From positions 6,272,001-6,336,000 of the forward strand of contig OZ253462.1 of the NCBI GenBank assembly GCA_965261395.1: a DNA stretch of 64,000 nt, written 5' to 3'. Position numbers and translations under genes: made by a program. Of the stretch, positions 1 to 64,000 are shown piece by piece. Source of the stretch: Candidatus Latescibacterota bacterium. GTDB taxonomy: Bacteria > Latescibacterota > UBA2968 > UBA8231. The notes below the pieces were generated by a model. The model did not search any database. It worked only from the letters and a program-made list of their open reading frames with translations, and was not told where the DNA came from. Within the stretch, counting starts at the first letter, position 1. Each line of letters starts with the position of its first letter.

Positions 1-83
1 CAACCTTTATGTCTGCCGTTGACCGAGTGGAGCTTTACAGCTTGTTCTAGGTCGGGGGAATTGATAGAATTACGGAAGACCAT
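1..83 (-). CDS. 5' portion of a hypothetical gene running off the left edge (MVFRNSINSPDLEQAVKLHSVNGRHKG...)
   Basis: ATG at 83 on the minus strand preceded by AAAGGAG; open to position 1. Confidence 0.45.
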   Translation of the reverse strand, partial: MVFRNSINSPDLEQAVKLHSVNGRHKG

Positions 84-122
84 CGACCGTCTCCTTTCGA
101 TTGGGGTAGTGGGTGAATTTGA

Positions 123-874
123 GTGCGACCTGAAAGTCGCTTAAGATGAGTGAAGCAATGCTTCTGGTCCAGTGTATAGGACCATTGCCAGTCTCCCATG
201 CGTTCTGAGTAATCAGAAGGTATGAAGCGGAGATGAAAAGCCCAATGCCAAGTAGTCGTAAACCGAAGCAGGGCAAGGCAAAGACCGAACGGGTGAACGA
301 AAGTGAATCTATGCAAGCCTCGTCAACCCAGCCATCGGCTAAGCGGCTAATGCCGATGTATGAGCCATACGTGAACAATGGATTTCAAACGCCACTATGG
401 ATACACCACCGGCTCCGGGGTATAGTAGGCACCCAACCCGGTCACATCTCACTTATGCGGAACAGGAAAACCCCAAAGAGGTCTGCGTAGGCAGTAACTC
501 AACCGCAAGGAAGGGCTAACTCCTCCGTGGGAGCAGGATGCCACAAGAAGCGAATGCCATCAACTGAAAAGTAAGGGGAACACATAACCCGATGGATAGG
601 GCATTGCCCAACTCGAAAGGGTGCTGACGTGTGGCAGGTGAATCGACCTTGAACATGGATTCAAAAGACTTGAATCAGATACCGATGCGCAGTGCGTATC
701 CTATAATGGAAAACGTGAGCAGAATATCTGAAGGATACCCTAAAGTCTGGAGGAAACCTGACGAGGAAGCGGGAGCACAAGCTTCAGCCCGGTTTGCTTG
801 AGCCGTGTGCGGTGAAAGTCGCACGCACGGTTCTGAGGGGAGGGGGACGTGGCGACATGTCCCCCTTACCCGAC
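123..874 (+). mobile_element. ORF-less group II intron (IIB-like)
   Basis: 5' GTGCG at 123; domain V GAGCCGTGTGCGGTGAAAGTCGCACGCACGGTTC at 800-833; domain VI hairpin ending TTACCCGAC at 874; candidate EBS1 TCAAA (385-389) pairs with exon TTTGA (118-122) and EBS2 ACCCA (326-330) with TGGGT (110-114); no RT ORF. Confidence 0.9.
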
Positions 875-1003
875 ACTTTAGCGGCCGCGATCGTCGCGAC
901 CGGTGGCCAACAGCCGTCGAGAAGGCACAAAAGAAAAAAAAGGTAGTGAGATAATCCCTTAAAAAAGGTTTCCGTTAGACTCTTAGAGGCCGAGTCGGTT
1001 CGG

Positions 1004-1561
1004 CTATTTTAATCCTAGATCTTCCAGTATATCTTTGAAAGGTTTGTGTCTTCGGATCCCCTGAATTACTCTATCCATTTTATCGCTCCACTGATCTCGT
1101 GGATATTTATTGATCTTCCGAAATAAGTTAGCAAAGCTTCCAATTGAACAACCGTAACGGTCTTCAATTACAAAGATAATGAGTTCGATAAGACGGTCCC
1201 ATCCGATGACACTACTTATAATTTCTTGATACTTGATATAGCTGGATAGGTGTTTTATATCTTTATCGCGGAATCCAAATTTGTTGGCAATCTGAAGGTG
1301 GGTTTGATTCCAGTCTAACTGTCCTCTGATATGAAGAATCATCATTCGTTGAGAGTCTTTGAGGTTATGTGGTTCATTTAGAAAACGATAGAATTCTCGT
1401 TCTTCATCCGTTTTGGCGTTTTCATACAGATCATGCTTGCGAGCCTCCTCTTTTAGTTTTAGTCCTCCTAGCGCGCCTAAAATTTTGGGATGCTGAGCAA
1501 GCATTCGTTGAGATTCTCTTAGGTCGTTCTTTGTAACATCAGATATTTCATATTTAGACAT
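1004..1561 (-). CDS. hypothetical protein, AT-rich (185 aa)
   Basis: Long ORF in AT-rich DNA with purine-rich RBS (AAAGGGAGA) upstream; no recognisable motif. Confidence 0.7.
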   Translation of the reverse strand: MSKYEISDVTKNDLRESQRMLAQHPKILGALGGLKLKEEARKHDLYENAKTDEEREFYRFLNEPHNLKDSQRMMILHIRGQLDWNQTHLQIANKFGFRDKDIKHLSSYIKYQEIISSVIGWDRLIELIIFVIEDRYGCSIGSFANLFRKINKYPRDQWSDKMDRVIQGIRRHKPFKDILEDLGLK

Positions 1562-1596
1562 GATCTTTCTCCCTTTCTGATCAGTGGGTTGATTAT

Positions 1597-1637
1597 CTAG
1601 GTAGCTTGCTGAGGATGCTGAATAGCAGGCTACCTAG
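1597..1637. repeat. 14-bp stem inverted repeat
   Basis: CTAGGTAGCTTGCT...AGCAGGCTACCTAG, one mismatch. Confidence 0.6.
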
Positions 1638-1672
1638 GGCGATTTAGGGGCGAGTAGAGTTTTGCCGGTTCG

Positions 1673-1774
1673 TCAGACCGCTTGGATGGGGCCGGGATAG
1701 CAGGCCACCTTGTCGTCCGTGGTAAACAGCGTAACGTTTTCGACTTGTGCTTGCGCGATCAGCAATAAAGTCAT
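1673..1774 (-). pseudogene. vapC: VapC/PIN toxin remnant with large internal deletion (33 aa)
   Basis: MTLLLIAQAQVENVTLFTTDDKVACYPGPIQAV: a PIN-type start fused to the PIN C-terminal LLIAQA motif; start overlaps the antitoxin stop (ATGA). Confidence 0.75.
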
Positions 1775-2022
1775 GCGTTCCCCCCGAACATCTTCTCTAT
1801 CCCCGGTCCGCCCATGCTGTCGAAGTCGTCGGGAACTTTGATCTGTCCGGCCATAAAACCCAACCGACGAGATGCCGCCGTTTTGTCGGCTCGCTCGCGG
1901 ACGAGGGTTTTGAGGTAGCCCCGGACCAGTGCCGATACGGATGTGCCCAACTCCGCCGCCCGAATGCGGGCGAGCCGATGGGTTTCTTCATCTACAGATA
2001 CGGTGATGTTTTTCACGTTCAT
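1771..2022 (-). CDS. ribbon-helix-helix antitoxin (VapB-like); start may be the GTG at 2016
   Basis: KNITVSVDEETHRLARIRAAELGTSVSALVRGYL (RHH-type) plus RRLGFMAGQIKVPDDFD antitoxin tail; AAGGAG RBS. Confidence 0.75.
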   Translation of the reverse strand: MNVKNITVSVDEETHRLARIRAAELGTSVSALVRGYLKTLVRERADKTAASRRLGFMAGQIKVPDDFDSMGGPGIEKMFGGNA

Positions 2023-2087
2023 CTCCTTGCAGATGCCGTACTTTACAGTGCATGGATAGGGCGATGCCGAGGTTTTTGCTGGCCGCC

Positions 2088-3584
2088 TCAAATAGATACT
2101 GAAAACAGCTTGGCTTTGTACAGGTGAAAGCGGAGGCCGACGTTTTCGCCTGCTAGGGCCGATAAGTCGGCACGGCCCCGCCAGCGCGCCGCCTCGGAAA
2201 TGGAATCGCCGGTGAGGGAATCGGCCTCGGCGAGCGAAAAGCCGGGGTGGGCTTCTACGGGCTGGGGAGGCGTGTGAATGGTCTGGACGATTTCGGCTTT
2301 GATCCAGCCGTCCGGGGCCGTGCGAAAGTTGAGCAACAGTTCGCGGCCGCAGCAGGGCCGCTCGATGAGCGTGACCCGCCCCTCGCCTTTGGCCTCTATC
2401 CCCGCGAGCCGATCCGGTTCCCAACAGGCCCAGCGAAATTCCCCATCCTCGGGGTACGACGCGGCGCCGCGGCGGAGGAAGTCGTGGCGGCGTTGGTAGC
2501 CTCTAAAAGGCAGCCGCCAAGTGCCGTTGGCAACGATGAGATTCGGGCTGGCGTAGAGTTGGCCATACGTTCCCCCCTCATAGGTGCGGTCGATGATGGG
2601 CTGGCGGAAGGGCCGGATCCATTGGTGGTTATCGTAGCTGACCGCGAGCTGGACATCGACCGTAGAGGCGATCCGATGATATATCGACGGAAACATCAGG
2701 TAGCGCGGCTGCGTGCCGGGGTACGGCGTGTAGCAGGGGTTGTAGATGTCGTCGTCGAGCGCGTCCAAGGGGTCGGGCAGGAGGCAGGGGCGCGGCTCGG
2801 CCAAGGCTGCAAACTGCGCGCCCGCGACGCGGCGCACCAAGCGCCGGCGGCCGATGTTGCCGCGCAAGTACGCCACATATTGCTCCTGGTGAGGATCGTA
2901 AATGCAGAGGTTGTGGGTGTCTAGCTGGGTTGCGCCGGCGTCGAAGACGGGCGCGCTGAGGTTGTGCCAGTGGATGCCGTCGGCAGAGGTCGCGCCGAGG
3001 AGCTGCTGCCGAATCTCAATCCCTCGCGCCTTTTCTCCGGCCGACACATCGCCCAAGTCGCGGGCCGCGAGCAGGGCCTTGAAGCGCGCGGAGTCCATTT
3101 CCGGGTCGGGCTGGCCGTCGCGGAAGTAGTGCGCCCCCGGGCCGACGGCCTTGTAGCGCTCGGCCGCCGGGGCACTGGGGTCGATGAATACCCAGCCGAG
3201 GGGATGGTCGCGGCCCGCGCTGAGGATGTTGTTGCAGGTAGAGCCTTCGTACTCGCACAATCCCAACTCCGGTCGCTGCCAAGTAAAGCCGTCGTCGCTT
3301 TCGGCGTAGCAGACATACGAGCGCGAGATGTCGTCCAAGCGTTGCACGCCGTACCAGAGGCGGTAGCGCCCTTCGTCGTGGAGCATGGCGTTGACGTGAA
3401 GATTGGCTCCTTGCTCCCAAGGGCGCTCCTTGTGGAAGAAGACCGCGGACTTACGCGCCAGCTCGGGCACGAGTTCAATGCCTTGGGGCGGGTCCTGCGA
3501 CCAGACGGTGCCGTCGTCTTCGAGCTTGCGGTGGGAGGGCCAGATGCCGTACCAGTCGAGGAAAGGCGTGGGTTGGGGTTGCAT
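2088..3584 (-). CDS. hypothetical beta-propeller glycoside hydrolase-like protein
   Basis: 498 aa; YAESDDGFTW and ATSADGIHW BNR/Asp-box-like motifs. Confidence 0.75.
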   Translation of the reverse strand: MQPQPTPFLDWYGIWPSHRKLEDDGTVWSQDPPQGIELVPELARKSAVFFHKERPWEQGANLHVNAMLHDEGRYRLWYGVQRLDDISRSYVCYAESDDGFTWQRPELGLCEYEGSTCNNILSAGRDHPLGWVFIDPSAPAAERYKAVGPGAHYFRDGQPDPEMDSARFKALLAARDLGDVSAGEKARGIEIRQQLLGATSADGIHWHNLSAPVFDAGATQLDTHNLCIYDPHQEQYVAYLRGNIGRRRLVRRVAGAQFAALAEPRPCLLPDPLDALDDDIYNPCYTPYPGTQPRYLMFPSIYHRIASTVDVQLAVSYDNHQWIRPFRQPIIDRTYEGGTYGQLYASPNLIVANGTWRLPFRGYQRRHDFLRRGAASYPEDGEFRWACWEPDRLAGIEAKGEGRVTLIERPCCGRELLLNFRTAPDGWIKAEIVQTIHTPPQPVEAHPGFSLAEADSLTGDSISEAARWRGRADLSALAGENVGLRFHLYKAKLFSVSI

Positions 3585-3590
3585 GGTGAG

Positions 3591-4622
3591 TTAACCTCGG
3601 GCGTTTGCGCCGGTTAGGTCGCTGAGGAGGACCAACTCGCCGCCGCTTTCGGCCGAGGCATTGGCCCCCAAGACAGCGGCTAGGCTGTTGAGGGAAGGGA
3701 CATAGGGGCTGCGCGGCATGGACGGATCGCCGGCTTGGACGGCGGCGATAAAGGCGCGGGCTTGGGCGAAGAAAGCTCCACGCGATTGCGGCTCTTCTGG
3801 GGCCTCCCACACTACCTCACCGTTTTCCGTCACTTTTTGTGGATTCCACTCGATGATTGAGTCGTCGCTGACGACGAGGATTTCGCGTTTGGAGTACGAG
3901 ACATTGCTCATTACCCGCGAGACGCTGGCGTTGGCGGTTATGCGCCCCTTGAAGCGGTAGTTGACGTTGTACACATGGGGCAAGTTCATCGGCTCGATGC
4001 ACTCTTCAGGCAGCGATTCGACGTAGAAGGCCGAGACCGCCTCAATGTCGCCGAGGAAGTAGCGCAACAGGTCGACGCTGTGGATGGTGTTTTCGACGAA
4101 GGAGCCGCCGCAGAGTTCGTAGCGGCTGGTCCAGTAGCGAATCGGCTGGCCGCTGTAGAAGTTTTGGATTTGGGCGTGGCGCGGAGTGCGCTGCTGCAAC
4201 AACTCCAAGGTCGGCGCGGAAGAAGGCTCGTAGCGATAGACGAAGCCGACTTGGGATACGATGCCGGCTTTTGCGACGGCGGCGTTGAATTCGGCGGCTT
4301 GCGCTAGGTCGAGGGTCTGCGGCTTTTCGACGAAGAGGGCGACGCCTTGGTCGGCGGCGATAAGCACTTCGTCGGTGTGTACGGTCGGCGGAATGCACAA
4401 GTAAACCGCGTCGAGTTCCTGCTCTGCGAACATCTGGTGATGGTCGGTATAGGTCGAGCGAGGCTTGTAGACGGCCGCTTGTTCACGGAGGGTTTCCTCG
4501 CTTTTGTCGCAGAATGCTTGGAAGACGACTTGGCCTTCCTCGGCGAGCGCAGCTAACGCCGGGAGGTGCGCCCTTTGGGTGATCCAGCCGAGGCCGATAC
4601 AGCCGACGCGGACGGGTTTCAT
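3591..4622 (-). CDS. Gfo/Idh/MocA oxidoreductase
   Basis: MKPVRVGCIGLGWI Rossmann start, VEKP motif; start corrected to 4622. Confidence 0.9.
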   Translation of the reverse strand: MKPVRVGCIGLGWITQRAHLPALAALAEEGQVVFQAFCDKSEETLREQAAVYKPRSTYTDHHQMFAEQELDAVYLCIPPTVHTDEVLIAADQGVALFVEKPQTLDLAQAAEFNAAVAKAGIVSQVGFVYRYEPSSAPTLELLQQRTPRHAQIQNFYSGQPIRYWTSRYELCGGSFVENTIHSVDLLRYFLGDIEAVSAFYVESLPEECIEPMNLPHVYNVNYRFKGRITANASVSRVMSNVSYSKREILVVSDDSIIEWNPQKVTENGEVVWEAPEEPQSRGAFFAQARAFIAAVQAGDPSMPRSPYVPSLNSLAAVLGANASAESGGELVLLSDLTGANARG

Positions 4623-4636
4623 CTGCAATTTCCTTC

Positions 4637-5539
4637 TCAAAGGGTGAGAGCTTCGATGCGGGCGATGAGTTCGGGAGACAAGGAGCGGCCGTCGGAAACG
4701 GCAACGGAGACTTCGAGTTCGTCTATGGTTGCAGCGCCGGTGAGCAGCACCGAAACCTGGGGATCCGACAGCAAGTAGCGCAGCCCGTGGTCGGGCATGT
4801 CGCCAGGCTCGTCGGCGAGCAGGGCTTCGACTTTTTCGAGTTTGGGATAGAGTTCGGCAAAGCGGCCGGTCTCCTGCCAAGCGTCGCGCTTAGAGCCGAG
4901 CAGGCCGGCGTGCAGTGGCGAGGCGAGGATGATGGCGACGTCGCGGTCGGCTGCGGTGGGCAGGAGGATCTCCTTGGCCGTCTGCACCAACAGGTCGTAT
5001 TTGAGAAAAGTGATCACCGAGACAAAGGCGTCAGTCTCGGCGAGGACATCGCGCATTAGCACTAGGTCCGAGCCGGTCAGGCCGATGTGTTGTGCGAGTC
5101 CCTGCTCGCGAATTTCGAGCATGGCCTCTAAGGCGCGTCCCCGGCCGAATATCCCTTCCCAGCCCGCCTGCTCGGACTCGTGGAGTTGTAGAAGATCCAC
5201 TGAGTCGCGCTGCAAGCGCAGGAGGCTGGCTTCAAACCCTCGCCAAACTGTGTCGCGGGTGTAGTCGAAAGGCGCGGGATAATAGCCTACCTTGGTCGCC
5301 AGATAATAGGGCGCGTCAACGCCTTGGAGGGCGTGGCCGAGGACCTTTTCGCTGCGGCCTTGGCCATAGAGCGGGGCGGTGTCAAAGTAATTGATGCCCA
5401 AGTCGAGGGCGTGCTCGACCATGGCGACCCCGTGTGCCACCGGTAGGAGGCCGTATTCCGGGCGTCCGTAGAACCAAGATCCGCCCATGGCGATTTCGCT
5501 GACTTGCCAGTTCGTTTTGCCGAATCGTCGGTATCGCAC
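4637..5539 (-). CDS. aldo/keto reductase
   Basis: GINYFDTAPLYGQGRSE, ATKVG, DLLQLH motifs. Confidence 0.92.
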   Translation of the reverse strand: MRYRRFGKTNWQVSEIAMGGSWFYGRPEYGLLPVAHGVAMVEHALDLGINYFDTAPLYGQGRSEKVLGHALQGVDAPYYLATKVGYYPAPFDYTRDTVWRGFEASLLRLQRDSVDLLQLHESEQAGWEGIFGRGRALEAMLEIREQGLAQHIGLTGSDLVLMRDVLAETDAFVSVITFLKYDLLVQTAKEILLPTAADRDVAIILASPLHAGLLGSKRDAWQETGRFAELYPKLEKVEALLADEPGDMPDHGLRYLLSDPQVSVLLTGAATIDELEVSVAVSDGRSLSPELIARIEALTL

Positions 5540-5592
5540 GCGTGTACTCCGCTGTTGGGGCTAAATGGAATGAAGTAAGTTAGACACGGCGA

Positions 5593-5624
5593 CGGCCGCT
5601 CGCCACTAGATAGGCGAGCGGCCG
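5593..5624. repeat. perfect 12-bp inverted repeat in a divergent intergenic region
   Basis: CGGCCGCTCGCC-8 nt-GGCGAGCGGCCG. Confidence 0.6.
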
Positions 5625-5647
5625 GTCACCTCTACGTGGAGACGGCG

Positions 5648-6436
5648 ATGCGCTACAGCTATATGGTAATTGACTTTGCGGATCTCGGGGGCGATTTCGC
5701 CGCCGGGTTGGACTTCATTCGGGCCTGTGGGTACGAGGGCGTCGAGTTGAACTTGACCCCCGAGGTACTCGGTCAATTAGACGCGATCGAACGCGCGGTG
5801 GAGGCGTGCGGCTTGGTGGTGCCGTCGCTTTTGACCGGGGCGGCCTATGCCGAGGGGCTATGCTTGAGCGTGGCCGATCCGCATCGCCGCGCCGGTGCCG
5901 TCGCTAGGCTGCGGGAGTACCTGCCGATTGCCCAGCGTTTCAACGCCCTGCTCGTCGTCGGGCTTTTGCAGGGTTTGCGTGCGGATGAGCCCGACGCCGA
6001 GGTGGCCAACGAGCGCATTGCGGCCGGCCTGCGCGAAGTGGGCGTGGCCGCCCAAGACGTTGGCGTGGACCTGGTCGTCGAGCCGATCAATCATTTGCAA
6101 GTGGGGTTTAACAATTCCGTCGGCGAGGTGCGTGCCTTGATTGAGCGCATTGGCGTGCCGGCTTTTAGGCCGATGGTCGATACGATTCACATGAACATTG
6201 AAGAAAAGTCGCTGACTCAGCCCATTTTCGACTGCGGCGACGCGTTGCGGCACGTCCACTTGTGCGAGAGCAACGGCAGCGTGCTGGGCAGCGGGCACCT
6301 CGACTTCAAGGCCGTGCTCGCGGCCTTGGACGCCATTGGCTACGCGGGTTTTGCCTCGGTCAAGGTCTATCGCCAGGCTAGCTTGCGCGAAGCTGCGCCC
6401 GCGAGCTTGGCGTACTTGCGCGGGCTAGCCGGCTAG
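5648..6436 (+). CDS. sugar phosphate isomerase/epimerase (AP endonuclease 2 TIM barrel)
   Basis: EPINH, DTIHMNIEE, HVHLCESN, GSGHLDF motifs. Confidence 0.9.
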   Translation: MRYSYMVIDFADLGGDFAAGLDFIRACGYEGVELNLTPEVLGQLDAIERAVEACGLVVPSLLTGAAYAEGLCLSVADPHRRAGAVARLREYLPIAQRFNALLVVGLLQGLRADEPDAEVANERIAAGLREVGVAAQDVGVDLVVEPINHLQVGFNNSVGEVRALIERIGVPAFRPMVDTIHMNIEEKSLTQPIFDCGDALRHVHLCESNGSVLGSGHLDFKAVLAALDAIGYAGFASVKVYRQASLREAAPASLAYLRGLAG

Positions 6437-6798
6437 CGGGCCGCCCAATACCCGATGAATACGGCGGGAATACCCAGCAGCAGTTGCAGCCCAATGTGGA
6501 CTAAGGCGGCTGGCACCTGACCCGCGCGCAGTATTTGCGCGGTCTCGTAGGCCACGGATGAAAAAGTGGTGAAGCCGCCGAGGAGGCCGACGAAGAGGAA
6601 TAGACGGACTTGGGGGCCTAGGTATTGACGCTCTTCGGCCAAGCCGCCCAAAAAGCCAATGACTAGGCAGCCGACCACATTGACCACGAGGGTGCCGTAG
6701 AGCGTGGTGCCCAACAGGCGCAGGGTCCCCAGGGAGACCAAGTAACGCAGCACCGCTCCAATGAAGCCGCCGCAGCCCACCAGTAGAATGCGATCCAT
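6433..6798 (-). CDS. crcB: fluoride efflux channel Fluc/CrcB
   Basis: GGFIGAVLRY, GTLVVNVVG, GLLGGFTTFSS signature. Confidence 0.95.
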   Translation of the reverse strand: MDRILLVGCGGFIGAVLRYLVSLGTLRLLGTTLYGTLVVNVVGCLVIGFLGGLAEERQYLGPQVRLFLFVGLLGGFTTFSSVAYETAQILRAGQVPAALVHIGLQLLLGIPAVFIGYWAAR

Positions 6799-6872
6799 GA
6801 CGTGCTAACAAAGACATCACCATTCGTGTGGGCAAGCGGTGTAGGGACAATAATCTTTGCACGGAGGAAAAC

Positions 6873-7673
6873 ATGCCCGAGCGGACGCACGACCTAGGAA
6901 AAGTGAAAGAGGAATTTTTCGCGCAGGGGTATTCCCTAGTCGAAGATGCCGTAGAACCCGAGATGGTCGATCGGTTGGAGGCCGCGGCCCGGCGGGTGTG
7001 GGCCAAGGTGCGCGCTGGCGAAGTGGATGTGGCCGGCAACGGCCCGGAGGCCACGGCTATTTTCGGCGTCATTGCCCCGGAATTTGGGGAGCCGGTCTTT
7101 GCCGAGCACTTGGCGTCCCCGGCAATCGAGCGCTATGTCAAGGCTTTTTTGGGGCCGGACTTGCGCATGGGGCACGTGCATCTGTGGTGCGCCGACAAGG
7201 GCTACGACACGGGCTGGCACCGCGACATTGGGACGGGTAATCAAGACGGTGACGCGGAGCGGGAAATGGCGCTTATCACCCAGCCGATGACGGGTTTGCG
7301 GTGGCAATTGGCGCTCGTTGACGATCCCTGTCTATGGCTGGTGCGCGGCAGCCATCTGCGGCCGCGCACGCCCGAGGAACACCACGCCTTAGCTGTGGAT
7401 AGGAAGGTCGATATCACCGGCCAGAAGAACATTTTTTTAAAGAGGGGTCAGGTGCTGTTCTGGAGCGGTTATACGATTCACCGCGGCCGCCAACCAGCGC
7501 ATCTGCCCCAGCGGCTGAGCATGACGGGCGCGCTGATGATCTACCGGCCGGATGAGCCGCAGACGGAGGTGGACGAGCGCTTTCGCTGGAAGCTGGCCGA
7601 CAACGTGCGCGCTGCGCTGCCGCCGAAGGCCCAGCTTTACTACGACCGCTGGCGCGCCCTGCAAAAGGCCTAG
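6873..7673 (+). CDS. phytanoyl-CoA dioxygenase (PhyH) family
   Basis: WHRD, LWLVRGSH, distal HRG; GGAGG RBS before ATG 6873. Confidence 0.85.
   Translation: MPERTHDLGKVKEEFFAQGYSLVEDAVEPEMVDRLEAAARRVWAKVRAGEVDVAGNGPEATAIFGVIAPEFGEPVFAEHLASPAIERYVKAFLGPDLRMGHVHLWCADKGYDTGWHRDIGTGNQDGDAEREMALITQPMTGLRWQLALVDDPCLWLVRGSHLRPRTPEEHHALAVDRKVDITGQKNIFLKRGQVLFWSGYTIHRGRQPAHLPQRLSMTGALMIYRPDEPQTEVDERFRWKLADNVRAALPPKAQLYYDRWRALQKA
7387..7672 (+). repeat. direct repeat copy A1 (3' end of PhyH gene)
   Basis: ~94% identical to 15870-16155 by manual alignment. Confidence 0.95.
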
Positions 7674-7871
7674 ACGCTATCTGAAACGCCGGTGAGCCGT
7701 CCGACGCCGTGTCTTGGTGGTGGGCAATCACATACGGGCGCGGGGATGACGTTAAATTTTTTGACGCAACGGACATTCCCTGACCGCTTCGGGTTTATAT
7801 TTATCCGACGGAGGATTGAGCCATCCCGACACCGACATGGACGCAAATCGAAATTACAGGAGGATGACCCC

Positions 7872-10283
7872 ATGAAAACCCTCATTTTTTGGTTCTCCTT
7901 TCTGTCGTTGCTCAGTCTCATCTACTCGCCGCTAGCCGTCGCCCATGAGTCGCCTTCGTCAGCCGATAGCGTGCATTCCCGCGAGCATCGCCCTGCGGCC
8001 AAGCGGCTGGCGGATCTGAACGTGAGCGAATCCCGCACCGTGCGGCTGATTTACTTTTTGCCCAATGACCGTCCGTTTCGCGTCGAGGTAGTTGATGCAA
8101 TGAAAGCTGTGATTCGCCACGTTCAGACCTTCTATGCCGAGCAGATGCAGGTGCATGGCTACGGCGACGGAACCTTCCGCTTTGAAACTGACGAACAGGG
8201 TGAACCGCTGGTGCATCGCGTGGATGGTCAACACCCTGATAAGCACTATCTCGACGATACGAATGGTACTGTGTTTGAGGAGATTGGACAGGTGTTTGAT
8301 CTCCGTGCGAACATTTACTTCATCGTCGTTGACAATAGTACAGATCTTACTAATAGACAGGCGGCAGGTAACGGAGGCAGGTATGAGAAAAATAGTGGAT
8401 ATGCCTTTTATACAGGCGGATCAATGCTTGCTGCCAGAAAATCTGCCAGCAGATCGCTGTATGCTGGCGAATATTCCTTTTACGTGGCTCTCCATGAACT
8501 TGGCCACGCCTTCGGACTGCATCACGATTTCAGGGATGGTGCGTACATCATGTCGTATGGCCCACCAGGATGGAATCGGTTGTCTGCGTGCCATGCCGAA
8601 TATCTGGCTGTGCATCCCTACTTTAATCCCGATACCCCAATTCAGGAGACATCACCGCCCACTACCGAACTCATTTCGCCACACGCATCCGGCAGGGGAA
8701 CAAGCGCCTCCGTCCAGCTTAAAGTCAGAGATTCTGAAGGGGTTCATCAGGTGCTCCTCACTAATAGCGGCAGCACTAGGAGAGCATGTCGTGGATTGAC
8801 GGGTGAAAAAGATGCCGTCGTTGAATTCTATTATTACGACGTTATTCCACCTGATGGCGTTACGAGTCTTCCCAACCCCGCTGCACATCGGATTGCGGTA
8901 CATGCCGTTGATCTGGGTGGGAATGTGAGGAAGGCGTCTTTTGTTCTTGATGTGTCTAAGTGGCCGCGCCCCCAGCCTCAAATGCTAGAGAAAATCTCCG
9001 GCGATGAGCAGCAGGGACCGGCTGGCGTTCAACTGGACGAGCCGTTCGTGGTTTCGGTGCTGGATCAAAACGGCTCGGCGATTGCCGGGGGGGCTGTCGT
9101 CACCTTTTCGGTCATCGCCGGTGGGGGGACGCTCTCGGTTGAGACCGCCACCGCCGATGCTAGCGGCCAAGCCGCTACTAGGCTGACGCTGGGCAGGGAT
9201 CCGGGACCGAACACCATTGAGGTCACCGTCGCGGGGTTTGAACCGGTGACCTTTACGGCTACCGCCATCGAGCAGGAGATCACCGTCGTTGATCAGGCGA
9301 TGCCCCAGACCTTGACGAAGGTCTCCGGCGATAGCCAAGAAGGCCCGGCCAGCACGCAACTAGCCGCGCCGTTTGTCGTTTCGGTGTTGGATCAAGCTGG
9401 CTCACCCCTTGCCGGGGTGTCCGTCACCTTTTCGGTGACCGCAGGCGGCGGGCTGCTGTCGTCCACCACCGATACCAACCCTTGTACTGTTGAGCCATCT
9501 ACGTCGTCGACCACGGCTACCACCGATGCCAACGGCCAAGCTGCTACTAGGCTGACGCTGGGCAGCGACGCGGGGACGAACACGGTTTCGGCCACGGTTG
9601 CGGGGCTTGAACCGGTGACCTTTACCGCTACCGCCGCCGAGCAAGCAATGCCCCACAGTCTGACGAAGGTCTGTGGCGAGGACCAAGAAGGCACGGCCGA
9701 CATACTACTGGATGAGCCGTTTGTGGTTTTAGTGTCGGATGAAGATGGTGCGGCGATAGCCGGGGTGGTCGTATCGTTTTCGGTGACTGCTGGCGGGGGG
9801 ACGCTCTCGGCGGCCACGGCTACCACCGATGCCAACGGCCAAGCTGCTACTAGGCTGACGCTGGGCAGCGATGCGGGGACCAACACGGTTTCGGCCACGG
9901 TTGAGGGGCTGGAGTCGGGGACCTTCACCGCTACCGGGCAAGAGTCGCCCTTGGTTAGTCTCTTCGACGCTTTTTTGGGGGGTGGCAAGCGGGTGGCTCT
10001 GCCCGACAGCCCGCAGTTGGCGCAAAACGCGCCTAATCCGTTCAACAGCCAGACAGTTCTTGCCTACTTCTTGCACGCGCCTGGTCCGGCGCGCCTAGAA
10101 GTGTTCGCGTTGACGGGTCAACGGGTGGCGGTCCTCCACCAAGGGCCGCAGCAGGCCGGCTACCACCGGCTCCGTTGGAATGGTCGCGACGACGCGGGTC
10201 GCCCCGTGGCCAGCGGCATGTACCTGTATAGGCTAGTGACCGACGAAGTCGTTCTGGCACGCAAGCTCGTGCTGCTGCGGTAG
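7872..10283 (+). CDS. secreted zinc metallopeptidase + Big_1 Ig-like repeats + FlgD-Ig/T9SS-like C-terminal domain
   Basis: Signal peptide, [12 protein letters not shown] plus IMSY Met-turn, three Big_1-like repeats, QNAPNPFN tail; AGGAGG RBS. Confidence 0.85.
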   Translation: MKTLIFWFSFLSLLSLIYSPLAVAHESPSSADSVHSREHRPAAKRLADLNVSESRTVRLIYFLPNDRPFRVEVVDAMKAVIRHVQTFYAEQMQVHGYGDGTFRFETDEQGEPLVHRVDGQHPDKHYLDDTNGTVFEEIGQVFDLRANIYFIVVDNSTDLTNRQAAGNGGRYEKNSGYAFYTGGSMLAARKSASRSLYAGEYSFYVALHELGHAFGLHHDFRDGAYIMSYGPPGWNRLSACHAEYLAVHPYFNPDTPIQETSPPTTELISPHASGRGTSASVQLKVRDSEGVHQVLLTNSGSTRRACRGLTGEKDAVVEFYYYDVIPPDGVTSLPNPAAHRIAVHAVDLGGNVRKASFVLDVSKWPRPQPQMLEKISGDEQQGPAGVQLDEPFVVSVLDQNGSAIAGGAVVTFSVIAGGGTLSVETATADASGQAATRLTLGRDPGPNTIEVTVAGFEPVTFTATAIEQEITVVDQAMPQTLTKVSGDSQEGPASTQLAAPFVVSVLDQAGSPLAGVSVTFSVTAGGGLLSSTTDTNPCTVEPSTSSTTATTDANGQAATRLTLGSDAGTNTVSATVAGLEPVTFTATAAEQAMPHSLTKVCGEDQEGTADILLDEPFVVLVSDEDGAAIAGVVVSFSVTAGGGTLSAATATTDANGQAATRLTLGSDAGTNTVSATVEGLESGTFTATGQESPLVSLFDAFLGGGKRVALPDSPQLAQNAPNPFNSQTVLAYFLHAPGPARLEVFALTGQRVAVLHQGPQQAGYHRLRWNGRDDAGRPVASGMYLYRLVTDEVVLARKLVLLR

Positions 10284-10463
10284 CTTGATAGCTTCTACGG
10301 GGGACCGCGCCCAAAGTCAGCCGAGGAGGGCCTCGATGGAATGGGGTTGCACAGGCTGGGTAAACTTGGGGCACTGCAATGAACGATGACCGAAAAAGTG
10401 TTTCACCTTTGAGAGGGGTTCTATGTTTTCTGCATCGAATGCAATAAAAGGAGTCTATCTCAA

Positions 10464-13400
10464 ATGAAAAAGACCTTGCTGGCCAGCATTGCCTTGTTGG
10501 CCAGCGTCCTGTTTGTGCCGGCCATTCACGCCCAAGACGAGCCACTTACCCGCTTGAATTTGCCCGAAGGTGCGCTCGCCCGCTTGGGCAAAGGCCGCAT
10601 CGGTTCGGGCGACCGGGCGGTGACCCATTCGCCGGACGGTACGCGGCTGGCGGTGGCCGGCGGGATTGGTATCTGGCTCTACGATGCGCACACCGGCGAC
10701 GAAGTCGCCCTGCTTACGGGACATACGGATAGGGTCACTTCGGTGTCGTTTTCGCCGGATGGGACGACCATAGCCAGCGGCAGTGCGGACGAGACAGTAC
10801 GGTTGTGGGAGGTGGCCAGCGGCCAAGAAAAGGCGACTCTCGCAGGGCATACGTCTTCGGTTACTTCGGTGTCGTTTTCGCCGGATGGGACGATCTTGGC
10901 CAGTGGCAGTGCGGACGAGACAGTACGGTTGTGGGAGGTGGCCAGCGGCCACGAAAAGGCGACTCTCGCAGGGCATACGTCTTCGGTCGCTTCGGTGTCG
11001 TTTTCGCCGGATGGGACGACCTTAGCCAGTGGCAGTGCGGACGGCACGGTACGGTTGTGGGAGGTGGCCAGCGGCCACGAAAAGGCCATCCTGAGAGGGC
11101 ATACGGATGATGTCGCTTCGGTATCGTTTTCGCCGGATGGGACGATCTTGGCCAGTGGCAGTAGGGACTGGACGGTACGGTTGTGGGAGGTGGCCAGCGG
11201 CCAAGAAAAGATCACCCTTGCAGGGCATACGTATTGGGTCTATTCGGTATCGTTTTCGCCGGATGGGACGACCTTGGCCAGTGGCGGTGGGGACGAGACG
11301 GTACGGTTGTGGGAGGTGGCCAGCGGCCAAGAAAAAGCTACCCTGAGAGGGCATACGTGGGCTGTCCTTTCGGTGTCGTTTTCACCGAATGGGACGACCT
11401 TAGCCAGTGGTAGTTTGGATGGCACGGTACGGTTGTGGGAGGTGGCCAGCGGCCAAGAAAAGGCGACTCTCGCAGGGCATACATATTGGGTCTATTCGGT
11501 GTCATTTTCACCAGATGGGACTATCTTGGCCAGTGGCAATGGGAACCGGACGGTGCGATTGTGGGAGGTGGCCAGCGGCCAAGAAACAGCCACCCTCGCA
11601 GGGCATACGTCTTCGGTTACTTCGGTGTCGTTTTCACCGGATGGGACTATCTTGGCCAGTGGCGGTGCGGATGGGACGGTGCGATTGTGGGAGGTGGCCA
11701 ACGGCCAAGAAACAGCCGCCCTCGCAGGGCATACGTCTTCGGTTACTTCGGTGTCGTTTTCACCGGATGGGTTCACCTTAGCCAGCGGCGGTGCGGATGG
11801 CACGGTACGGTTGTGGGAGGTGGCCAGCGGCCAAGGAAAGGCCATCCTCGCAGGGCATACGGATGGGGTCTCTTCGGTATTGTTTTCGCCGGATGGAGCT
11901 GCCTTGGCCAGCGGCAGTGCGGACGGCACGATCCTGCTGTGGGAAGTGGCCAGCGGCCACGAAACAGCCACCCTCGCAGGGCATACGGATGGAGTCCTTT
12001 CGGTATCGTTTTCGCCGGATGGGTTCACTTTAGCCAGTGGTAGTGCGGACGGCACGATACGATTGTGGGAGGTGGCCAGCGGCCACGAAACAGCCACCCT
12101 CGAAGGGCATACGTCTTCGGTTACTTCGGTATCGTTTTCGCCGGATGGGTTCACTTTAGCCAGTGGTAGTGCGGATGGGACAGCGCGGTTGTGGGAGGTG
12201 GCCAGCGGCCACGAAACAGCCACCCTCGAAGGGCATACGTCTTGGATCTATTCGGTATCGTTTTCGCCGGATGGGACGACCTTAGCCAGTGGCAGTGCGG
12301 ACGGCACGATCCTGCTGTGGGACATGGAACCCTACATCATTTATACCCGCTTGAATTTGCTCGAAGGTGCGCTCGCCCGCTTGGGCAAAGGCCGCATGGG
12401 TTCGGGCGACCGGGCGGTGACCTATTCGCCGGACGGTACGCATCTGGCGGTGGCCAGCGGGATTGGTATCTGGCTCTACGATGCACACACCGGCGACGAA
12501 GTTTCCCTGCTTACGGGACATACGTGGGCTGATGTCCTTGCGGTATCGTTTTCGCCGGATGGGGCTACCTTGGCCAGTGGCAGCGATGACGAGACGGTAC
12601 GGTTGTGGGAAGTGTCTACCGGCCAAGAAACAGCCACTCTCGAAGGGCATACGGATAGGGTTTATTCGGTATCGTTTTCGCCGGATGGGACGGCCTTAGC
12701 CAGTGGCAGTGCGGATGGCACGGTACGGTTGTGGGAGGTGGCCAGCGGTCAAGAAAAGGCCATCCTGAGAGGGCATACGGATGGGGTTTATTCGGTATCG
12801 TTTTCGCCGGATGGGACGACCTTAGCCAGCGGTAGTAGGGACCGGACGGTACGATTGTGGGAGGTGGCCAGCGGCCAAGAAAAGGCTACCCTCGAAGGGC
12901 ATACGTCTTCGGTCACTTCGGTATCGTTTTCGCCGGATGGGACGACCTTAGCCAGTGGCAGTTGGGACGCCACGGTACGATTGTGGGAGGTGGCCAGCGG
13001 TCAAGAAAAGACTACCCTCGAAGGGCATACGTCTTGGGTTTATTCGGTATTGTTTTCGCCGGATGGGACGACCGTAGCCAGCGGCAGTGAGGACGGCACG
13101 ATACGATTGTGGGAAGTGGCCACCAGTCAAGAAAAAGCCAGCCTCAAAGGGCATACGGATAGGGTTTATTCGGTGTCGTTTTCGCCGGATGGGACGACCG
13201 TAGCCAGTGGTAGTAGGGACGGCACGCTACGGTTGTGGGAGGTGGCCAGCGGCCACGAAAAGGTCAGCCTCAAAGGGCATACGTCTTGGATCTCTGCGGT
13301 ATTGTTTTCGCCGGATGGGGCGATCTTAGCCAGTGGTAGTGCGGACGGCACAGTGCGGTTGTGGGAGGTGGCCAGCCGCCAAGAAAAGGCTACTCTGAGA

Positions 13401-15260
13401 GGGCATACATCTTGGGTCACTTCGGTATCGTTTTCGCCGGATGGGGCTACCCTGGCCAGCGGCAGTGAGGACGGCACGCTACGATTGTGGGAGGTGGCCA
13501 GCGGCCTAGAAAAAGCCACTCTTGAAGGGCATACGGATGGAGTCCTTTCGGTATTGTTTTCGCCGGATGGGGCTACCCTGGCCAGCGGCAGTGCAGACGG
13601 CACGCTACGATTGTGGGAGGTGGCCAGCGGCCTAGAAAAAGCCACTCTTGAAGGGCATACGGATGGAGTCCTTTCGGTATCGTTTTCGCCGAATGGGGCT
13701 ACCCTGGCCAGTGGCAGTAGGGATGGGACGGTACGGTTGTGGGAAGTGGCTAGCGGCCAAGAGAAGGCTACCCTGAGAGGGCATCTGTCTTGGGTTTTTT
13801 CGGTATTGTTTTCGCCGGATGGGACGACCTTGGCCAGTGGCAGTGCGGATGGGACGGTACGATTGTGGGAGGTGGCCAGCGGCCTAGAAAAAGCCATCCT
13901 GAGAGGGCAAACGTCTTGGGTCCATTCGGTATCGTTTTCACCGGATGGGACTGCCTTGGCCAGTGGCAATGGGGACGGTACGATCCTGTTGTGGGACATG
14001 GCACCCTACATTACTCACACCCGCTTGAATTTGCCTGAAGGTGCGCTCGCCCGCTTGGGCAAAGGCCGCATCGGTTCGGGCGACCGGGCGGTGACCTATT
14101 CGCCGGACGGCACGCGGCTGGCAGTGGCCGACGAGACTGGTATCTGGCTCTACGATGCGCACACCGGCGACAAAGTCGCCCTGCTCACGGGGCATACGGA
14201 CGGGGTTTATTCGGTGTCGTTTTCGTCGGACGGGACGACCTTGGCCAGTGGTAGTGATGATGGCACGGTACGGTTGTGGGAAGTGGCCAGCGGCCAAGAA
14301 ACAGCCACCCTGAGAGGGTCAGATAGGGTTTATTCGGTGTCGTTTTCGCCGGATGGAACTACCTTGGCCAGTGGTAGTGATGATGGCACGGTACGGTTAT
14401 GGGAGGTGGCCAGCGGCCAAGAAACAGCCACCCTGAGAGGACATACGTGGCCTGTCCGTTCGGTGTCGTTTTCGCCGGATGGAACTACCTTGGCCAGTGG
14501 CAGTGTGGACCGGACGGTACGGTTGTGGGAGGTGGCCAGCCGCCAAGGAAAGGCCACCCTGAGAGGGCATACGGATGGGGTCTATTCGGTGTCGTTTTCG
14601 CCGGATGGGTTCACTTTAGCCAGTGGCAGTTGGGACGGCACCGTACGGTTGTGGGAAGTGGCTAGCCGCCAAGAAAAGGCTACCCTCGAAGGACATACGT
14701 CTTCGGTCTATTCGGTATCGTTTTCGCCGAATGGGAGGACCTTAGCTAGTGGCAGTTGGGACGGCACGGTACGGTTGTGGGAGGTGATCAGCGGCCAAGA
14801 AAAGGCTACCCTGAGAGGGCATACGGATGGGGTCTATTCGGTATCGTTTTCGCCGGACGGGACGACCTTGGCCAGTGGTAGTGCGGACAGCACGATCCTG
14901 CTATGGGACATGGCACCCTACATCACCCCCTCGGCACCGAAGGCCACTTACGCTTCGCCGCTGCCGGCGCAGACGGCATTGCTGGCCAACTACCCCAACC
15001 CCTTCAACCCCGAAACCTGGATTCCCTTTCAACTGCACGCACCAGCGCCAGTGCGCCTGAGCATCTACGATGTCCGGGGGGCACTGGTGCGGGAAATCGA
15101 CCTAGGCCATCGGGCGGCGGGCCGGTACCTAACGAGCGCCGGTGCCGTCCATTGGGATGGCCGCGATCAGATGGGCCAGCGGGTCGCCAGCGGCGTGTAT
15201 CTGTATCGATTGCAGGCCGGCCCGATTGCTCAGGTGCGCAAGATGCTCCTCGTCAAATAA
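10464..15260 (+). CDS. secreted WD40 repeat protein (31 near-identical repeats in 3 modules) with FlgD-Ig/T9SS-like C-terminal domain
   Basis: Signal peptide; GHT..V.SVSFSPDG..LASGS.D.TVRLWEV 42-aa repeats; [12 protein letters not shown] tail. Confidence 0.95.
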   Translation: MKKTLLASIALLASVLFVPAIHAQDEPLTRLNLPEGALARLGKGRIGSGDRAVTHSPDGTRLAVAGGIGIWLYDAHTGDEVALLTGHTDRVTSVSFSPDGTTIASGSADETVRLWEVASGQEKATLAGHTSSVTSVSFSPDGTILASGSADETVRLWEVASGHEKATLAGHTSSVASVSFSPDGTTLASGSADGTVRLWEVASGHEKAILRGHTDDVASVSFSPDGTILASGSRDWTVRLWEVASGQEKITLAGHTYWVYSVSFSPDGTTLASGGGDETVRLWEVASGQEKATLRGHTWAVLSVSFSPNGTTLASGSLDGTVRLWEVASGQEKATLAGHTYWVYSVSFSPDGTILASGNGNRTVRLWEVASGQETATLAGHTSSVTSVSFSPDGTILASGGADGTVRLWEVANGQETAALAGHTSSVTSVSFSPDGFTLASGGADGTVRLWEVASGQGKAILAGHTDGVSSVLFSPDGAALASGSADGTILLWEVASGHETATLAGHTDGVLSVSFSPDGFTLASGSADGTIRLWEVASGHETATLEGHTSSVTSVSFSPDGFTLASGSADGTARLWEVASGHETATLEGHTSWIYSVSFSPDGTTLASGSADGTILLWDMEPYIIYTRLNLLEGALARLGKGRMGSGDRAVTYSPDGTHLAVASGIGIWLYDAHTGDEVSLLTGHTWADVLAVSFSPDGATLASGSDDETVRLWEVSTGQETATLEGHTDRVYSVSFSPDGTALASGSADGTVRLWEVASGQEKAILRGHTDGVYSVSFSPDGTTLASGSRDRTVRLWEVASGQEKATLEGHTSSVTSVSFSPDGTTLASGSWDATVRLWEVASGQEKTTLEGHTSWVYSVLFSPDGTTVASGSEDGTIRLWEVATSQEKASLKGHTDRVYSVSFSPDGTTVASGSRDGTLRLWEVASGHEKVSLKGHTSWISAVLFSPDGAILASGSADGTVRLWEVASRQEKATLRGHTSWVTSVSFSPDGATLASGSEDGTLRLWEVASGLEKATLEGHTDGVLSVLFSPDGATLASGSADGTLRLWEVASGLEKATLEGHTDGVLSVSFSPNGATLASGSRDGTVRLWEVASGQEKATLRGHLSWVFSVLFSPDGTTLASGSADGTVRLWEVASGLEKAILRGQTSWVHSVSFSPDGTALASGNGDGTILLWDMAPYITHTRLNLPEGALARLGKGRIGSGDRAVTYSPDGTRLAVADETGIWLYDAHTGDKVALLTGHTDGVYSVSFSSDGTTLASGSDDGTVRLWEVASGQETATLRGSDRVYSVSFSPDGTTLASGSDDGTVRLWEVASGQETATLRGHTWPVRSVSFSPDGTTLASGSVDRTVRLWEVASRQGKATLRGHTDGVYSVSFSPDGFTLASGSWDGTVRLWEVASRQEKATLEGHTSSVYSVSFSPNGRTLASGSWDGTVRLWEVISGQEKATLRGHTDGVYSVSFSPDGTTLASGSADSTILLWDMAPYITPSAPKATYASPLPAQTALLANYPNPFNPETWIPFQLHAPAPVRLSIYDVRGALVREIDLGHRAAGRYLTSAGAVHWDGRDQMGQRVASGVYLYRLQAGPIAQVRKMLLVK

Positions 15261-15358
15261 AGGCCGGCCGTGCCCGACATAAACACAAACTGCCCTGCAG
15301 GAACCTAAATCCATGAAAACCTCTTTAGCATCATGTATGACAAAGACAAGGAATATCA

Positions 15359-15835
15359 ATGATGGCAATCGTTCTATTATTTGCACTGGCGTCCAGTGCT
15401 TTTGCGGATGAATACACGCCGGTTGACTGGATCCAAGTAACTGAGGATGGAGGAATCGAAGTGAAGCTGGGTTTTTTCAGCCTCGGCACAGGAAATTCGG
15501 GGTGTTTAGAGATCGGAGATATGACCATTAATGACGTTATCTACTCTGTCGGCGCTAGCTGGTGGCAGATGCGCAAAGGAGAGGATTCCGAATGGATCGA
15601 TATTCCAGGAACAGAGCGCACCGGCGCAATCTGTGGCATTGGCATGACTCTGGATATGCCGGGCGAGTACCGACCGGTTGCGGAAGTCACAGTCGATGGC
15701 GTAATGAGGAAATACACGAGTGGGAACACCCTAGTAGTAGCTGGCGATCCCGAGTCAGCGGTCGAGGAGGCAGGAGACGAGTCAGCGGTCGAGGCCGTCA
15801 CTTGGGGATTCCTCAAATCGAGGGCGATGCGCTGA
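15359..15835 (+). CDS. small secreted protein with acidic linker and C-terminal AVEAVTWGFLK motif
   Basis: Signal peptide ASSAFA; homologous to 32520-32821. Confidence 0.75.
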   Translation: MMAIVLLFALASSAFADEYTPVDWIQVTEDGGIEVKLGFFSLGTGNSGCLEIGDMTINDVIYSVGASWWQMRKGEDSEWIDIPGTERTGAICGIGMTLDMPGEYRPVAEVTVDGVMRKYTSGNTLVVAGDPESAVEEAGDESAVEAVTWGFLKSRAMR

Positions 15836-15869
15836 CCTAGGCGACGACTTCGAGCACACTGCAGCAGGA

Positions 15870-16165
15870 CCTTAGCCGTGGATAGGAAGGTCGATATCAC
15901 CGGCCAGAAGAACATTTTTTTAAAGAGGGGTCAGGTGCTGTTTTGGAGCGGTTATACGATTCACCGCGGCCGCCAACCGGCGCACCTGTCCCAGCGGCTG
16001 AGCATGACGGGCGCGCTGATGATCTACCGGCCAGACGAGCCGCAGACAGAGGTGGACGAGCGCTTTCGCTGGAAGCTGGCCGCCAACGTGCGCGCTGCGC
16101 TGCCGCCGAAAGCCCAGCTTTACTACGACCGTTGGCGCGTTTTGCAGAAGACCTATGGACACTAA
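15870..16165 (+). pseudogene. orphan duplicate of PhyH 3' end (direct repeat copy A2)
   Basis: Matches 7387-7672; stop TAG replaced by TAT. Confidence 0.92.
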
Positions 16166-16185
16166 AAGAGTTTTAAAACAGTCTT

Positions 16186-19100
16186 TTAGGAACGTTTGAT
16201 ACCCAACTTGCTCATTTTGCTGTACAGCGTAGAAGATGGCACTCCCAGCAGAGCCGCCGCGCCTTGTGCCCCCTTGACCTGCCAGTTGGTGGCGGTGAGC
16301 ACTTCGAGAATATAGCGGCGTTCAAATTCAAGTAGAGGTACTATTTCGTGTTGAGGAACGGATGAAGCCTGTCCTTTAAGGCCGAGAACGGCGTTTATAA
16401 TATCAAAACCGTACTGCATGAGATCGGCCACTTCGATTTGCGACCCCTTGCACGCTATGACTACCCGCTGTATAAAATGCTCCAATTCCCGCACATTCCC
16501 TGGCCAATCATAAGCGTGCAGTATCTCCATAACCTCGGAACTCAAGGAGACGGGTTGCCTGCCCAAGTATGCTGCCACGCGATTCTTGCAAAACTCGACT
16601 AGGGCCGGTATATCCTCCTTGTGCTCGCGCAGGGGTGGGATGTAAAGCGGAAAAATTTGCAGGCGCAAATACAGATCCTCGCGAAAGTCACCGGTCTGTA
16701 CCATCTCCTTTAGGTCGCGACTGGTCGCGACCACCATGCGCGTTTGCGCTCTCAGCGTCTGGTTGCCGCCAACGCGCTCAAACGCGCGCGCTTCTAATAA
16801 GCGCAAGACCTTGTCCTGCATCTCCAAGGTCATCTCGCCGATTTCATCCAAAAACAGGGTGCCGTCTTTGGCCTGTTCCACCTTGCCTACTTCGCTGGTG
16901 GAAGGCTCGTCTTCGCGACCCAAGAGTTCTCTATCGCCCAACTCTTGGGACAAGGCCCCGCAGTTGACGTGTATAAAGGGGCCCTTGCTATAGGCACTCA
17001 ACGCGTGTAGTGCCCGCGCCGCCAACCCCTTACCCACACCCGTTTCGCCTAGCAGTAGTACGGCGAGATCGGAGGGTGCCACCTCCGTGAGTTTGGTTTG
17101 AAACTGACGCAAGGCCTCGCTCTGGCCGATCAGCACGGTCAGATCGGAGGGTGCCACCTCCGTGAGTTTGGTTTGAAACTGGCGCAGGGCCTCGCTCTGG
17201 CCGACAACTTTTTTGCCTCTATTGAGTGAGGCCGATAGGGTCTCGATATGCGCGTCTGGTTTTACCGCAAGCTGCGTCTGCGCCGTTTCTGAGTAATTGA
17301 GATCTCGATCTATCGCTCGGACTTGAAAGGTGTAGTCTCCCGGCGGCAGGTTTTGATAACAGGCCTGTAGCTCCCGAGTCGCGGGACCCCAGTCGGCGTC
17401 GTAGCCCTGCAAGCGGTACACATAGAGCATATCGCGGGGATGGGTGGAAAAACTTAGGCCCTTGTACTCGAAGACCACCGGCTGTCCCACCGTGGACAGG
17501 CAGACGTCCTCTGCGTTCCCATAGACCTGATCGGTGGTAACCCGGATGAGACGAATCAGGGGCGGCGTTTGCCGGGGTCGGTAGCGTATAATGGAACCCG
17601 CGACCGTGCCAAACCAGAAGGTTCCATCGCGATCTTCGAGTATTCGACAAACCGGTCCTATATGGGGTGACTTGATAGTCTGGAAAAGCCGACCATCGTA
17701 CTGAGCCACCGCCCTGTCGGTACCGATCCAGAGGTGTCCTCGCGCATCCTCAAACAAACAGTGGGTGCGGTTGCTCGGCAGACCGTCTTCGGTGGTGAAG
17801 GTGCGGAAGGTGCTGCCATCAAAGTGACTGAGACCGTTCGCAGTGGCGATCCACAGGTTCTCATCGCGGTCTAATAGCAGGTCGGTGATGTTGTTGTCTA
17901 GCAGCCCGTCTGCAATCCCATAAAATGTAAGGCCCTCTTTGGGATGCCAGCGAGCCAAGCCTGGGCCGCTATCTAGGCTATCGCTACTAGTCAAATGGAA
18001 ATAGATTTCGTTATTGCGCGTGGCAATCACCCTGCCAATGCGGCTGTACGGTATTTTTTTGTCATCCTCCACAAAAATGGTTTGGAGCTGCTTGCCCCGC
18101 TGGTAAACGATCTTTAGTGGGCTAGTATAAAGTCCGCTTATTGACTTATGGTCGTTTTCCCAATAGCCGAAAAGGAATTGTCCTTCCCGGTCTTGGGCGA
18201 TTGCGCTGACAGTTTTTCCGCTTAAGCATGCGATTGGTTCTCTTTTCTTTAGTCTCTGTCCGTCGTAGCGGAACAGGCCCCTGTAACCGCCAAACCACAG
18301 GTCCCCGTCAAGGTCCTCGTAGATGGCGAAACAGTTGCTGATGTCGTTGCCATGCTCGATCTCTACAAATACAAAGTGCTCGCCTTCGAGGCGGCCGACG
18401 CTTTTTGGGTCGGGTTGGAGATTGAGAGACGCATACCCTATCCATATATCGCCTTGCCGGTCTTGCACTATCTGTGAGACCTCGCCCGTGTTTTCGGGGC
18501 GCTTCGCACCGAAGTCGAAAACGCTGATACTATGCGCATCGTAAACCCCGACACCGCCCCACGTGGCGAACCAAAATCGATCCTCGCGATCGCGGAACAC
18601 GGCTTTGACTATGGGATGGGGCAGGCCATCGGTAGGCGCAAACCTGCTGAAGCCGTCACCGTCCTGGTAGAGCACCCCTTGCGAGGTGCAGAACCACGCC
18701 CGTCCCTCCCGGTCGCATTGAATCTTGCGGAGGCCGCCAACCAGATCTACCTGAATAGACTGAAAGGCACCATTCGCATAGCAGTAGAGTGTGTCTCGAT
18801 TGCGCGGCAGACCAATCCACACCTTGCCGGTATGATCCTGTCCCAAGACGTAGCTGATGTGGGCTTGGGGAAAACCATCTTCCTCTTCATAGCGGTGGAA
18901 GGACTCGCCGTCGAAGCGGATGAGATAGTCAAATCCAAACCACAGATGGCCGGCGGGATCTTGGGCAATGCCCCGACATTGGTTGGGCCACTGAGGCGAA
19001 GGAGGCTGCTGGTAGTGCTGCAGGTAGAGCGGGATCAAGTCGTGGAAAGCCGTGCCGTCGTAATATCCCAAGGTACCCTCGCCACCACACCATATACGGC

Positions 19101-19446
19101 CCCGCCGGTCTTCATAGAGAAATTCCACGCAGCGGCCTAAAATGCCGTCGTCCTCCAAATGGTGGAAGGAGGTGCCATCGTACCAACAGACGCCATTAAT
19201 CGTGGCAAACCACAACCGCTCCTGACGGTCTCTATGAATGAAAAAAACCTGGTTACTACAAAGACCGTCCTGTTGGGTAAACGTGTAGAACTCGTCCCCG
19301 TCAAAGCGGCTGGCCCCGTTGTCCCGCGTGGCGAACCAGATATACCCCGCGCTATCCTCGGCGATGTGTTCAATGCGCAGCGATGGCAGGCCCTCGTCTA
19401 TGGAATAGGTCTTCCAGGTACCCATGCGGCTAAGTGGCTTGGTCAT
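16186..19446 (-). CDS. two-component-regulator propeller + Y_Y_Y + sigma54-interaction AAA+ + HTH transcriptional regulator
   Basis: Reg_prop repeats, YRLQGYD...YQNLPPGDYTFQVRA, GETGVGKG, LFLDEIG, WPGNVRELEH, C-terminal Fis-type HTH. Confidence 0.9.
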   Translation of the reverse strand: MTKPLSRMGTWKTYSIDEGLPSLRIEHIAEDSAGYIWFATRDNGASRFDGDEFYTFTQQDGLCSNQVFFIHRDRQERLWFATINGVCWYDGTSFHHLEDDGILGRCVEFLYEDRRGRIWCGGEGTLGYYDGTAFHDLIPLYLQHYQQPPSPQWPNQCRGIAQDPAGHLWFGFDYLIRFDGESFHRYEEEDGFPQAHISYVLGQDHTGKVWIGLPRNRDTLYCYANGAFQSIQVDLVGGLRKIQCDREGRAWFCTSQGVLYQDGDGFSRFAPTDGLPHPIVKAVFRDREDRFWFATWGGVGVYDAHSISVFDFGAKRPENTGEVSQIVQDRQGDIWIGYASLNLQPDPKSVGRLEGEHFVFVEIEHGNDISNCFAIYEDLDGDLWFGGYRGLFRYDGQRLKKREPIACLSGKTVSAIAQDREGQFLFGYWENDHKSISGLYTSPLKIVYQRGKQLQTIFVEDDKKIPYSRIGRVIATRNNEIYFHLTSSDSLDSGPGLARWHPKEGLTFYGIADGLLDNNITDLLLDRDENLWIATANGLSHFDGSTFRTFTTEDGLPSNRTHCLFEDARGHLWIGTDRAVAQYDGRLFQTIKSPHIGPVCRILEDRDGTFWFGTVAGSIIRYRPRQTPPLIRLIRVTTDQVYGNAEDVCLSTVGQPVVFEYKGLSFSTHPRDMLYVYRLQGYDADWGPATRELQACYQNLPPGDYTFQVRAIDRDLNYSETAQTQLAVKPDAHIETLSASLNRGKKVVGQSEALRQFQTKLTEVAPSDLTVLIGQSEALRQFQTKLTEVAPSDLAVLLLGETGVGKGLAARALHALSAYSKGPFIHVNCGALSQELGDRELLGREDEPSTSEVGKVEQAKDGTLFLDEIGEMTLEMQDKVLRLLEARAFERVGGNQTLRAQTRMVVATSRDLKEMVQTGDFREDLYLRLQIFPLYIPPLREHKEDIPALVEFCKNRVAAYLGRQPVSLSSEVMEILHAYDWPGNVRELEHFIQRVVIACKGSQIEVADLMQYGFDIINAVLGLKGQASSVPQHEIVPLLEFERRYILEVLTATNWQVKGAQGAAALLGVPSSTLYSKMSKLGIKRS
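17066..17204 (-). repeat. 75-bp in-frame tandem duplication (GQSEALRQFQTKLTEVAPSDLxVL x2)
   Basis: 17066-17129 vs 17141-17204. Confidence 0.9.
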
Positions 19447-19736
19447 TAGAAAATACCCTTGTCACGCCCTGTGGGCGCGGTGAATCCGCTTCGATACTCG
19501 AAAAATAATCCTACCCACGCAGATATTCAACCATACTCCCGATGGGCGTTTTGAAACCAGCTTTAGGGACGACGGTGTCTAGTGCTCGAAAAACGCTCGA
19601 CGCTAGGGCAACTTGGCAGCCTACAAAGCGGCTCGATATGGGTTTTGGATTGCTTCTTACAACGACCTGAGTCTTAAGAAAGAATTAAAATGTAAAATGT
19701 AATATAGAGTAAAAAATATATGACACGTTTATCTGT

Positions 19737-19786
19737 CTTTATTTAGGGGCGATATACCGTCCTTTATTTAGGGGCGATATACCGTC
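19737..19786. repeat. perfect 25-bp tandem repeat x2 in an AT-rich divergent intergenic region
   Basis: CTTTATTTAGGGGCGATATACCGTC twice. Confidence 0.9.
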
Positions 19787-19988
19787 CAATATTTTGCCTA
19801 AAAGTACCCTGTATTAAAGAGATAAATTGGTATAAATATTGCAGAGTACATTACGCGATAAAATGATATTGCAAATGCTCAAATATTCGTAAGGTCAATT
19901 GCGTAACAAATTGTAATATTTGTTATTGACTTCTTTTGAGTAGGAACTTATCTCTAAAAGAATCCACGACCCTCCCTACTCTTCATTC

Positions 19989-20076
19989 CGCCCCGTGGCC
20001 AGCGGCACTTACCTGTATCGGCTGGTGACGGACGAGTCGTCTTAACGCGCAAGCTCACCCTGCTGCGTCGATTGGA
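19989..20076 (+). pseudogene. remnant 3' tail of a FlgD-Ig-tailed peptidase gene
   Basis: [25 protein letters not shown] with a 1-nt deletion; similar to 10200-10283, 25798-25881 and 32078-32167. Confidence 0.85.
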
Positions 20077-20124
20077 GCGGTGCACCAAGATTTGCTACCA
20101 CGACAGTTCAAAGGAGATGACGCT

Positions 20125-22737
20125 ATGAAAGCAGCAATTGGATGTCTCGTCGGATTAGTTTTTGGAATCTCGGCGTCGGCGGAGCCGCTGCTTGAGGGTC
20201 GGGTGCGACTGGAATCTGGACAACCCGTCGCCGACGCGCAGGTGCAGCTATTCGATTTGACCGACCTGCGGCGGGGAGCCATTGCCCGCGCCATGACCGA
20301 TGGCACGGGGTATTTCGCGCTGCCGTTAGCGGCCTTGGGGGGGCGGGCGCTGCCGGCGCGGTTCGCGTTGGGGCCGAATTATCCCAATCCATTTAATCCC
20401 TCGACGATCATTCCCTATCAACTGGCGGCTTCGTCCCAAGTGCGACTGGAGGTGTTCAACCTGCTCGGGCAGCGCATAGCGACGTTAGTGGATGAGGCGC
20501 GACCGGCGGGCTTTCACACGGCGACGTGGCACGCGACGGATAGGGCGGGTCGGGCGGTAGCAGCGGGGGTGTATATCTACCGGATGACGGTAGGCGAGGA
20601 GCGCCAGACGGGGCGGATGGTGCTTATCGACGGGCAGGCCGGGATTCCGGCGGCGGGGGCCGCAGGGCCGATGCCGATGCAGGCGTCCGCTTTGGAGCGA
20701 GTGGAAGCGGATGCAGGCGTCTATGGGTTGACTGTTTCGGGCGAGGGCTTGGTCGCGTATGTGAACCCGGCTTTTCGGGTGGGGGTTGATGAGGCGGATA
20801 TCGTGGTTGAAGAACACAGCGGCAGGGCGCGGATGAAGCTGGCGGCAGGCGGGATTTTGGGGGATGTGAACAACGATGGGCAAGTCGATGCCTCTGACGC
20901 GCTGTATATATCGCTGTATAGCAGGAATCCGTCTGTTATTCTCCCCAACAACGGTGACATTTCCCTCGGCGATGTAAACGGTGATGGCAGGGTCGATGGA
21001 GCCGACGTCGTGCTGTTGGTCCGCTATCTTGCTGATCCGTCCGATCCGGCGTTGCCGTCAGGGATCGGCGAGCCGGTGGGTGCGACCACGACCACCGCTT
21101 CGCAAGTGTGGAAGATGTACTGGACGGATTGGGACACGGAGAAGATCCAGCGTTCCAACCTCGACGGCAGCGGTGTGGAAGACCTCGTCACCACCGGATT
21201 GAGGAGCCCAAGCGGCCTCGCGTTGGATGTGTCCGGCGGCAAGATGTACTGGACGGATGCGAACGCGCGCAAGATTCAGCGTTCCAACCTCGATGGCCGC
21301 GGCGTAGAAGATCTCGTCACCAGAGGATTGGGGTTTCCAATCGGCATCGCGTTGGATGTGTCCGGCGGCAAGATGTACTGGACGGATGGGCGCTCGCTTC
21401 GAGGAGGCGACGGCGAGATCCGGCGTTCCAACCTCGATGGCCGCGGCCGCGAAGATCTCGTCACCAGAAGATTGGATTGGCCATACCGCATCGCGTTGGA
21501 TGTGTCCGGCGGCAAGATGTACTGGACGGATAGGAAGAGGCAGAAGATCCAGCGATCCAACCTCGACGGCAGCGGTGTAGAAGATCTCGTCACCAGAGGA
21601 TTGATGAGCCCAGGCGGCATCGCGTTGGATGTGTCCGGCGGCAAGGTGTACTGGACGGATTCGGGCACGCAGAATATCCAGAATTCGGGCACGCAGAATA
21701 TCCGGCGTTCTAACCTCGACGGCAGCGGTCTGGAAGACCTCGTCACCAGAGGATTGAGGAGCCCACTTGGCATCGCGTTGGATGTGCCCAGTGGCAAGGT
21801 GTACTGGACGGATTCGGGCACGGCAAAGATCCAGCGATCCAACCTCGACGGCAGCGGTGTAGAAGATCTCGTCACCAGAGGATTGATGAGCCCAGGCGGC
21901 ATCGCGTTGGGTCTTGTGCCCGTCGAGGCCGGTACGGATTTGGCGGTGGAGGCATCGGTCCGCGATACCCGCCTGACACCGGGACAATCGTTCAGGCTGT
22001 CGGTGACGGTGCGGAACCGAGGGGCCGAGCAAGCCGCGGCCACGACGCTGCACTACTACCGTTCGGACGACGCGACGATTTCCACCCAGGATACCCGGGT
22101 AGGTACCGATCCGGTGGGTGCCCTGGCCGCTTCCGGCTCCAGTGAGGAGTCAATCAGCCTGACGGCCCCCTTGAGTGAAGGCACCTACTACTACGGGGCT
22201 TGCGTCGAGAGCGTCAGCGGCGAGAGCAACACTGACAACAACTGCTCCAGTGCGGTAACCGTCACCACAGAAAGAGTATACACAAGGTCAAGGTCCTTTC
22301 GTGCTAATTTCAGTTATGATCCTATCATTGAATCCCTTGGTTATCGGATCACGTCAGAAGACATTGACGATGGTTTGTTAGGTTTGTCAGATGTTGACGT
22401 GGGAATACAATACGAGCCTTCTTTTTCTACTCTTGGGACGAGACATGTAAAAAAAGTGACATTTAGCTACAACCTAAGAGTAAGCCCAACAATACCTTTA
22501 AATACTACACTACGGGCTACAATTGTTTATGAGATCCTCCTAAAGGACGCTTCTTTTACGAATCGTGTTGTGGCAACTTATACTGTTTCATTAGTGGTTG
22601 TTGTTGGTAACGATGGCAGCAGTAGTGCCAAGGTAATCGCAGGAGACGCGGAGTCGTCGGAGCCGGTCCGCAGGCAGGAGAGTCTGTCCCCGTCATCCAC
22701 ACTGATCAACCGAAAACAATCGCTCGAACAACCCTAA
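20125..22737 (+). CDS. secreted protein: N-terminal module + internal FlgD-Ig + dockerin + 6 YWTD repeats + CARDB-like + variable tip
   Basis: [28 protein letters not shown], six YWTD blades, DLAVE...YYYGACVE. Confidence 0.88.
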   Translation: MKAAIGCLVGLVFGISASAEPLLEGRVRLESGQPVADAQVQLFDLTDLRRGAIARAMTDGTGYFALPLAALGGRALPARFALGPNYPNPFNPSTIIPYQLAASSQVRLEVFNLLGQRIATLVDEARPAGFHTATWHATDRAGRAVAAGVYIYRMTVGEERQTGRMVLIDGQAGIPAAGAAGPMPMQASALERVEADAGVYGLTVSGEGLVAYVNPAFRVGVDEADIVVEEHSGRARMKLAAGGILGDVNNDGQVDASDALYISLYSRNPSVILPNNGDISLGDVNGDGRVDGADVVLLVRYLADPSDPALPSGIGEPVGATTTTASQVWKMYWTDWDTEKIQRSNLDGSGVEDLVTTGLRSPSGLALDVSGGKMYWTDANARKIQRSNLDGRGVEDLVTRGLGFPIGIALDVSGGKMYWTDGRSLRGGDGEIRRSNLDGRGREDLVTRRLDWPYRIALDVSGGKMYWTDRKRQKIQRSNLDGSGVEDLVTRGLMSPGGIALDVSGGKVYWTDSGTQNIQNSGTQNIRRSNLDGSGLEDLVTRGLRSPLGIALDVPSGKVYWTDSGTAKIQRSNLDGSGVEDLVTRGLMSPGGIALGLVPVEAGTDLAVEASVRDTRLTPGQSFRLSVTVRNRGAEQAAATTLHYYRSDDATISTQDTRVGTDPVGALAASGSSEESISLTAPLSEGTYYYGACVESVSGESNTDNNCSSAVTVTTERVYTRSRSFRANFSYDPIIESLGYRITSEDIDDGLLGLSDVDVGIQYEPSFSTLGTRHVKKVTFSYNLRVSPTIPLNTTLRATIVYEILLKDASFTNRVVATYTVSLVVVVGNDGSSSAKVIAGDAESSEPVRRQESLSPSSTLINRKQSLEQP

Positions 22738-22744
22738 AACGGAG

Positions 22745-23212
22745 ATGATATCTATGAAGTCCTGTATCGGCATTTTCATCGGCCTGCTGCTGAGCGTTAG
22801 CGTCAGCGCAGAATCGCTCCCTGAAGGTCGGGTGCGGCTGGAATCTGGACAACCCGTCGCCGACGCGCAGGTACAGCTATTCGATTTGACCAACCTACGG
22901 CAGGGAGCCATTGCCCGCGCGATGACCGATGGCACGGGGTATTTCGCCCTGCCGTTAGCCGCGCCGACGGGACGGGCGCTGCCGGTGCGGTTCGCGTTGG
23001 GGCCGAATTATCCCAACCCGTTCAATCCGTCCACGATTATTCCTTACCAGCTACCGACCGCTACCCATGTGCGCTTGGAGGTGTTTAACCTCCTGGGACA
23101 GCGCATAGCGACGTTAGTGGATGGGACGCGACCGGCGGGCTTTCACGCTCCACCCATGCGGCGACCACCGGCGCGCTTCTCCGCGGGCGGCGGCCGAAGA
23201 AAGGAACATTGA
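22745..23212 (+). CDS. short secreted protein consisting of the shared N-terminal module with truncated FlgD-Ig
   Basis: Near-identical to the start of 20125 and to 28420-28878; stop overlaps next start (TGATG). Confidence 0.65.
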   Translation: MISMKSCIGIFIGLLLSVSVSAESLPEGRVRLESGQPVADAQVQLFDLTNLRQGAIARAMTDGTGYFALPLAAPTGRALPVRFALGPNYPNPFNPSTIIPYQLPTATHVRLEVFNLLGQRIATLVDGTRPAGFHAPPMRRPPARFSAGGGRRKEH

Positions 23213-25881
23213 TGAAACGGCATTGCCTCACATCGTACCCCTTTTTCGCGTTAATCGGCTTCATTCTTTCGCCGCTGGCGGTGGCCCATGCGTCGTCCCC
23301 GCCGGCCGATAGAGTGCCTTTATGCCCACCGTTCGATTACGAGCAGCAGGAGCGCGGTCACCCCCGCCCTGCCGGCAAGCGGCTGGCGGGTCTGAACGTC
23401 GGCGAACCGCGCACGGTGCGGCTCATCTACTTTCTCCCGAATGATCGCACGCCCCAGCAAGACATAGACGCAACGATGGATGAGTTGATAAAAAACGTAC
23501 AGCTATCGTACGAGGAGGTGATGGAATACCACGGGTTCGGCAGAAGAACCTTTACATTAGAAACCGATGCAACCGGTAAGGCTGTGGTGCATCATGTGAA
23601 GGGGAAGTTCAACGATGAGTATTATCATACGGACACTTTCCGCAAAGTCATCGACGAAGAAACGGCTGAACAGTTTGACCTGTCAGCGAATATCTACCTC
23701 GTCGTGCTAGATGTAAGTAACGCAGTCATCGACGGCTATTGCGGGCAAGGCACATCTTTTGGCCCCGAAGGTGGAGCGACGCTCATACCCGCTCCCAACA
23801 GTGCCCGCCAACGCGAACGCGGCTGGAGTTGTTTCAATGTTGCCGTTGCTGCCCATGAACTCGGACACGCCTTTGGATTGGCGCACGATCACTTCAGAAA
23901 TGCCACGCGCAGTCCGTCTTCATATCACACCGACTGGATGGTTACATCGTTCTGTGCTGCCGAATGGTTGGATGCTCATCGCTACTTCAACAGGGGCCAA
24001 ACCTATCCGCAAGCAGACGAACCAACCACAATTCAGATGCTTCCACCGCTCGCAGTTCCACCGAACGCTATCCGCCTCCGCTTTGAGGTAACCGATCCAG
24101 ATGGACTCCATCAAGCGCAGTTGCATAACAGCACTGGTGAGGCCATTGATTGTCAAGGGTTAGACTTAGACGGCGAAAGTGCCTCCGTTGAATTTGTCAC
24201 GCCTGAAGCAACAGAAGGGGTGACGCTCCGGGTTGTCGATGTGTATGGAAATGTCACAGAGCAATGGCAGCCAATCGATATTACGGCGCTGCTTCCCCCC
24301 GAAGTCGTGTCGATACCCGATGCGAATTTAGCCGCAGTGGTGCGGGAAGCTCTCGACCTGACACCGGGAGATGCCATCAGCCAACTGGATATGTTAAGAT
24401 TGGGGGGGCTTGAAGCCAACGGTCGCCAGATAACAGACCTTACCGGTCTTGAGTATGCAGTTAATCTAAAGGGGTTGCTCCTTGGCGATAATCAGATTAG
24501 CGACATCACACCCCTAGCGGAATCAACCATCATAGAGGGGTTGGAGCTTTACAACAACAACATCTCGGATATCTCATCGCTGGCAGCGATGACCAATCTG
24601 TCAGGTTTGAATCTCGACGGCAACTCGGTATCGGATTTGTCGCCCCTAACAGAGTTAATCAACCTGCAGAACTTGTTGCTTTGGGAAAACTCGGTATCGG
24701 ATATCTCGCCCTTGGCGGGGTTGACCCACCTGCAGAACTTGGCGCTTGGGGGCAACTCGGTATCGGATATTTCGCCCCTGGTAGGGTTGACCCACCTAGG
24801 AGGGCTAGATCTCTGGGACAACCCTCTCAGCTACACCTCCATCAACACACACATCCCCGCTCTCCAGAGGCGAGGGGTAACCATACATTTCGACGTACAT
24901 ATTCCCCATAGCCTGACGAAGGTCTCCGGCGATAGCCAAGAAGGACCAGCCAGCACACAACTAGACGAGCCTTTTGTCATTTCAGTGTTGGATCAAGACG
25001 GCTCACCCCTTGCCGGGGTGGTCGTCTCCTTTTCGGTGACTGCTGGCGGGGGAACACTGTCGTCCACCACCGATACCAACCCTTGTACTATTGAGTCATC
25101 TACGTCGTCCACCACGGCTACCACCGATGCCAACGGCCAAGCCGCGACTCGGCTGACGCTGGGCAGCGACGCGGGGACGAACACGGTTTCGGCCACCGTG
25201 GAGGGGCTTGAACCCGAGACCTTTACCGCTACCGCTGCCGAGCAAGCAATGCCCCATAGCCTGACGAAGGTCTGCGGCGATGACCAAGAGGGCACGGCTG
25301 GTGCACAACTGGACGAGCCGTTTGTGGTTTCAGTGGTAGATGAGGATGGTGCGGCGATGGCCGGGGTGGCCGTATCGTTTTCGGTGACCGCTGGTGGGGG
25401 AACGCTGTCTGCTGCCACCGCCACCACCGATGCCACCGGCCGCGCTGCTACCAGACTGACGCTAGGTAGCGATCCGGGGACGAACACGGTTTCGGCCACC
25501 GTGGAGGGGCTGGAGTCGGTGACCTTTACCGCTACCGGGCAAGAGTCGCCCTTCGCTAGTATGTTCGACCTTTTTGGGGGTGGCAAGCGGGTGGCCTTGC
25601 CCGATAGCCCGCAGTTGGCGCAAAATGCGCCCAATCCCTTCAACAGCCAGACGGTTTTTGCCTATTTCTTGCCAGCCCCTGGTCCAGCGCACTTAGAAGT
25701 GTTCACATTGACCGGTCAACGGGTGGCGGTCTTACACCAGGGGCTGCAGCAGGCCGGCTACCACCGCCTCCATTGGGACGGTCGAGACGACGCAGGTCGC
25801 CCCGTGGCTAGCGGCATGTACCTATACAGGCTGGTAACTAATGAAGTCGTGTTGACGCGCAAGCTCACCCTACTGCGTTGA
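23212..25881 (+). CDS. secreted zinc metallopeptidase + internalin-like LRR + Big_1 x2 + FlgD-Ig tail
   Basis: [18 protein letters not shown] cap, [15 protein letters not shown] LRRs. Confidence 0.88.
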
Positions 25882-25899
25882 TCGTACCGTGCGGAACAG

Positions 25900-26058
25900 C
25901 TCTCAATTGTTTGCTGAGCGCTTTGGATAGGTAGCCTCGATCGGCCACCAGCTTGCCAAATAGCTGTTGAACCAAAGCGGGTACGGGTTTTCGGTCATCG
26001 ACATTGCCCGGCGTCAGCGCCAGATTGAGCAGTTGTCCTTGGTCATTGAAGACTACGT
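25900..26058 (-). pseudogene. IS982-family transposase fragment
   Basis: [22 protein letters not shown]...[13 protein letters not shown]. Confidence 0.75.
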
Positions 26059-26072
26059 AAGGAGATGACGCT

Positions 26073-28301
26073 ATGAAAGCAGCAATTGGATGTCTCGTCG
26101 GATTAGTTTTTGGAATCTCGGCGTCGGCGGAGCCGCTGCTTGAGGGTCGGGTGCGGCTGGAATCTGGACAACCCGTCGCCGACGCGCAGGTGCAGCTATT
26201 CGATTTGACCGACCTGCGGCAGGGAGCCATTGCCCGCGCGATGACCGATGGCAGGGGGTATTTCGCGCTGCCGTTAGCCGCGCCGACGGGGCGGGCGTTG
26301 CCGGCGCGGTTCGCGTTGGGGCCGAATTATCCCAATCCATTTAATCCCTCGACGATCATTCCCTATCAACTGGCGGCTTCGTCCCAAGTGCGACTGGAGG
26401 TGTTTAACCTGCTGGGACAGCGCATAGCGACGTTAGTGGATGAGGAACGGTCGGCAGGGATGCACACGGCGACGTGGCACGCGGTGGATAGGTCGGGTCG
26501 GGCGGTAGCAGCGGGGGTGTATATCTACCGTATGACGGTAGGCGAGGAGCGCCAGACGGGGCGGATGGTGCTTATCGACGGGCAGGCCGGGATTCCGGCG
26601 GCGGGGGCCGCAGGGCCGATGCCGATGCAGGCGTCCGCTTTGGAGCGCGTGGAAGCGGATGCAGGCGTCTATGGGTTGACCGTGGCAGGCGAGGGCTTGG
26701 TCGCGTATGTGAACCCGGCTTTTCGGGTGGGGGTTGACGAGGTGGATATCGTGGTTGAAGAACACAGCGGCATTCCGCGGATGAAGCTGGTGGCAGGCGG
26801 GATTTTGGGAGATGTGAACAACGATGGGCAAGTCGATGCCTCTGATGCGCTGTATGTGCTGCTGTATATCGAAGGCAGCTCCATCGCTCTCTCTAGCAAC
26901 GGCGACATTTCCCTCGGCGACCTAAACAAAGATGGTACGGTTGATTTCGCTGACGCCGTGCTCTTTGTCCGCTATCTCGCTAATCCATCCGATCCGGCGT
27001 TGCCGTCAGGGATCGGCGAGCCGGTGGTTGCGACCACCGCTTCGCAAATGTGGAAGCTGTACTGGACGGCTCGGGGTAAGATCCAGCGTTCCAACCTCGA
27101 CGGCAGCGGCGTCGAAGACCTCGTCACCACCGGAGTGGGGACCCCAGAAAGCATCGCGTTGGATGTGTCCGGCGGCAAGATGTACTGGACGGCTTGGAAT
27201 AAGATCCAGCGTTCCAACCTCGACGGCAGCAGCGGCGTCGAAGACCTCGTCACCGCAGGAGTGGGGGCCCTAGAAGGCCTCGCGTTGGATGTGTCCGGCG
27301 GCAAGCTGTACTGGACGCAGGATTCGGGTCAGATCCGTCGTTCCAACCTCGACGGCAGCGGCGTTGAAGACCTCGTCACCACAGGAGTGAGGGCCCCAAA
27401 TGGCCTCGCGTTGGATGTGTCCGGCGGCAAGCTGTACTGGACGGATCGGCTCGCGGATAAGATCCAGCGTTCCAACCTCGACGGCAGCGGCGTCGAAGAC
27501 CTCGTCACCTCAGGGTTGGACGAACCAGACGGCCTCGCGTTGGATGTGTCCGGCGGCAAGCTGTACTGGACGGATGGGAAATATAGCACGGCTAAGATCC
27601 GTCGTTCCAACCTCGACGGCAGCGGCGTCGAAGACCTCGTCACCACAGGAGTGAGGACCCCAGAAGGCATCGCGTTGGATATGTCCGGCGGCAAGCTGTA
27701 CTGGACGGATCAGCTCGCGGAAAAGATCCAGCGGTCCAACCTCAACGGCAGCGGCGTCGAAGACCTCGTCACCACAGGAGTGAGGACCCCAGAAGGCATC
27801 GCGTTGGGTTTTGTGCCCGTCGAGGCCGGGCCGGATTTGGTGGTGGAGGCATTAGTCAGCAAAAGCGTCCTGACGCCGGGGCAGCCGTTCACCCTGTCGG
27901 CGACGGTGCGCAACCGAGGCGACGAGCAAGCCGCCGCCACGATGCTGCGCTACTACCGCTCGGACAGCGCGACCATTGACGCCACCGATACACAACTCGG
28001 CACGGCCGCCGTGGACAGCCTTGCCTCCCTTGCTGAAAGAGCCTACTCGATTGACTTGACAGCTCCGACGAGTGAGGGGAGGTACTACTACGGGGCGTGT
28101 GTCGAAAGCTTCGCCGGCGAGCGCAACATCAACAACAACTGCACCGATGCAAGTGTGGTCGTTAGACGTAAACGCCAATCATCCTCATTACCCCAATGTT
28201 ATATAGGTAAGACACTCTTCGGAGGACAGAGCTGTATAACCTCAGACGGAAGAATACTTACCTGCGATCCCGGCAAAATTTGCACAGTAGTCTCTCAGTA
28301 G
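26073..28301 (+). CDS. paralog of 20125-22737 (FlgD-Ig, dockerin, 6 YWTD, CARDB-like) with a different short Cys-rich tip
   Basis: First ~250 aa nearly identical; tip [31 protein letters not shown]. Confidence 0.88.
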
Positions 28302-28360
28302 CCGGCGATCCCGAGGCAGAGGACGAGACAGCCGTCGAGGCCGTCACTTGGGGAATCCTC
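28298..28360 (+). pseudogene. remnant C-terminus of a TWG-motif protein
   Basis: [21 protein letters not shown], matching 15737-15815. Confidence 0.8.
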
Positions 28361-28419
28361 ATTTATGACCGTTTTAAGGGCAGTTAACCCTTTTGCTTGG
28401 GAGCCCTAAGGAGGACGAT

Positions 28420-28878
28420 ATGAAGGCACTAAGCGGATGTCTCATCGGCTTAGTTTTCATTGTCTCGGCGTCGGCGGAGCCGCTGCTTGAGGGTCGGGTG
28501 CGGCTGGAATCTGGACAACCCGTCGCCGACACGCAGGTGCAGCTATTCGATTTGACCAACCTACGGCAGGGAGCCATTGCCCGCGCGATGACCGATGGCA
28601 GGGGGTATTTCGCGCTGCCGTTAGCCGCGCCGACGGGCGGGGCACTGCCGGCGCGGTTCGCGTTGGGGCCGAATTATCCCAACCCGTTCAATCCGTCCAC
28701 GATTATTCCTTACCAGCTACCGACCGCTACCCATGTGCGCTTGGAGGTGTTTAACCTGCTGGGACAGCGTGTTGCGACGTTGGTGGATGGGACGCGACCG
28801 GCGGGCTTTCACACTCCACCCATGCGGCGACCACCGGCGCGCTTCTCCGCGGGCGGCGGTCGAAGAAAGGAACATTGA
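28420..28878 (+). CDS. short secreted N-module protein (paralog of 22745-23212)
   Basis: AGGAGG RBS; same tail [20 protein letters not shown]; TGATG overlap with next gene. Confidence 0.65.
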
Positions 28879-31800
28879 TGAAACGGCATTGCTTCACATC
28901 GTACCCCTTTTTCGCGTTAATCGGCCTCATTCTTTCGCCGCTGACGGTGGCCCATGCGTCGGACTTGCCGACCGGCAGCGTGCCTTTCTGCGCGCCGTTC
29001 GATTACGAGCAGTGGCGGCGGGAGCACCCTCGGCCTGCAGGCAAGCGGCTGGCGGCTTTGGACGCCGGCGAACCGCGCACGGTGCGGATGATCTACTTCC
29101 TGCCCAATGACCGCCCATATAGCGCAGCGGTATTCGGTTCGGTGAAAACAAAGATGCGCCAGATGCACACTTTTTTTGCCAATCAGATGTCCGCGCATGG
29201 ATATGGATCTGAGGGATTTCGCTCTGAAAAGGATGCTGCCGGCCAACCGCAGGTACATCGCGTCAATGGACAACATCCCCTGAGTCATTATTTAGAAAAC
29301 GACACCGCTGGCGCCATACTGGAGGAAATTGATTCGACCTTTGATATAGAGTCGAATATTTATTTCATCGTTATTGATACGAATGGCTCTGGAATCCGTT
29401 CAGGCGACCGGCTCTTTGATGGCGTTGGATCAGCATCGACGAAAAAGGGAGGCTTTGCGTTAGTCCCTTCTAAAAACAGTCTTGGGAGAGAATCCAATCT
29501 TGGGACAGATGCCCACGAACTGGGCCATGCCTTCGGTCTATATCACGATTTCCGTAACGACTCCTACCTGATGTCGTATGGATTCGTACCCGATAGGCTG
29601 TTCGACTCTGATCAGCTATTATCCGCTTGCAACGCTGACTTCCTCGCTGTGCATGCGTACTTCAATCGCCAAATCCCTACTGACACTGGGACACTGCACA
29701 CTATTGAAGAGTTGACTTCGTCTCCTATACATACAGCCGACCGGACAAGTGTCCCTGTCCGAATCAAAGTGCGCGATCCAGATGGATTGTCTCAGTTGAT
29801 GTTGTTGGCCCAAACAAAACGCCCGCATTTTGCCGAGGGATTTCAGGAAGTCAAGGATTGTCATGGATTTGACGGCCAGACAGATCACACCTTTGAATTC
29901 GATTATGATGGGGTTGTTCCATCTCTACCAGAGTCGGATTTCTACAGTTTCAGAGAACAATCCCTGATCGTCCAAGCCCTTGATGCTTTAGGTAATAGCG
30001 GTTTTTCTGATCGCTTTGAACTGATAAACAACAAGTTCAGGTCACCGATCGCTGATTTTACGGTTCCCATAGCTGAAGATGGGTTTATTTCTTCAATAAA
30101 TTTCTCTCCGGAAGGGAATCTTTACGCCTTCCAAGTGTCTCATGACGACAACAGGCTCAAACTGTTGAACGTGTCAACAGGACGATCTATCGCCAGCTTC
30201 CCACCTCGGGGGCATATTGATATACTCGCTTTTTCTGCCGATAACAAGTGGATGGCTTTAGAATCTGATGAGTACAACATTGAAGTGTGGGACATAGAAA
30301 ACATAAGGCGTCTTGTTACCATAGATGCCCCACATGAAGGAGACGCGTTCGGGTCTCCTGCGAAGATTGCTTCTTTAGTTTTTTCCCCCGATGGCAAGCT
30401 GTTGGCATCCGGCGGTTGGAGCGATTATGCCGTTCATCTATGGAATACAGCCAGAGGCGACCATGTCTCTACCCTTCCCAACAGTAACCGGGGCCCGATA
30501 CTATCTCTGGTTTTTTCCCCTGATGGCAAACTGTTGGCATCATTCAACAGCCGCGGCACGGTTAAGGTGTGGGACATAGCCTCAAGAAAGAATGTTGCCA
30601 CGATCAGGGCACATGAAGGGCCTGGGCCCTTTGATGTTTGGTCCTTTGATGGTTTGTCCTTTTCTGACGACGGCAAGCTGTTGGCGTCGGCAGGGGCATG
30701 GCGCGGTGACGACATAGAAACCTCGGAGATCAAGTTGTGGGATGTGGCCACAGGAGATCAGGTTGCCAGCCTTCCAGGCAGTGCTCCTTTGGTCTTTTCC
30801 CCTGATGGCAGGTTCATAGCATCAGGATCGGCGGCGCAGGCCAGATCGATTGATCTAGATGGGATAGAGGGAGGAATCACTCGAGGCAGTATAGTCGGCG
30901 GCGGATCGGTTAAGCTGTGGGATGTTAATACATGGGAGCCTGTCAACAGTTTTCCTACATTGTGGTATATTACCGAATTGGCTTTTTCTTCCGATATGAG
31001 ATTATTGGCAGAGAGTTCACTTTCCACAGTACGACTGTGGGATTTATCTGAGTGGACGAGGTCCCCTCCTCACAGCCTGGTGGAAACCTCCGACGATGAG
31101 CAACAGGAGACCGAGCAGGAGACCGAGCAGGAGACCGAGCAGGAGACCGAGCAGGAGACTACCACCGACGGGCAATCTGTGTCCCAGACCTTGGCTAAAG
31201 TCTCCGGCGAGGGCCAAGAAGGTCCGGCCAGCACACAACTGACTGAGCCGTTGGTGGCTTCGGTGGTGGATCAAGACGGCTCACCCCTTGCCGGGGTGGA
31301 CGTCACCTTTGCGATAACCGCAGGCGGAGGGATGCTATCAGCCACCACTGATACCAACCCTTGTACCGTTGGGTCCTCTACGTCGTCCACCACCGCCACC
31401 ACCGATGCCAACGGCCAAGCCGCGACCCGGCTGACGCTGGGCAGCGAGCCGGGAACGAACACGGTGGAGGCCACCGTCGAGGGGCTGGAGCCGGTGACCT
31501 TTACCGCTACCGCCGCTGAGCAAGCAATGCCCCATAGTCTGACCAAGGTCTGCGGCGATGATCAAGAAGGCACGGCCGGTGCGCTACTAGCCGAGCCGTT
31601 TGTGGTTTCGGTGGTAGATGAGGATGGTGCGGCGATGGCTGGGGTGGTCGTGTCGTTTGCGGTGACCGCAGGCGAGGGAACGCTGTTGTCTGCTACGGCC
31701 ACTACCAATGCCAACGGCCGTGCTATGACCTGGCTGACGCTGGGCAGCGAGCCGGGAACGAACACGGTGGAGGCCACCGTTGATGGTCTGGAGCCGGTGA

Positions 31801-32162
31801 CCTTTACCGCCACCGGGCAAGAGTCGCCCCTCGCTAGTCTTTTCGACACTTTTTTGGGGGGTGGCAAGCGGGTGGCCTTGCCCGATAGCCCGCAGTTGGC
31901 GCAAAACGCCCCCAATCCCTTCAACAGCGAGACGGTTTTGTCCTACTTCCTGCTGGAACCGGGTCCGACACATTTAGCAGTATTCGCACTGACTGGACAA
32001 CGAGTGGCGGTCCTCCACCAAGGTATGCAGCAGGCCGGCTACCACCGGCTCCATTGGGACGGTCGAGACGACGCAGGTCGCCCTGTGGCCAGCGGCGCGT
32101 ACCTGTATCGACTGGTGACGGGCGAGACTGTCTTGACGCGCAAGCTCACCTTGCTGCGTTGA
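28878..32162 (+). CDS. secreted zinc metallopeptidase + degenerate WD40 propeller + Big_1 x2 + FlgD-Ig tail
   Basis: [12 protein letters not shown]...LMSY, FSPDGKLLAS repeats, QETE linker. Confidence 0.88.
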   Translation: MKRHCFTSYPFFALIGLILSPLTVAHASDLPTGSVPFCAPFDYEQWRREHPRPAGKRLAALDAGEPRTVRMIYFLPNDRPYSAAVFGSVKTKMRQMHTFFANQMSAHGYGSEGFRSEKDAAGQPQVHRVNGQHPLSHYLENDTAGAILEEIDSTFDIESNIYFIVIDTNGSGIRSGDRLFDGVGSASTKKGGFALVPSKNSLGRESNLGTDAHELGHAFGLYHDFRNDSYLMSYGFVPDRLFDSDQLLSACNADFLAVHAYFNRQIPTDTGTLHTIEELTSSPIHTADRTSVPVRIKVRDPDGLSQLMLLAQTKRPHFAEGFQEVKDCHGFDGQTDHTFEFDYDGVVPSLPESDFYSFREQSLIVQALDALGNSGFSDRFELINNKFRSPIADFTVPIAEDGFISSINFSPEGNLYAFQVSHDDNRLKLLNVSTGRSIASFPPRGHIDILAFSADNKWMALESDEYNIEVWDIENIRRLVTIDAPHEGDAFGSPAKIASLVFSPDGKLLASGGWSDYAVHLWNTARGDHVSTLPNSNRGPILSLVFSPDGKLLASFNSRGTVKVWDIASRKNVATIRAHEGPGPFDVWSFDGLSFSDDGKLLASAGAWRGDDIETSEIKLWDVATGDQVASLPGSAPLVFSPDGRFIASGSAAQARSIDLDGIEGGITRGSIVGGGSVKLWDVNTWEPVNSFPTLWYITELAFSSDMRLLAESSLSTVRLWDLSEWTRSPPHSLVETSDDEQQETEQETEQETEQETEQETTTDGQSVSQTLAKVSGEGQEGPASTQLTEPLVASVVDQDGSPLAGVDVTFAITAGGGMLSATTDTNPCTVGSSTSSTTATTDANGQAATRLTLGSEPGTNTVEATVEGLEPVTFTATAAEQAMPHSLTKVCGDDQEGTAGALLAEPFVVSVVDEDGAAMAGVVVSFAVTAGEGTLLSATATTNANGRAMTWLTLGSEPGTNTVEATVDGLEPVTFTATGQESPLASLFDTFLGGGKRVALPDSPQLAQNAPNPFNSETVLSYFLLEPGPTHLAVFALTGQRVAVLHQGMQQAGYHRLHWDGRDDAGRPVASGAYLYRLVTGETVLTRKLTLLR
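31104..31159 (+). repeat. 12-bp coding tandem repeat (CAGGAGACCGAG x ~4.7; QETE)
   Basis: Directly visible. Confidence 0.9.
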
Positions 32163-32189
32163 TTGGACCAATCACTAAGGAGCGACGTT

Positions 32190-32821
32190 ATGAAGGCGGC
32201 AATCCTCTGTATCATCGGACTGGTGGGAGCGTGGGGCCATGCAGAGGCCGAGCCATTGGTTGAAGGTCGGGTGCGCTTGACCTCGGGCGAGCCGGCGGCC
32301 GGAGCACAGGTGCGGCTGTTCGATTTGGCCGATCTGCGCGCCGCCCCGCTCGCAGCCACCACGGATGGATCGGGGCATTTCACGCTGTCCTTGGGGCCTT
32401 GAGGGGGCCGGCGGCTTTGCCGGAGCGGTTCAAACTGGGGGCGAATTACCCCAATCCGTTCAACCCTTCCACCCTCATCCCCTACCAACTACCTACGACC
32501 ATGCACGTGCGGCTAAATGAGAATTACTCTGTCCTCACATCTAAGTGGCAGAGGCTCGGAGATGATGCTGAATGGAGCGACGTGGAAGGCACAGTGCGCG
32601 ATAGCGAACTTTGCGCCATGACCCCAACCATGCCAGGGGAGTTCCGCTGGGTGGTAGAGGTTGAAATCGGTAGCGTAACGAATAAATACGCGAGTGGAAA
32701 CACGCTGGTAATAGCTGGCGATCCCGAAGTGGTGGACGAATCGGCAGCCGAGGAGGCAGGAGACGAGACAGCAGTCGAGGCCGTCACTTGGGGATTCATC
32801 AAATCGAGGGCGACGCGCTGA
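32190..32821 (+). pseudogene. frameshifted chimera: N-module/FlgD-Ig start fused to TWG-motif protein C-terminal half
   Basis: Frameshift near 32400; switch at MHVRL|NENYSVL (~32515). Confidence 0.8.
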
Positions 32822-32853
32822 CCTAGCGCGGCTTTGAGTACATCGGTATCCTT

Positions 32854-32898
32854 GCGGTAACGGGATATGGCGTTCGCGTGCCCGTATCCCGTTACCGC
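32854..32898. terminator. 17-bp stem hairpin after the array
   Basis: GCGGTAACGGGATATGG...CCGTATCCCGTTACCGC; no clear U-tract. Confidence 0.5.
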
Positions 32899-33067
32899 TC
32901 TGCTACAGCTGCTCTATCGACCTTGGAAAACTGTTCATAAGTATGCCCAAAACATGAAGCGCGTCATTTAGAGTCTCTCGATGGCTGGACTTTATGGTGG
33001 GCATACAGTTTAGCCCCCAAGGAGTCCTTCACCTTATCCCGAACTCACGGTATTTATGCCAGTTTTA

Positions 33068-33211
33068 ATGGCCTTGGACATGGCTGGCGGCCAGATGTAC
33101 TGGACAGACGCGGAGAGGGGTGTTATCTATCGTGCGTCCTTGGATGGGTCCAACGTCGAAACCCTCCTCACCGGACTGAATTATCCCACCATCATCGCCC
33201 TCGGCCCTTGA
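33068..33211 (+). pseudogene. orphan terminal YWTD repeat fragment
   Basis: ALDMAGGQMYWTDAERGVIYRASLDGSNVETLLTGLNYPTIIALGP*. Confidence 0.8.
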
Positions 33212-33269
33212 AGTCCCGGCTTTTTCTATTGGCTCGCCTTCGTTGCCTATGCGCACGAAGGCGAGCTGC

Positions 33270-34877
33270 CTAGTCCATAGCCTCGTACACCACGGCTATT
33301 TCCAGCTTTTCAACGACGAGTTGTGGCGCGTCGAGTGTCCGTCCTTGAGCGCTGATGCCGACCAGGTTCGCGCCGGCTGCCAAGAGTAGCCCTTCGACCG
33401 GCCAGACCAACCATCCATCGTCCGTGGTCGGCTGCTCCAGCAACGCATTGTTCAGCCGTATCTGCACGGTTCGTTCCACCCCTTGCGCCGCCGGGATATT
33501 GACGAGTTCCCCGTCGGGATGACCGATGGTTGCCACTTGCACCGGATGTAGGTGTTGGGACGCGGGCAAGTCCGCTGCGCTTGGGTCAGACAGCAGGAGG
33601 CGCAACTCGGCCGCGGCGATTCGCTCGGCGGCTAGGTCGAGCCCCACGTGTATTTGCAGCAGGAGATCGGTGTGTCCGTCGTTGGGCACGGCCGCGGGCA
33701 GTTGGGCCAGCATGTTGGTGTTGGCGTAGGCGTGCCTCGGGGTAGTCCAATCCTCGGGGTTGGGTATCACGGTGGGGCCGTGCCCGCCCCCGCGACGCTG
33801 GACGACGAAGCGCTTGTCCTTGGCACTGAGCGTTGCGACTGCGCCTAACTCTTGGTAGGCTTGGCGATGGCTGGCCCAATCTTGGCCGGCGTACGGGGCG
33901 TCGGTTGCGTAGTTGAAGTTAAAGGTGTGGATGCCGTCCGCGCCTTGCCGCCACCAATTGGCCGCCACTCCGCGCAACACTTCGATGCCGGGATTTTGGT
34001 AGCCGTCCGTAGCGTGGTGATCGTCGAGGGACGGATAGAGCTTGACCGAGGTGCCCGCGACCACGTGCTGGAAATCCGCCAAATCCACCTCAAAAGAGCG
34101 CACGCCGAGAGCCAGTAAGTCGATCAATTGCTCGCCGACCCAGCGCTCGACATCGAGCCCGTCGAAGCGGCAGCCCACGAGCGTCTCGGGTATGCGGGCG
34201 GCGAGGAGGAAGGGCCGCCCGCGCTGTGCGCCCACGGCCAATGAGAGTTCCCGCAGTTGGGCGATGAATTCAGTCAGCCGCTCGCGGTTGGACCAACCCT
34301 GGCCGGCGGGAAAGACGACCCCGCGGGCAAAGTCCAATTCCATCCCATCAAAAGGCCAGCGCTCGATTACCTCGCGCAAGTTGCGCAGGACGTAGTCGTG
34401 TACTTGGGGCAAGGCGAAATTCCAATAGCCGTTATCCGCGTGCGTACACCAAGGCGTGCGAAAGAGCCAGTCGGGATGCGCAACTTTCGCGGGGATGCGC
34501 GCAAACGGGCCGAGGTCGTTGTCCGAGCCGTTCATGCGATGCGAAAAAAAGCACTCTAGCGCGCGGCGATGGGTGGCCGCGAGAACTTGGCCGACGATAT
34601 CCGTCCCTTCGTCCGCCCACTTTTGATAGAGCGGGTGGTCGTACAGCGGCAAGTGCTGGCTCGGATAGGGAGCTTGATTCCCCTCACCCCAATTCCACCA
34701 AATGCTGTCGATCTGCGACCCGGGCGCGTCGGCGAACTCGAACAAATGCTCCACGAGATCGGGCCGATCTGGGTTGCGGCGATGCTGCACATTAATCGCA
34801 AAGGTCACGTCGAAATTGACTATGAGGCGGCGACGGCGGGCGATGGCGGCGAGGTGGGTGGGGGAGAGGGTGGGCAT
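33270..34877 (-). CDS. glycoside hydrolase-like TIM-barrel protein (GHL10-like)
   Basis: SHRMN, WNFALPQVHD, FDGMELDFAR, ADGIHTFNF. Confidence 0.7.
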   Translation of the reverse strand: MPTLSPTHLAAIARRRRLIVNFDVTFAINVQHRRNPDRPDLVEHLFEFADAPGSQIDSIWWNWGEGNQAPYPSQHLPLYDHPLYQKWADEGTDIVGQVLAATHRRALECFFSHRMNGSDNDLGPFARIPAKVAHPDWLFRTPWCTHADNGYWNFALPQVHDYVLRNLREVIERWPFDGMELDFARGVVFPAGQGWSNRERLTEFIAQLRELSLAVGAQRGRPFLLAARIPETLVGCRFDGLDVERWVGEQLIDLLALGVRSFEVDLADFQHVVAGTSVKLYPSLDDHHATDGYQNPGIEVLRGVAANWWRQGADGIHTFNFNYATDAPYAGQDWASHRQAYQELGAVATLSAKDKRFVVQRRGGGHGPTVIPNPEDWTTPRHAYANTNMLAQLPAAVPNDGHTDLLLQIHVGLDLAAERIAAAELRLLLSDPSAADLPASQHLHPVQVATIGHPDGELVNIPAAQGVERTVQIRLNNALLEQPTTDDGWLVWPVEGLLLAAGANLVGISAQGRTLDAPQLVVEKLEIAVVYEAMD

Positions 34878-34881
34878 GGGC

Positions 34882-35787
34882 TTATAGGTCGTCTGGCGAG
34901 GCGTTGGGGATTTGGGATTTATGCGCTAGGGCGTGTTCGTACTGTTGGGTGCAGGAGATGCGGGGGAGGTTTTCCGTTTGCGCACGGCGCAGGAGAAGGT
35001 CGAGCTGCTGCGCGCGGCGATCGATGCGATAGACGGACCAAGGGTGGAAGATGGGCAAGTAGTAGGGCAGGTTTGCTTGTTGCACATAGTCGATGCCCGG
35101 GGCGTAGGCTGCGTACACGCCTTGGGCGTCCACGGGCATGTGCGCCGGATAGGGCCAAGGGAATTGCGGCGGCCACAGGACTTTGCCCGGCTGTCCGGTG
35201 AGGATGTTGTCGTGCCAGGCGTGTGAGGGCATTTCGAGGAGGCCGGGAAAGCCCTCGCGGGCGTACCAGAAGGGCCGGTTGAGCGGCGCGGGCATGGTTC
35301 CGTCCGGCCCGGCCCCCACCGTGCGCATATAGCGGTAGCCAGCCTCCCACATCACGTGGAGGATGCGCTCTTGGCCAATGAAGCCTCGGGTGTAGCCGCC
35401 GGGCGCGGTCAAGCCGATCACTGGGCGGGCAAAGGTGTCTTCGATCAGCTTTTTGGAATCGACCAACTCGCGCTGTAAGGCGGCGGCGTCATCGGCTAAA
35501 CCGATTAGGTCTTTGTGGGTGAACGAATGGCATTGGATGTCGAAAAGGGGCTCGTCGAGGATGGCGCGGAATTCGGACGCGGCGCGTTGCAACAGTTCGG
35601 CGACGATGAAAAAGGAAGCGGGCGCCTGTCGCTCTAGATGCACTTGGGCCACGGCTCGGACGCCGGCGATGCACTCGGCTAGCCGCTCTCCCTCGTAGCT
35701 GATCCGGCCTTGGTAGCCCGGCCCGCTGGGTGCGTCCCACCAAGCGTACACGGCTTCGGTGTCGTAAGCAGATATGTAAGAAGGCAA
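34882..35787 (-). CDS. polysaccharide deacetylase family protein
   Basis: AYDTE, IQCHSFTH, GLTAPGG, IFHPW. Confidence 0.85.
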   Translation of the reverse strand: MPSYISAYDTEAVYAWWDAPSGPGYQGRISYEGERLAECIAGVRAVAQVHLERQAPASFFIVAELLQRAASEFRAILDEPLFDIQCHSFTHKDLIGLADDAAALQRELVDSKKLIEDTFARPVIGLTAPGGYTRGFIGQERILHVMWEAGYRYMRTVGAGPDGTMPAPLNRPFWYAREGFPGLLEMPSHAWHDNILTGQPGKVLWPPQFPWPYPAHMPVDAQGVYAAYAPGIDYVQQANLPYYLPIFHPWSVYRIDRRAQQLDLLLRRAQTENLPRISCTQQYEHALAHKSQIPNASPDDL

Positions 35788-35902
35788 GGGTTAGACCGTC
35801 TTTGGCTATGGGGGTGGGATGGGGTAAGTTAAGATCGGAGGCGATGGATCGTCAATTTTTTGCTGCCAACGCAATCTCGCTTACGCACCGAGGAGAACTA
35901 CT

Positions 35903-37120
35903 GTGAAAATTACCGATGTTGACATCATTCCGGCGCATGTGCCGCTCGCCGCTCGCAACGCCGAGCACGCCGTGCGCTTCCGCTCCATTGACCAGCGCAC
36001 CTTCTTCAAGGTGCAAACCGACAACGGCTTGGTGGGCTGGGGCGAGTACCGCTGTACGCCGCCGCCCGCGCAGAGCGTGGAGCGCCTCATCGGCCGCAGC
36101 CCCTTCGACTTTTTGGGCAGCGATGTCCACCTCGGCTTGGCCGGGGCCTTGTACGACGTGATGGGTCAGTATCTCGAAGTGCCGGCCTACAAGCTGATGG
36201 GCCCCAAAGTGCGCGACCGCGTGCCGGTGGCGGCGTGGACGCGGCCCGCCGATCCCGAGGAGCTGAGCCGCGAAATCGTCCGCGCCGCTGACCAAGGCTA
36301 CCGACTGTTCAAGATGCACACTTGCCAGCACTACGACGTGTTCGAGCAGAACCGCGCGGTAGAGGATGTGGCACCACCCGGCTTCAAGATGCAGTACGAC
36401 TTCAATTCCAACCGCACCTTGGCCACGGTGTTGCCTATCGTCAAACAGCTCGAAAAATCGCCCGTAGTGGGCTATATCGAGGATCCCTTGGTGCTGAGCG
36501 ATGTAGAAGGCTGGCGACGGCTCCGCGCCCAATGCGGTGTGCCATTGGTCATGCACGTGCCGCCGCTGGGCGGGTTGCAGGAGGTCGTGCAGGGAATGGC
36601 CGATGCGTACATCGTGGCCGAGTACTGCGGTGGGTTTGGCGACGCGTTGGTGCGCGGTTTGGCCTATGGCAAGGCCAATGTGCAGGTGGTGGTGCAGCTA
36701 ACCGGGGGCACCTTGGCCAAGGCGTTGGCGCTGCACTTGGCAGCCGTGCTGCCCACGGCGGCCCATTCGATCAATCTCGACGATCAGTACGAGGAGGATG
36801 CGGCCCGTCAGCGCATTGAGATCGTCGAAGGCTGTTCGCCCGTGCCGGAGGGGCCGGGCCTCGGAGTGGAGGTGGACGAAGCGGTCATCGCGCGCTTGGC
36901 GCAGCGCGGCCCAGCGGAAATCCCCCGGCACTTGGGCAAGCTGCGCCTGCCGGACGGGCACGTGCTCTACACGGCCAGCATCCCCCCGCTAGATGCGTTG
37001 ACCGGCTTTGCTGAGGGAACCATCCGGGGCTTGTCCTTTGCGGTGTGGCACGACGATGGGTCCGAGGAATTTGAGCGCATGTACGGGCGGGTGGCAGAGG
37101 AGGGGTCGGTGTTGGAGTGA
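35903..37120 (+). CDS. mandelate racemase/muconate lactonizing enzyme family
   Basis: TDNGLVGWGE, FKMH, YDFN, IEDP, PEGPGLGVE. Confidence 0.9.
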   Translation: MKITDVDIIPAHVPLAARNAEHAVRFRSIDQRTFFKVQTDNGLVGWGEYRCTPPPAQSVERLIGRSPFDFLGSDVHLGLAGALYDVMGQYLEVPAYKLMGPKVRDRVPVAAWTRPADPEELSREIVRAADQGYRLFKMHTCQHYDVFEQNRAVEDVAPPGFKMQYDFNSNRTLATVLPIVKQLEKSPVVGYIEDPLVLSDVEGWRRLRAQCGVPLVMHVPPLGGLQEVVQGMADAYIVAEYCGGFGDALVRGLAYGKANVQVVVQLTGGTLAKALALHLAAVLPTAAHSINLDDQYEEDAARQRIEIVEGCSPVPEGPGLGVEVDEAVIARLAQRGPAEIPRHLGKLRLPDGHVLYTASIPPLDALTGFAEGTIRGLSFAVWHDDGSEEFERMYGRVAEEGSVLE

Positions 37121-37164
37121 GGGACTGGCGCAAGCGATTTTACTCCTCCCCAAGCCGGTCGGTC

Positions 37165-38559
37165 ATGCTGCCAAGCGCGTATTTATTGTTCATTGTTTTA
37201 GCCCCCTCGATCGTCCTAGCCCAGGCCCCGTACGGCCTGCAAGAACGGGTGCCGAACAATGCTTTGCTCATCGCTCCGGCCGAGGGACGAGTGCCCCAGA
37301 CCGTCTCCGAGTCGGGTCTGTTTAGCAATGTGGCGGCCCAGACCTTGGCTCCCGGACTCATTCCCTACGGGGTCAATTCGGTATTGTGGTCCGACGGAAC
37401 GGCCAAGACCCGCTTTATCGCTCTACCCGGGCAGAGCCAGATTGAGTTTTCCGCCTCGGGGGTCTGGAAATTTCCCCCCAACGCGGTGGTAGTGAAGAAT
37501 TTCTACCTAGAGTTGGAATCGGGTAACTTGGACAGTCGGCACATTGTCGAGACGCGCTTTTTGGTCAAGCACGGCCAAGCCGATGCATGGGACGGCTTTA
37601 GCTATAGGTGGGATCTGGAGGGCGAGGATGCGGTATTGCTCGAAGAGGCGACGACCCAGTCCTATCTCATCGCCGACCCGCAAGCCGAGGACGGCTTCCG
37701 CGAATACGTGCATTTCTATCCCGGACCCGAAGATTGCGCCTTGTGCCATACCGGCCCGGCTGGCTACGTCTTGGGGCTCAATACGGCTCAGATGAATCGC
37801 TCGTACGACTACGGCGGCATTGTGGACAACCAATTGCGCACCCTAAATCACATTGGTCTGTTCACTGAGGATATCGGCGAGAATTACAACGGCTTCCCCC
37901 GGTGGGTCGACCCCACCGACGAAAGCCTGCCGCTGGCCGACCGCAGTCGCGCCTATCTGGCGGCCAATTGCGCTCACTGCCATCGCCCCAATGTGGTCAG
38001 CCGCTCGACCATCGACCTGCGGCACGACACCCCCTTAGAGGAGACCAATACCCTAAACTGGGTTCCTTCGTTGGGTGCGCTGGGTACTGAAGAAGGGTTT
38101 ATCATCGTCCCGGGCGACCCGGATAACTCCACCCTGTACTTGCGCCTGCTCACCTTTTCCTCCAATCGCATGCCGCCGGTAGCCTCCACTTTGGTTGATC
38201 GGGAAGGCAGCGATCTCATCCGCCGCTGGATCGCCAGTATGGACCAGCCTACTGCAGTAGAAGGATTGGCGACTGTACCAGAAGAGGCTGGTTTAGAGCA
38301 GAATTTCCCCAATCCTTTCAATGCCCAAACCACCATCGTCTATCAGGTTGGGGAGACCGGCCCGGTGGAATTGGCCCTATACGATGGGGTGGGCCAGAAA
38401 GTGCGCACCTTGGTGCAGGCCGAGCAGGCACCGGGGTCTTATGCGGTGCGCTGGGATGGCCGGACCGCAAACGGCGGCTTGGCCGCCAGCGGCACGTACC
38501 TCTATCGCTTGCGAATGGGGGACTACTCGGAAGCCCGGCAACTGATGCTGGTGCGCTAG
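37165..38559 (+). CDS. secreted diheme c-type cytochrome-domain protein with FlgD-Ig tail
   Basis: LWSDGTAKTRF, CALCH, CAHCH, RMPP, QNFPNPFN. Confidence 0.85.
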   Translation: MLPSAYLLFIVLAPSIVLAQAPYGLQERVPNNALLIAPAEGRVPQTVSESGLFSNVAAQTLAPGLIPYGVNSVLWSDGTAKTRFIALPGQSQIEFSASGVWKFPPNAVVVKNFYLELESGNLDSRHIVETRFLVKHGQADAWDGFSYRWDLEGEDAVLLEEATTQSYLIADPQAEDGFREYVHFYPGPEDCALCHTGPAGYVLGLNTAQMNRSYDYGGIVDNQLRTLNHIGLFTEDIGENYNGFPRWVDPTDESLPLADRSRAYLAANCAHCHRPNVVSRSTIDLRHDTPLEETNTLNWVPSLGALGTEEGFIIVPGDPDNSTLYLRLLTFSSNRMPPVASTLVDREGSDLIRRWIASMDQPTAVEGLATVPEEAGLEQNFPNPFNAQTTIVYQVGETGPVELALYDGVGQKVRTLVQAEQAPGSYAVRWDGRTANGGLAASGTYLYRLRMGDYSEARQLMLVR

Positions 38560-38594
38560 AATTCAATACATCTCATCTGCGAGGAGCGTTCACA

Positions 38595-40562
38595 TTGCGA
38601 AAAATTATCGGGATAGTCCTAATCGGCGGGACCCTAAGCACTGCCGGTGCTGATCCTCGGCCCCTGCGCGACGATGTTCAAGTCCGCCACTTGCTCGACG
38701 TGAGCCGGCGGACCATGCGCATTGCCAAGGACCCGCGCGACAATAGCCTGTACACTCTCACGGCTACGGGCACTATTTCCCGCATTCAGATCAAGGGCGA
38801 GGACGAGCGCGTCGGCGAGACCATTGCCCGAGGGGTGCGCAACGCCGAGGGAGCGTGGAGTTGGACCCAGTTCCGTCCTGCGGAAGGGGTGCCCGAAGGA
38901 GTGCCCATCGACGAAATCCGCGCTGCGGCTGCGGCTGCGGCAACCCGGGCGACCGACCCGATCGAAGATCAAATCCACGTCCTCGATACGCGCAACAACC
39001 GCATCATCACTCCACCGAACAAAGAGGTAGCCAATCTGGACGACTATGGCATCGCCTTCCCCCAGGCCATCTACTTTGACGCCGAGGGTGCCCTGTACGT
39101 GGTGCTAGACGTAGAGGCGGCCAATGTCTCGGGCGAGGAGCGGATTGCTACTTCCGCGGACCACAAGCTCAACGATACTCAGGGCTTTGATATTGCGGCG
39201 GACGGCACGTTCTACATTGGCGGCAACAGCGGCAACACGGTCATCAATGTAGTGCGTGGGGTGCGCGACAAAGACAGCATCGAGTGGGCTACGGTGGTCC
39301 GCACCGAGCGCATTCCCCCCGGCACCAAGACCCATCCCCATCCGGCCATTGTCCTTAGCCCGGATGATCGCTTTGTGTACATCAATTCGGGATCCCGCAC
39401 CGACCACGGCGAGCTGGCCGAGGATGGGGCTTCTGCGGGCGCGCGCGAATTGCCTCTGTCGTCGGCCATTTTGCGGGTGCCAGCGGATGGCGAGGATCTT
39501 TTGATTCCGGCCGCTGAGGAGGCGCTGCAGGCTTCGGGCTACTTGTACGCCGACGGGTTCCGCAATGCCTTTGATATGGCCTTTGCCGCCAACGGCGATC
39601 TGTTTGCCGCAGACAACGGCCCGGACAGCGATATGGCCGACGAGGTCTGCTGGGTGCGGCAGGGGCTGCACTTTGGCTTCCCTTGGCGCATGGGGATCAT
39701 GGACACAGCTCAGCGCTTCCCCGACTACGACCCGGCCGCGGACTTACTCCTGCTGACCCGCTCTGACGCTAGGGATCGCGGCTTATTTTACAACGATCCG
39801 ACCTACCCGCCCCCGCCCGTGGACCGTTTTGCCGATCCGGTGCTCAATCTAGGCCCCGACGCCGACCGCTACCGCGACCCGAGCACGGGCGAGGTGCGCG
39901 ACGCCAGCGACGAGGGCGGAGCGGCCTATACCCTTACGCCGCATAGTTCGCCGTTGGGACTGGTATTTGACGTAGAAGAGGCCCTCGCGCCCGAGTTTCG
40001 CGGCGACGGCTTTGTGTTGCGCATCGGCGGAGACTGCTGCAACCTGATCAACCCCTTCGACGACCCGGACGAGGACCTCATCCACATGGATTTGGAGAAG
40101 GTGGGAGATAACTATCAGGCGCGCATGACCCAGATTGTCGAGGGTTTTAGCGGCCCTATTGACGCCGAGATCATCGGCAACAAGATCTACGTGATTGAGT
40201 GGAGTGGCGGTCGCGGCTTGTGGGAGATTACCCTGCCCGGTAGTCCGGTCACGGCAGTGGTGGAAGAAAGTGGCAGTGTGCCCGACGGGTACGCGCTGGC
40301 GCAGAATTATCCCAACCCCTTCAACTCCAACACGACCATCGCCTACGAGGTGGGCAGCGAAGGGCTAGTGGAACTGGCCCTATACAATGCTGCCGGACAG
40401 AAGATCCGCGATTTGGTGCAGGATCGGTTGGCAGCGGGACGTTACGAGGTGCAGTGGGACGGGCGCGATAACCGTGGCCGAGCCGTGGCCAGCGGCACCT
40501 ATATATACCAGCTTACCGCGGGCAATTACCAAGAGAGTCGGCCGCTGACGCTGTTGAAGTAA
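38595..40562 (+). CDS. secreted PQQ/glucose-sorbosone dehydrogenase-like propeller with FlgD-Ig tail
   Basis: ADGFRNAFDMAF, DNGPD, HFGFPW, HSSPLGLVF, QNYPNPFN. Confidence 0.85.
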   Translation: MRKIIGIVLIGGTLSTAGADPRPLRDDVQVRHLLDVSRRTMRIAKDPRDNSLYTLTATGTISRIQIKGEDERVGETIARGVRNAEGAWSWTQFRPAEGVPEGVPIDEIRAAAAAAATRATDPIEDQIHVLDTRNNRIITPPNKEVANLDDYGIAFPQAIYFDAEGALYVVLDVEAANVSGEERIATSADHKLNDTQGFDIAADGTFYIGGNSGNTVINVVRGVRDKDSIEWATVVRTERIPPGTKTHPHPAIVLSPDDRFVYINSGSRTDHGELAEDGASAGARELPLSSAILRVPADGEDLLIPAAEEALQASGYLYADGFRNAFDMAFAANGDLFAADNGPDSDMADEVCWVRQGLHFGFPWRMGIMDTAQRFPDYDPAADLLLLTRSDARDRGLFYNDPTYPPPPVDRFADPVLNLGPDADRYRDPSTGEVRDASDEGGAAYTLTPHSSPLGLVFDVEEALAPEFRGDGFVLRIGGDCCNLINPFDDPDEDLIHMDLEKVGDNYQARMTQIVEGFSGPIDAEIIGNKIYVIEWSGGRGLWEITLPGSPVTAVVEESGSVPDGYALAQNYPNPFNSNTTIAYEVGSEGLVELALYNAAGQKIRDLVQDRLAAGRYEVQWDGRDNRGRAVASGTYIYQLTAGNYQESRPLTLLK

Positions 40563-40588
40563 GTTCTGCGGATCTACCTGTGCAGCGT

Positions 40589-40879
40589 CTATCGAGGTAT
40601 CAGGCGGATGTCCAAGCGACAGCCAACAGCTTCTGCGTATTTTTGCAGAGTAGCAAGAGAAGGGGAGTGCTTTTTATGTCGTCCTGATGCTTCAAGGCGT
40701 GCAACTGCCGGCGTTTGGGTGCCCATTTTTTTGGCAACATCAGCTTGAGTTAAACCCGCATTCTTTCTGGCTTTGAGCATTTCATCGAAGAGGGCGAATT
40801 CATCTGCCAGCGCATTGTATTCAGCGACGAATTCTGGTTCTTTCATCCATTCGTCAAGCAATTCTTTATGCGTTTTCAT
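40589..40879 (-). CDS. XRE-family HTH antitoxin (HigA-like)
   Basis: ARKNAGLTQADVAKKMGTQTPAVARLE...PSLATLQKYA; AGGAGGAG RBS. Confidence 0.88.
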   Translation of the reverse strand: MKTHKELLDEWMKEPEFVAEYNALADEFALFDEMLKARKNAGLTQADVAKKMGTQTPAVARLEASGRHKKHSPSLATLQKYAEAVGCRLDIRLIPR

Positions 40880-40973
40880 GTTTAAACTCCTCCTGACGTT
40901 TGCGTGCAAGCTCCAATTCTTTTAGAGGCGTTTTCTCAGACTTCTTGATATAGACATGGAGTACAACCACCAT
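40866..40973 (-). pseudogene. C-terminal remnant of a RelE/HigB (Gp49-like) toxin
   Basis: VVLHVYIKKSEKTPLKELELARKR overlapping the antitoxin start. Confidence 0.8.
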
Positions 40974-41091
40974 TAACAAATACGTTAATAAAAATCAACT
41001 CATAGCCGATCCGAAAGTCAGATTGTGTTTGCCGTCTCCGCCGAGGATGGGAGGCATCTGCCTAGGTGCAAGATGCTCGTGCTGAGGTAGG

Positions 41092-42198
41092 CTACTGCCC
41101 CGGACCCAAGAGCCGTTCCATGTTGCCGCCGAGGATTGCCGCCATTTCGGATTCGCCGATGAACGGGCAGTAGCGCCGCACGTAGTCGAGGCTCTGGCGG
41201 TAGGTCCAGTGCAGCAGCACGATGGGGAGGTCCGTCCCCCACAGGATGCGCTCGGTGCCGATGCGTTCGACCATCTGCTCTAGGACGGGCCGCATCTGTG
41301 GCATGGGGTAGTCCCAGCGCGACTGCAGGAACACGGCGAAGAGGATCTGGATGTGGAAGCGCGGGTGGCCGATGGGTGCCGCCTCGTAAACCGCGTCGGG
41401 CACGTGGAGCCGGTCGCTGTCGGCGAACATCCGCCAGGGGAAGCCGTGGGTCATGACCACATCGACGTCGGGGAAGCGGTCCATCCAAGAGCGCAGCGCG
41501 CGCAACTCGTCGAGGTAGGCGGCGGGCGATCCGGCTGCGCCGAGGGTGAAGAACACGGGAATTTCCAACTCGGCCACAGCCGCCCACAAAGGGTCGAAGT
41601 CAGGGCCGGTCCACTCGGGGGAGAGGTCGTAGAGGGACCGGTGGAAGGGCATGAACTGCAGGCCCGACAGACCGTGGTCGCCAATCGCCCGTTGTAGCTT
41701 GCCGATGGCGTCGTCCGTCCTGCTGGGGAACCACCATTCGGGTACGTGGGCTAGACCTTGGATCCGCCCCGGGTGGCGCTGGCAGCAGTCGGCGATGTAG
41801 CCGTCATTGAGACCCATGTACGGAGTGCGGTGCAGGAGCGCCCGATCAATGCCGGCGTAGTCCATCTCCGCCACTAGGCTGTCGGCGGGGAAGGCAAAGT
41901 CCACCGTCCACGGCGGCAGGGCCTGCTTCACGTAGTCTTCTCCGTCTGTGGTCCACTCGACGAGGCCGTGGTTTCCGGTGCGGAAGGCGGCGTCCCGCAG
42001 GCCATCGAAGCGCCAGGGGCGATCGGGATCGTAGAGGCCCGTGGCGTCGGCCGGGGCGCGGTCGGCGCGCCGCCAGCAGGGCTGCTGCCGGGCTTGGGCC
42101 ATGAACAGTTGCAGGTGCCGCCAGAACTCGGCGGGGTCGGCGAAGCCCCCGTTGCGGCCCGGCGGCGGGAAGCAATAGGCGTGTCCATCGTAGATCAT
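41092..42198 (-). CDS. amidohydrolase family 2
   Basis: IYDGHAY, MTHG, RILWGTDLP, ILGGN. Confidence 0.88.
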   Translation of the reverse strand: MIYDGHAYCFPPPGRNGGFADPAEFWRHLQLFMAQARQQPCWRRADRAPADATGLYDPDRPWRFDGLRDAAFRTGNHGLVEWTTDGEDYVKQALPPWTVDFAFPADSLVAEMDYAGIDRALLHRTPYMGLNDGYIADCCQRHPGRIQGLAHVPEWWFPSRTDDAIGKLQRAIGDHGLSGLQFMPFHRSLYDLSPEWTGPDFDPLWAAVAELEIPVFFTLGAAGSPAAYLDELRALRSWMDRFPDVDVVMTHGFPWRMFADSDRLHVPDAVYEAAPIGHPRFHIQILFAVFLQSRWDYPMPQMRPVLEQMVERIGTERILWGTDLPIVLLHWTYRQSLDYVRRYCPFIGESEMAAILGGNMERLLGPGQ

Positions 42199-42288
42199 GG
42201 TGTTGTCCTCGGAAGGTCGTCAGCAGGGCGAGAGTTGGAACGGTTGAAATATTACGGAGCAGGCCGACCATTGACAAAGGAGAAATAG

Positions 42289-43593
42289 ATGATGAGCCAG
42301 CGTAGCGCACTTTCGAGGTTTATCGGCATTCCGTTGCATTGGCAGATCGCCATGGCCCTCGCCCTCGCTGCATTAGTAGGCTGGCTGGGCGACGAGCATA
42401 CGACGCTGTTCGGCGCGTCGCTGGTGGAAGTTTTTGGCTTCTTCGGCAGCTTGTTCCTCAACGCGCTGAAAATGATCGTGGTGCCGCTGATTCTGTCTTC
42501 GATCATTGTTGGCGTCCGCAACATGGCGAGCCAGAAAGCCTTTGGACGCATCGGCGGAAAGACGGTGGCCTTTTACGTGGGTACTGGACTCCTGTCGGCT
42601 TTCACTGGTCTCGTTTTCGTGAATCTCATAGCGCCCGGCGAGACGGAGTCGGCGCGGGCGTTGGGCATTGCGCTGCCAGACCCGGCGCAAGTCATGGACA
42701 AGGTAGAGGGGCGCGGCATACGCGATCTGGTTGAGGTCCTCAAGCGCACGATACCGTCCAACATCTTCGCGGCGGCGCTAGAGGTTCAACTGTTGGCGCT
42801 GGTATTCGTGGGGGTCGTGTTCGGGTATTTCATGTCGCGGCTGAACGGGCCGGCGGGCGACACCCTGCAGCAGTTCTGGGTCGGCTTGCACGACCTCATG
42901 ATCCTGATCACGATGTGGATCATGAGGTTTGCTCCCATCGGCGCGTTTGCGCTGGTGGGCAAGACGTTGCTCGTCTCTGGCTTTGCCGCGCTTGAAGCGT
43001 TGGGCCTGTTCTTCCTGACCGTATTGCTGGCGCTGGCGGTGCATTTTGCCGTCTGGTTGCCGCTGCTGCTGCGCTTGGTTGCCGGCATCAGTCCATACGC
43101 CTACTACGCCAAGATCGCGCCGGCGCAATTGACCGCGTTTTCGACCGCGTCGTCTTCGGCGACCTTGCCGGTGACCATCAACAGCGCCGAACAGGCCGGC
43201 ATCTCCAACCGCGTGACCAGCTTTGTCCTGCCGTTGGGGGCGACGGTGAACATGGACGGCACGGCACTGTACGAGTGCGTGGTGGTGGTGTTTATCGCCC
43301 AAGTGTACGCGTTTGCGTCTGGCGTGGATTTTGGCATTGCGGAGCAGATGATCGTCGTATTGCTCGCCTTGCTCACGTCGATCGGCGTGGCGGGCATCCC
43401 CGCTTCCAGCTTGGTCGCCATCGCGCTGATCCTGCCGGCGGTCGGCCTGCCGGTGGAAGCCATCGCCATCGTCCTGGCCGTTGATCGCCTGCTCGATATG
43501 TGCCGCACGACCGTCAACGTGACCGGCGATCTGGTGGTCACGGCACTGGTGGCGCGCACAGAAGGTGAAGACTTGCCGGATGTCCGGGCTTGA
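42289..43593 (+). CDS. dicarboxylate/amino acid:cation symporter (DAACS)
   Basis: AFSTASSSATLP, LGATVNMDGTAL, DMCRTTVNVTGD. Confidence 0.95.
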   Translation: MMSQRSALSRFIGIPLHWQIAMALALAALVGWLGDEHTTLFGASLVEVFGFFGSLFLNALKMIVVPLILSSIIVGVRNMASQKAFGRIGGKTVAFYVGTGLLSAFTGLVFVNLIAPGETESARALGIALPDPAQVMDKVEGRGIRDLVEVLKRTIPSNIFAAALEVQLLALVFVGVVFGYFMSRLNGPAGDTLQQFWVGLHDLMILITMWIMRFAPIGAFALVGKTLLVSGFAALEALGLFFLTVLLALAVHFAVWLPLLLRLVAGISPYAYYAKIAPAQLTAFSTASSSATLPVTINSAEQAGISNRVTSFVLPLGATVNMDGTALYECVVVVFIAQVYAFASGVDFGIAEQMIVVLLALLTSIGVAGIPASSLVAIALILPAVGLPVEAIAIVLAVDRLLDMCRTTVNVTGDLVVTALVARTEGEDLPDVRA

Positions 43594-43597
43594 TGGG

Positions 43598-45112
43598 CTA
43601 CAAAATGCCCACGCGCTCGCTTTGGGCGTCTTCCAACATGCCTTTGGCTGCTACGAGATTGAGCTGGCCCACTTCCTCGGGCGTCAGGTCTGGCAACCGG
43701 TCCACCAGTCCCATAAAACGCTCGACCTCGGTTTCCTCTACGAGTCCCTCGGTTAGTACGGCTAGCTTGTCGATGTAGTCTGGTCGCGCAAAGGGTCGGG
43801 CACCGAGGTAGTGGGCATTGGGGTTGTCGAGGCGTTCGGCGATCTGAGTGCCGTCGGCGAGGCTAACCACGACTTGGGCACCGAACTTCTTGTGGTCGGG
43901 ATCTGGATGGTGATAGGCTTGGGTCCACTCGGCGACTTCTGCGGTGCGGATCTTGTGCCACAGCGCGACGGTCGAGGGGCGGTGGGCGCGCTCCGAGGTA
44001 TAGGAACGCACGTGGTGCCAAGCGCCGTCCTCCGAGGCGACGGCGAGGATGTACATGGCGCTGTGGTCGAGGGTCTCGCGCGAGGCGTCTGGATCCATTT
44101 TTTGCGGGTCGTTGGCCCCCGTGCCGATCACGTAGTGCGTGTGATGGCTGGTGCGGATTACGACGTCTTCCACTTGGTCTAGGTCTATATGATGGGCGTG
44201 TAACCGGAAGCCGAGATCGATCAGGGCTTGGGCCTGATATTCAGCGGAGTGCTCCTTGGTGTAGGAGCGCAGGATGGCGCGCATCCTTGCGCCGGGATCG
44301 GGCAGGGGGACGGAGTATTCGGCGTCTGGCCCGGACAGCATGTAGGCGATGACGGCGTCGCGGCCCTCGTAGATGGGTGACGGTGCCCGCTCGCCGAGGC
44401 GCGCCCGGCCCACGGCTTCAATGGCGATCTTGTTGGCTTGGGCTGGGGCGTAGGCCTTCCACGAGGTGATGTCCCCTTTGCGCGACTGGCGGGTGGCGCA
44501 GGCTAGGTGCAGGCTCTGGTTGATGGCTTGGTAGATTTGTTCGGCTGGCATCTGGAGCATGGTCCCTAGCCCGGCGGCCACGGCCGGGGCGAGGTGGGCG
44601 ACGTGGTCGATCTTGTGCTCGTGCAAGCAAATGCCCGTCACCAGCGCCATTTGCACCTCATAGGCCGTGAGTATGCCCAAGGTCAGCGCGTGGCCGTTGG
44701 CACCTGTTTGCTGGGCGGCGGCTAAGAGGCCGGGGATATTGTCGCCGGGATGTGAGTAGTCGGCGGCGAGGTAGGTGTCGTGCATGTCGAGTTCGCGCAC
44801 GGCAACTCCATTGGCCAAGGCCGCCCACTCGCAGTGGAAGCTGCGGTCGTTGGTCACGCCAAAGAGGCGAGCGCCGCTGTTGTGGGGATGGGGGTAGCCG
44901 AGGGCGAGGAGGCGGGCGTTGCGCACCGGCGGTCGGTTGATCGCGGCTAAGGCGACTGCGGCGTTGTCGATGACGCGATTGCCGATCATCTCGGCGACAT
45001 CCGCGTCGAACGCTTGATTGTGGGCGGCGAGTTGGGCCAGCTTCCAAGCCAATTGCTCTTCGCGCGGGAGGACGGTACCGTCTGGGTGGGTCTTGACGAT
45101 GTGGTTTTGCAT
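43598..45112 (-). CDS. prpD: MmgE/PrpD family, 2-methylcitrate dehydratase-like
   Basis: RELDMHDTYLAADYSHPGDNI, ETLDHS. Confidence 0.85.
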   Translation of the reverse strand: MQNHIVKTHPDGTVLPREEQLAWKLAQLAAHNQAFDADVAEMIGNRVIDNAAVALAAINRPPVRNARLLALGYPHPHNSGARLFGVTNDRSFHCEWAALANGVAVRELDMHDTYLAADYSHPGDNIPGLLAAAQQTGANGHALTLGILTAYEVQMALVTGICLHEHKIDHVAHLAPAVAAGLGTMLQMPAEQIYQAINQSLHLACATRQSRKGDITSWKAYAPAQANKIAIEAVGRARLGERAPSPIYEGRDAVIAYMLSGPDAEYSVPLPDPGARMRAILRSYTKEHSAEYQAQALIDLGFRLHAHHIDLDQVEDVVIRTSHHTHYVIGTGANDPQKMDPDASRETLDHSAMYILAVASEDGAWHHVRSYTSERAHRPSTVALWHKIRTAEVAEWTQAYHHPDPDHKKFGAQVVVSLADGTQIAERLDNPNAHYLGARPFARPDYIDKLAVLTEGLVEETEVERFMGLVDRLPDLTPEEVGQLNLVAAKGMLEDAQSERVGIL

Positions 45113-45197
45113 GACCTGCTTCCGTTATTGGTGAGATTGGGAAAGTCAAATAATAGGGTCTGTCGCCGCGGACGGACAATCGCAAGGAGGAGAGGAT

Positions 45198-46142
45198 ATG
45201 AAAGTCTTGATGCAGATGGATTTAGCTGAGGAGTTGATAGAGCAGATTCAGCAGGTGGCCGAGGAAGTGGAAGTGGTGCGCGTGGACTCGGATGCGGCGG
45301 CCTTGGCAGCTATGCCGGAGATCGAGGTCGTCTGCGGGCATGTCAGCCGGGAGATGTTCGCGCGGCGGAAAAAGCTCAAGTGGATGCAGAGTTGGGGGGC
45401 GGGGGTAGATGGATTGCTGCACCCCGAACTGGTCGAGAGCGATGTGGTGTTGTGCAGTGCCAAGGGGCGGGTGGGGGTGCATCTGGCCGAACATGCGATG
45501 GCGTTGTTGCTCGGGCTGACGCGGGGGATCCACACGGCCGTGCGCCATCCGGGCTGGGATCAGCGCTGGCCGATTCGCGCCGCGTCGTGGGAACTGGTTG
45601 AGCAGACGATGGGCATTGTGGGATTGGGAGGGACTGGGAGGGAGTTGGCGCAGCGGGCGAGGGCGTTCGGGATGCGTATTGTCGCGGTGGACCCAGAGAA
45701 GGTCGCCGTGCCGGCAGCAGTGGAAGCTTGCTGGGGGATGGATCAGTTCCACGCGCTGCTGGAACAATCCGACGTGGTGGCGATTTGCGCGCCGCTGACC
45801 GCGGAGACCGAGGGACTATTCGACCAAGAGGCGTTTGCGCGGATGCGGAGCCATGCGCTGTTGATCAACGTCACGCGGGGGCGGATCGTCGATGAGCAGG
45901 CCTTGCTAGCGGCGCTTGCCGCAGGGCAGATCGGCGGGGCGGGGTTGGACGTAGTGCCGCAGGAGCCCCTGCCCGAGGATCACCCGCTGTGGCGGATGGA
46001 CAACGTGCTGATCACGCCGCATACGGCTGGGGGGTCACCCAACCGCGACAGTAGATGCGTGGCACTGTTTTGCGAGAATTTGCGGCGCTACTTGGCGGGG
46101 GAGGCGTTGCTTAGTGTGATCGACAAGCGCAAGGGGTATTGA
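45198..46142 (+). CDS. D-2-hydroxyacid dehydrogenase
   Basis: GIVGLGGTG, INVTRG, LDVVPQEPLP, ITPHTAG. Confidence 0.93.
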   Translation: MKVLMQMDLAEELIEQIQQVAEEVEVVRVDSDAAALAAMPEIEVVCGHVSREMFARRKKLKWMQSWGAGVDGLLHPELVESDVVLCSAKGRVGVHLAEHAMALLLGLTRGIHTAVRHPGWDQRWPIRAASWELVEQTMGIVGLGGTGRELAQRARAFGMRIVAVDPEKVAVPAAVEACWGMDQFHALLEQSDVVAICAPLTAETEGLFDQEAFARMRSHALLINVTRGRIVDEQALLAALAAGQIGGAGLDVVPQEPLPEDHPLWRMDNVLITPHTAGGSPNRDSRCVALFCENLRRYLAGEALLSVIDKRKGY

Positions 46143-46231
46143 AGCTACAATGCGCCGAAAACGGCGATAGCGGTAAAGTTGTGAAAAAGACGGGTCTTGG
46201 CGAATATTGGGTCATGCCTACCGGGAGTGAC

Positions 46232-47215
46232 ATGATCCGTTTGGGGTGCTGCGGTGCATGGGCCGCGATGCTGTGGGCCACGCTCGCTGTGGTCGATGCC
46301 GCCGATACCAGCGAGGCGCTGGGGGACCGCTATATGGCGGAGGGACGCTATCGACTGGCGGCGCAGGCCTTTGAACAGGCCGTGCAGTCTCAGCCCGAAT
46401 CGGCGGAGCGCCGCCGCAAGCTGGCCGCCGCCTACGCCAAGGACCAACAATTGGCCGAGGCAGTCGCCGCCTATCAAGAGGCGATCGCCCTGCGGACCGA
46501 TTACGCCAAGGCACGCACCGAGTTGGCTATTTTGCTGACTCGTCTCGACCGCCACGACGAGGCGGTGGCGACACTCGGAAAGGCGATTGAACTCAGTCCC
46601 GATTACGCGTGGGCGCATCTATCGCTGGGACAACTCCACTTCAGCAAGGGGAACTACGATTCAGCACAAGTCGCCTATCGCCGCGCCCTCGCCGCCAAAG
46701 GCGACTACGGCGAGGCCTGGTACCATCTCGGTGAAGTCCAGCGCAAACTGAACGACTACGCCGCTGCCGAGCGGGCGTATCGCCAGGCCCTCGCCGCCGA
46801 CTCGACGAAGAATACGCTGCTGACAACGCCCGACCAAGCGGCAGTCTATCACGATCTGGGCATGATTTATTCACGTCGCGGCCAGTACGAACAAGCCCAA
46901 ATTCACTATATGCAGGCGATTTCTCGGGACACCTTGTTTGCGCCCTCGTACCACAATCTAGGCAATATCCAGTTGCGGCAAGGGCGGTTTGAAGCGGCGC
47001 TTGACCTATTCCGCCGTGCCCTACAGGCGGATTCCACCTATGTGTTGTCCTATTTGGCGCTGGGTAACGTACAGATGCGGCTCCGGCAAGTGCCTCTGGC
47101 GCTGGCAAGCTATCTCCAGGGGTTGCGATTTGCCCCGGACGATCTGCAGCTCAAGCGCAACGCCGCGCTGGCTCGGCGGATCCTCGCTACCGCCCAACAG
47201 CAGGAGGCTCCGTGA
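46232..47215 (+). CDS. secreted tetratricopeptide repeat protein
   Basis: Multiple TPRs; signal-like N-terminus; start uncertain (46214 or 46232). Confidence 0.85.
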   Translation: MIRLGCCGAWAAMLWATLAVVDAADTSEALGDRYMAEGRYRLAAQAFEQAVQSQPESAERRRKLAAAYAKDQQLAEAVAAYQEAIALRTDYAKARTELAILLTRLDRHDEAVATLGKAIELSPDYAWAHLSLGQLHFSKGNYDSAQVAYRRALAAKGDYGEAWYHLGEVQRKLNDYAAAERAYRQALAADSTKNTLLTTPDQAAVYHDLGMIYSRRGQYEQAQIHYMQAISRDTLFAPSYHNLGNIQLRQGRFEAALDLFRRALQADSTYVLSYLALGNVQMRLRQVPLALASYLQGLRFAPDDLQLKRNAALARRILATAQQQEAP

Positions 47216-48882
47216 GGTCGTCGTGGCTGCGCGGTCGGTGGCGGTCGCTGGCGGGCATTGTTTGGCTGTCGGCGGTCAGTGGCGAGGCGGTGGGTGCTGC
47301 CGCACCTCGTTTCGTCGAGGTCACTGTGGAGGCAGGAATCGACTTCCGCTATATCAATGGGGCCAGTGGGGCCAAATACATGCTGGAGGCGGTGGGATCT
47401 GGGGCGGCTTTCTTCGACGGCGACGGCGACGGGTTCCTCGACTTGTATATCGTCAATGGCGCGGCTCTGCCCGGCTATGTGGGCCCAACCGGCTCCAATG
47501 CCTATTATCGCAACCGGGCGGACGGCGCGTTCGTCAATGCCACCGTAGAATCGGGGACGGGGGACGAGGCCTTTGGCATGGGGGCCGCCGTCGGCGATAT
47601 CGACGGCGATGGCGACCCCGACCTCTATGTCACCAATTATGGCCCCAACCGACTCTACGAAAACGATGGGCGTGCGGTCTTTGCCGATATCGCGCCCGAA
47701 CTTGGTGTAGCAGACTCGAGTTGGGGCACGCACGCGGCTTTTGCCGACTACGATGGCGATGGCGATCTTGACCTCTACGTGGCCAACTATATGGATTTTG
47801 ACCCAGCGCAGAATGTGGAGTGTTTCGCTGGTAAGGTGCGGTCGTATTGCGGGCCAACGACCTATCGAGGGCAAACAGGCGTCCTCTACCGCAACGACGG
47901 TGGGAGGTCGTTTGTCGAGGTGACGGCAGCAGCCGGTCTGCGCGACGATTCTGGTCGCCAGTTGGCGGCGGTCTTCGGCGATATTGACGGCGATGGCGAT
48001 CCCGACCTCTTCGTCGCCAACGACAAGAAGCCCAATTTCCTCTTTGTCAACAACGGCGACGGCACCTTCTCAGAAAGCGGTGCAGTGGCAGGGGTCGCCT
48101 ACAACGAAGAAGGCTTAGCCGAATCGGCGATGGGAGCCGATCTGGGCGACTACGACAACGACGGGCGGCTCGACATCATCGTCGCTACCTACCAGTGGCT
48201 GGCCAATACTCTCTACCACAACGACGGCGACGGCTTCTTCACCGACTTGACGTTCGCCGCCGGACTGGGCGTGGCGAGTGTGCCGTATCTTGGTATGACC
48301 GCGGCTTTCGTCGATTGCGACAACGACGGTTTCCTCGATGTCTTCGTTGCTAACGGCCATCTCGACGAGAATGTCGCCGAATACGACCCCTCCACCACCT
48401 ATCCGCAGCAAAACCAGTTGTTCCGCAACAGCGGCGACGGCTCCTTTGTCGAAGTCAGCGACCAGAGCGGACCGGGGATGCACGTCGCAAGGGTAAGTCA
48501 CGGAGCGATCTTCGGCGATTACGACAACGATGGCGATGTTGACTTTTTTATTTCCGACTCCGACACGCCCCATTGCACCCTGCTGCGCAACGACGGCGGC
48601 AACGCCAACCACTGGCTCAGGGTCCGCACCAAGGGCCGCCAGAGCAATCGGGAGGGCATCGGGGCTAGGGTGCGGGCGGTGGCTGGCGATCTGGTGCAGG
48701 TGCGGGAGGTCCGCGCTGGTTATGGCTATATGGGCAGCAACGACGTGCGATTGACCCTCGGGTTGGGCCAGTATGCGACCATCGATACGCTACAGGTCTT
48801 TTGGCCCAGCGGCGCGGTGCAGACGCTAGTGGGACTGGCCGCCGACCGGGAAATCGTCGTGGTGGAGGCGGCCGATCCATGA
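47212..48882 (+). CDS. CRTAC1/ASPIC-UnbV family FG-GAP repeat protein
   Basis: GDIDGDGDPDLYVTN repeats; C-terminal NREGIGARV...FWPSG. Confidence 0.93.
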   Translation: MRSSWLRGRWRSLAGIVWLSAVSGEAVGAAAPRFVEVTVEAGIDFRYINGASGAKYMLEAVGSGAAFFDGDGDGFLDLYIVNGAALPGYVGPTGSNAYYRNRADGAFVNATVESGTGDEAFGMGAAVGDIDGDGDPDLYVTNYGPNRLYENDGRAVFADIAPELGVADSSWGTHAAFADYDGDGDLDLYVANYMDFDPAQNVECFAGKVRSYCGPTTYRGQTGVLYRNDGGRSFVEVTAAAGLRDDSGRQLAAVFGDIDGDGDPDLFVANDKKPNFLFVNNGDGTFSESGAVAGVAYNEEGLAESAMGADLGDYDNDGRLDIIVATYQWLANTLYHNDGDGFFTDLTFAAGLGVASVPYLGMTAAFVDCDNDGFLDVFVANGHLDENVAEYDPSTTYPQQNQLFRNSGDGSFVEVSDQSGPGMHVARVSHGAIFGDYDNDGDVDFFISDSDTPHCTLLRNDGGNANHWLRVRTKGRQSNREGIGARVRAVAGDLVQVREVRAGYGYMGSNDVRLTLGLGQYATIDTLQVFWPSGAVQTLVGLAADREIVVVEAADP

Positions 48883-50114
48883 GTGCATTAAAAAAATCTT
48901 GGCCGACCACCCACAAAGCAGAGGTCTACTGGCGAGATATTGCCGCTGGTTTTATGCATGCGCCCGACGAGTCCTATCTCAATACCGGCTCTTGGGGAGT
49001 GTTGCATCGTTCGGTTTTCGATGCCTTAGTCAAGGGGTTGGAAGAGTTGGAGGGCAATCCGACGCGCAACCGCGGCCGGCAGGTTGACCGCCTGAACCAA
49101 GCGCGGCGCGATCTGGGTGCCTTTATCAATGCCGCACCCGCCGACTTAGCTCTCACGACCAATGTCACCATTGCCATCAACCAAGTCGTCCACGGCCTCG
49201 ATTGGCAGCCCGGCGACGAGATTCTGGCTTCCGACCAAGAATACGGTGCCATCGACAACTGTCTGTACCACGCCGAGCGTCGCTATGGCGTGGTGGTGCG
49301 GCGAGCACCGATCTCTATCCCGCCCGCGGAACCCGAGCAAATCGTGGACTCTTTCCGCCGGGCGCTGACCGCGCGGACGCGGCTGTTATTGGTCAGTCAC
49401 GTGACGTCGCCTTCTGGGCTTATCACCCCGATCAAAGAGCTGGCCGAGCTGGCACACGCCCACGGCGCGATGATCGTTGTTGACGGGGCACATGCCCCAG
49501 GACAGATCCCGCTGGATTTGACCTCCTACGGCTGTGATTTTTACGGCGGCAATTGTCACAAGTGGCTCTGCGCGCCCAAGGGCACGGGGTTTTTGCACGC
49601 CCAGCCGCAAGTACAGGATAAGCTGCACCACATCGCCGTCAGTCATGGCTACGACAAAGACGGGCCCAAGCGCAATGATGCGGGGGCGCTCTGTATCAAT
49701 GGGCAGCCTTTTATGTGGCAGCTAACGGCCATCGGCACGCGCGATTTGTCCTGTTTCGGCGCAGTAGCCGAGGCGGTGGCCCTGCAAAACGAGATCGGCA
49801 AGGAGCAAATCGCTGCCCGCGGACGGCAGTTAGCCGGCTATTTGCGCCAGCGCATGGCCGAAACCGGCTGGGTCGAACCGCTTTCCTCGCCGCACCCAGA
49901 CCTCGCCAATTCGATTTCCACGTTTCGGCTCAAAGGCTTTGGTGCCACCAATCCCGGACAGCTCCTCTATGATAAATACCGGATCACGACCCCGGTTTGG
50001 GGCGAGGCCGAGCCGGGCTATACCCAGCGGGTTTCCACCCATATCTACAACAACTTTGGCGAAATTGACCGCATGATCGCGGCGCTGGACGAGATCAGAA
50101 CGGGAAGGGATTAG
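48879..50114 (+). CDS. class V PLP enzyme (isopenicillin-N epimerase-like)
   Basis: YLNTGSWG, VDGAHAPG, NCHKWLCAPKG. Confidence 0.9.
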   Translation: MSALKKSWPTTHKAEVYWRDIAAGFMHAPDESYLNTGSWGVLHRSVFDALVKGLEELEGNPTRNRGRQVDRLNQARRDLGAFINAAPADLALTTNVTIAINQVVHGLDWQPGDEILASDQEYGAIDNCLYHAERRYGVVVRRAPISIPPAEPEQIVDSFRRALTARTRLLLVSHVTSPSGLITPIKELAELAHAHGAMIVVDGAHAPGQIPLDLTSYGCDFYGGNCHKWLCAPKGTGFLHAQPQVQDKLHHIAVSHGYDKDGPKRNDAGALCINGQPFMWQLTAIGTRDLSCFGAVAEAVALQNEIGKEQIAARGRQLAGYLRQRMAETGWVEPLSSPHPDLANSISTFRLKGFGATNPGQLLYDKYRITTPVWGEAEPGYTQRVSTHIYNNFGEIDRMIAALDEIRTGRD

Positions 50115-52321
50115 AGGTTCGACAAATAGGACAACTTGAGCAGCAGCACCCGGTTGTCGAGTCGCGCATCACTCTGCGTCTGGTTGTACGCTAGGAAGAA
50201 ATGGCTTTTGGGGCTATACTCCCAGCCGAACAGGGCGCTGATTAGGTGATGGCTCTCGGTTTGTTGCGGCGGGGTGAAGGACTGTTGCCGTTCGGTCTGG
50301 GCGAAGATGCGCAAGAAGGTGTCGCGGGTAAACAGATAGGTCGTGCGCAGCGAGCCGACGGTGAAGCGGCCGTCTGCCTCGCCGCTCGGATCGCGGGTCT
50401 GCGCCAAGGAGCCGCCGATGTCGATGGCTAGGTTGGTGCGGGGGCGCAGGATGCCAAAGAGCGCGAGCTGGCGCTGTTGGCCCACGGCCTGTTGCGAAAA
50501 GTTAAAGAAGTCGCCGATGCCGCCAAAGACCTCAAACGACGCTGGGCGCGAGGAGTTGGTGGCGATGAAAAACCCGAATTCGTTGGCGTCGAAGATGTCG
50601 GTCAGTTCGATATGGTGGCTGCGCCCGTAGTGGACATCAAAATAGCTGACGAGCGTTTCGGTTAGTTCCATCCCCGCTTTCAGTTCGCTCTGCCAGCCGA
50701 CTAAGTCCTCCTCGAATTCGGACGCCAGGGCGCGTCCGGGGTTGTCGCGGTGCCAGTTGGCGAAGTAGGCGTCGTCGTAAAGCCCCTTGGACAGGCCAAG
50801 GTCTCCTTCGACGAATACCCGGTGCCCTCTCCAGCGCGGGCCATAAATCCCCTCCAGCGCCAGTTGCTGCCAGCCGCGGAAAGGCTCTTTGCGCAGGAAA
50901 CCGGTCTCGTTGGTGTCGAATCGAGGGGCGATTTGCTCTAGGACTAGCGAGGCTTCCCAGAGGAAATTGCGCTGACTGAGTTCAAAGGTGAGGGCCGAAT
51001 GGTCCCGGTCCGGCCCGTCGCGGAAGCTCATCGCGTACTGGCCCTGGGCCTTATAGGTCTTGGCGAAGGTGATATTGGCATCGACGCCGCCGACCCGGCT
51101 GTGGGTGCCGTCGAGGTCTTTGCCGGCGTACATGACGCCGATATTCGACCGGCGCAAGATGTCTTTTTTGACGCGCAGTGCTGAGAAAAGCACCTCCTCG
51201 CTCAAGGCGGGACCGTCGCCTAGTTCCAGCAGGCCGATGCCGCCGGTTTGGCTGCCTAAGAAACCGAGCGAGTAGTCGCCGACCTTACCGGTCATTTTGC
51301 TCCCCCAGACGATATCGCCCCGGCTGCCGATGCGCCGGTTGAAGAACAGGTCAAAAGGCGTTGCAAAAAAACTGTTGCCCTCGACGAAAAAGGGGCGCTT
51401 CTCGGGAAAGCGGGTTGGAAAGCGAGTCAAGTTGATCTCGACTTGGTCGGCTTCGACCTGAGCGAAATCGGGATTGACCGTCAGGTTGGCCCTCAGCGCT
51501 GCGGTCAGGTTGTATTGCAGGTCGAGGCCGATGGCACCTTGGCTGCCGGTGTCCTGTCCCGAGGTCTGGGACGCGCCCCCCGCAGCATAGGGCGTGACCT
51601 CGAAGAGTTTGCCCGGTTCGATATCCGCGAAGCCGACGGCATGGCCCAGATCCGACATCCGCGTAAAAACGCCCGCCTGGGTCATTTGTTTCCACACCGT
51701 CCATTCGTTCTTGCGTTTGTTCAAGCGCTCAATATCGAAGCCCCAGACTTGGTCTTGGCCCTTGGGAAAGCGGAAGTTGGCAAAGGGGATTTTGAATTCG
51801 GCGGTCCAACCGGCGGAGTCGATTTGCGCCTCAACCCACCATATGCCGCGCCAATTGCGATCCGAGTTGCTGTCGTCGTAGCGGTAGCCATCAGACTGGA
51901 TGCCGTCCGGAGTGGTCGCAAAAGTGTACCCGGTGCGATGGTCGTGGTGCGGGTCGATGAAGAAGGAGATGAAGTCCGACGGGAAGACCTGGCCACGGCG
52001 GTCGAGGCGGTTGACGATTTTTGTCGGTTCGGCGTCGTAGCAACGGAACCCCACATAGAGGTTGTGGCGATCGTAAACGATATGGAATTGGGTGTCGTCG
52101 GTTGCGGGTGCGCCGCGCTGGGGCGCTAGTTGGCGCATGCCTTTTGCCGCTTGCGCCCTTTGCCAAACCGCCTCGTCGAGGCGACCGTCAATGATCGGTG
52201 GTGCTGCGTCGCCGAGCTGGTAGGCTTGGATGACGTGTATGCCGAGGTCGCCCGGATGGGCCAATAGGGCGATGGGAGAAAAGGTAGTCAATAATAAGGC
52301 GATGATTGCGAGCACTGGCAT
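50111..52321 (-). CDS. CBM9-like + DUF5916 outer-membrane protein
   Basis: IDGRLDEAVW, WTAEFKIPF, TVNPDFAQVEAD, FPEKRPFF; start MPVLAII with AAAGGA RBS. Confidence 0.85.
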   Translation of the reverse strand: MPVLAIIALLLTTFSPIALLAHPGDLGIHVIQAYQLGDAAPPIIDGRLDEAVWQRAQAAKGMRQLAPQRGAPATDDTQFHIVYDRHNLYVGFRCYDAEPTKIVNRLDRRGQVFPSDFISFFIDPHHDHRTGYTFATTPDGIQSDGYRYDDSNSDRNWRGIWWVEAQIDSAGWTAEFKIPFANFRFPKGQDQVWGFDIERLNKRKNEWTVWKQMTQAGVFTRMSDLGHAVGFADIEPGKLFEVTPYAAGGASQTSGQDTGSQGAIGLDLQYNLTAALRANLTVNPDFAQVEADQVEINLTRFPTRFPEKRPFFVEGNSFFATPFDLFFNRRIGSRGDIVWGSKMTGKVGDYSLGFLGSQTGGIGLLELGDGPALSEEVLFSALRVKKDILRRSNIGVMYAGKDLDGTHSRVGGVDANITFAKTYKAQGQYAMSFRDGPDRDHSALTFELSQRNFLWEASLVLEQIAPRFDTNETGFLRKEPFRGWQQLALEGIYGPRWRGHRVFVEGDLGLSKGLYDDAYFANWHRDNPGRALASEFEEDLVGWQSELKAGMELTETLVSYFDVHYGRSHHIELTDIFDANEFGFFIATNSSRPASFEVFGGIGDFFNFSQQAVGQQRQLALFGILRPRTNLAIDIGGSLAQTRDPSGEADGRFTVGSLRTTYLFTRDTFLRIFAQTERQQSFTPPQQTESHHLISALFGWEYSPKSHFFLAYNQTQSDARLDNRVLLLKLSYLSNL

Positions 52322-52337
52322 TCCTTTGAGGTTGCTC

Positions 52338-52378
52338 GGCGTTGGTGAGCGCGATCGACAAGCGCAAGGGGTATTGAA
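52338..52378 (+). repeat. orphan duplicate of the D-2-hydroxyacid dehydrogenase 3' end (ALVSAIDKRKGY*)
   Basis: Matches 46103-46143; last 26 bp identical (GATCGACAAGCGCAAGGGGTATTGAA). Confidence 0.88.
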
Positions 52379-52460
52379 TGCGTCAACATCAGTTATCCGC
52401 AGATAGCGCAGAGGGGTCGCACACCAGAACACGCCGGCGAAACCTGTCGTTTTCAAGTGG

Positions 52461-53171
52461 TTAGGACAACGCCGTTTCCAAGCGATGTTTTCGTTTTATC
52501 CAGTCGGGGATAAACTGCTCAAGTAAGCTATAAAACTTCGGTCCGTGATTGAGATGGAACAAGTGACATAGCTCGTGGATAACGACATATTCAATACATT
52601 CTCTGGGTGCTTTTATAAGTTCCAGATTCAATGTTATGCCGCCTTTACTGCTGAAACTGCCCCAGAGCGTTTTCATCTTGCGGATTTTTAGTAAAGGCTT
52701 GCCCACTCCCTTTTTTGCAAAAAGATGCCAGCATTCTTCAAATACTTGAGCAAAGTAAACATCCGCCTTGCTCCGGTACCATGCTTCGAGCAGCATCGCT
52801 ATATGCTCTGGCTTGTCGTCAACCGTCTGTACGTGGAAGAAGCCGCGCTTTAGCAAAACTTCGTCTGTTGCAGACGGGCTTATCTTCAGCCGATACTGTT
52901 TGCCGAGGTAAAGATGGCTTTCGCCACCGACAAACCTCCGCTTGGGGGTGCGCGGTGCAAACTGTGCGAAATAGCGAAGCTGGCGTCTTATCCAGCGCAC
53001 TCGCTTGTAAATGAAATCTTCGACAAGGGTTTCATTTGTTCCTAGCGGGGCTTTTACAACTACCGAGCAGTCGGGGTGAACGGCGATCTCAACAGTCTTT
53101 CTTTTGCAGTAACTCAGGTGGAAGGGAATGGACTCGCCGGCATACGTGAGGGTGCGGTTCGTTTCCGGCAT
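52461..53171 (-). CDS. YgjP/DUF45 SprT-like metalloprotease
   Basis: GESHLYLG, KMKTLWGS, EYVVIHELCHLFHLNHGPKFY. Confidence 0.92.
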   Translation of the reverse strand: MPETNRTLTYAGESIPFHLSYCKRKTVEIAVHPDCSVVVKAPLGTNETLVEDFIYKRVRWIRRQLRYFAQFAPRTPKRRFVGGESHLYLGKQYRLKISPSATDEVLLKRGFFHVQTVDDKPEHIAMLLEAWYRSKADVYFAQVFEECWHLFAKKGVGKPLLKIRKMKTLWGSFSSKGGITLNLELIKAPRECIEYVVIHELCHLFHLNHGPKFYSLLEQFIPDWIKRKHRLETALS

Positions 53172-53227
53172 TGTAGCTATCCTAGATTATCCGCAGATGG
53201 GCGCAGATGGGCGCAGAATAGTCGTCC

Positions 53228-54366
53228 TATAGCAATCCTGAATGAGTTGAGAGCATTATTTAATTTTTCTATGTTATCCTGCGTTTGGTATGGCCCCCCT
53301 TTTTTAGGAGCATATCTATGCCTTCGGATACTTCTCTTACGGCGTTTATCGCCAGCAATCCCGATGCACGGGAATTGAAACGGGCGTTAGCGGTTCACAG
53401 GACGCAGTTGGGCTTCAAACAACGGGTGATTCAATCCATTCTCGGCGTACCGTCGAGCTTCATTAGCACGTGGAAGAAACGCTATCAGGCCGAGGGCGTG
53501 GACGGTTTGCGCTTGGCTTATACCGGGTCGCAGCCTTTTTTGTCGGCCGATCAATGTGCACAAATCCACGCGTGGTTAGCCACCCAACCGCCGCCTTCGG
53601 TCGCCGGGTTAGCCGCCTATATCCAAACCCAGTTTGGCGTGGTCTTTCGCTCGTCGCAAAGCTATTACGACCTACTTTCGCAGGCTCGCTATAGCTGGAA
53701 AAAGACGCAAGCCCGTAGGCCGAAAGCTGATCTGCAACAGGCGATGGACCAGCGAGAAGTCATTAAAAAAAACTAGCCGATCATAAAGCCGATCTTGAAG
53801 CCGGCCACGTCAGTGCCTTTTTCGTTGATGAGTCGCACCTGCACGGGGACGAAGCCTGTGGCTATGCTTGGGGACGCCAAGACCAACGGCTTGAGGTTTC
53901 CATTGAAAATGGCCGCCAACGACAAACCTATTATGGAGCCTTGGATGTGGTCAAGGGCACCTTCCTCATGCAAAGCTACCCGAAGGCCAACTCACAGCAT
54001 ACCGTGGACTTTGTACGCTACCTACAACAGCGTCGTCCCGGGCAAAAGTTGTTGATCTTTGGGGACGGCGTTTCCTATTATCACCAACGGGCCATGCGTG
54101 ATTTTCTGCAAGCGCTCCAAGCCGATCGAGCACCCCACGAGTGGAAGATCGACGGTACGCGATTGGCCCCGTATGCACCGCAAGAAAATCCGGTCGAAGA
54201 CCTCTGGTTAAAAGGCAAAACCTTTGTGCGCACCCATGCGTTATGGACCACCTGTTTTAAACAGATTAAAGACCTATTCGTCAAGGGAATTCGACAGAGC
54301 AGATACTTCCATTTCCCCAAGTTGAAACAATATGCAATATCTCTTAAATGATTTAGGATTGCTATA
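53228..54366 (+). mobile_element. IS630-family element; transposase 53318-54351 with -1 frameshift at A8 (53765-53772)
   Basis: Terminal IRs TATAGCAATCCT(G/A)AAT.., TA ends; FVDES, IFGDG, PYAPQENPVE motifs. Confidence 0.92.
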
Positions 54367-54547
54367 CCACCAAGCAACTTTCTCCCCGGCCCGTGTCTTC
54401 ATACTGCTCAAGAAGTAGGCCCGACAGTAAGGCTTCTTCTATCTCAGCAAGGGTCAGGTTGTCATTTTGTCTTTCTTGGTCGCCATGTCTCGAAAAGTAG
54501 TACTGCCCCTCTCTGATTCTGCTCTGTATCCAGACTATATCCAACAT
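54362..54547 (-). pseudogene. DUF4258 toxin-like gene truncated at the IS630 end
   Basis: YFSRHGDQERQ...EIEEAL..G.LLEQYEDTGRGESCLV; no continuation on the other side of the IS. Confidence 0.75.
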
Positions 54548-54617
54548 CTCATAAAACCATTACGCTCAGGCGTGATGTTGGTCATAGCAACCATCTGTTG
54601 ATTGACATGGTGACCTC

Positions 54618-54731
54618 CATCACTTCCAGGCGTCGAACGGGTTCGCCGTGTTCGCCAGCGGCATCCTAACCCTCGCTCCGGCCATATGCGAGGCGTGGGC
54701 CATCATCGCCATTTCTAGATAGAGTCGCACA
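54618..54731 (-). repeat. orphan duplicate of the Gfo/Idh/MocA 3' end
   Basis: RLYLEMAMMAHASHMAGARVRMPLANTANPFDAWK*, ~90% identical to 61746-61859. Confidence 0.92.
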
Positions 54732-56374
54732 CACCTATTCTTATCCATTGATTTTGTTATGTAATGCCTCGAGCGTCTCCGTATCTCTCTGAAATGCTTC
54801 GAGTGTTTCGTCGTTCAGCTTGATGCGGAATTCATACCGCCTCGTAGGAACATTGAGGGGCCGTCGCTCCGAAACATCCCAAGAATCGATGCTCACCGGA
54901 TCATAACCGCTGTTACCCGCCCATTGAACCTCGCGGGATGCTTTCCTTAGCTCATCTAAAGGACGCCAGATCCAGCGAATCTCATAGTCTTGTTCTCCAT
55001 TAGGAAAGAGGATGGCCATGACGTAGTCATCGCTTTTTCCTTCAAAGTCTCGGGCTTTTTCACATTGGAGACCGGACCAGTGAAACATGCCAGGACGGCT
55101 TGCTGTGTGCTTGACCTCAATATGGAATCTACGCCTACCGGACGATATAACGAAGTCGCTCTCTCTGTTTTCGTCGTCCCGAACATGCCGTTCCACTTGA
55201 CTGAATACTCTTTTGAGTTTCTCATAAAGCCAATCTTCCGCAGCCAGCCCCGTTTCGGGGCGCGGTCTTGATGCTCCGTTGCTGGATGTGGGAGTTCTTG
55301 GCGGTCTCATTCCGCCCCCAGCGCCAGTCTCTGGCTGCGGTGGTTGTTGAGTTTCTCGTTGCGGATTTTGAGAATCCGGGGCGACGCCCTGTGACGGCCC
55401 TATACCTAGCTTAGGGCCTTGCGGCAGTGGCAGGTCGTTGTCTGTACCTTGTCCGAGGGGCGCGCCGAGTAGCCAAGCATTTTCTGCCTCTCTGATGTCG
55501 TCTTCAGTCACGCCCTCTTGCCGCAGTCGATCCAGATACCCCTCCTTATCCGACTCACGTAATAGATTTTCAAACAGAGAGGCTTTGTCTTCTGCGTCTG
55601 CGACTCTCGCGGCCAAGCCATGTCCAAGAGCTCTCCACTTATCTTTGTTGAGATTGATCAGAAGCGCACCGTCTTCTCTTCGCCAAGAAAGCACTTGGAC
55701 AGCAGGCACAGGCTTACCGTTGGCCGTCAGTTTAAGCCGCAGTCTGTTCACAGCAATGATGTTCAACTTCTTGGGTAGCGATTTCGTCAGACTTGCGGCG
55801 ACACTCAGACCCCGGCACCTTTCGCTATAGCTTTGAAGAAGCTTTTGACTCTCCGGTTCGGCCGGCTCATCATATTGCGGTTCGGCTGATAGCGTATCGG
55901 AGAGGCGACCCACACCCAGCCGTTCCGGCGCACTGTTGCCCGCGTCAAGACGGACGATGAACAGCTTGTATCCCTTGCGAAGAATATCCTGCCTAACCTC
56001 ATCGAAATGCGACTCGCCGACATAATAGACCTCGCTTGGCGGAGAAAACATCAATGTCTCGCGATCATCTTCCCAAGCCAAGCACGGAATGTCGATATCT
56101 TCCGGAAACTCGTTCCTCCGTTCAAGTTCCAAGTATCCGCGATAGAGAGTACCGGCTTCTTCTCCATCGTTCTCCCATTCAAGTTTCAGGTATCCACGAT
56201 AGAGAGCATCGGCGGCTCTATATAATCCACCGGTTTCTTCTCCACGCTCGGGAACCTTTCGTTCACTCTCTTCCAACTGCTCGGCCAGTTTTGAGAGCTT
56301 CCGCATCCATTCATGCCAGTCTGTCGGATCTTCGGGTAGCTGCTCCCGAACACCTAGACTACGCAGCTTGTACT

Positions 56375-57464
56375 TATTGAGTCCTGCAAATATAAAGGAA
56401 TATTTTACGGTTTAAGTTGTGCATACTTGAAGAAGCCTCGAATCAGGTCGTTATCGTGATGCTGGGCGGTGATCGACATGCAGACGGCATCGGCTAAATC
56501 TTCAATGTGATCTGGAATGAAGTTGGCCAGATCGCCATACTTGGTATGATTCCAGACCTGTTCCGCCGGATTCAATTCGGGTGCATAAGCGGGTAACCAT
56601 TCGATAGTGAGTCGATCCGGATATCTTTTTTGCAAGACCGACACGGCGGCACGATGGACACTCCACCGATCCAAAATGAGCACGACCTTGCGCCGTATCA
56701 TGCCCATCATATGACCAACAAAGGACACCACATCTTGCGTATCAATGTTATGCTCATACCGCCGGAAATACACCCCCAATCGCTGCCGTCGAGGCGGCAG
56801 GGTAACGGCGGCTTGAACCGACAAGCGATCGTGACGATCCCACACCTTATGTATAGGCGTGTGCCCCGACAAAGCCCATGTCCTACGACGGGTGGGTTGC
56901 AGCATGAAGCCGCTCTGATCCATCAAGACGATGGTCGCCCTTTGGTGCCGGGCTTTTTTTTAATCCGTGGCCATTCCACCAAACGCCATTGGCGCACCGC
57001 CGCCTCATCCTGTTCCCGCGCCCGGTGTTGGGGATACTGGCACGAAAAACCCAACCCATGTAGCAGCCGCCCCACATGATCGGGATGATAGGACACCCCA
57101 AACCGTTGGGCAATCACCTGCGCTACCCGCTTACAGGTCCACAGCGCGGTATCAAAGCCAGCCGCTTGGGGCCCCGCCAGCAGAAGCTGCTTCAACTGAT
57201 CTTTGTCTTGGGCACTCAACTGACCGCCTCGCCCCGGATGCGGTTTGGCCTTCAGCCCCGCCTCGCCGCCTTGCGCTCTCATCGTCTTCCAACGAGACAC
57301 CGAGGAGGGGGAGGCTTGGACCAGACGAGCCACCTCGTTGACGCCTTTGCCTGCATCAAGCAAATGAGCCGCCCATGGACGACGATATTCTAGCCGATCG
57401 GCACTACCTTTAGGTCGCATTGAAATGAATATAAAATATTCCTTTAAAAATGCAGAGGTCAATA
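56375..57464 (-). mobile_element. IS630-family element (orfA 57420-56923, orfB to 56405, frameshift at A-run ~56955)
   Basis: ~33-bp IRs TATTGA..CTGCA....TAAAGGAATATTTTA, duplicated TA; DQSGF, LILDR, PAYAPELNPAE. Confidence 0.92.
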
Positions 57465-57928
57465 ATACGCTGAAACCACTCCTCGTTTCCGACGCCGCTT
57501 TTATCAACTTCGGGAAGCAGACCGCGAAGGCCTTCACCCGGCAGGAATGCGTTGCACGGGGCTACCCGTCTGCCGGCATGGAACAGGGCAGGCTCGCAAG
57601 GAAGCCACTCCTCATGGCGGAGCTGACAATCGGCGAAGTTGGCTTTATTGTAATTTTTCTCCTTTTTCCTCCTGTAATAATACGTGCGATAGAAAGTCGC
57701 CCTGTACTTTTTCACAGCATCCGCAAGGGGAAGCATCGTTCTGATGACGCTGGCCGGATCGTTGCCGTCATTGGTATTGTGGATGCATTCGGGAAAAAAC
57801 TCAATTTGCCAATCATATAGCCATTCATAGAATGACTCTTTTTCATAGATCTCCACCAAACAGTGATCCGGCAGACCTACGACGCGCCGGGCTTTCGGCT
57901 CCCAAGATACGCCGGCCCACCGAAGCAA

Positions 57929-59506
57929 GGGTGCATTAGGTGATTGTTACGGTTTTGGTGGTTGTTTTTAGGTTGTCTCGGTACTGCTGAAAGACCCGGT
58001 CAAGCGTTCCATTGTACAAGGCGCAACGCAGGGCAAGAATGGCGTTGCTGTTTTCCTTATACCACCAAGCGCCCGAGCGTTTCAGACGAACATGGCCGAT
58101 GAAGCGATGCGCCGATTCGATCGCACCCGACCCGATCGGGTATCCGCCCTTGCGATGGCTGCCGAAATCGACTTGATGCAATCGCTTTTGCAGGTACGTC
58201 AAGGCCGTGCCGATCGCTTCTTCGGCCTCTTCCGAGACCGCCTGCATGCGCTGCAGACCCCAAACCACGCCGGTGCCCTCACCGCAGAACAGGCGCGCCA
58301 GAGTCGCTTCCAGCCAATGGCTGGCGCGCGCCGCATCGGTGCCGTATTGAGCCTCGGCCACCGCGTGCAGGTAGCGGCTACAATGGTAGTAGTCGAGGAT
58401 CTGACGGGCGCTCGGGAACAGTTCCTCCACCCATTTCCAGATCCACGGGGCTCCGTCCCCGATGGCACACAAGCGCACCTGCTCCTCCGGGATCAGCCCC
58501 GCCTCCTTGACCTGGCGCAAGGCCGAGCCGAAGGCCTGTTCGTCGCCCATCTGGTGCCAGGAGATCAGCTGCTCGATGCGCTCATCGTCTACCAAGTAGA
58601 AGCGAAAGCCCTTGGCTTCGTGGTATTCACCCTGCCAACGCCTTCGCCGAGCCCGGCTCTTCTTGCGCCCCGGACGAGTCCCTTTGGCGGTCTCGGGACG
58701 ACTGGGCACGTCGGCCGCGTCGATGGCCAACACCACGATGGGCCGCCACTTGCGAGCGGCGGCGGCTTGAGCAATGCGATCCTGGATGTCGGCCGCGTCC
58801 GGACACACCTGCAGCACGTCCAACGACCCGGTCTGTTGCAGCACCTCGTGAATCACACAGTCGCTCATCGACGCGTCGGTCAGCTCGTCCAGCAGCTTCG
58901 CGGCGCGCTGGTGGGGCATCTCCAGCGCCAGCTTGACCCCGGCGTTTTGAACGTCCCACTGCTTGCGGTGCCCCGACAGGCCCAGGGCCTCGTCCAGCGG
59001 ATAAAAGCCGTGCTCACAGGAAACGCAGTAGAAATAGGGCCGCTCCAAGGGCACCGGCCCGAGCAGCGTCTCCACCGTGCGCGAGCGCGACGGTCGCGCA
59101 CGCAGGACGCGCTCACACTTCGGGCAGGCCGCCTCTTCTTGCGCCAGGAACTGGCCGTGGCGGCGTTCGATGAAGGCTTCCACCACCGCCGCGGTAAGCC
59201 CGGAGCGCTCTTGCGACACCGCCTCGGTAATCTCCATCAACGTCGGCGGAGTAGATCCGTGCTCGCTCATTTGCGTCTCCACCCGATCCAGCAACTCGTC
59301 CAGGGCTTCATGCGCTCTACTTCGAAAGCGCGCCCACTGCTGCCGCTGCTGAAAGGGCGCCAGAGAGAGAATCGCAGGCATTGCTCCCCTTCTTTCTCAA
59401 TCGAGGGGAGCGTGCCGCGGGGGAGGCGGCAAAAGAATAGAACAAGTTACTGTAAAATATACACATACGTACCGAAATCGTGCCATAACAATCGGCTAAG
59501 GTGCCC
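57929..59506 (-). mobile_element. ISKra4-family element, transposase 57936-59381
   Basis: Imperfect 24-bp IRs (GGG....TTAG..GATTGTTA.GG), 8-bp TSD CGAAGCAA (57921-57928, 59507-59514); GDGAPWIW, LDYYH, IGSGAIES. Confidence 0.92.
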
Positions 59507-61747
59507 CGAAGCAAGGCTTTCCACTGGCCCTTGTCTGTTCCTTTACGGATACGGTTGGGCCATCTTTGAAAGGGACGCACGAGGCCTCGGGCCTTGACGC
59601 TGACGAAGAACCGATCGAATGTCAGAGGCCCGTCCCAGTCTTTTCCGGCGTAGCAGTTGGAGGCAAGCAACCATCCCTTATCGGTTGGAATACGCAGCAT
59701 CCTAGCCGCCTGTGCCCGTCGTTTCTCCTCTTGATTACCGTCCGTGTTCTCGACCCATGGTGCCACGCTCTCGAACTTGCGATTGATCGACCATGATAAG
59801 ACTTGACGCAAAGCCCTCCACCCGTCTGCTTCCCATCTCTCGTCGTCCCATTTTGCGACGAACGGGAGCAAAACATCATGGAGGTATTCCTCTCGTTGCT
59901 TCAAGAGCCGCCCCGAGATCAACTCCCTCCAGATTTCGAGGATCTCGTCCTTGTCCAATTTCTTCGCCCTTGTCTCCCAGAGCTTCAACACCTTCCGCAT
60001 TCTCGGATACAATGAGTCGGCCGGCAGCCAGTCAGGCCAATCCTCGGGACGAGTGAACAATAGCGGGCGGGCGTCGGCGAGTGCCCGCGCCGCACCTGTC
60101 CCCGTCCACCAACAAGGGACCTCTCGCAAGTATTTGATCAGTTCCTCACGGTTCCAAGAAGACACCAAAGAGACCCGCTTCAGTCCACCTCCGGCCAAAA
60201 CCCGCCAACTCGCAAAGCACTCCTTGAGCGAATCGTTGCGGCAGTAGCGGAGCAGCCGGATGTAATCCTCATCTTTGATGTCTTGGGCGTTGAAATCTTT
60301 AAGGATATTCTTCAGATCGTTAAGTCCAGACACAAGGAGGTACGCATCCTGCACCTGTTGGGTTTCGTCCCGTAGAACAGATCCGAGCCTGTCGTTCCAA
60401 AGTTGCACCTCTCTAGGCTTGACCCGGTCGCCACCTATAGTGGGAACGAAAGGTGTCTCGCATAGTGTATCCCTGATTTTTTTTTGGAGCCTCGTCAGAG
60501 ACGAAATCCCATCCGCAGAGGCAATTTTTCCGAATGCTTCCAAAGCGGTTCGCGCCGGAATATCGTTGAGCACGTCCTGAAACAACTCGCTAAACTCTTG
60601 GAGGATATCCGTGTCATATTCACCTTTCCTAACGCGCTTCCGGTTGTGCTCAAGGTCGAGCGAAGCGTGGATCAGGGCACGCGTTCCGGTATCTTCCTCG
60701 GTCGGGAAGAAAACATGGAAAGGAACGTTTGCGCGATGAGGGATGGCGTCGCCTTGTTTCGTCAGCGGAAGACAGATCGCAACCGTCAGTTGCTTGCTAG
60801 TATCAGTCGGAGCGGGACGACATTGGACCCATCTCCGCCACAAGATTGACGAGGAGCCGTTCGAATCGCGGGTGGAGAGCTTTACATTGCCGTTCGACAA
60901 TCCCGGTTCTGATCTCGTTACGTTATGTACCGTCTCGCCTTCTGGGACGCGGATGCGAACGCAAGACAATTCCTGGGCGAGAAGCAGGAACAAGGCGTCG
61001 AGATCGCGCAGCCGGGCCATAGCCGCCCTTCCCGTTTCTTCGTCGCGAAACGGAAGACGCACAACCGTTGCGTAGCCCGCAGCTAGGAGCTCCCGGACTC
61101 TGCTGTCTGGTTTGCATTCGTGAGGGAGGCGGAACGTCAAGGGAGGCGGAACGGCGTGTAATTTTTTTTCTTTGAGGAGCTCTTGGGTCCTTATTGCCGA
61201 GAATAGAAAATGAAAGGGGCCTGAATGAATCCCCGGTTCATCGGTGACCTCAAGCACTGCCTTGAAGCCTAGTCCTTTCGATCCAATGAGAACGTCGCTC
61301 GACCTTCCCTCTCCCATCGCGTCGTCTGCGTTTTGCAAAAGCTCCCAGACGAACCGGCCTCCATAGTCATGAATGGTTTCACGCTCATTGTTGAAGTCGG
61401 AAGTTACCCGATTCGGATCCTTGTAGTGATCCAATTCGTTGCAACGAATAGCCCGAACAAGCTGTTTGTCATCTGCATCGAAGTGATCCGTTACTCCGCC
61501 CAATTGCTTGTCGCTGAGATGGGATGCGCAGACGCTGATCACGCCTTTGCGGGAGAAGGGGCATCCGCCGTTCGCAATGAGAAGGGCGTCTTCATCAAGC
61601 TCAAATAGTATTTCCTTGTCCACCGGGCGATCCTTCACTTTTCTCACCTATCGTGCCACTATGCTGCGTCGCCTGTATCACCTTGTTAGCATCGTTCGAC
61701 GCCTCACCACTAGTAGCGAAAGGAGCGAGCCAGCAGCAGGGTCTTCA

Positions 61748-62836
61748 TCACTTCCACCCGTCGAACGGATTCGCCGTGCTCGCCAGCGGCAGCCCAACCC
61801 GCGCTCCGGCCTTATGCGAGGCGTGGGCCATCATCGCCATTTCCAGATAGAGCCGCGCATTCTCCAGCTCTACCAGCTCCCACTCTGGCTCCTTGCCTTC
61901 GATTATGTCGATCATGGACCGCGCCATGCGGCGGTGGGCGTTGAGCCACTTGTGCTCGTCCGGCGGCGGCGACGAAGGCACGACCTCCCAGCGTGGATCG
62001 CCGATCAGCCCGGGGTTGACCAGCGGGTGGTAGTAAATGTCCGGCAAGTTTACCATCGGCCCGGGCAGCGACAAGGTTCCCTCGGTCCCATGGATGTCGA
62101 TCCGGTAGGGGTTTTCCTTCCCATCGCCCCGGTAGGACTCGAAATCGGCAGCCACTCCGCTTGGGAACTCGTAATACGCCTTGATCCCGTCTCCAGCCAC
62201 CAAACCCATCCCTTCAACGCCTTCCTGTACATCCGACGGCGTCGCGCTGCGCCCATCCTGCGTTAGATGCGCATGACACCACAGCGGCTCTCCAAACGAC
62301 TGCCAGAGAAAGTCAAAGAAATGCGGATACAAGTCCAAAAACAGTTGATCCCCGCCATGCGCGCCGCCCATCCCATAGATTCGGCACAGTCGCGGCTGGC
62401 CGATTTTCCCCGCCTTAATCGCCGGAATCGCCACCCTCTGGACCGGCGGATGCCCCCGCCACGGATGCGCCACCACCACCGTCACTTTGGCCTTATCGCG
62501 CGCTACTATCATCTGGTCCACTTGGGCAACCGAAGCCGCCACTGGCTTTTCGAGGTACACATGCGCCCCCCGCTCCACACAATTGAGTACCAAAGCTAGA
62601 TGATCGCCGATCTCTCGCGACGCCACCACCGCAATATCCGGCTGCTCCTCCTCTAACATCTGCACGTAATCGGCGTATCCCTTGGGTGCTCCGGTCTTAG
62701 CGACAGCAGCTTGGCGTCCCGCCTCGTCGGGGTCGGCCAGCGCCACAATCTCCGCGCCTTCTACTCCAACAAAGGCCATGTCGAGGTAGTGGCCGTAGTG
62801 GCCGCGGCCGGTGTGTCCAATAATGCCAATGCGCAT
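61748..62836 (-). CDS. Gfo/Idh/MocA oxidoreductase
   Basis: MRIGIIGHTGRGHYGH, YLEKP. Confidence 0.9.
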   Translation of the reverse strand: MRIGIIGHTGRGHYGHYLDMAFVGVEGAEIVALADPDEAGRQAAVAKTGAPKGYADYVQMLEEEQPDIAVVASREIGDHLALVLNCVERGAHVYLEKPVAASVAQVDQMIVARDKAKVTVVVAHPWRGHPPVQRVAIPAIKAGKIGQPRLCRIYGMGGAHGGDQLFLDLYPHFFDFLWQSFGEPLWCHAHLTQDGRSATPSDVQEGVEGMGLVAGDGIKAYYEFPSGVAADFESYRGDGKENPYRIDIHGTEGTLSLPGPMVNLPDIYYHPLVNPGLIGDPRWEVVPSSPPPDEHKWLNAHRRMARSMIDIIEGKEPEWELVELENARLYLEMAMMAHASHKAGARVGLPLASTANPFDGWK

Positions 62837-62921
62837 GATTCGTCCTTTCTTTCGTTAAGGGCAGACTCCAGATTTCGCTACAGCATAAGGGCAACCGATG
62901 GGGTCGTGGGTCTATTAAGTA

Positions 62922-63923
62922 TTACAATTCCACTGCCCGCCCCGTCTCCATAGACTCCTTCACCGCGTCTAACACCCGCATCTGCGCGACGCTGTGCTCC
63001 GGCGAGATCCGATGCTCCCGCTCCTCGGCCAAGCACTCGCACAGGTGCTGCAACTGCAATGCAAACTGAAAGCAGGGCGGGAATTCGACGACCTCCACCC
63101 CGCTCGGCGTGCGATGCTCTATGGTGACGGCCCGATTCTCGTTGTTCCACACCTGGTCTAGCCGCAGCATCCCGCGGTGCCCGGAAATTTCCGCGTACTG
63201 CGAGCTGAACGTATTAAAGCCCACGGCGATCTGCGCGGTGCGGCCCCCGGAAAAGACCAGCACAATCGACGCGGCATCGTCGGTCTCCAAGCCTAGCTGC
63301 TGCGCGGCAAACACCCGCTCCGGCTCCTCGCCAAACACAAACCGCGCGTGGTGAATGTTGTAACAGGCCAAGTCGTAGATACTGCCGCCGCCTTTGGCCT
63401 TGTTGAAGCGCCAATTCGCCTCGGGCGAGCGCTCTTTGAGTGCGCCTCCTGAACTGGTGCAAAACGTGCTCCGCACGCCGACTAAGTCGCCGATCTCACC
63501 GGCGTCGAGCATGGCCTTGGCCCGCAAGTGCATGGGGTGATGGCGAAACTTAAACGCCTCGGCCACGAGGACGCGGTTTTTCCTGCCGGCCGCGGCAAAG
63601 GCCGCTGCTTCGGCCGCGTTTTGGGTGAAAGGCTTTTCGCAGAGCACGGCTTTTACCCGCCCCGAATCGCAAATTTGGATCCCGGTCTCCGCGTGAAAAG
63701 CACCCCAAGTGCAGATAATGGCAATATCCAGCTCGGCCTCGTGGAGCATCGCGTCGAGCTCGGTATAGCGCGCTGCAACGCCGAACTCCTCTCCGTAGCG
63801 CGCTAGCTGATCTGCGGACACGTCGCAGATGGCGACGAGCTCGGCTTCGGCGGTCTCCTTGCAGGCCTTGCCGTGGGCGCGGGCGATACCGCCCGTACCC
63901 ACGAGGCCGACGCGATAGGCCAC
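62922..63923 (-). CDS. Gfo/Idh/MocA oxidoreductase
   Basis: VGLVGTGGIA, LCEKP, GGGSIYDLACY. Confidence 0.92.
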   Translation of the reverse strand: MAYRVGLVGTGGIARAHGKACKETAEAELVAICDVSADQLARYGEEFGVAARYTELDAMLHEAELDIAIICTWGAFHAETGIQICDSGRVKAVLCEKPFTQNAAEAAAFAAAGRKNRVLVAEAFKFRHHPMHLRAKAMLDAGEIGDLVGVRSTFCTSSGGALKERSPEANWRFNKAKGGGSIYDLACYNIHHARFVFGEEPERVFAAQQLGLETDDAASIVLVFSGGRTAQIAVGFNTFSSQYAEISGHRGMLRLDQVWNNENRAVTIEHRTPSGVEVVEFPPCFQFALQLQHLCECLAEEREHRISPEHSVAQMRVLDAVKESMETGRAVEL

Positions 63924-64000
63924 GGCATTCTCCTCGCGGTTAGTGGTTATATCTGTGGGCTTAGGTCTTTGGGTTCAAAGAGCCGCGGCTGCAAGTAAAT

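What the first reader, a model, noticed from the sequence alone, without database searches (positions are those of the whole stretch)
7387..61859. Recurrent integrase-free cargo insertion anchored on gene 3' ends (three independent cases)
Seen: the same layout occurs three times, namely intact gene, then cargo starting after its stop codon, then an orphan diverged copy of that gene's 3' end. The cases are PhyH (7387-7672 vs 15870-16155; 8.2 kb cargo), D-2-hydroxyacid dehydrogenase (46103-46143 vs 52338-52378; 6.2 kb) and Gfo/Idh/MocA (61746-61859 vs 54618-54731; 7 kb). Targets and cargos are unrelated, repeat lengths differ (286/41/114 bp), homology stops at or within 2 bp of the stop codon, and no cargo encodes a recombinase. 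Known: integrative elements duplicate gene 3' ends via their own integrase, and homology-facilitated illegitimate recombination uses one homologous anchor. Inference: DNA from a related lineage repeatedly enters using the gene as the anchor, replacing its 3' end and displacing the old one. Variable regions would then grow by accretion at convergent gene ends without breaking core genes.
Basis: partly seen in the sequence, partly recalled or inferred. Interest (0 to 1): 0.85.

Follow-up and report, generated by a model that had tools for sequence, protein, structure and literature searches.

The report
Displaced gene ends flank integrase-free insertions
In this uncultured bacterium, defence genes and other cargo lie just after the stop codons of ordinary genes, each followed by a leftover copy of that gene's end, which looks like a footprint of recombination with DNA from related strains rather than of a mobile element.

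Summary
The three repeat pairs are real at the stated coordinates (286 bp at 94%, 41 bp at 90%, 117 bp at 90%). Same-genus genomes supply an empty site for each one. At two empty sites the convergent stop codons overlap or lie 3 nt apart.

- The PhyH slot holds 25.6 kb, not 8.2 kb. It looks like two alternative cargo versions joined through the orphan.
- Cargo 2 and its orphan are shared with the closest relative, so that event is old.
- Cargo 3 does encode two transposases. They are IS elements that landed inside a single Tiamat-type defence gene, not its vehicle.
- The closest relative has a tyrosine recombinase in the PhyH slot.

Support:
- PhyH copies A and B are distinct alleles from the genus pool.
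- The Gfo orphan keeps the ancestral downstream flank.
- Genome-wide I found 13 distinct orphan 3' ends, 12 of them downstream of the parent gene. Cargo includes Hachiman, Septu and SoFic systems, and no integrase.
- Independent read contigs support the case-1 junctions.

Best reading (0.55): homology-anchored, integrase-independent insertion. It resembles Rhs/T6SS "C-terminal displacement", but here acts on ordinary genes. I class it as a new variant of a known kind.

The parts
6828..7673 (+). Intact PhyH-family dioxygenase gene (anchor of case 1). Its last 286 bp (7387-7672) are repeat copy A.
   Evidence: Pfam PF05721; alignment; self-BLAST.
7674..15869 (+). Cargo S1: metallopeptidase/Big_1/FlgD_ig protein (7692-10283), WD40 protein with 31 repeat hits (10464-15260), and a 158-aa ORF (15359-15835).
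   Evidence: Pfam. Not found above 82% identity in 30 other genus genomes. Its right end is paralogous to the right end of S2.
15870..16155 (+). Orphan copy B of the PhyH 3' end. The stop codon is destroyed by a 2-nt insertion. It lies 30 nt from the stop of the convergent sigma-54 activator gene.
   Evidence: Read contigs from two studies carry it.
16186..33268 (.). Cargo S2, the rest of the PhyH|GHL10 slot: sigma-54 activator (16186-19446, -) and six paralogous secreted-protein genes. An orphan FlgD_ig 3' end lies at 19989-20072.
   Evidence: Pfam; self-BLAST. The region is absent in G006, where PhyH's stop abuts window 33268.
33270..34877 (-). GHL10-family gene, the right-hand core flank of the slot. 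In empty-site and relic-bearing relatives its stop overlaps PhyH's stop in the palindrome CTAG.
   Evidence: Pfam; synteny; sequences.
45198..46142 (+). Intact D-2-hydroxyacid dehydrogenase gene (anchor of case 2). Repeat copy A is 46103-46143.
   Evidence: Pfam.
46143..52337 (.). Cargo 2: TPR protein, FG-GAP/ASPIC protein, class-V aminotransferase, and a DUF5916/CBM9 protein (minus strand, likely start at 52321).
   Evidence: Pfam. Present in part in G018, G004, G012, G006, G001 and G022; absent in G021. Start codon analysis.
52338..52378 (+). Orphan copy of the D2HDH 3' end, 80 nt from the stop of the YgjP-like gene (52461-53171, -).
   Evidence: Shared with G022 at 96.6% over 58 bp.
53225..54366 (+). 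1142-bp IS630-family copy. It is 99.7% identical to, and inverted relative to, G000 6201353-6202494, and forms one boundary of a 122-kb inversion.
54615..54731 (-). Orphan copy of the Gfo/Idh/MocA 3' end, with the ancestral downstream flank retained.
54741..61647 (-). Cargo 3: one Tiamat-type (TmtA) defence gene of about 4.2 kb coding sequence, split into three pieces by two IS insertions.
   Evidence: PADLOC: 59317-61647 matches TmtA profile positions 108-450 of 1538 (E 1.7e-56) and 54741-56306 matches positions 884-1137 (E 6e-9). Absent from 30 of 30 other genus genomes.
56372..57468 (-). IS630-family element inside TmtA, with terminal inverted repeats and flanking TA.
   Evidence: Pfam DDE_3 plus HTH; inverted repeat I1; about 90% identical to other copies.
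57925..59507 (-). ISLre2-type (UPF0236) element inside TmtA. Six other copies in the genome are at least 99.7% identical. A direct repeat of about 10 nt flanks it.
   Evidence: Pfam PF06782.
61748..62836 (-). Intact Gfo/Idh/MocA oxidoreductase gene (anchor of case 3). Repeat copy A is 61743-61859.
   Evidence: Pfam.

Best explanation
Each orphan is the resident 3' end of a core gene, pushed downstream when DNA from a related lineage was spliced in. The incoming DNA carried its own copy of that gene end followed by cargo.

Proposed mechanism:
1. The host's general recombination machinery pairs the incoming gene segment with the resident gene. This is the homologous anchor.
2. The far end of the cargo is joined without homology inside the resident gene. 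This could happen as one-sided (homology-facilitated illegitimate) recombination of linear DNA. It could equally be a single crossover with a circularised fragment, which gives the same topology.
3. The anchor genes face a convergent neighbour with stop codons that overlap or lie about 3 nt apart. The only insertions that leave both genes whole are therefore those that bring a replacement gene end. That is why homology stops at the stop codon and why an orphan is left.
4. Repeated events stack cargo in the same slot.

Shown: the layout, the empty sites, the near-zero spacers, the allelic origin of the PhyH copies, the ancestral flank of the Gfo orphan, the lack of integrases in these cargos, and the genome-wide directional bias.

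Inferred: the recombination route, the way DNA enters the cell, and the order of events.
For: 1. Empty sites in same-genus genomes. In G006, PhyH's stop abuts window 33268. In G021, the D2HDH stop and the YgjP stop are 3 nt apart. In 10 of the 10 relatives examined that retain this Gfo gene, the Gfo stop is followed by G000 6.2026-6.2109 Mb sequence with no cargo 3.
2. The PhyH and GHL10 stops overlap in CTAG in G006 and in the relic-bearing relatives.
3. The Gfo orphan, but not the intact gene, keeps about 25-30 nt of the downstream flank shared with G022 and G001.
4. PhyH A/B differences: 11 of 16 polarised sites are third codon positions (12 of 17 when the stop codon is counted). All 6 A-derived changes are synonymous. 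At 9 of 16 sites both states already segregate among G006, G022 and G021, against a 16% baseline (P = 3e-4).
5. The D2HDH orphan matches the D2HDH alleles of G018 and G011 (39/41 and 38/40) better than its own genome's copy (37/41).
6. No integrase domain in any cargo ORF tested. The genome has 4 PF00589 hits, all at least 90 kb from any case, 0 PF00239 hits and 0 PF07508 hits.
7. Genome-wide: 16 cleaned 3'-end pairs representing 13 distinct orphans. In 15 of 16 the orphan is downstream of the parent. 11 end within 6 nt of the stop. The shifted control gave a mean of 1.28. The inverted-orientation control gave 4 pairs with 2 distinct orphans.
8. Independent events at the same anchors in relatives. 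G018 has its own Gfo orphan with different cargo.
9. Read contigs support the junctions. X13 spans 15100-15907 with 0 differences. In a second study, X14 carries the orphan (2 differences) and bridges the orphan to the sigma-54 gene.
10. RecA (2 copies), ComEC and DprA are present, which is permissive only.
Against: - No donor genome with PhyH-S1 or Gfo-TmtA adjacency was found in the 30 other genus genomes. The non-homologous joint therefore cannot be checked for microhomology or for a circle junction.
- By my recollection of de Vries & Wackernagel (2002) and Prudhomme et al. (2002), which I did not read here, classical HFIR usually deletes recipient DNA rather than duplicating it.
- Identity along PhyH shows no clear recombination breakpoint.
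- The Gfo A/B differences are spread evenly over codon positions (3, 4, 4). The orphan has decayed, so this pair says nothing about allele origin.
- G022's occupant of the PhyH slot encodes a tyrosine recombinase 283 bp from PhyH's stop. G000 has a 57%-identical homologue 590 kb away.
- Deletions also leave PhyH 3' relics in G010, G011, G009 and G004 without any cargo.
- ComEC, DprA and RecA also occur in 10-14 of the tool's 14 control genomes, so they do not show competence.
- The S1|orphan joint is bridged only in run X13, which may be the source sample.
Confidence: 0.55

Rival explanations
1. The cargos are decayed or trans-mobilised integrative islands. A tyrosine recombinase integrated elements that carry a replacement gene end (as recalled for e14 and phage 21 at icd in E. 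coli). The integrase gene was later lost, or it acts from elsewhere in the genome.
For: In G022 the same PhyH|GHL10 slot holds a 7-kb island with a 308-aa PF00589 recombinase (52 bits) 283 bp from PhyH's stop. G000 has a 57%-identical homologue at 5684723-5685589, and a fragment at 1452713-1452925 about 1.5 kb from a paralogue of the window's sigma-54 activator. The layout of gene, cargo and displaced 3' end is the classical outcome of integration into a gene end.
Against: No recombinase is present in any of the three cargos or in the nine other cargos examined. The genome has only 4 PF00589 hits, none within 90 kb of a case, and no serine recombinases. Repeat lengths (41, 117 and 286 bp) and sequences are unrelated. 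G022's integrase island has no repeat of 10 bp or more between its ends and no PhyH orphan. The 280-aa neighbour of G000's homologue is not a PhyH paralogue.
Confidence: 0.17
2. The orphans are remnants of local events: a tandem segmental duplication or a second gene copy whose 5' part was later deleted. No DNA was imported.
For: Deletions that leave only a PhyH 3' relic are seen in G010, G011, G009 and G004. G001 has a 98%-identical 230-bp duplicate at this hotspot boundary that looks like a segmental duplication. The Gfo orphan's differences look neutral. Several genome-wide cases lie in paralogue arrays, such as the LRR and TPR genes.
Against: In 15 of 16 pairs the orphan is downstream of the parent, whereas deletion of either tandem copy predicts about half. 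At 9 of 16 PhyH A/B differences both states are pre-existing polymorphisms of the genus, and all A-derived changes are synonymous. The cargos between the copies are unrelated to the anchor genes and absent from relatives.
Confidence: 0.1
3. Assembly artefact: the long-read metagenome assembly joined reads from co-existing strains, which created the partial duplicates.
For: The genome is a metagenome-assembled chromosome, judged from record titles of the closest loci. It has 8% marker 'contamination'. Run depth profiles show several strains or relatives in the same samples.
Against: An independent k-mer contig in X13 spans 15100-15907 with 0 differences, at the same depth (11) as its flanks. 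In a different study, X14 contigs carry the orphan and the orphan|sigma-54 joint. The D2HDH orphan and cargo are present in a separately assembled genome, G022. The same layout occurs in other genomes. All genus members show 2-13% 'contamination', so that figure is a lineage trait.
Confidence: 0.04
4. IS elements or a composite transposon moved cargo 3 and created the Gfo duplication.
For: Cargo 3 contains two transposase genes, and a third IS copy lies 250 bp beyond the orphan.
Against: Both internal IS elements interrupt a single TmtA reading frame and have their own short target duplications: TA for one, about 10 nt for the other. Neither lies at a cargo boundary. The flanking IS copy is explained by the 122-kb inversion. 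As far as I recall, these IS families do not make 117-bp duplications.
Confidence: 0.03

Closest known systems
C-terminal displacement in Rhs/CDI loci (Jackson et al. 2009, PMC2935791, abstract read) and sequential displacement of T6SS effector-immunity modules in Vibrio cholerae (Kirchberger et al. 2017, PMC5361080, passages read)
   Same: An intact gene is followed by laterally acquired DNA and then by displaced, orphaned 3' ends of the same gene. No dedicated integrase is involved. The proposed mechanisms are homologous recombination with circular intermediates (Jackson) or homology-facilitated illegitimate recombination anchored upstream (Kirchberger). Successive events build arrays.
   Different: In those loci the displaced part is a variable toxin tip with its immunity gene, and the anchor is the conserved toxin core. 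Here the anchors are ordinary enzyme genes. The replacing and displaced ends are near-identical alleles (90-94%). The cargo is unrelated to the anchor (defence systems, secreted proteins, metabolic genes). The sites are zero-spacer convergent gene pairs.
Homology-facilitated illegitimate recombination during natural transformation (de Vries & Wackernagel 2002; Prudhomme et al. 2002; Meier & Wackernagel 2003; all cited via PMC5361080, not read here)
   Same: One homologous anchor plus one non-homologous joint inserts foreign DNA using only housekeeping recombination.
   Different: By my recollection it typically deletes recipient DNA next to the anchor. Here the recipient's gene end is retained as a duplicate. 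Transformation has not been shown in this organism.
Integrase-free hotspots of horizontal transfer flanked by recombining core genes (Oliveira et al. 2017, PMC5635113, passages read)
   Same: Variable slots between conserved core genes, many without integrases or other mobility genes. Turnover is attributed to homologous recombination with DNA from relatives.
   Different: That model is a double crossover in both flanks, which replaces the content and leaves no footprint. The orphans here indicate one-sided events that add to the slot.
Integrative elements that carry a replacement gene end, such as e14 or phage 21 in icd (recalled, not checked here)
   Same: The gene stays intact through an element-borne 3' end, and the old 3' end is left as a pseudogene at the far side.
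   Different: Those elements encode their own integrase and have a defined att core. None was found in these cargos.

Membership tests
Integrase-borne integrative island at a gene 3' end | A site-specific recombinase gene inside the element | tested here: not met
   Pfam on all large ORFs of the three cargos found no PF00589, PF00239 or PF07508 domain. Genome-wide there are 4, 0 and 0 hits respectively, none within 90 kb of a case. G022's occupant of the PhyH slot does have one.
Integrase-borne integrative island at a gene 3' end | A short common att core at both ends, the same for all insertions made by one integrase | tested here: inconclusive
   The repeats are 41, 117 and 286 bp at 90-94% identity and have unrelated sequences. 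G022's integrase island has no end repeat of 10 bp or more. A core hidden inside the repeats cannot be excluded.
Integrase-borne integrative island at a gene 3' end | Excision as a circle with restoration of the empty site | not testable with these tools
   Only contigs were available for the runs that hold the locus.
Homology-facilitated illegitimate recombination | One end of the insert lies in sequence homologous to the recipient and derives from a diverged donor allele | tested here: met
   At 9 of 16 PhyH A/B differences both states are pre-existing genus polymorphisms, and all 6 A-derived changes are synonymous. The Gfo orphan keeps the ancestral flank.
Homology-facilitated illegitimate recombination | The other end is joined at a microhomology of a few bases | tested here: inconclusive
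   No donor context was found in 30 genus genomes, so the joint cannot be compared with its parents.
Homology-facilitated illegitimate recombination | DNA uptake and RecA-dependent strand exchange are available | tested here: inconclusive
   ComEC (1), DprA (2) and RecA (2) are present, but the same families occur in 10-14 of the 14 control genomes.
C-terminal displacement (Rhs/CDI/T6SS) | An intact gene followed downstream by displaced orphan 3' ends of the same gene | tested here: met
C-terminal displacement (Rhs/CDI/T6SS) | The displaced part is a polymorphic toxin domain with a cognate immunity gene | tested here: not met
   The anchors are PhyH, 2-Hacid_dh and GFO_IDH_MocA enzymes. The ends are 90-94% identical alleles.
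Composite transposon / IS-mediated insertion | Transposase and terminal inverted repeats at the cargo boundaries | tested here: not met
   The IS elements lie inside the TmtA frame with their own target duplications. Cargos 1 and 2 contain no IS.
Tiamat defence system (cargo 3) | A single large TmtA protein | tested here: met
   The two ORF pieces match PADLOC TmtA models at successive profile positions, with E 1.7e-56 and 6e-9. The gene is interrupted by two IS elements, and its function was not tested.

The most novel reading that the evidence does not exclude
Orphan gene ends may be a general, readable footprint of an integrase-independent 'end-replacement' route. By this route defence systems (here Tiamat, Hachiman, Septu, SoFic) and other cargo would move between related genomes into zero-spacer slots between core genes, and stack there. 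If so, a simple scan for displaced gene ends could measure how much hotspot and defence-island turnover across bacteria is due to one-sided recombination rather than to mobile elements.
Probability: 0.4. Interest if true: 0.65.

Novelty: new variant of a known kind. Interest (0 to 1): 0.5.

Why it matters
How defence systems and other accessory genes reach integrase-free hotspots is still explained mostly by inference, as double crossover in the flanks. That mechanism leaves no trace.

Here the displaced gene ends record individual insertion events. They show which allele was resident and which came in. They also show that slots between convergent genes with overlapping stop codons can only be filled by DNA that brings a replacement gene end.

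Four of the cargos flanked this way are single, named anti-phage systems. If the footprint is common in other lineages, it gives a direct and countable signal of one-sided recombination in genome evolution. It also extends 'C-terminal displacement' from toxin loci to ordinary genes.

Tried and rejected
- The repeat finder on the whole window was swamped by the 126-bp WD40 repeats, so I used BLAST and a k-mer scan instead.
- The sigma-54 activator flank could not serve as a synteny marker. It is a multi-copy family and is not next to PhyH in any relative.
- The depth spike at 15770-15836 suggested a multi-copy element at the cargo end. It has only 3 copies, all in this window, and is the conserved end of a small-ORF family.
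- Segment-wise identity along PhyH showed no breakpoint.
- Window 54367-54614, beyond the Gfo orphan, has no match in the relatives' loci.
- I found no donor for S1 or for TmtA in the genus.
- One genome-wide candidate (2211700/2208986) was a tandem sigma-54 activator paralogue, not an orphan, and was dropped.
- The scan mis-assigned the D2HDH pair, because its orphan lies inside a spurious long ORF on the other strand. It is therefore not among the 13 orphans.
- Runs with small word shares, several labelled sponge or marine metagenome, were not used to name a habitat. X2, which was laid, only showed low-depth contigs of relatives.
- The S1|orphan joint was not seen bridged in the listed X14 pieces.
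- Supplementary files of the papers were not consulted. Oliveira et al.'s hotspot tables might show whether orphan gene ends were noticed there.
- Searches for prior description were only, so I make no claim that the pattern is absent from print.

Full report
**Observation**

The three repeat pairs are in the sequence as described. Window self-BLASTN gives:
- 7387-7672 vs 15870-16155: 286 bp, 94.4%, E 5e-125
- 54615-54731 vs 61743-61859: 117 bp, 89.7%, E 1e-38
- 46103-46143 vs 52338-52378: 41 bp, 90.2%, E 2.5e-8

One copy of each pair is the 3' end of an intact gene:
- PhyH-family dioxygenase, 6828-7673 (+)
- D-2-hydroxyacid dehydrogenase, 45198-46142 (+)
- Gfo/Idh/MocA oxidoreductase, 61748-62836 (-)

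The other copy has no frame extending upstream. Homology ends 0-5 nt past the stop codon.

**What the organism and its relatives show**

The window is positions 6272001-6336000 of a single 6.55-Mb contig with 59.3% G+C. Titles of the closest PhyH loci in the named collection read 'MAG: Candidatus Latescibacterota bacterium'. The tool holds 31 genomes of the genus, including this one, about 88-95% identical in conserved genes.

Mapping fetched loci of eleven relatives onto the window shows that all three anchors border hypervariable slots and gives an empty site for each.

*Case 1*
- In G006, PhyH's stop (7673) directly abuts window 33268, the end of the convergent GHL10-family gene. The slot in this genome is therefore 7674-33268 (25.6 kb), not 8.2 kb.
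- G022 has an unrelated 7-kb occupant in the same slot.
- G010, G011, G009 and G004 have lost PhyH except for a 3' relic of about 30-90 bp that adjoins 33270.

*Case 2*
- In G021, the D2HDH stop and the YgjP stop are 3 nt apart.
- G022 has cargo 2 without the TPR gene, and the same orphan (96.6% over 58 bp).
- G018, G004, G012, G006 and G001 have at least the TPR and FG-GAP genes.
- G011 has a different 3.8-kb ABC-transporter cargo.
- Case 2 is therefore old.

*Case 3*
- In the ten relatives examined that retain this Gfo gene, its stop is followed within 20-2900 bp by sequence that lies at 6.2026-6.2109 Mb in this genome.
- The cargo-3 gene is in none of the 30 other genus genomes.

In G006 and in the relic-bearing relatives, the PhyH and GHL10 stop codons overlap in the palindrome CTAG. 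These slots therefore have essentially no spacer.

**A rearrangement that explains the odd neighbourhood of case 3**

Relatives have the order A, reverse(S), C. This genome has A, x, S, y, C.
- S is G000 6202603-6325226.
- x (6201353-6202494) and the start of y (window 53225-54366) are 99.7%-identical inverted copies of a 1142-bp IS630-family element.

This is an IS-bounded inversion of 122 kb. It brought the Gfo locus next to the D2HDH/YgjP locus.

**What the cargos are**

- S1 (7674-15869): a metallopeptidase/Big_1/FlgD_ig protein, a WD40 protein with 31 repeat hits, and a 158-aa ORF.
- The rest of the slot, S2: a sigma-54 activator and six paralogous secreted-protein genes.
- S1's right end (15562-15858) is paralogous to S2's right end (32545-32842). 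The two look like alternative versions of one slot, joined through the orphan.
- Cargo 2: TPR, FG-GAP/ASPIC, aminotransferase and DUF5916/CBM9 genes. The orphan lies 17 nt upstream of the likely ATG of the last of these.
- Cargo 3: a single Tiamat-type defence gene. The two large ORFs match PADLOC TmtA models at profile positions 108-450 and 884-1137 (E 1.7e-56 and 6e-9).

- An IS630-family element (56372-57468), flanked by TA.
- An ISLre2-type element (57925-59507), with six other near-identical copies and a flanking repeat of about 10 nt.

**Which copy is old, and where did the new one come from?**

*Gfo.* The orphan, and not the intact gene, is followed by the roughly 25-30 nt that follow Gfo's stop in G022 and G001. 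The orphan is therefore the resident end left in place. It has decayed: its differences fall 3, 4 and 4 on the three codon positions, and it is 85-92% identical to relatives against 89-93% for the intact end.

*PhyH.* Copies A and B are 94% identical.
- Polarised with G006, G022 and G021, 6 changes are A-derived (all synonymous) and 10 are B-derived (6 synonymous, 4 not).
- At 9 of the 16 differing sites both states already exist among the three relatives. Only 16% of sites are polymorphic among them (binomial P = 3e-4).
- For third positions the figure is 7 of 11 against 0.28 (P = 0.016, an upper bound).
- A and B are therefore different alleles from the genus pool, not a local duplicate.
- Identity along the gene shows no clear breakpoint.

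*D2HDH.* The 41-bp orphan matches the D2HDH ends of G018 and G011 (39/41 and 38/40) better than its own genome's copy (37/41). These numbers are small.

**Is it a genome-wide pattern?**

I ran a k-mer scan for direct repeats of 30-600 bp spaced 1-60 kb apart. It found 1667 pairs.
- 42 of them had one copy inside an ORF of at least 600 nt and the other not in a long ORF.
- 12 of those 42 ended within 6 nt of the parent's stop.
- Shifting the boundaries by 30-300 nt gave a mean of 1.28 and a maximum of 6 in 200 trials.
- The fragments are bimodal. 17 lie within 37 nt of the stop, about 15 lie at the 5' end (10 of these upstream of the parent), and few are internal.

After a frame test on the orphans, 16 of the 17 3' pairs remained. 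One was a tandem paralogue.
- They represent 13 distinct orphans, because four LRR paralogues share one orphan.
- In 15 of 16 pairs the orphan is downstream of the parent.
- 11 of 16 end within 6 nt of the stop.
- The D2HDH pair was mis-assigned by the scan and is not counted.
- With the D2HDH orphan added, four of the 14 orphans lie in this window.
- In inverted orientation there were 125 pairs and only 4 parent/orphan pairs with 2 distinct orphans, one tied to a multi-copy IS-like gene.

Cargo of the other cases:
- Hachiman (HamA + HamB)
- Septu (PtuA + PtuB)
- SoFic
- an LRR array
- PD40/WD40 secreted proteins
- metabolic genes
- an IS605 TnpB in one case and an IS630 in another
- no integrase in any

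Relatives have their own cases. G018 has a Gfo orphan 1.9 kb downstream of Gfo, with an AAA-ATPase/PD-(D/E)XK gene as cargo. G011 has an 81-bp duplicate flanking 11.3 kb at the divergent promoter region near window 35.8 kb.

**Recombinases**

- The genome has 4 PF00589 hits (one weak), none within 90 kb of any case.
- It has no PF00239 or PF07508 hit, and 13 DDE_3 hits.
- Against the integrase-free reading, G022's 7-kb occupant of the PhyH slot encodes a 308-aa tyrosine recombinase 283 bp from PhyH's stop.
- This genome has a 57%-identical homologue at 5.685 Mb, and a fragment near a sigma-54 activator paralogue.
- That G022 island has no repeat of 10 bp or more between its ends and no PhyH orphan. 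The neighbour of the G000 homologue is not a PhyH paralogue.
- This recombinase therefore does not account for the 286-bp orphan, though it may have opened the slot in some lineage.

**Assembly check**

- Six of the 24 listed runs hold half or more of the sampled words of 15300-16400.
- In X13 (all words held, possibly the source sample) a contig with 0 differences spans 15100-15907 across the S1|orphan joint, at the depth of its flanks. Other contigs cover the orphan and the orphan|sigma-54 joint.
- In X14, from another study, contigs cover 15100-15817 (0 differences), 15878-16110 (2 differences, so this is the orphan and not copy A) and 16084-16331 (0 differences).
- The D2HDH orphan is also in the separately assembled G022.
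- A chimeric assembly is therefore unlikely.

**Mechanism**

The best-supported reading is homology-anchored, integrase-independent insertion.
1. DNA from a related lineage carries the anchor's 3' part followed by cargo.
2. It pairs with the resident gene.
3. The distal cargo end is joined without homology inside the resident gene. This could be one-sided recombination of linear DNA or a single crossover with a circularised fragment.
4. With overlapping or near-overlapping convergent stops, only insertions that bring a replacement end keep both genes whole. This explains the boundary at the stop codon and the orphan.

RecA (two copies), ComEC and DprA are present, but these are common in the tool's control genomes too.

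The recombination step itself, the entry route and the order of events are inferred. No donor context was found, so the non-homologous joint could not be examined.

**Comparison with what is known**

- The layout matches 'C-terminal displacement' of Rhs genes, for which homologous recombination with circular intermediates was proposed (PMC2935791, abstract read).
- It also matches the sequential displacement of T6SS effector-immunity modules in Vibrio cholerae, for which HFIR was proposed (PMC5361080, passages read).
- Integrase-free hotspots with recombining flanks are documented (PMC5635113, passages read). That model is a double crossover, which leaves no footprint.
- This case differs in three ways. 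The anchors are ordinary enzyme genes with near-identical replacing alleles. The cargo is unrelated to the anchor and often a single defence system. The sites are zero-spacer convergent pairs.
- It fails the membership tests for an integrase-borne island (no recombinase in the cargo) and for polymorphic-toxin displacement (no toxin tip).
- It works like the latter.

I rate it a new variant of a known kind, with interest 0.5.

Noticed in passing
window 53225-54366 and G000 6201353-6202494: Two 99.7%-identical inverted copies of a 1142-bp IS630-family element bound a 122-kb segment. This segment is inverted in this genome relative to G018, G021, G022, G011 and others.
   Followed up: yes
window 54741-61647: A Tiamat-type (TmtA) defence gene is split into three pieces by an IS630-family element and an ISLre2-type element. 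The latter has six other copies in the genome at 99.7% identity or more, so it has probably been active recently.
   Followed up: yes
window 10464-15260: A 1598-aa ORF is made almost entirely of WD40 repeats (31 Pfam repeat hits). At the DNA level these are 126-bp units 80-90% identical to one another, an unusually homogeneous repeat array.
   Followed up: no
window 19989-20072: An orphan 3' end of a FlgD_ig-tailed secreted-protein gene (82-92% identical to the ends of the genes at 10200-10279, 25798-25882 and 32130-32167) lies between the sigma-54 activator and the next gene. It is a fourth displaced gene end in this window.
   Followed up: partly
window 20080-32821: Paralogous gene modules are reshuffled: 20111-22248 resembles 26059-28145, 22800-23448 resembles 28468-29114, and 9300-10279 resembles 24901-25877 and 31183-32169. 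A family of secreted proteins appears to be diversifying by cassette exchange.
   Followed up: no
genome-wide (G000 coordinates listed): About 15 orphan fragments of gene 5' ends also exist, 10 of them upstream of the parent gene. The displaced-end footprint is therefore two-sided, not specific to 3' ends.
   Followed up: partly
L011 16548-17474 (G022); G000 5684705-5685784 and 1452713-1452925: A small tyrosine recombinase lies next to PhyH's stop in G022's version of the slot. G000 has a 57%-identical homologue and a fragment, and the fragment lies about 1.5 kb from a paralogue of the window's sigma-54 activator.
   Followed up: partly
relatives G010, G011, G009, G004 (L012, L017, L018, L019), equivalent to window 6837-7673: PhyH is reduced to a 3' relic of about 30-90 bp, with a shared left breakpoint near window 6837-6845. 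The relic keeps the CTAG that also supplies the stop codon of the convergent GHL10 gene, which may be why it persists.
   Followed up: partly
L017 4464-15969 (G011), equivalent to window 35799-35878: An 11.3-kb insert is flanked by an 81-bp direct duplicate (92.6%) of the divergent promoter region between the deacetylase and enolase-like genes. Its cargo includes a 1620-aa ORF with no Pfam match.
   Followed up: partly
G000 61827-62603 and 1783324-1784094: There are two full-length recA genes (PF00154, 442 and 438 bits).
   Followed up: no
L011 4189-4257 and L012 10191-10259 (G022, G010), equivalent to window 36990-37058: A 69-bp piece from near the 3' end of the enolase-like gene reappears between the equivalents of window 40892 and 42209 in two relatives. 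This is another displaced gene fragment in the same region.
   Followed up: no
L034 about 5242-5454 (G022): A G+C-rich insert of about 212 bp lies between the D2HDH orphan's spacer and YgjP in G022 only. It may be a small repeat element.
   Followed up: no
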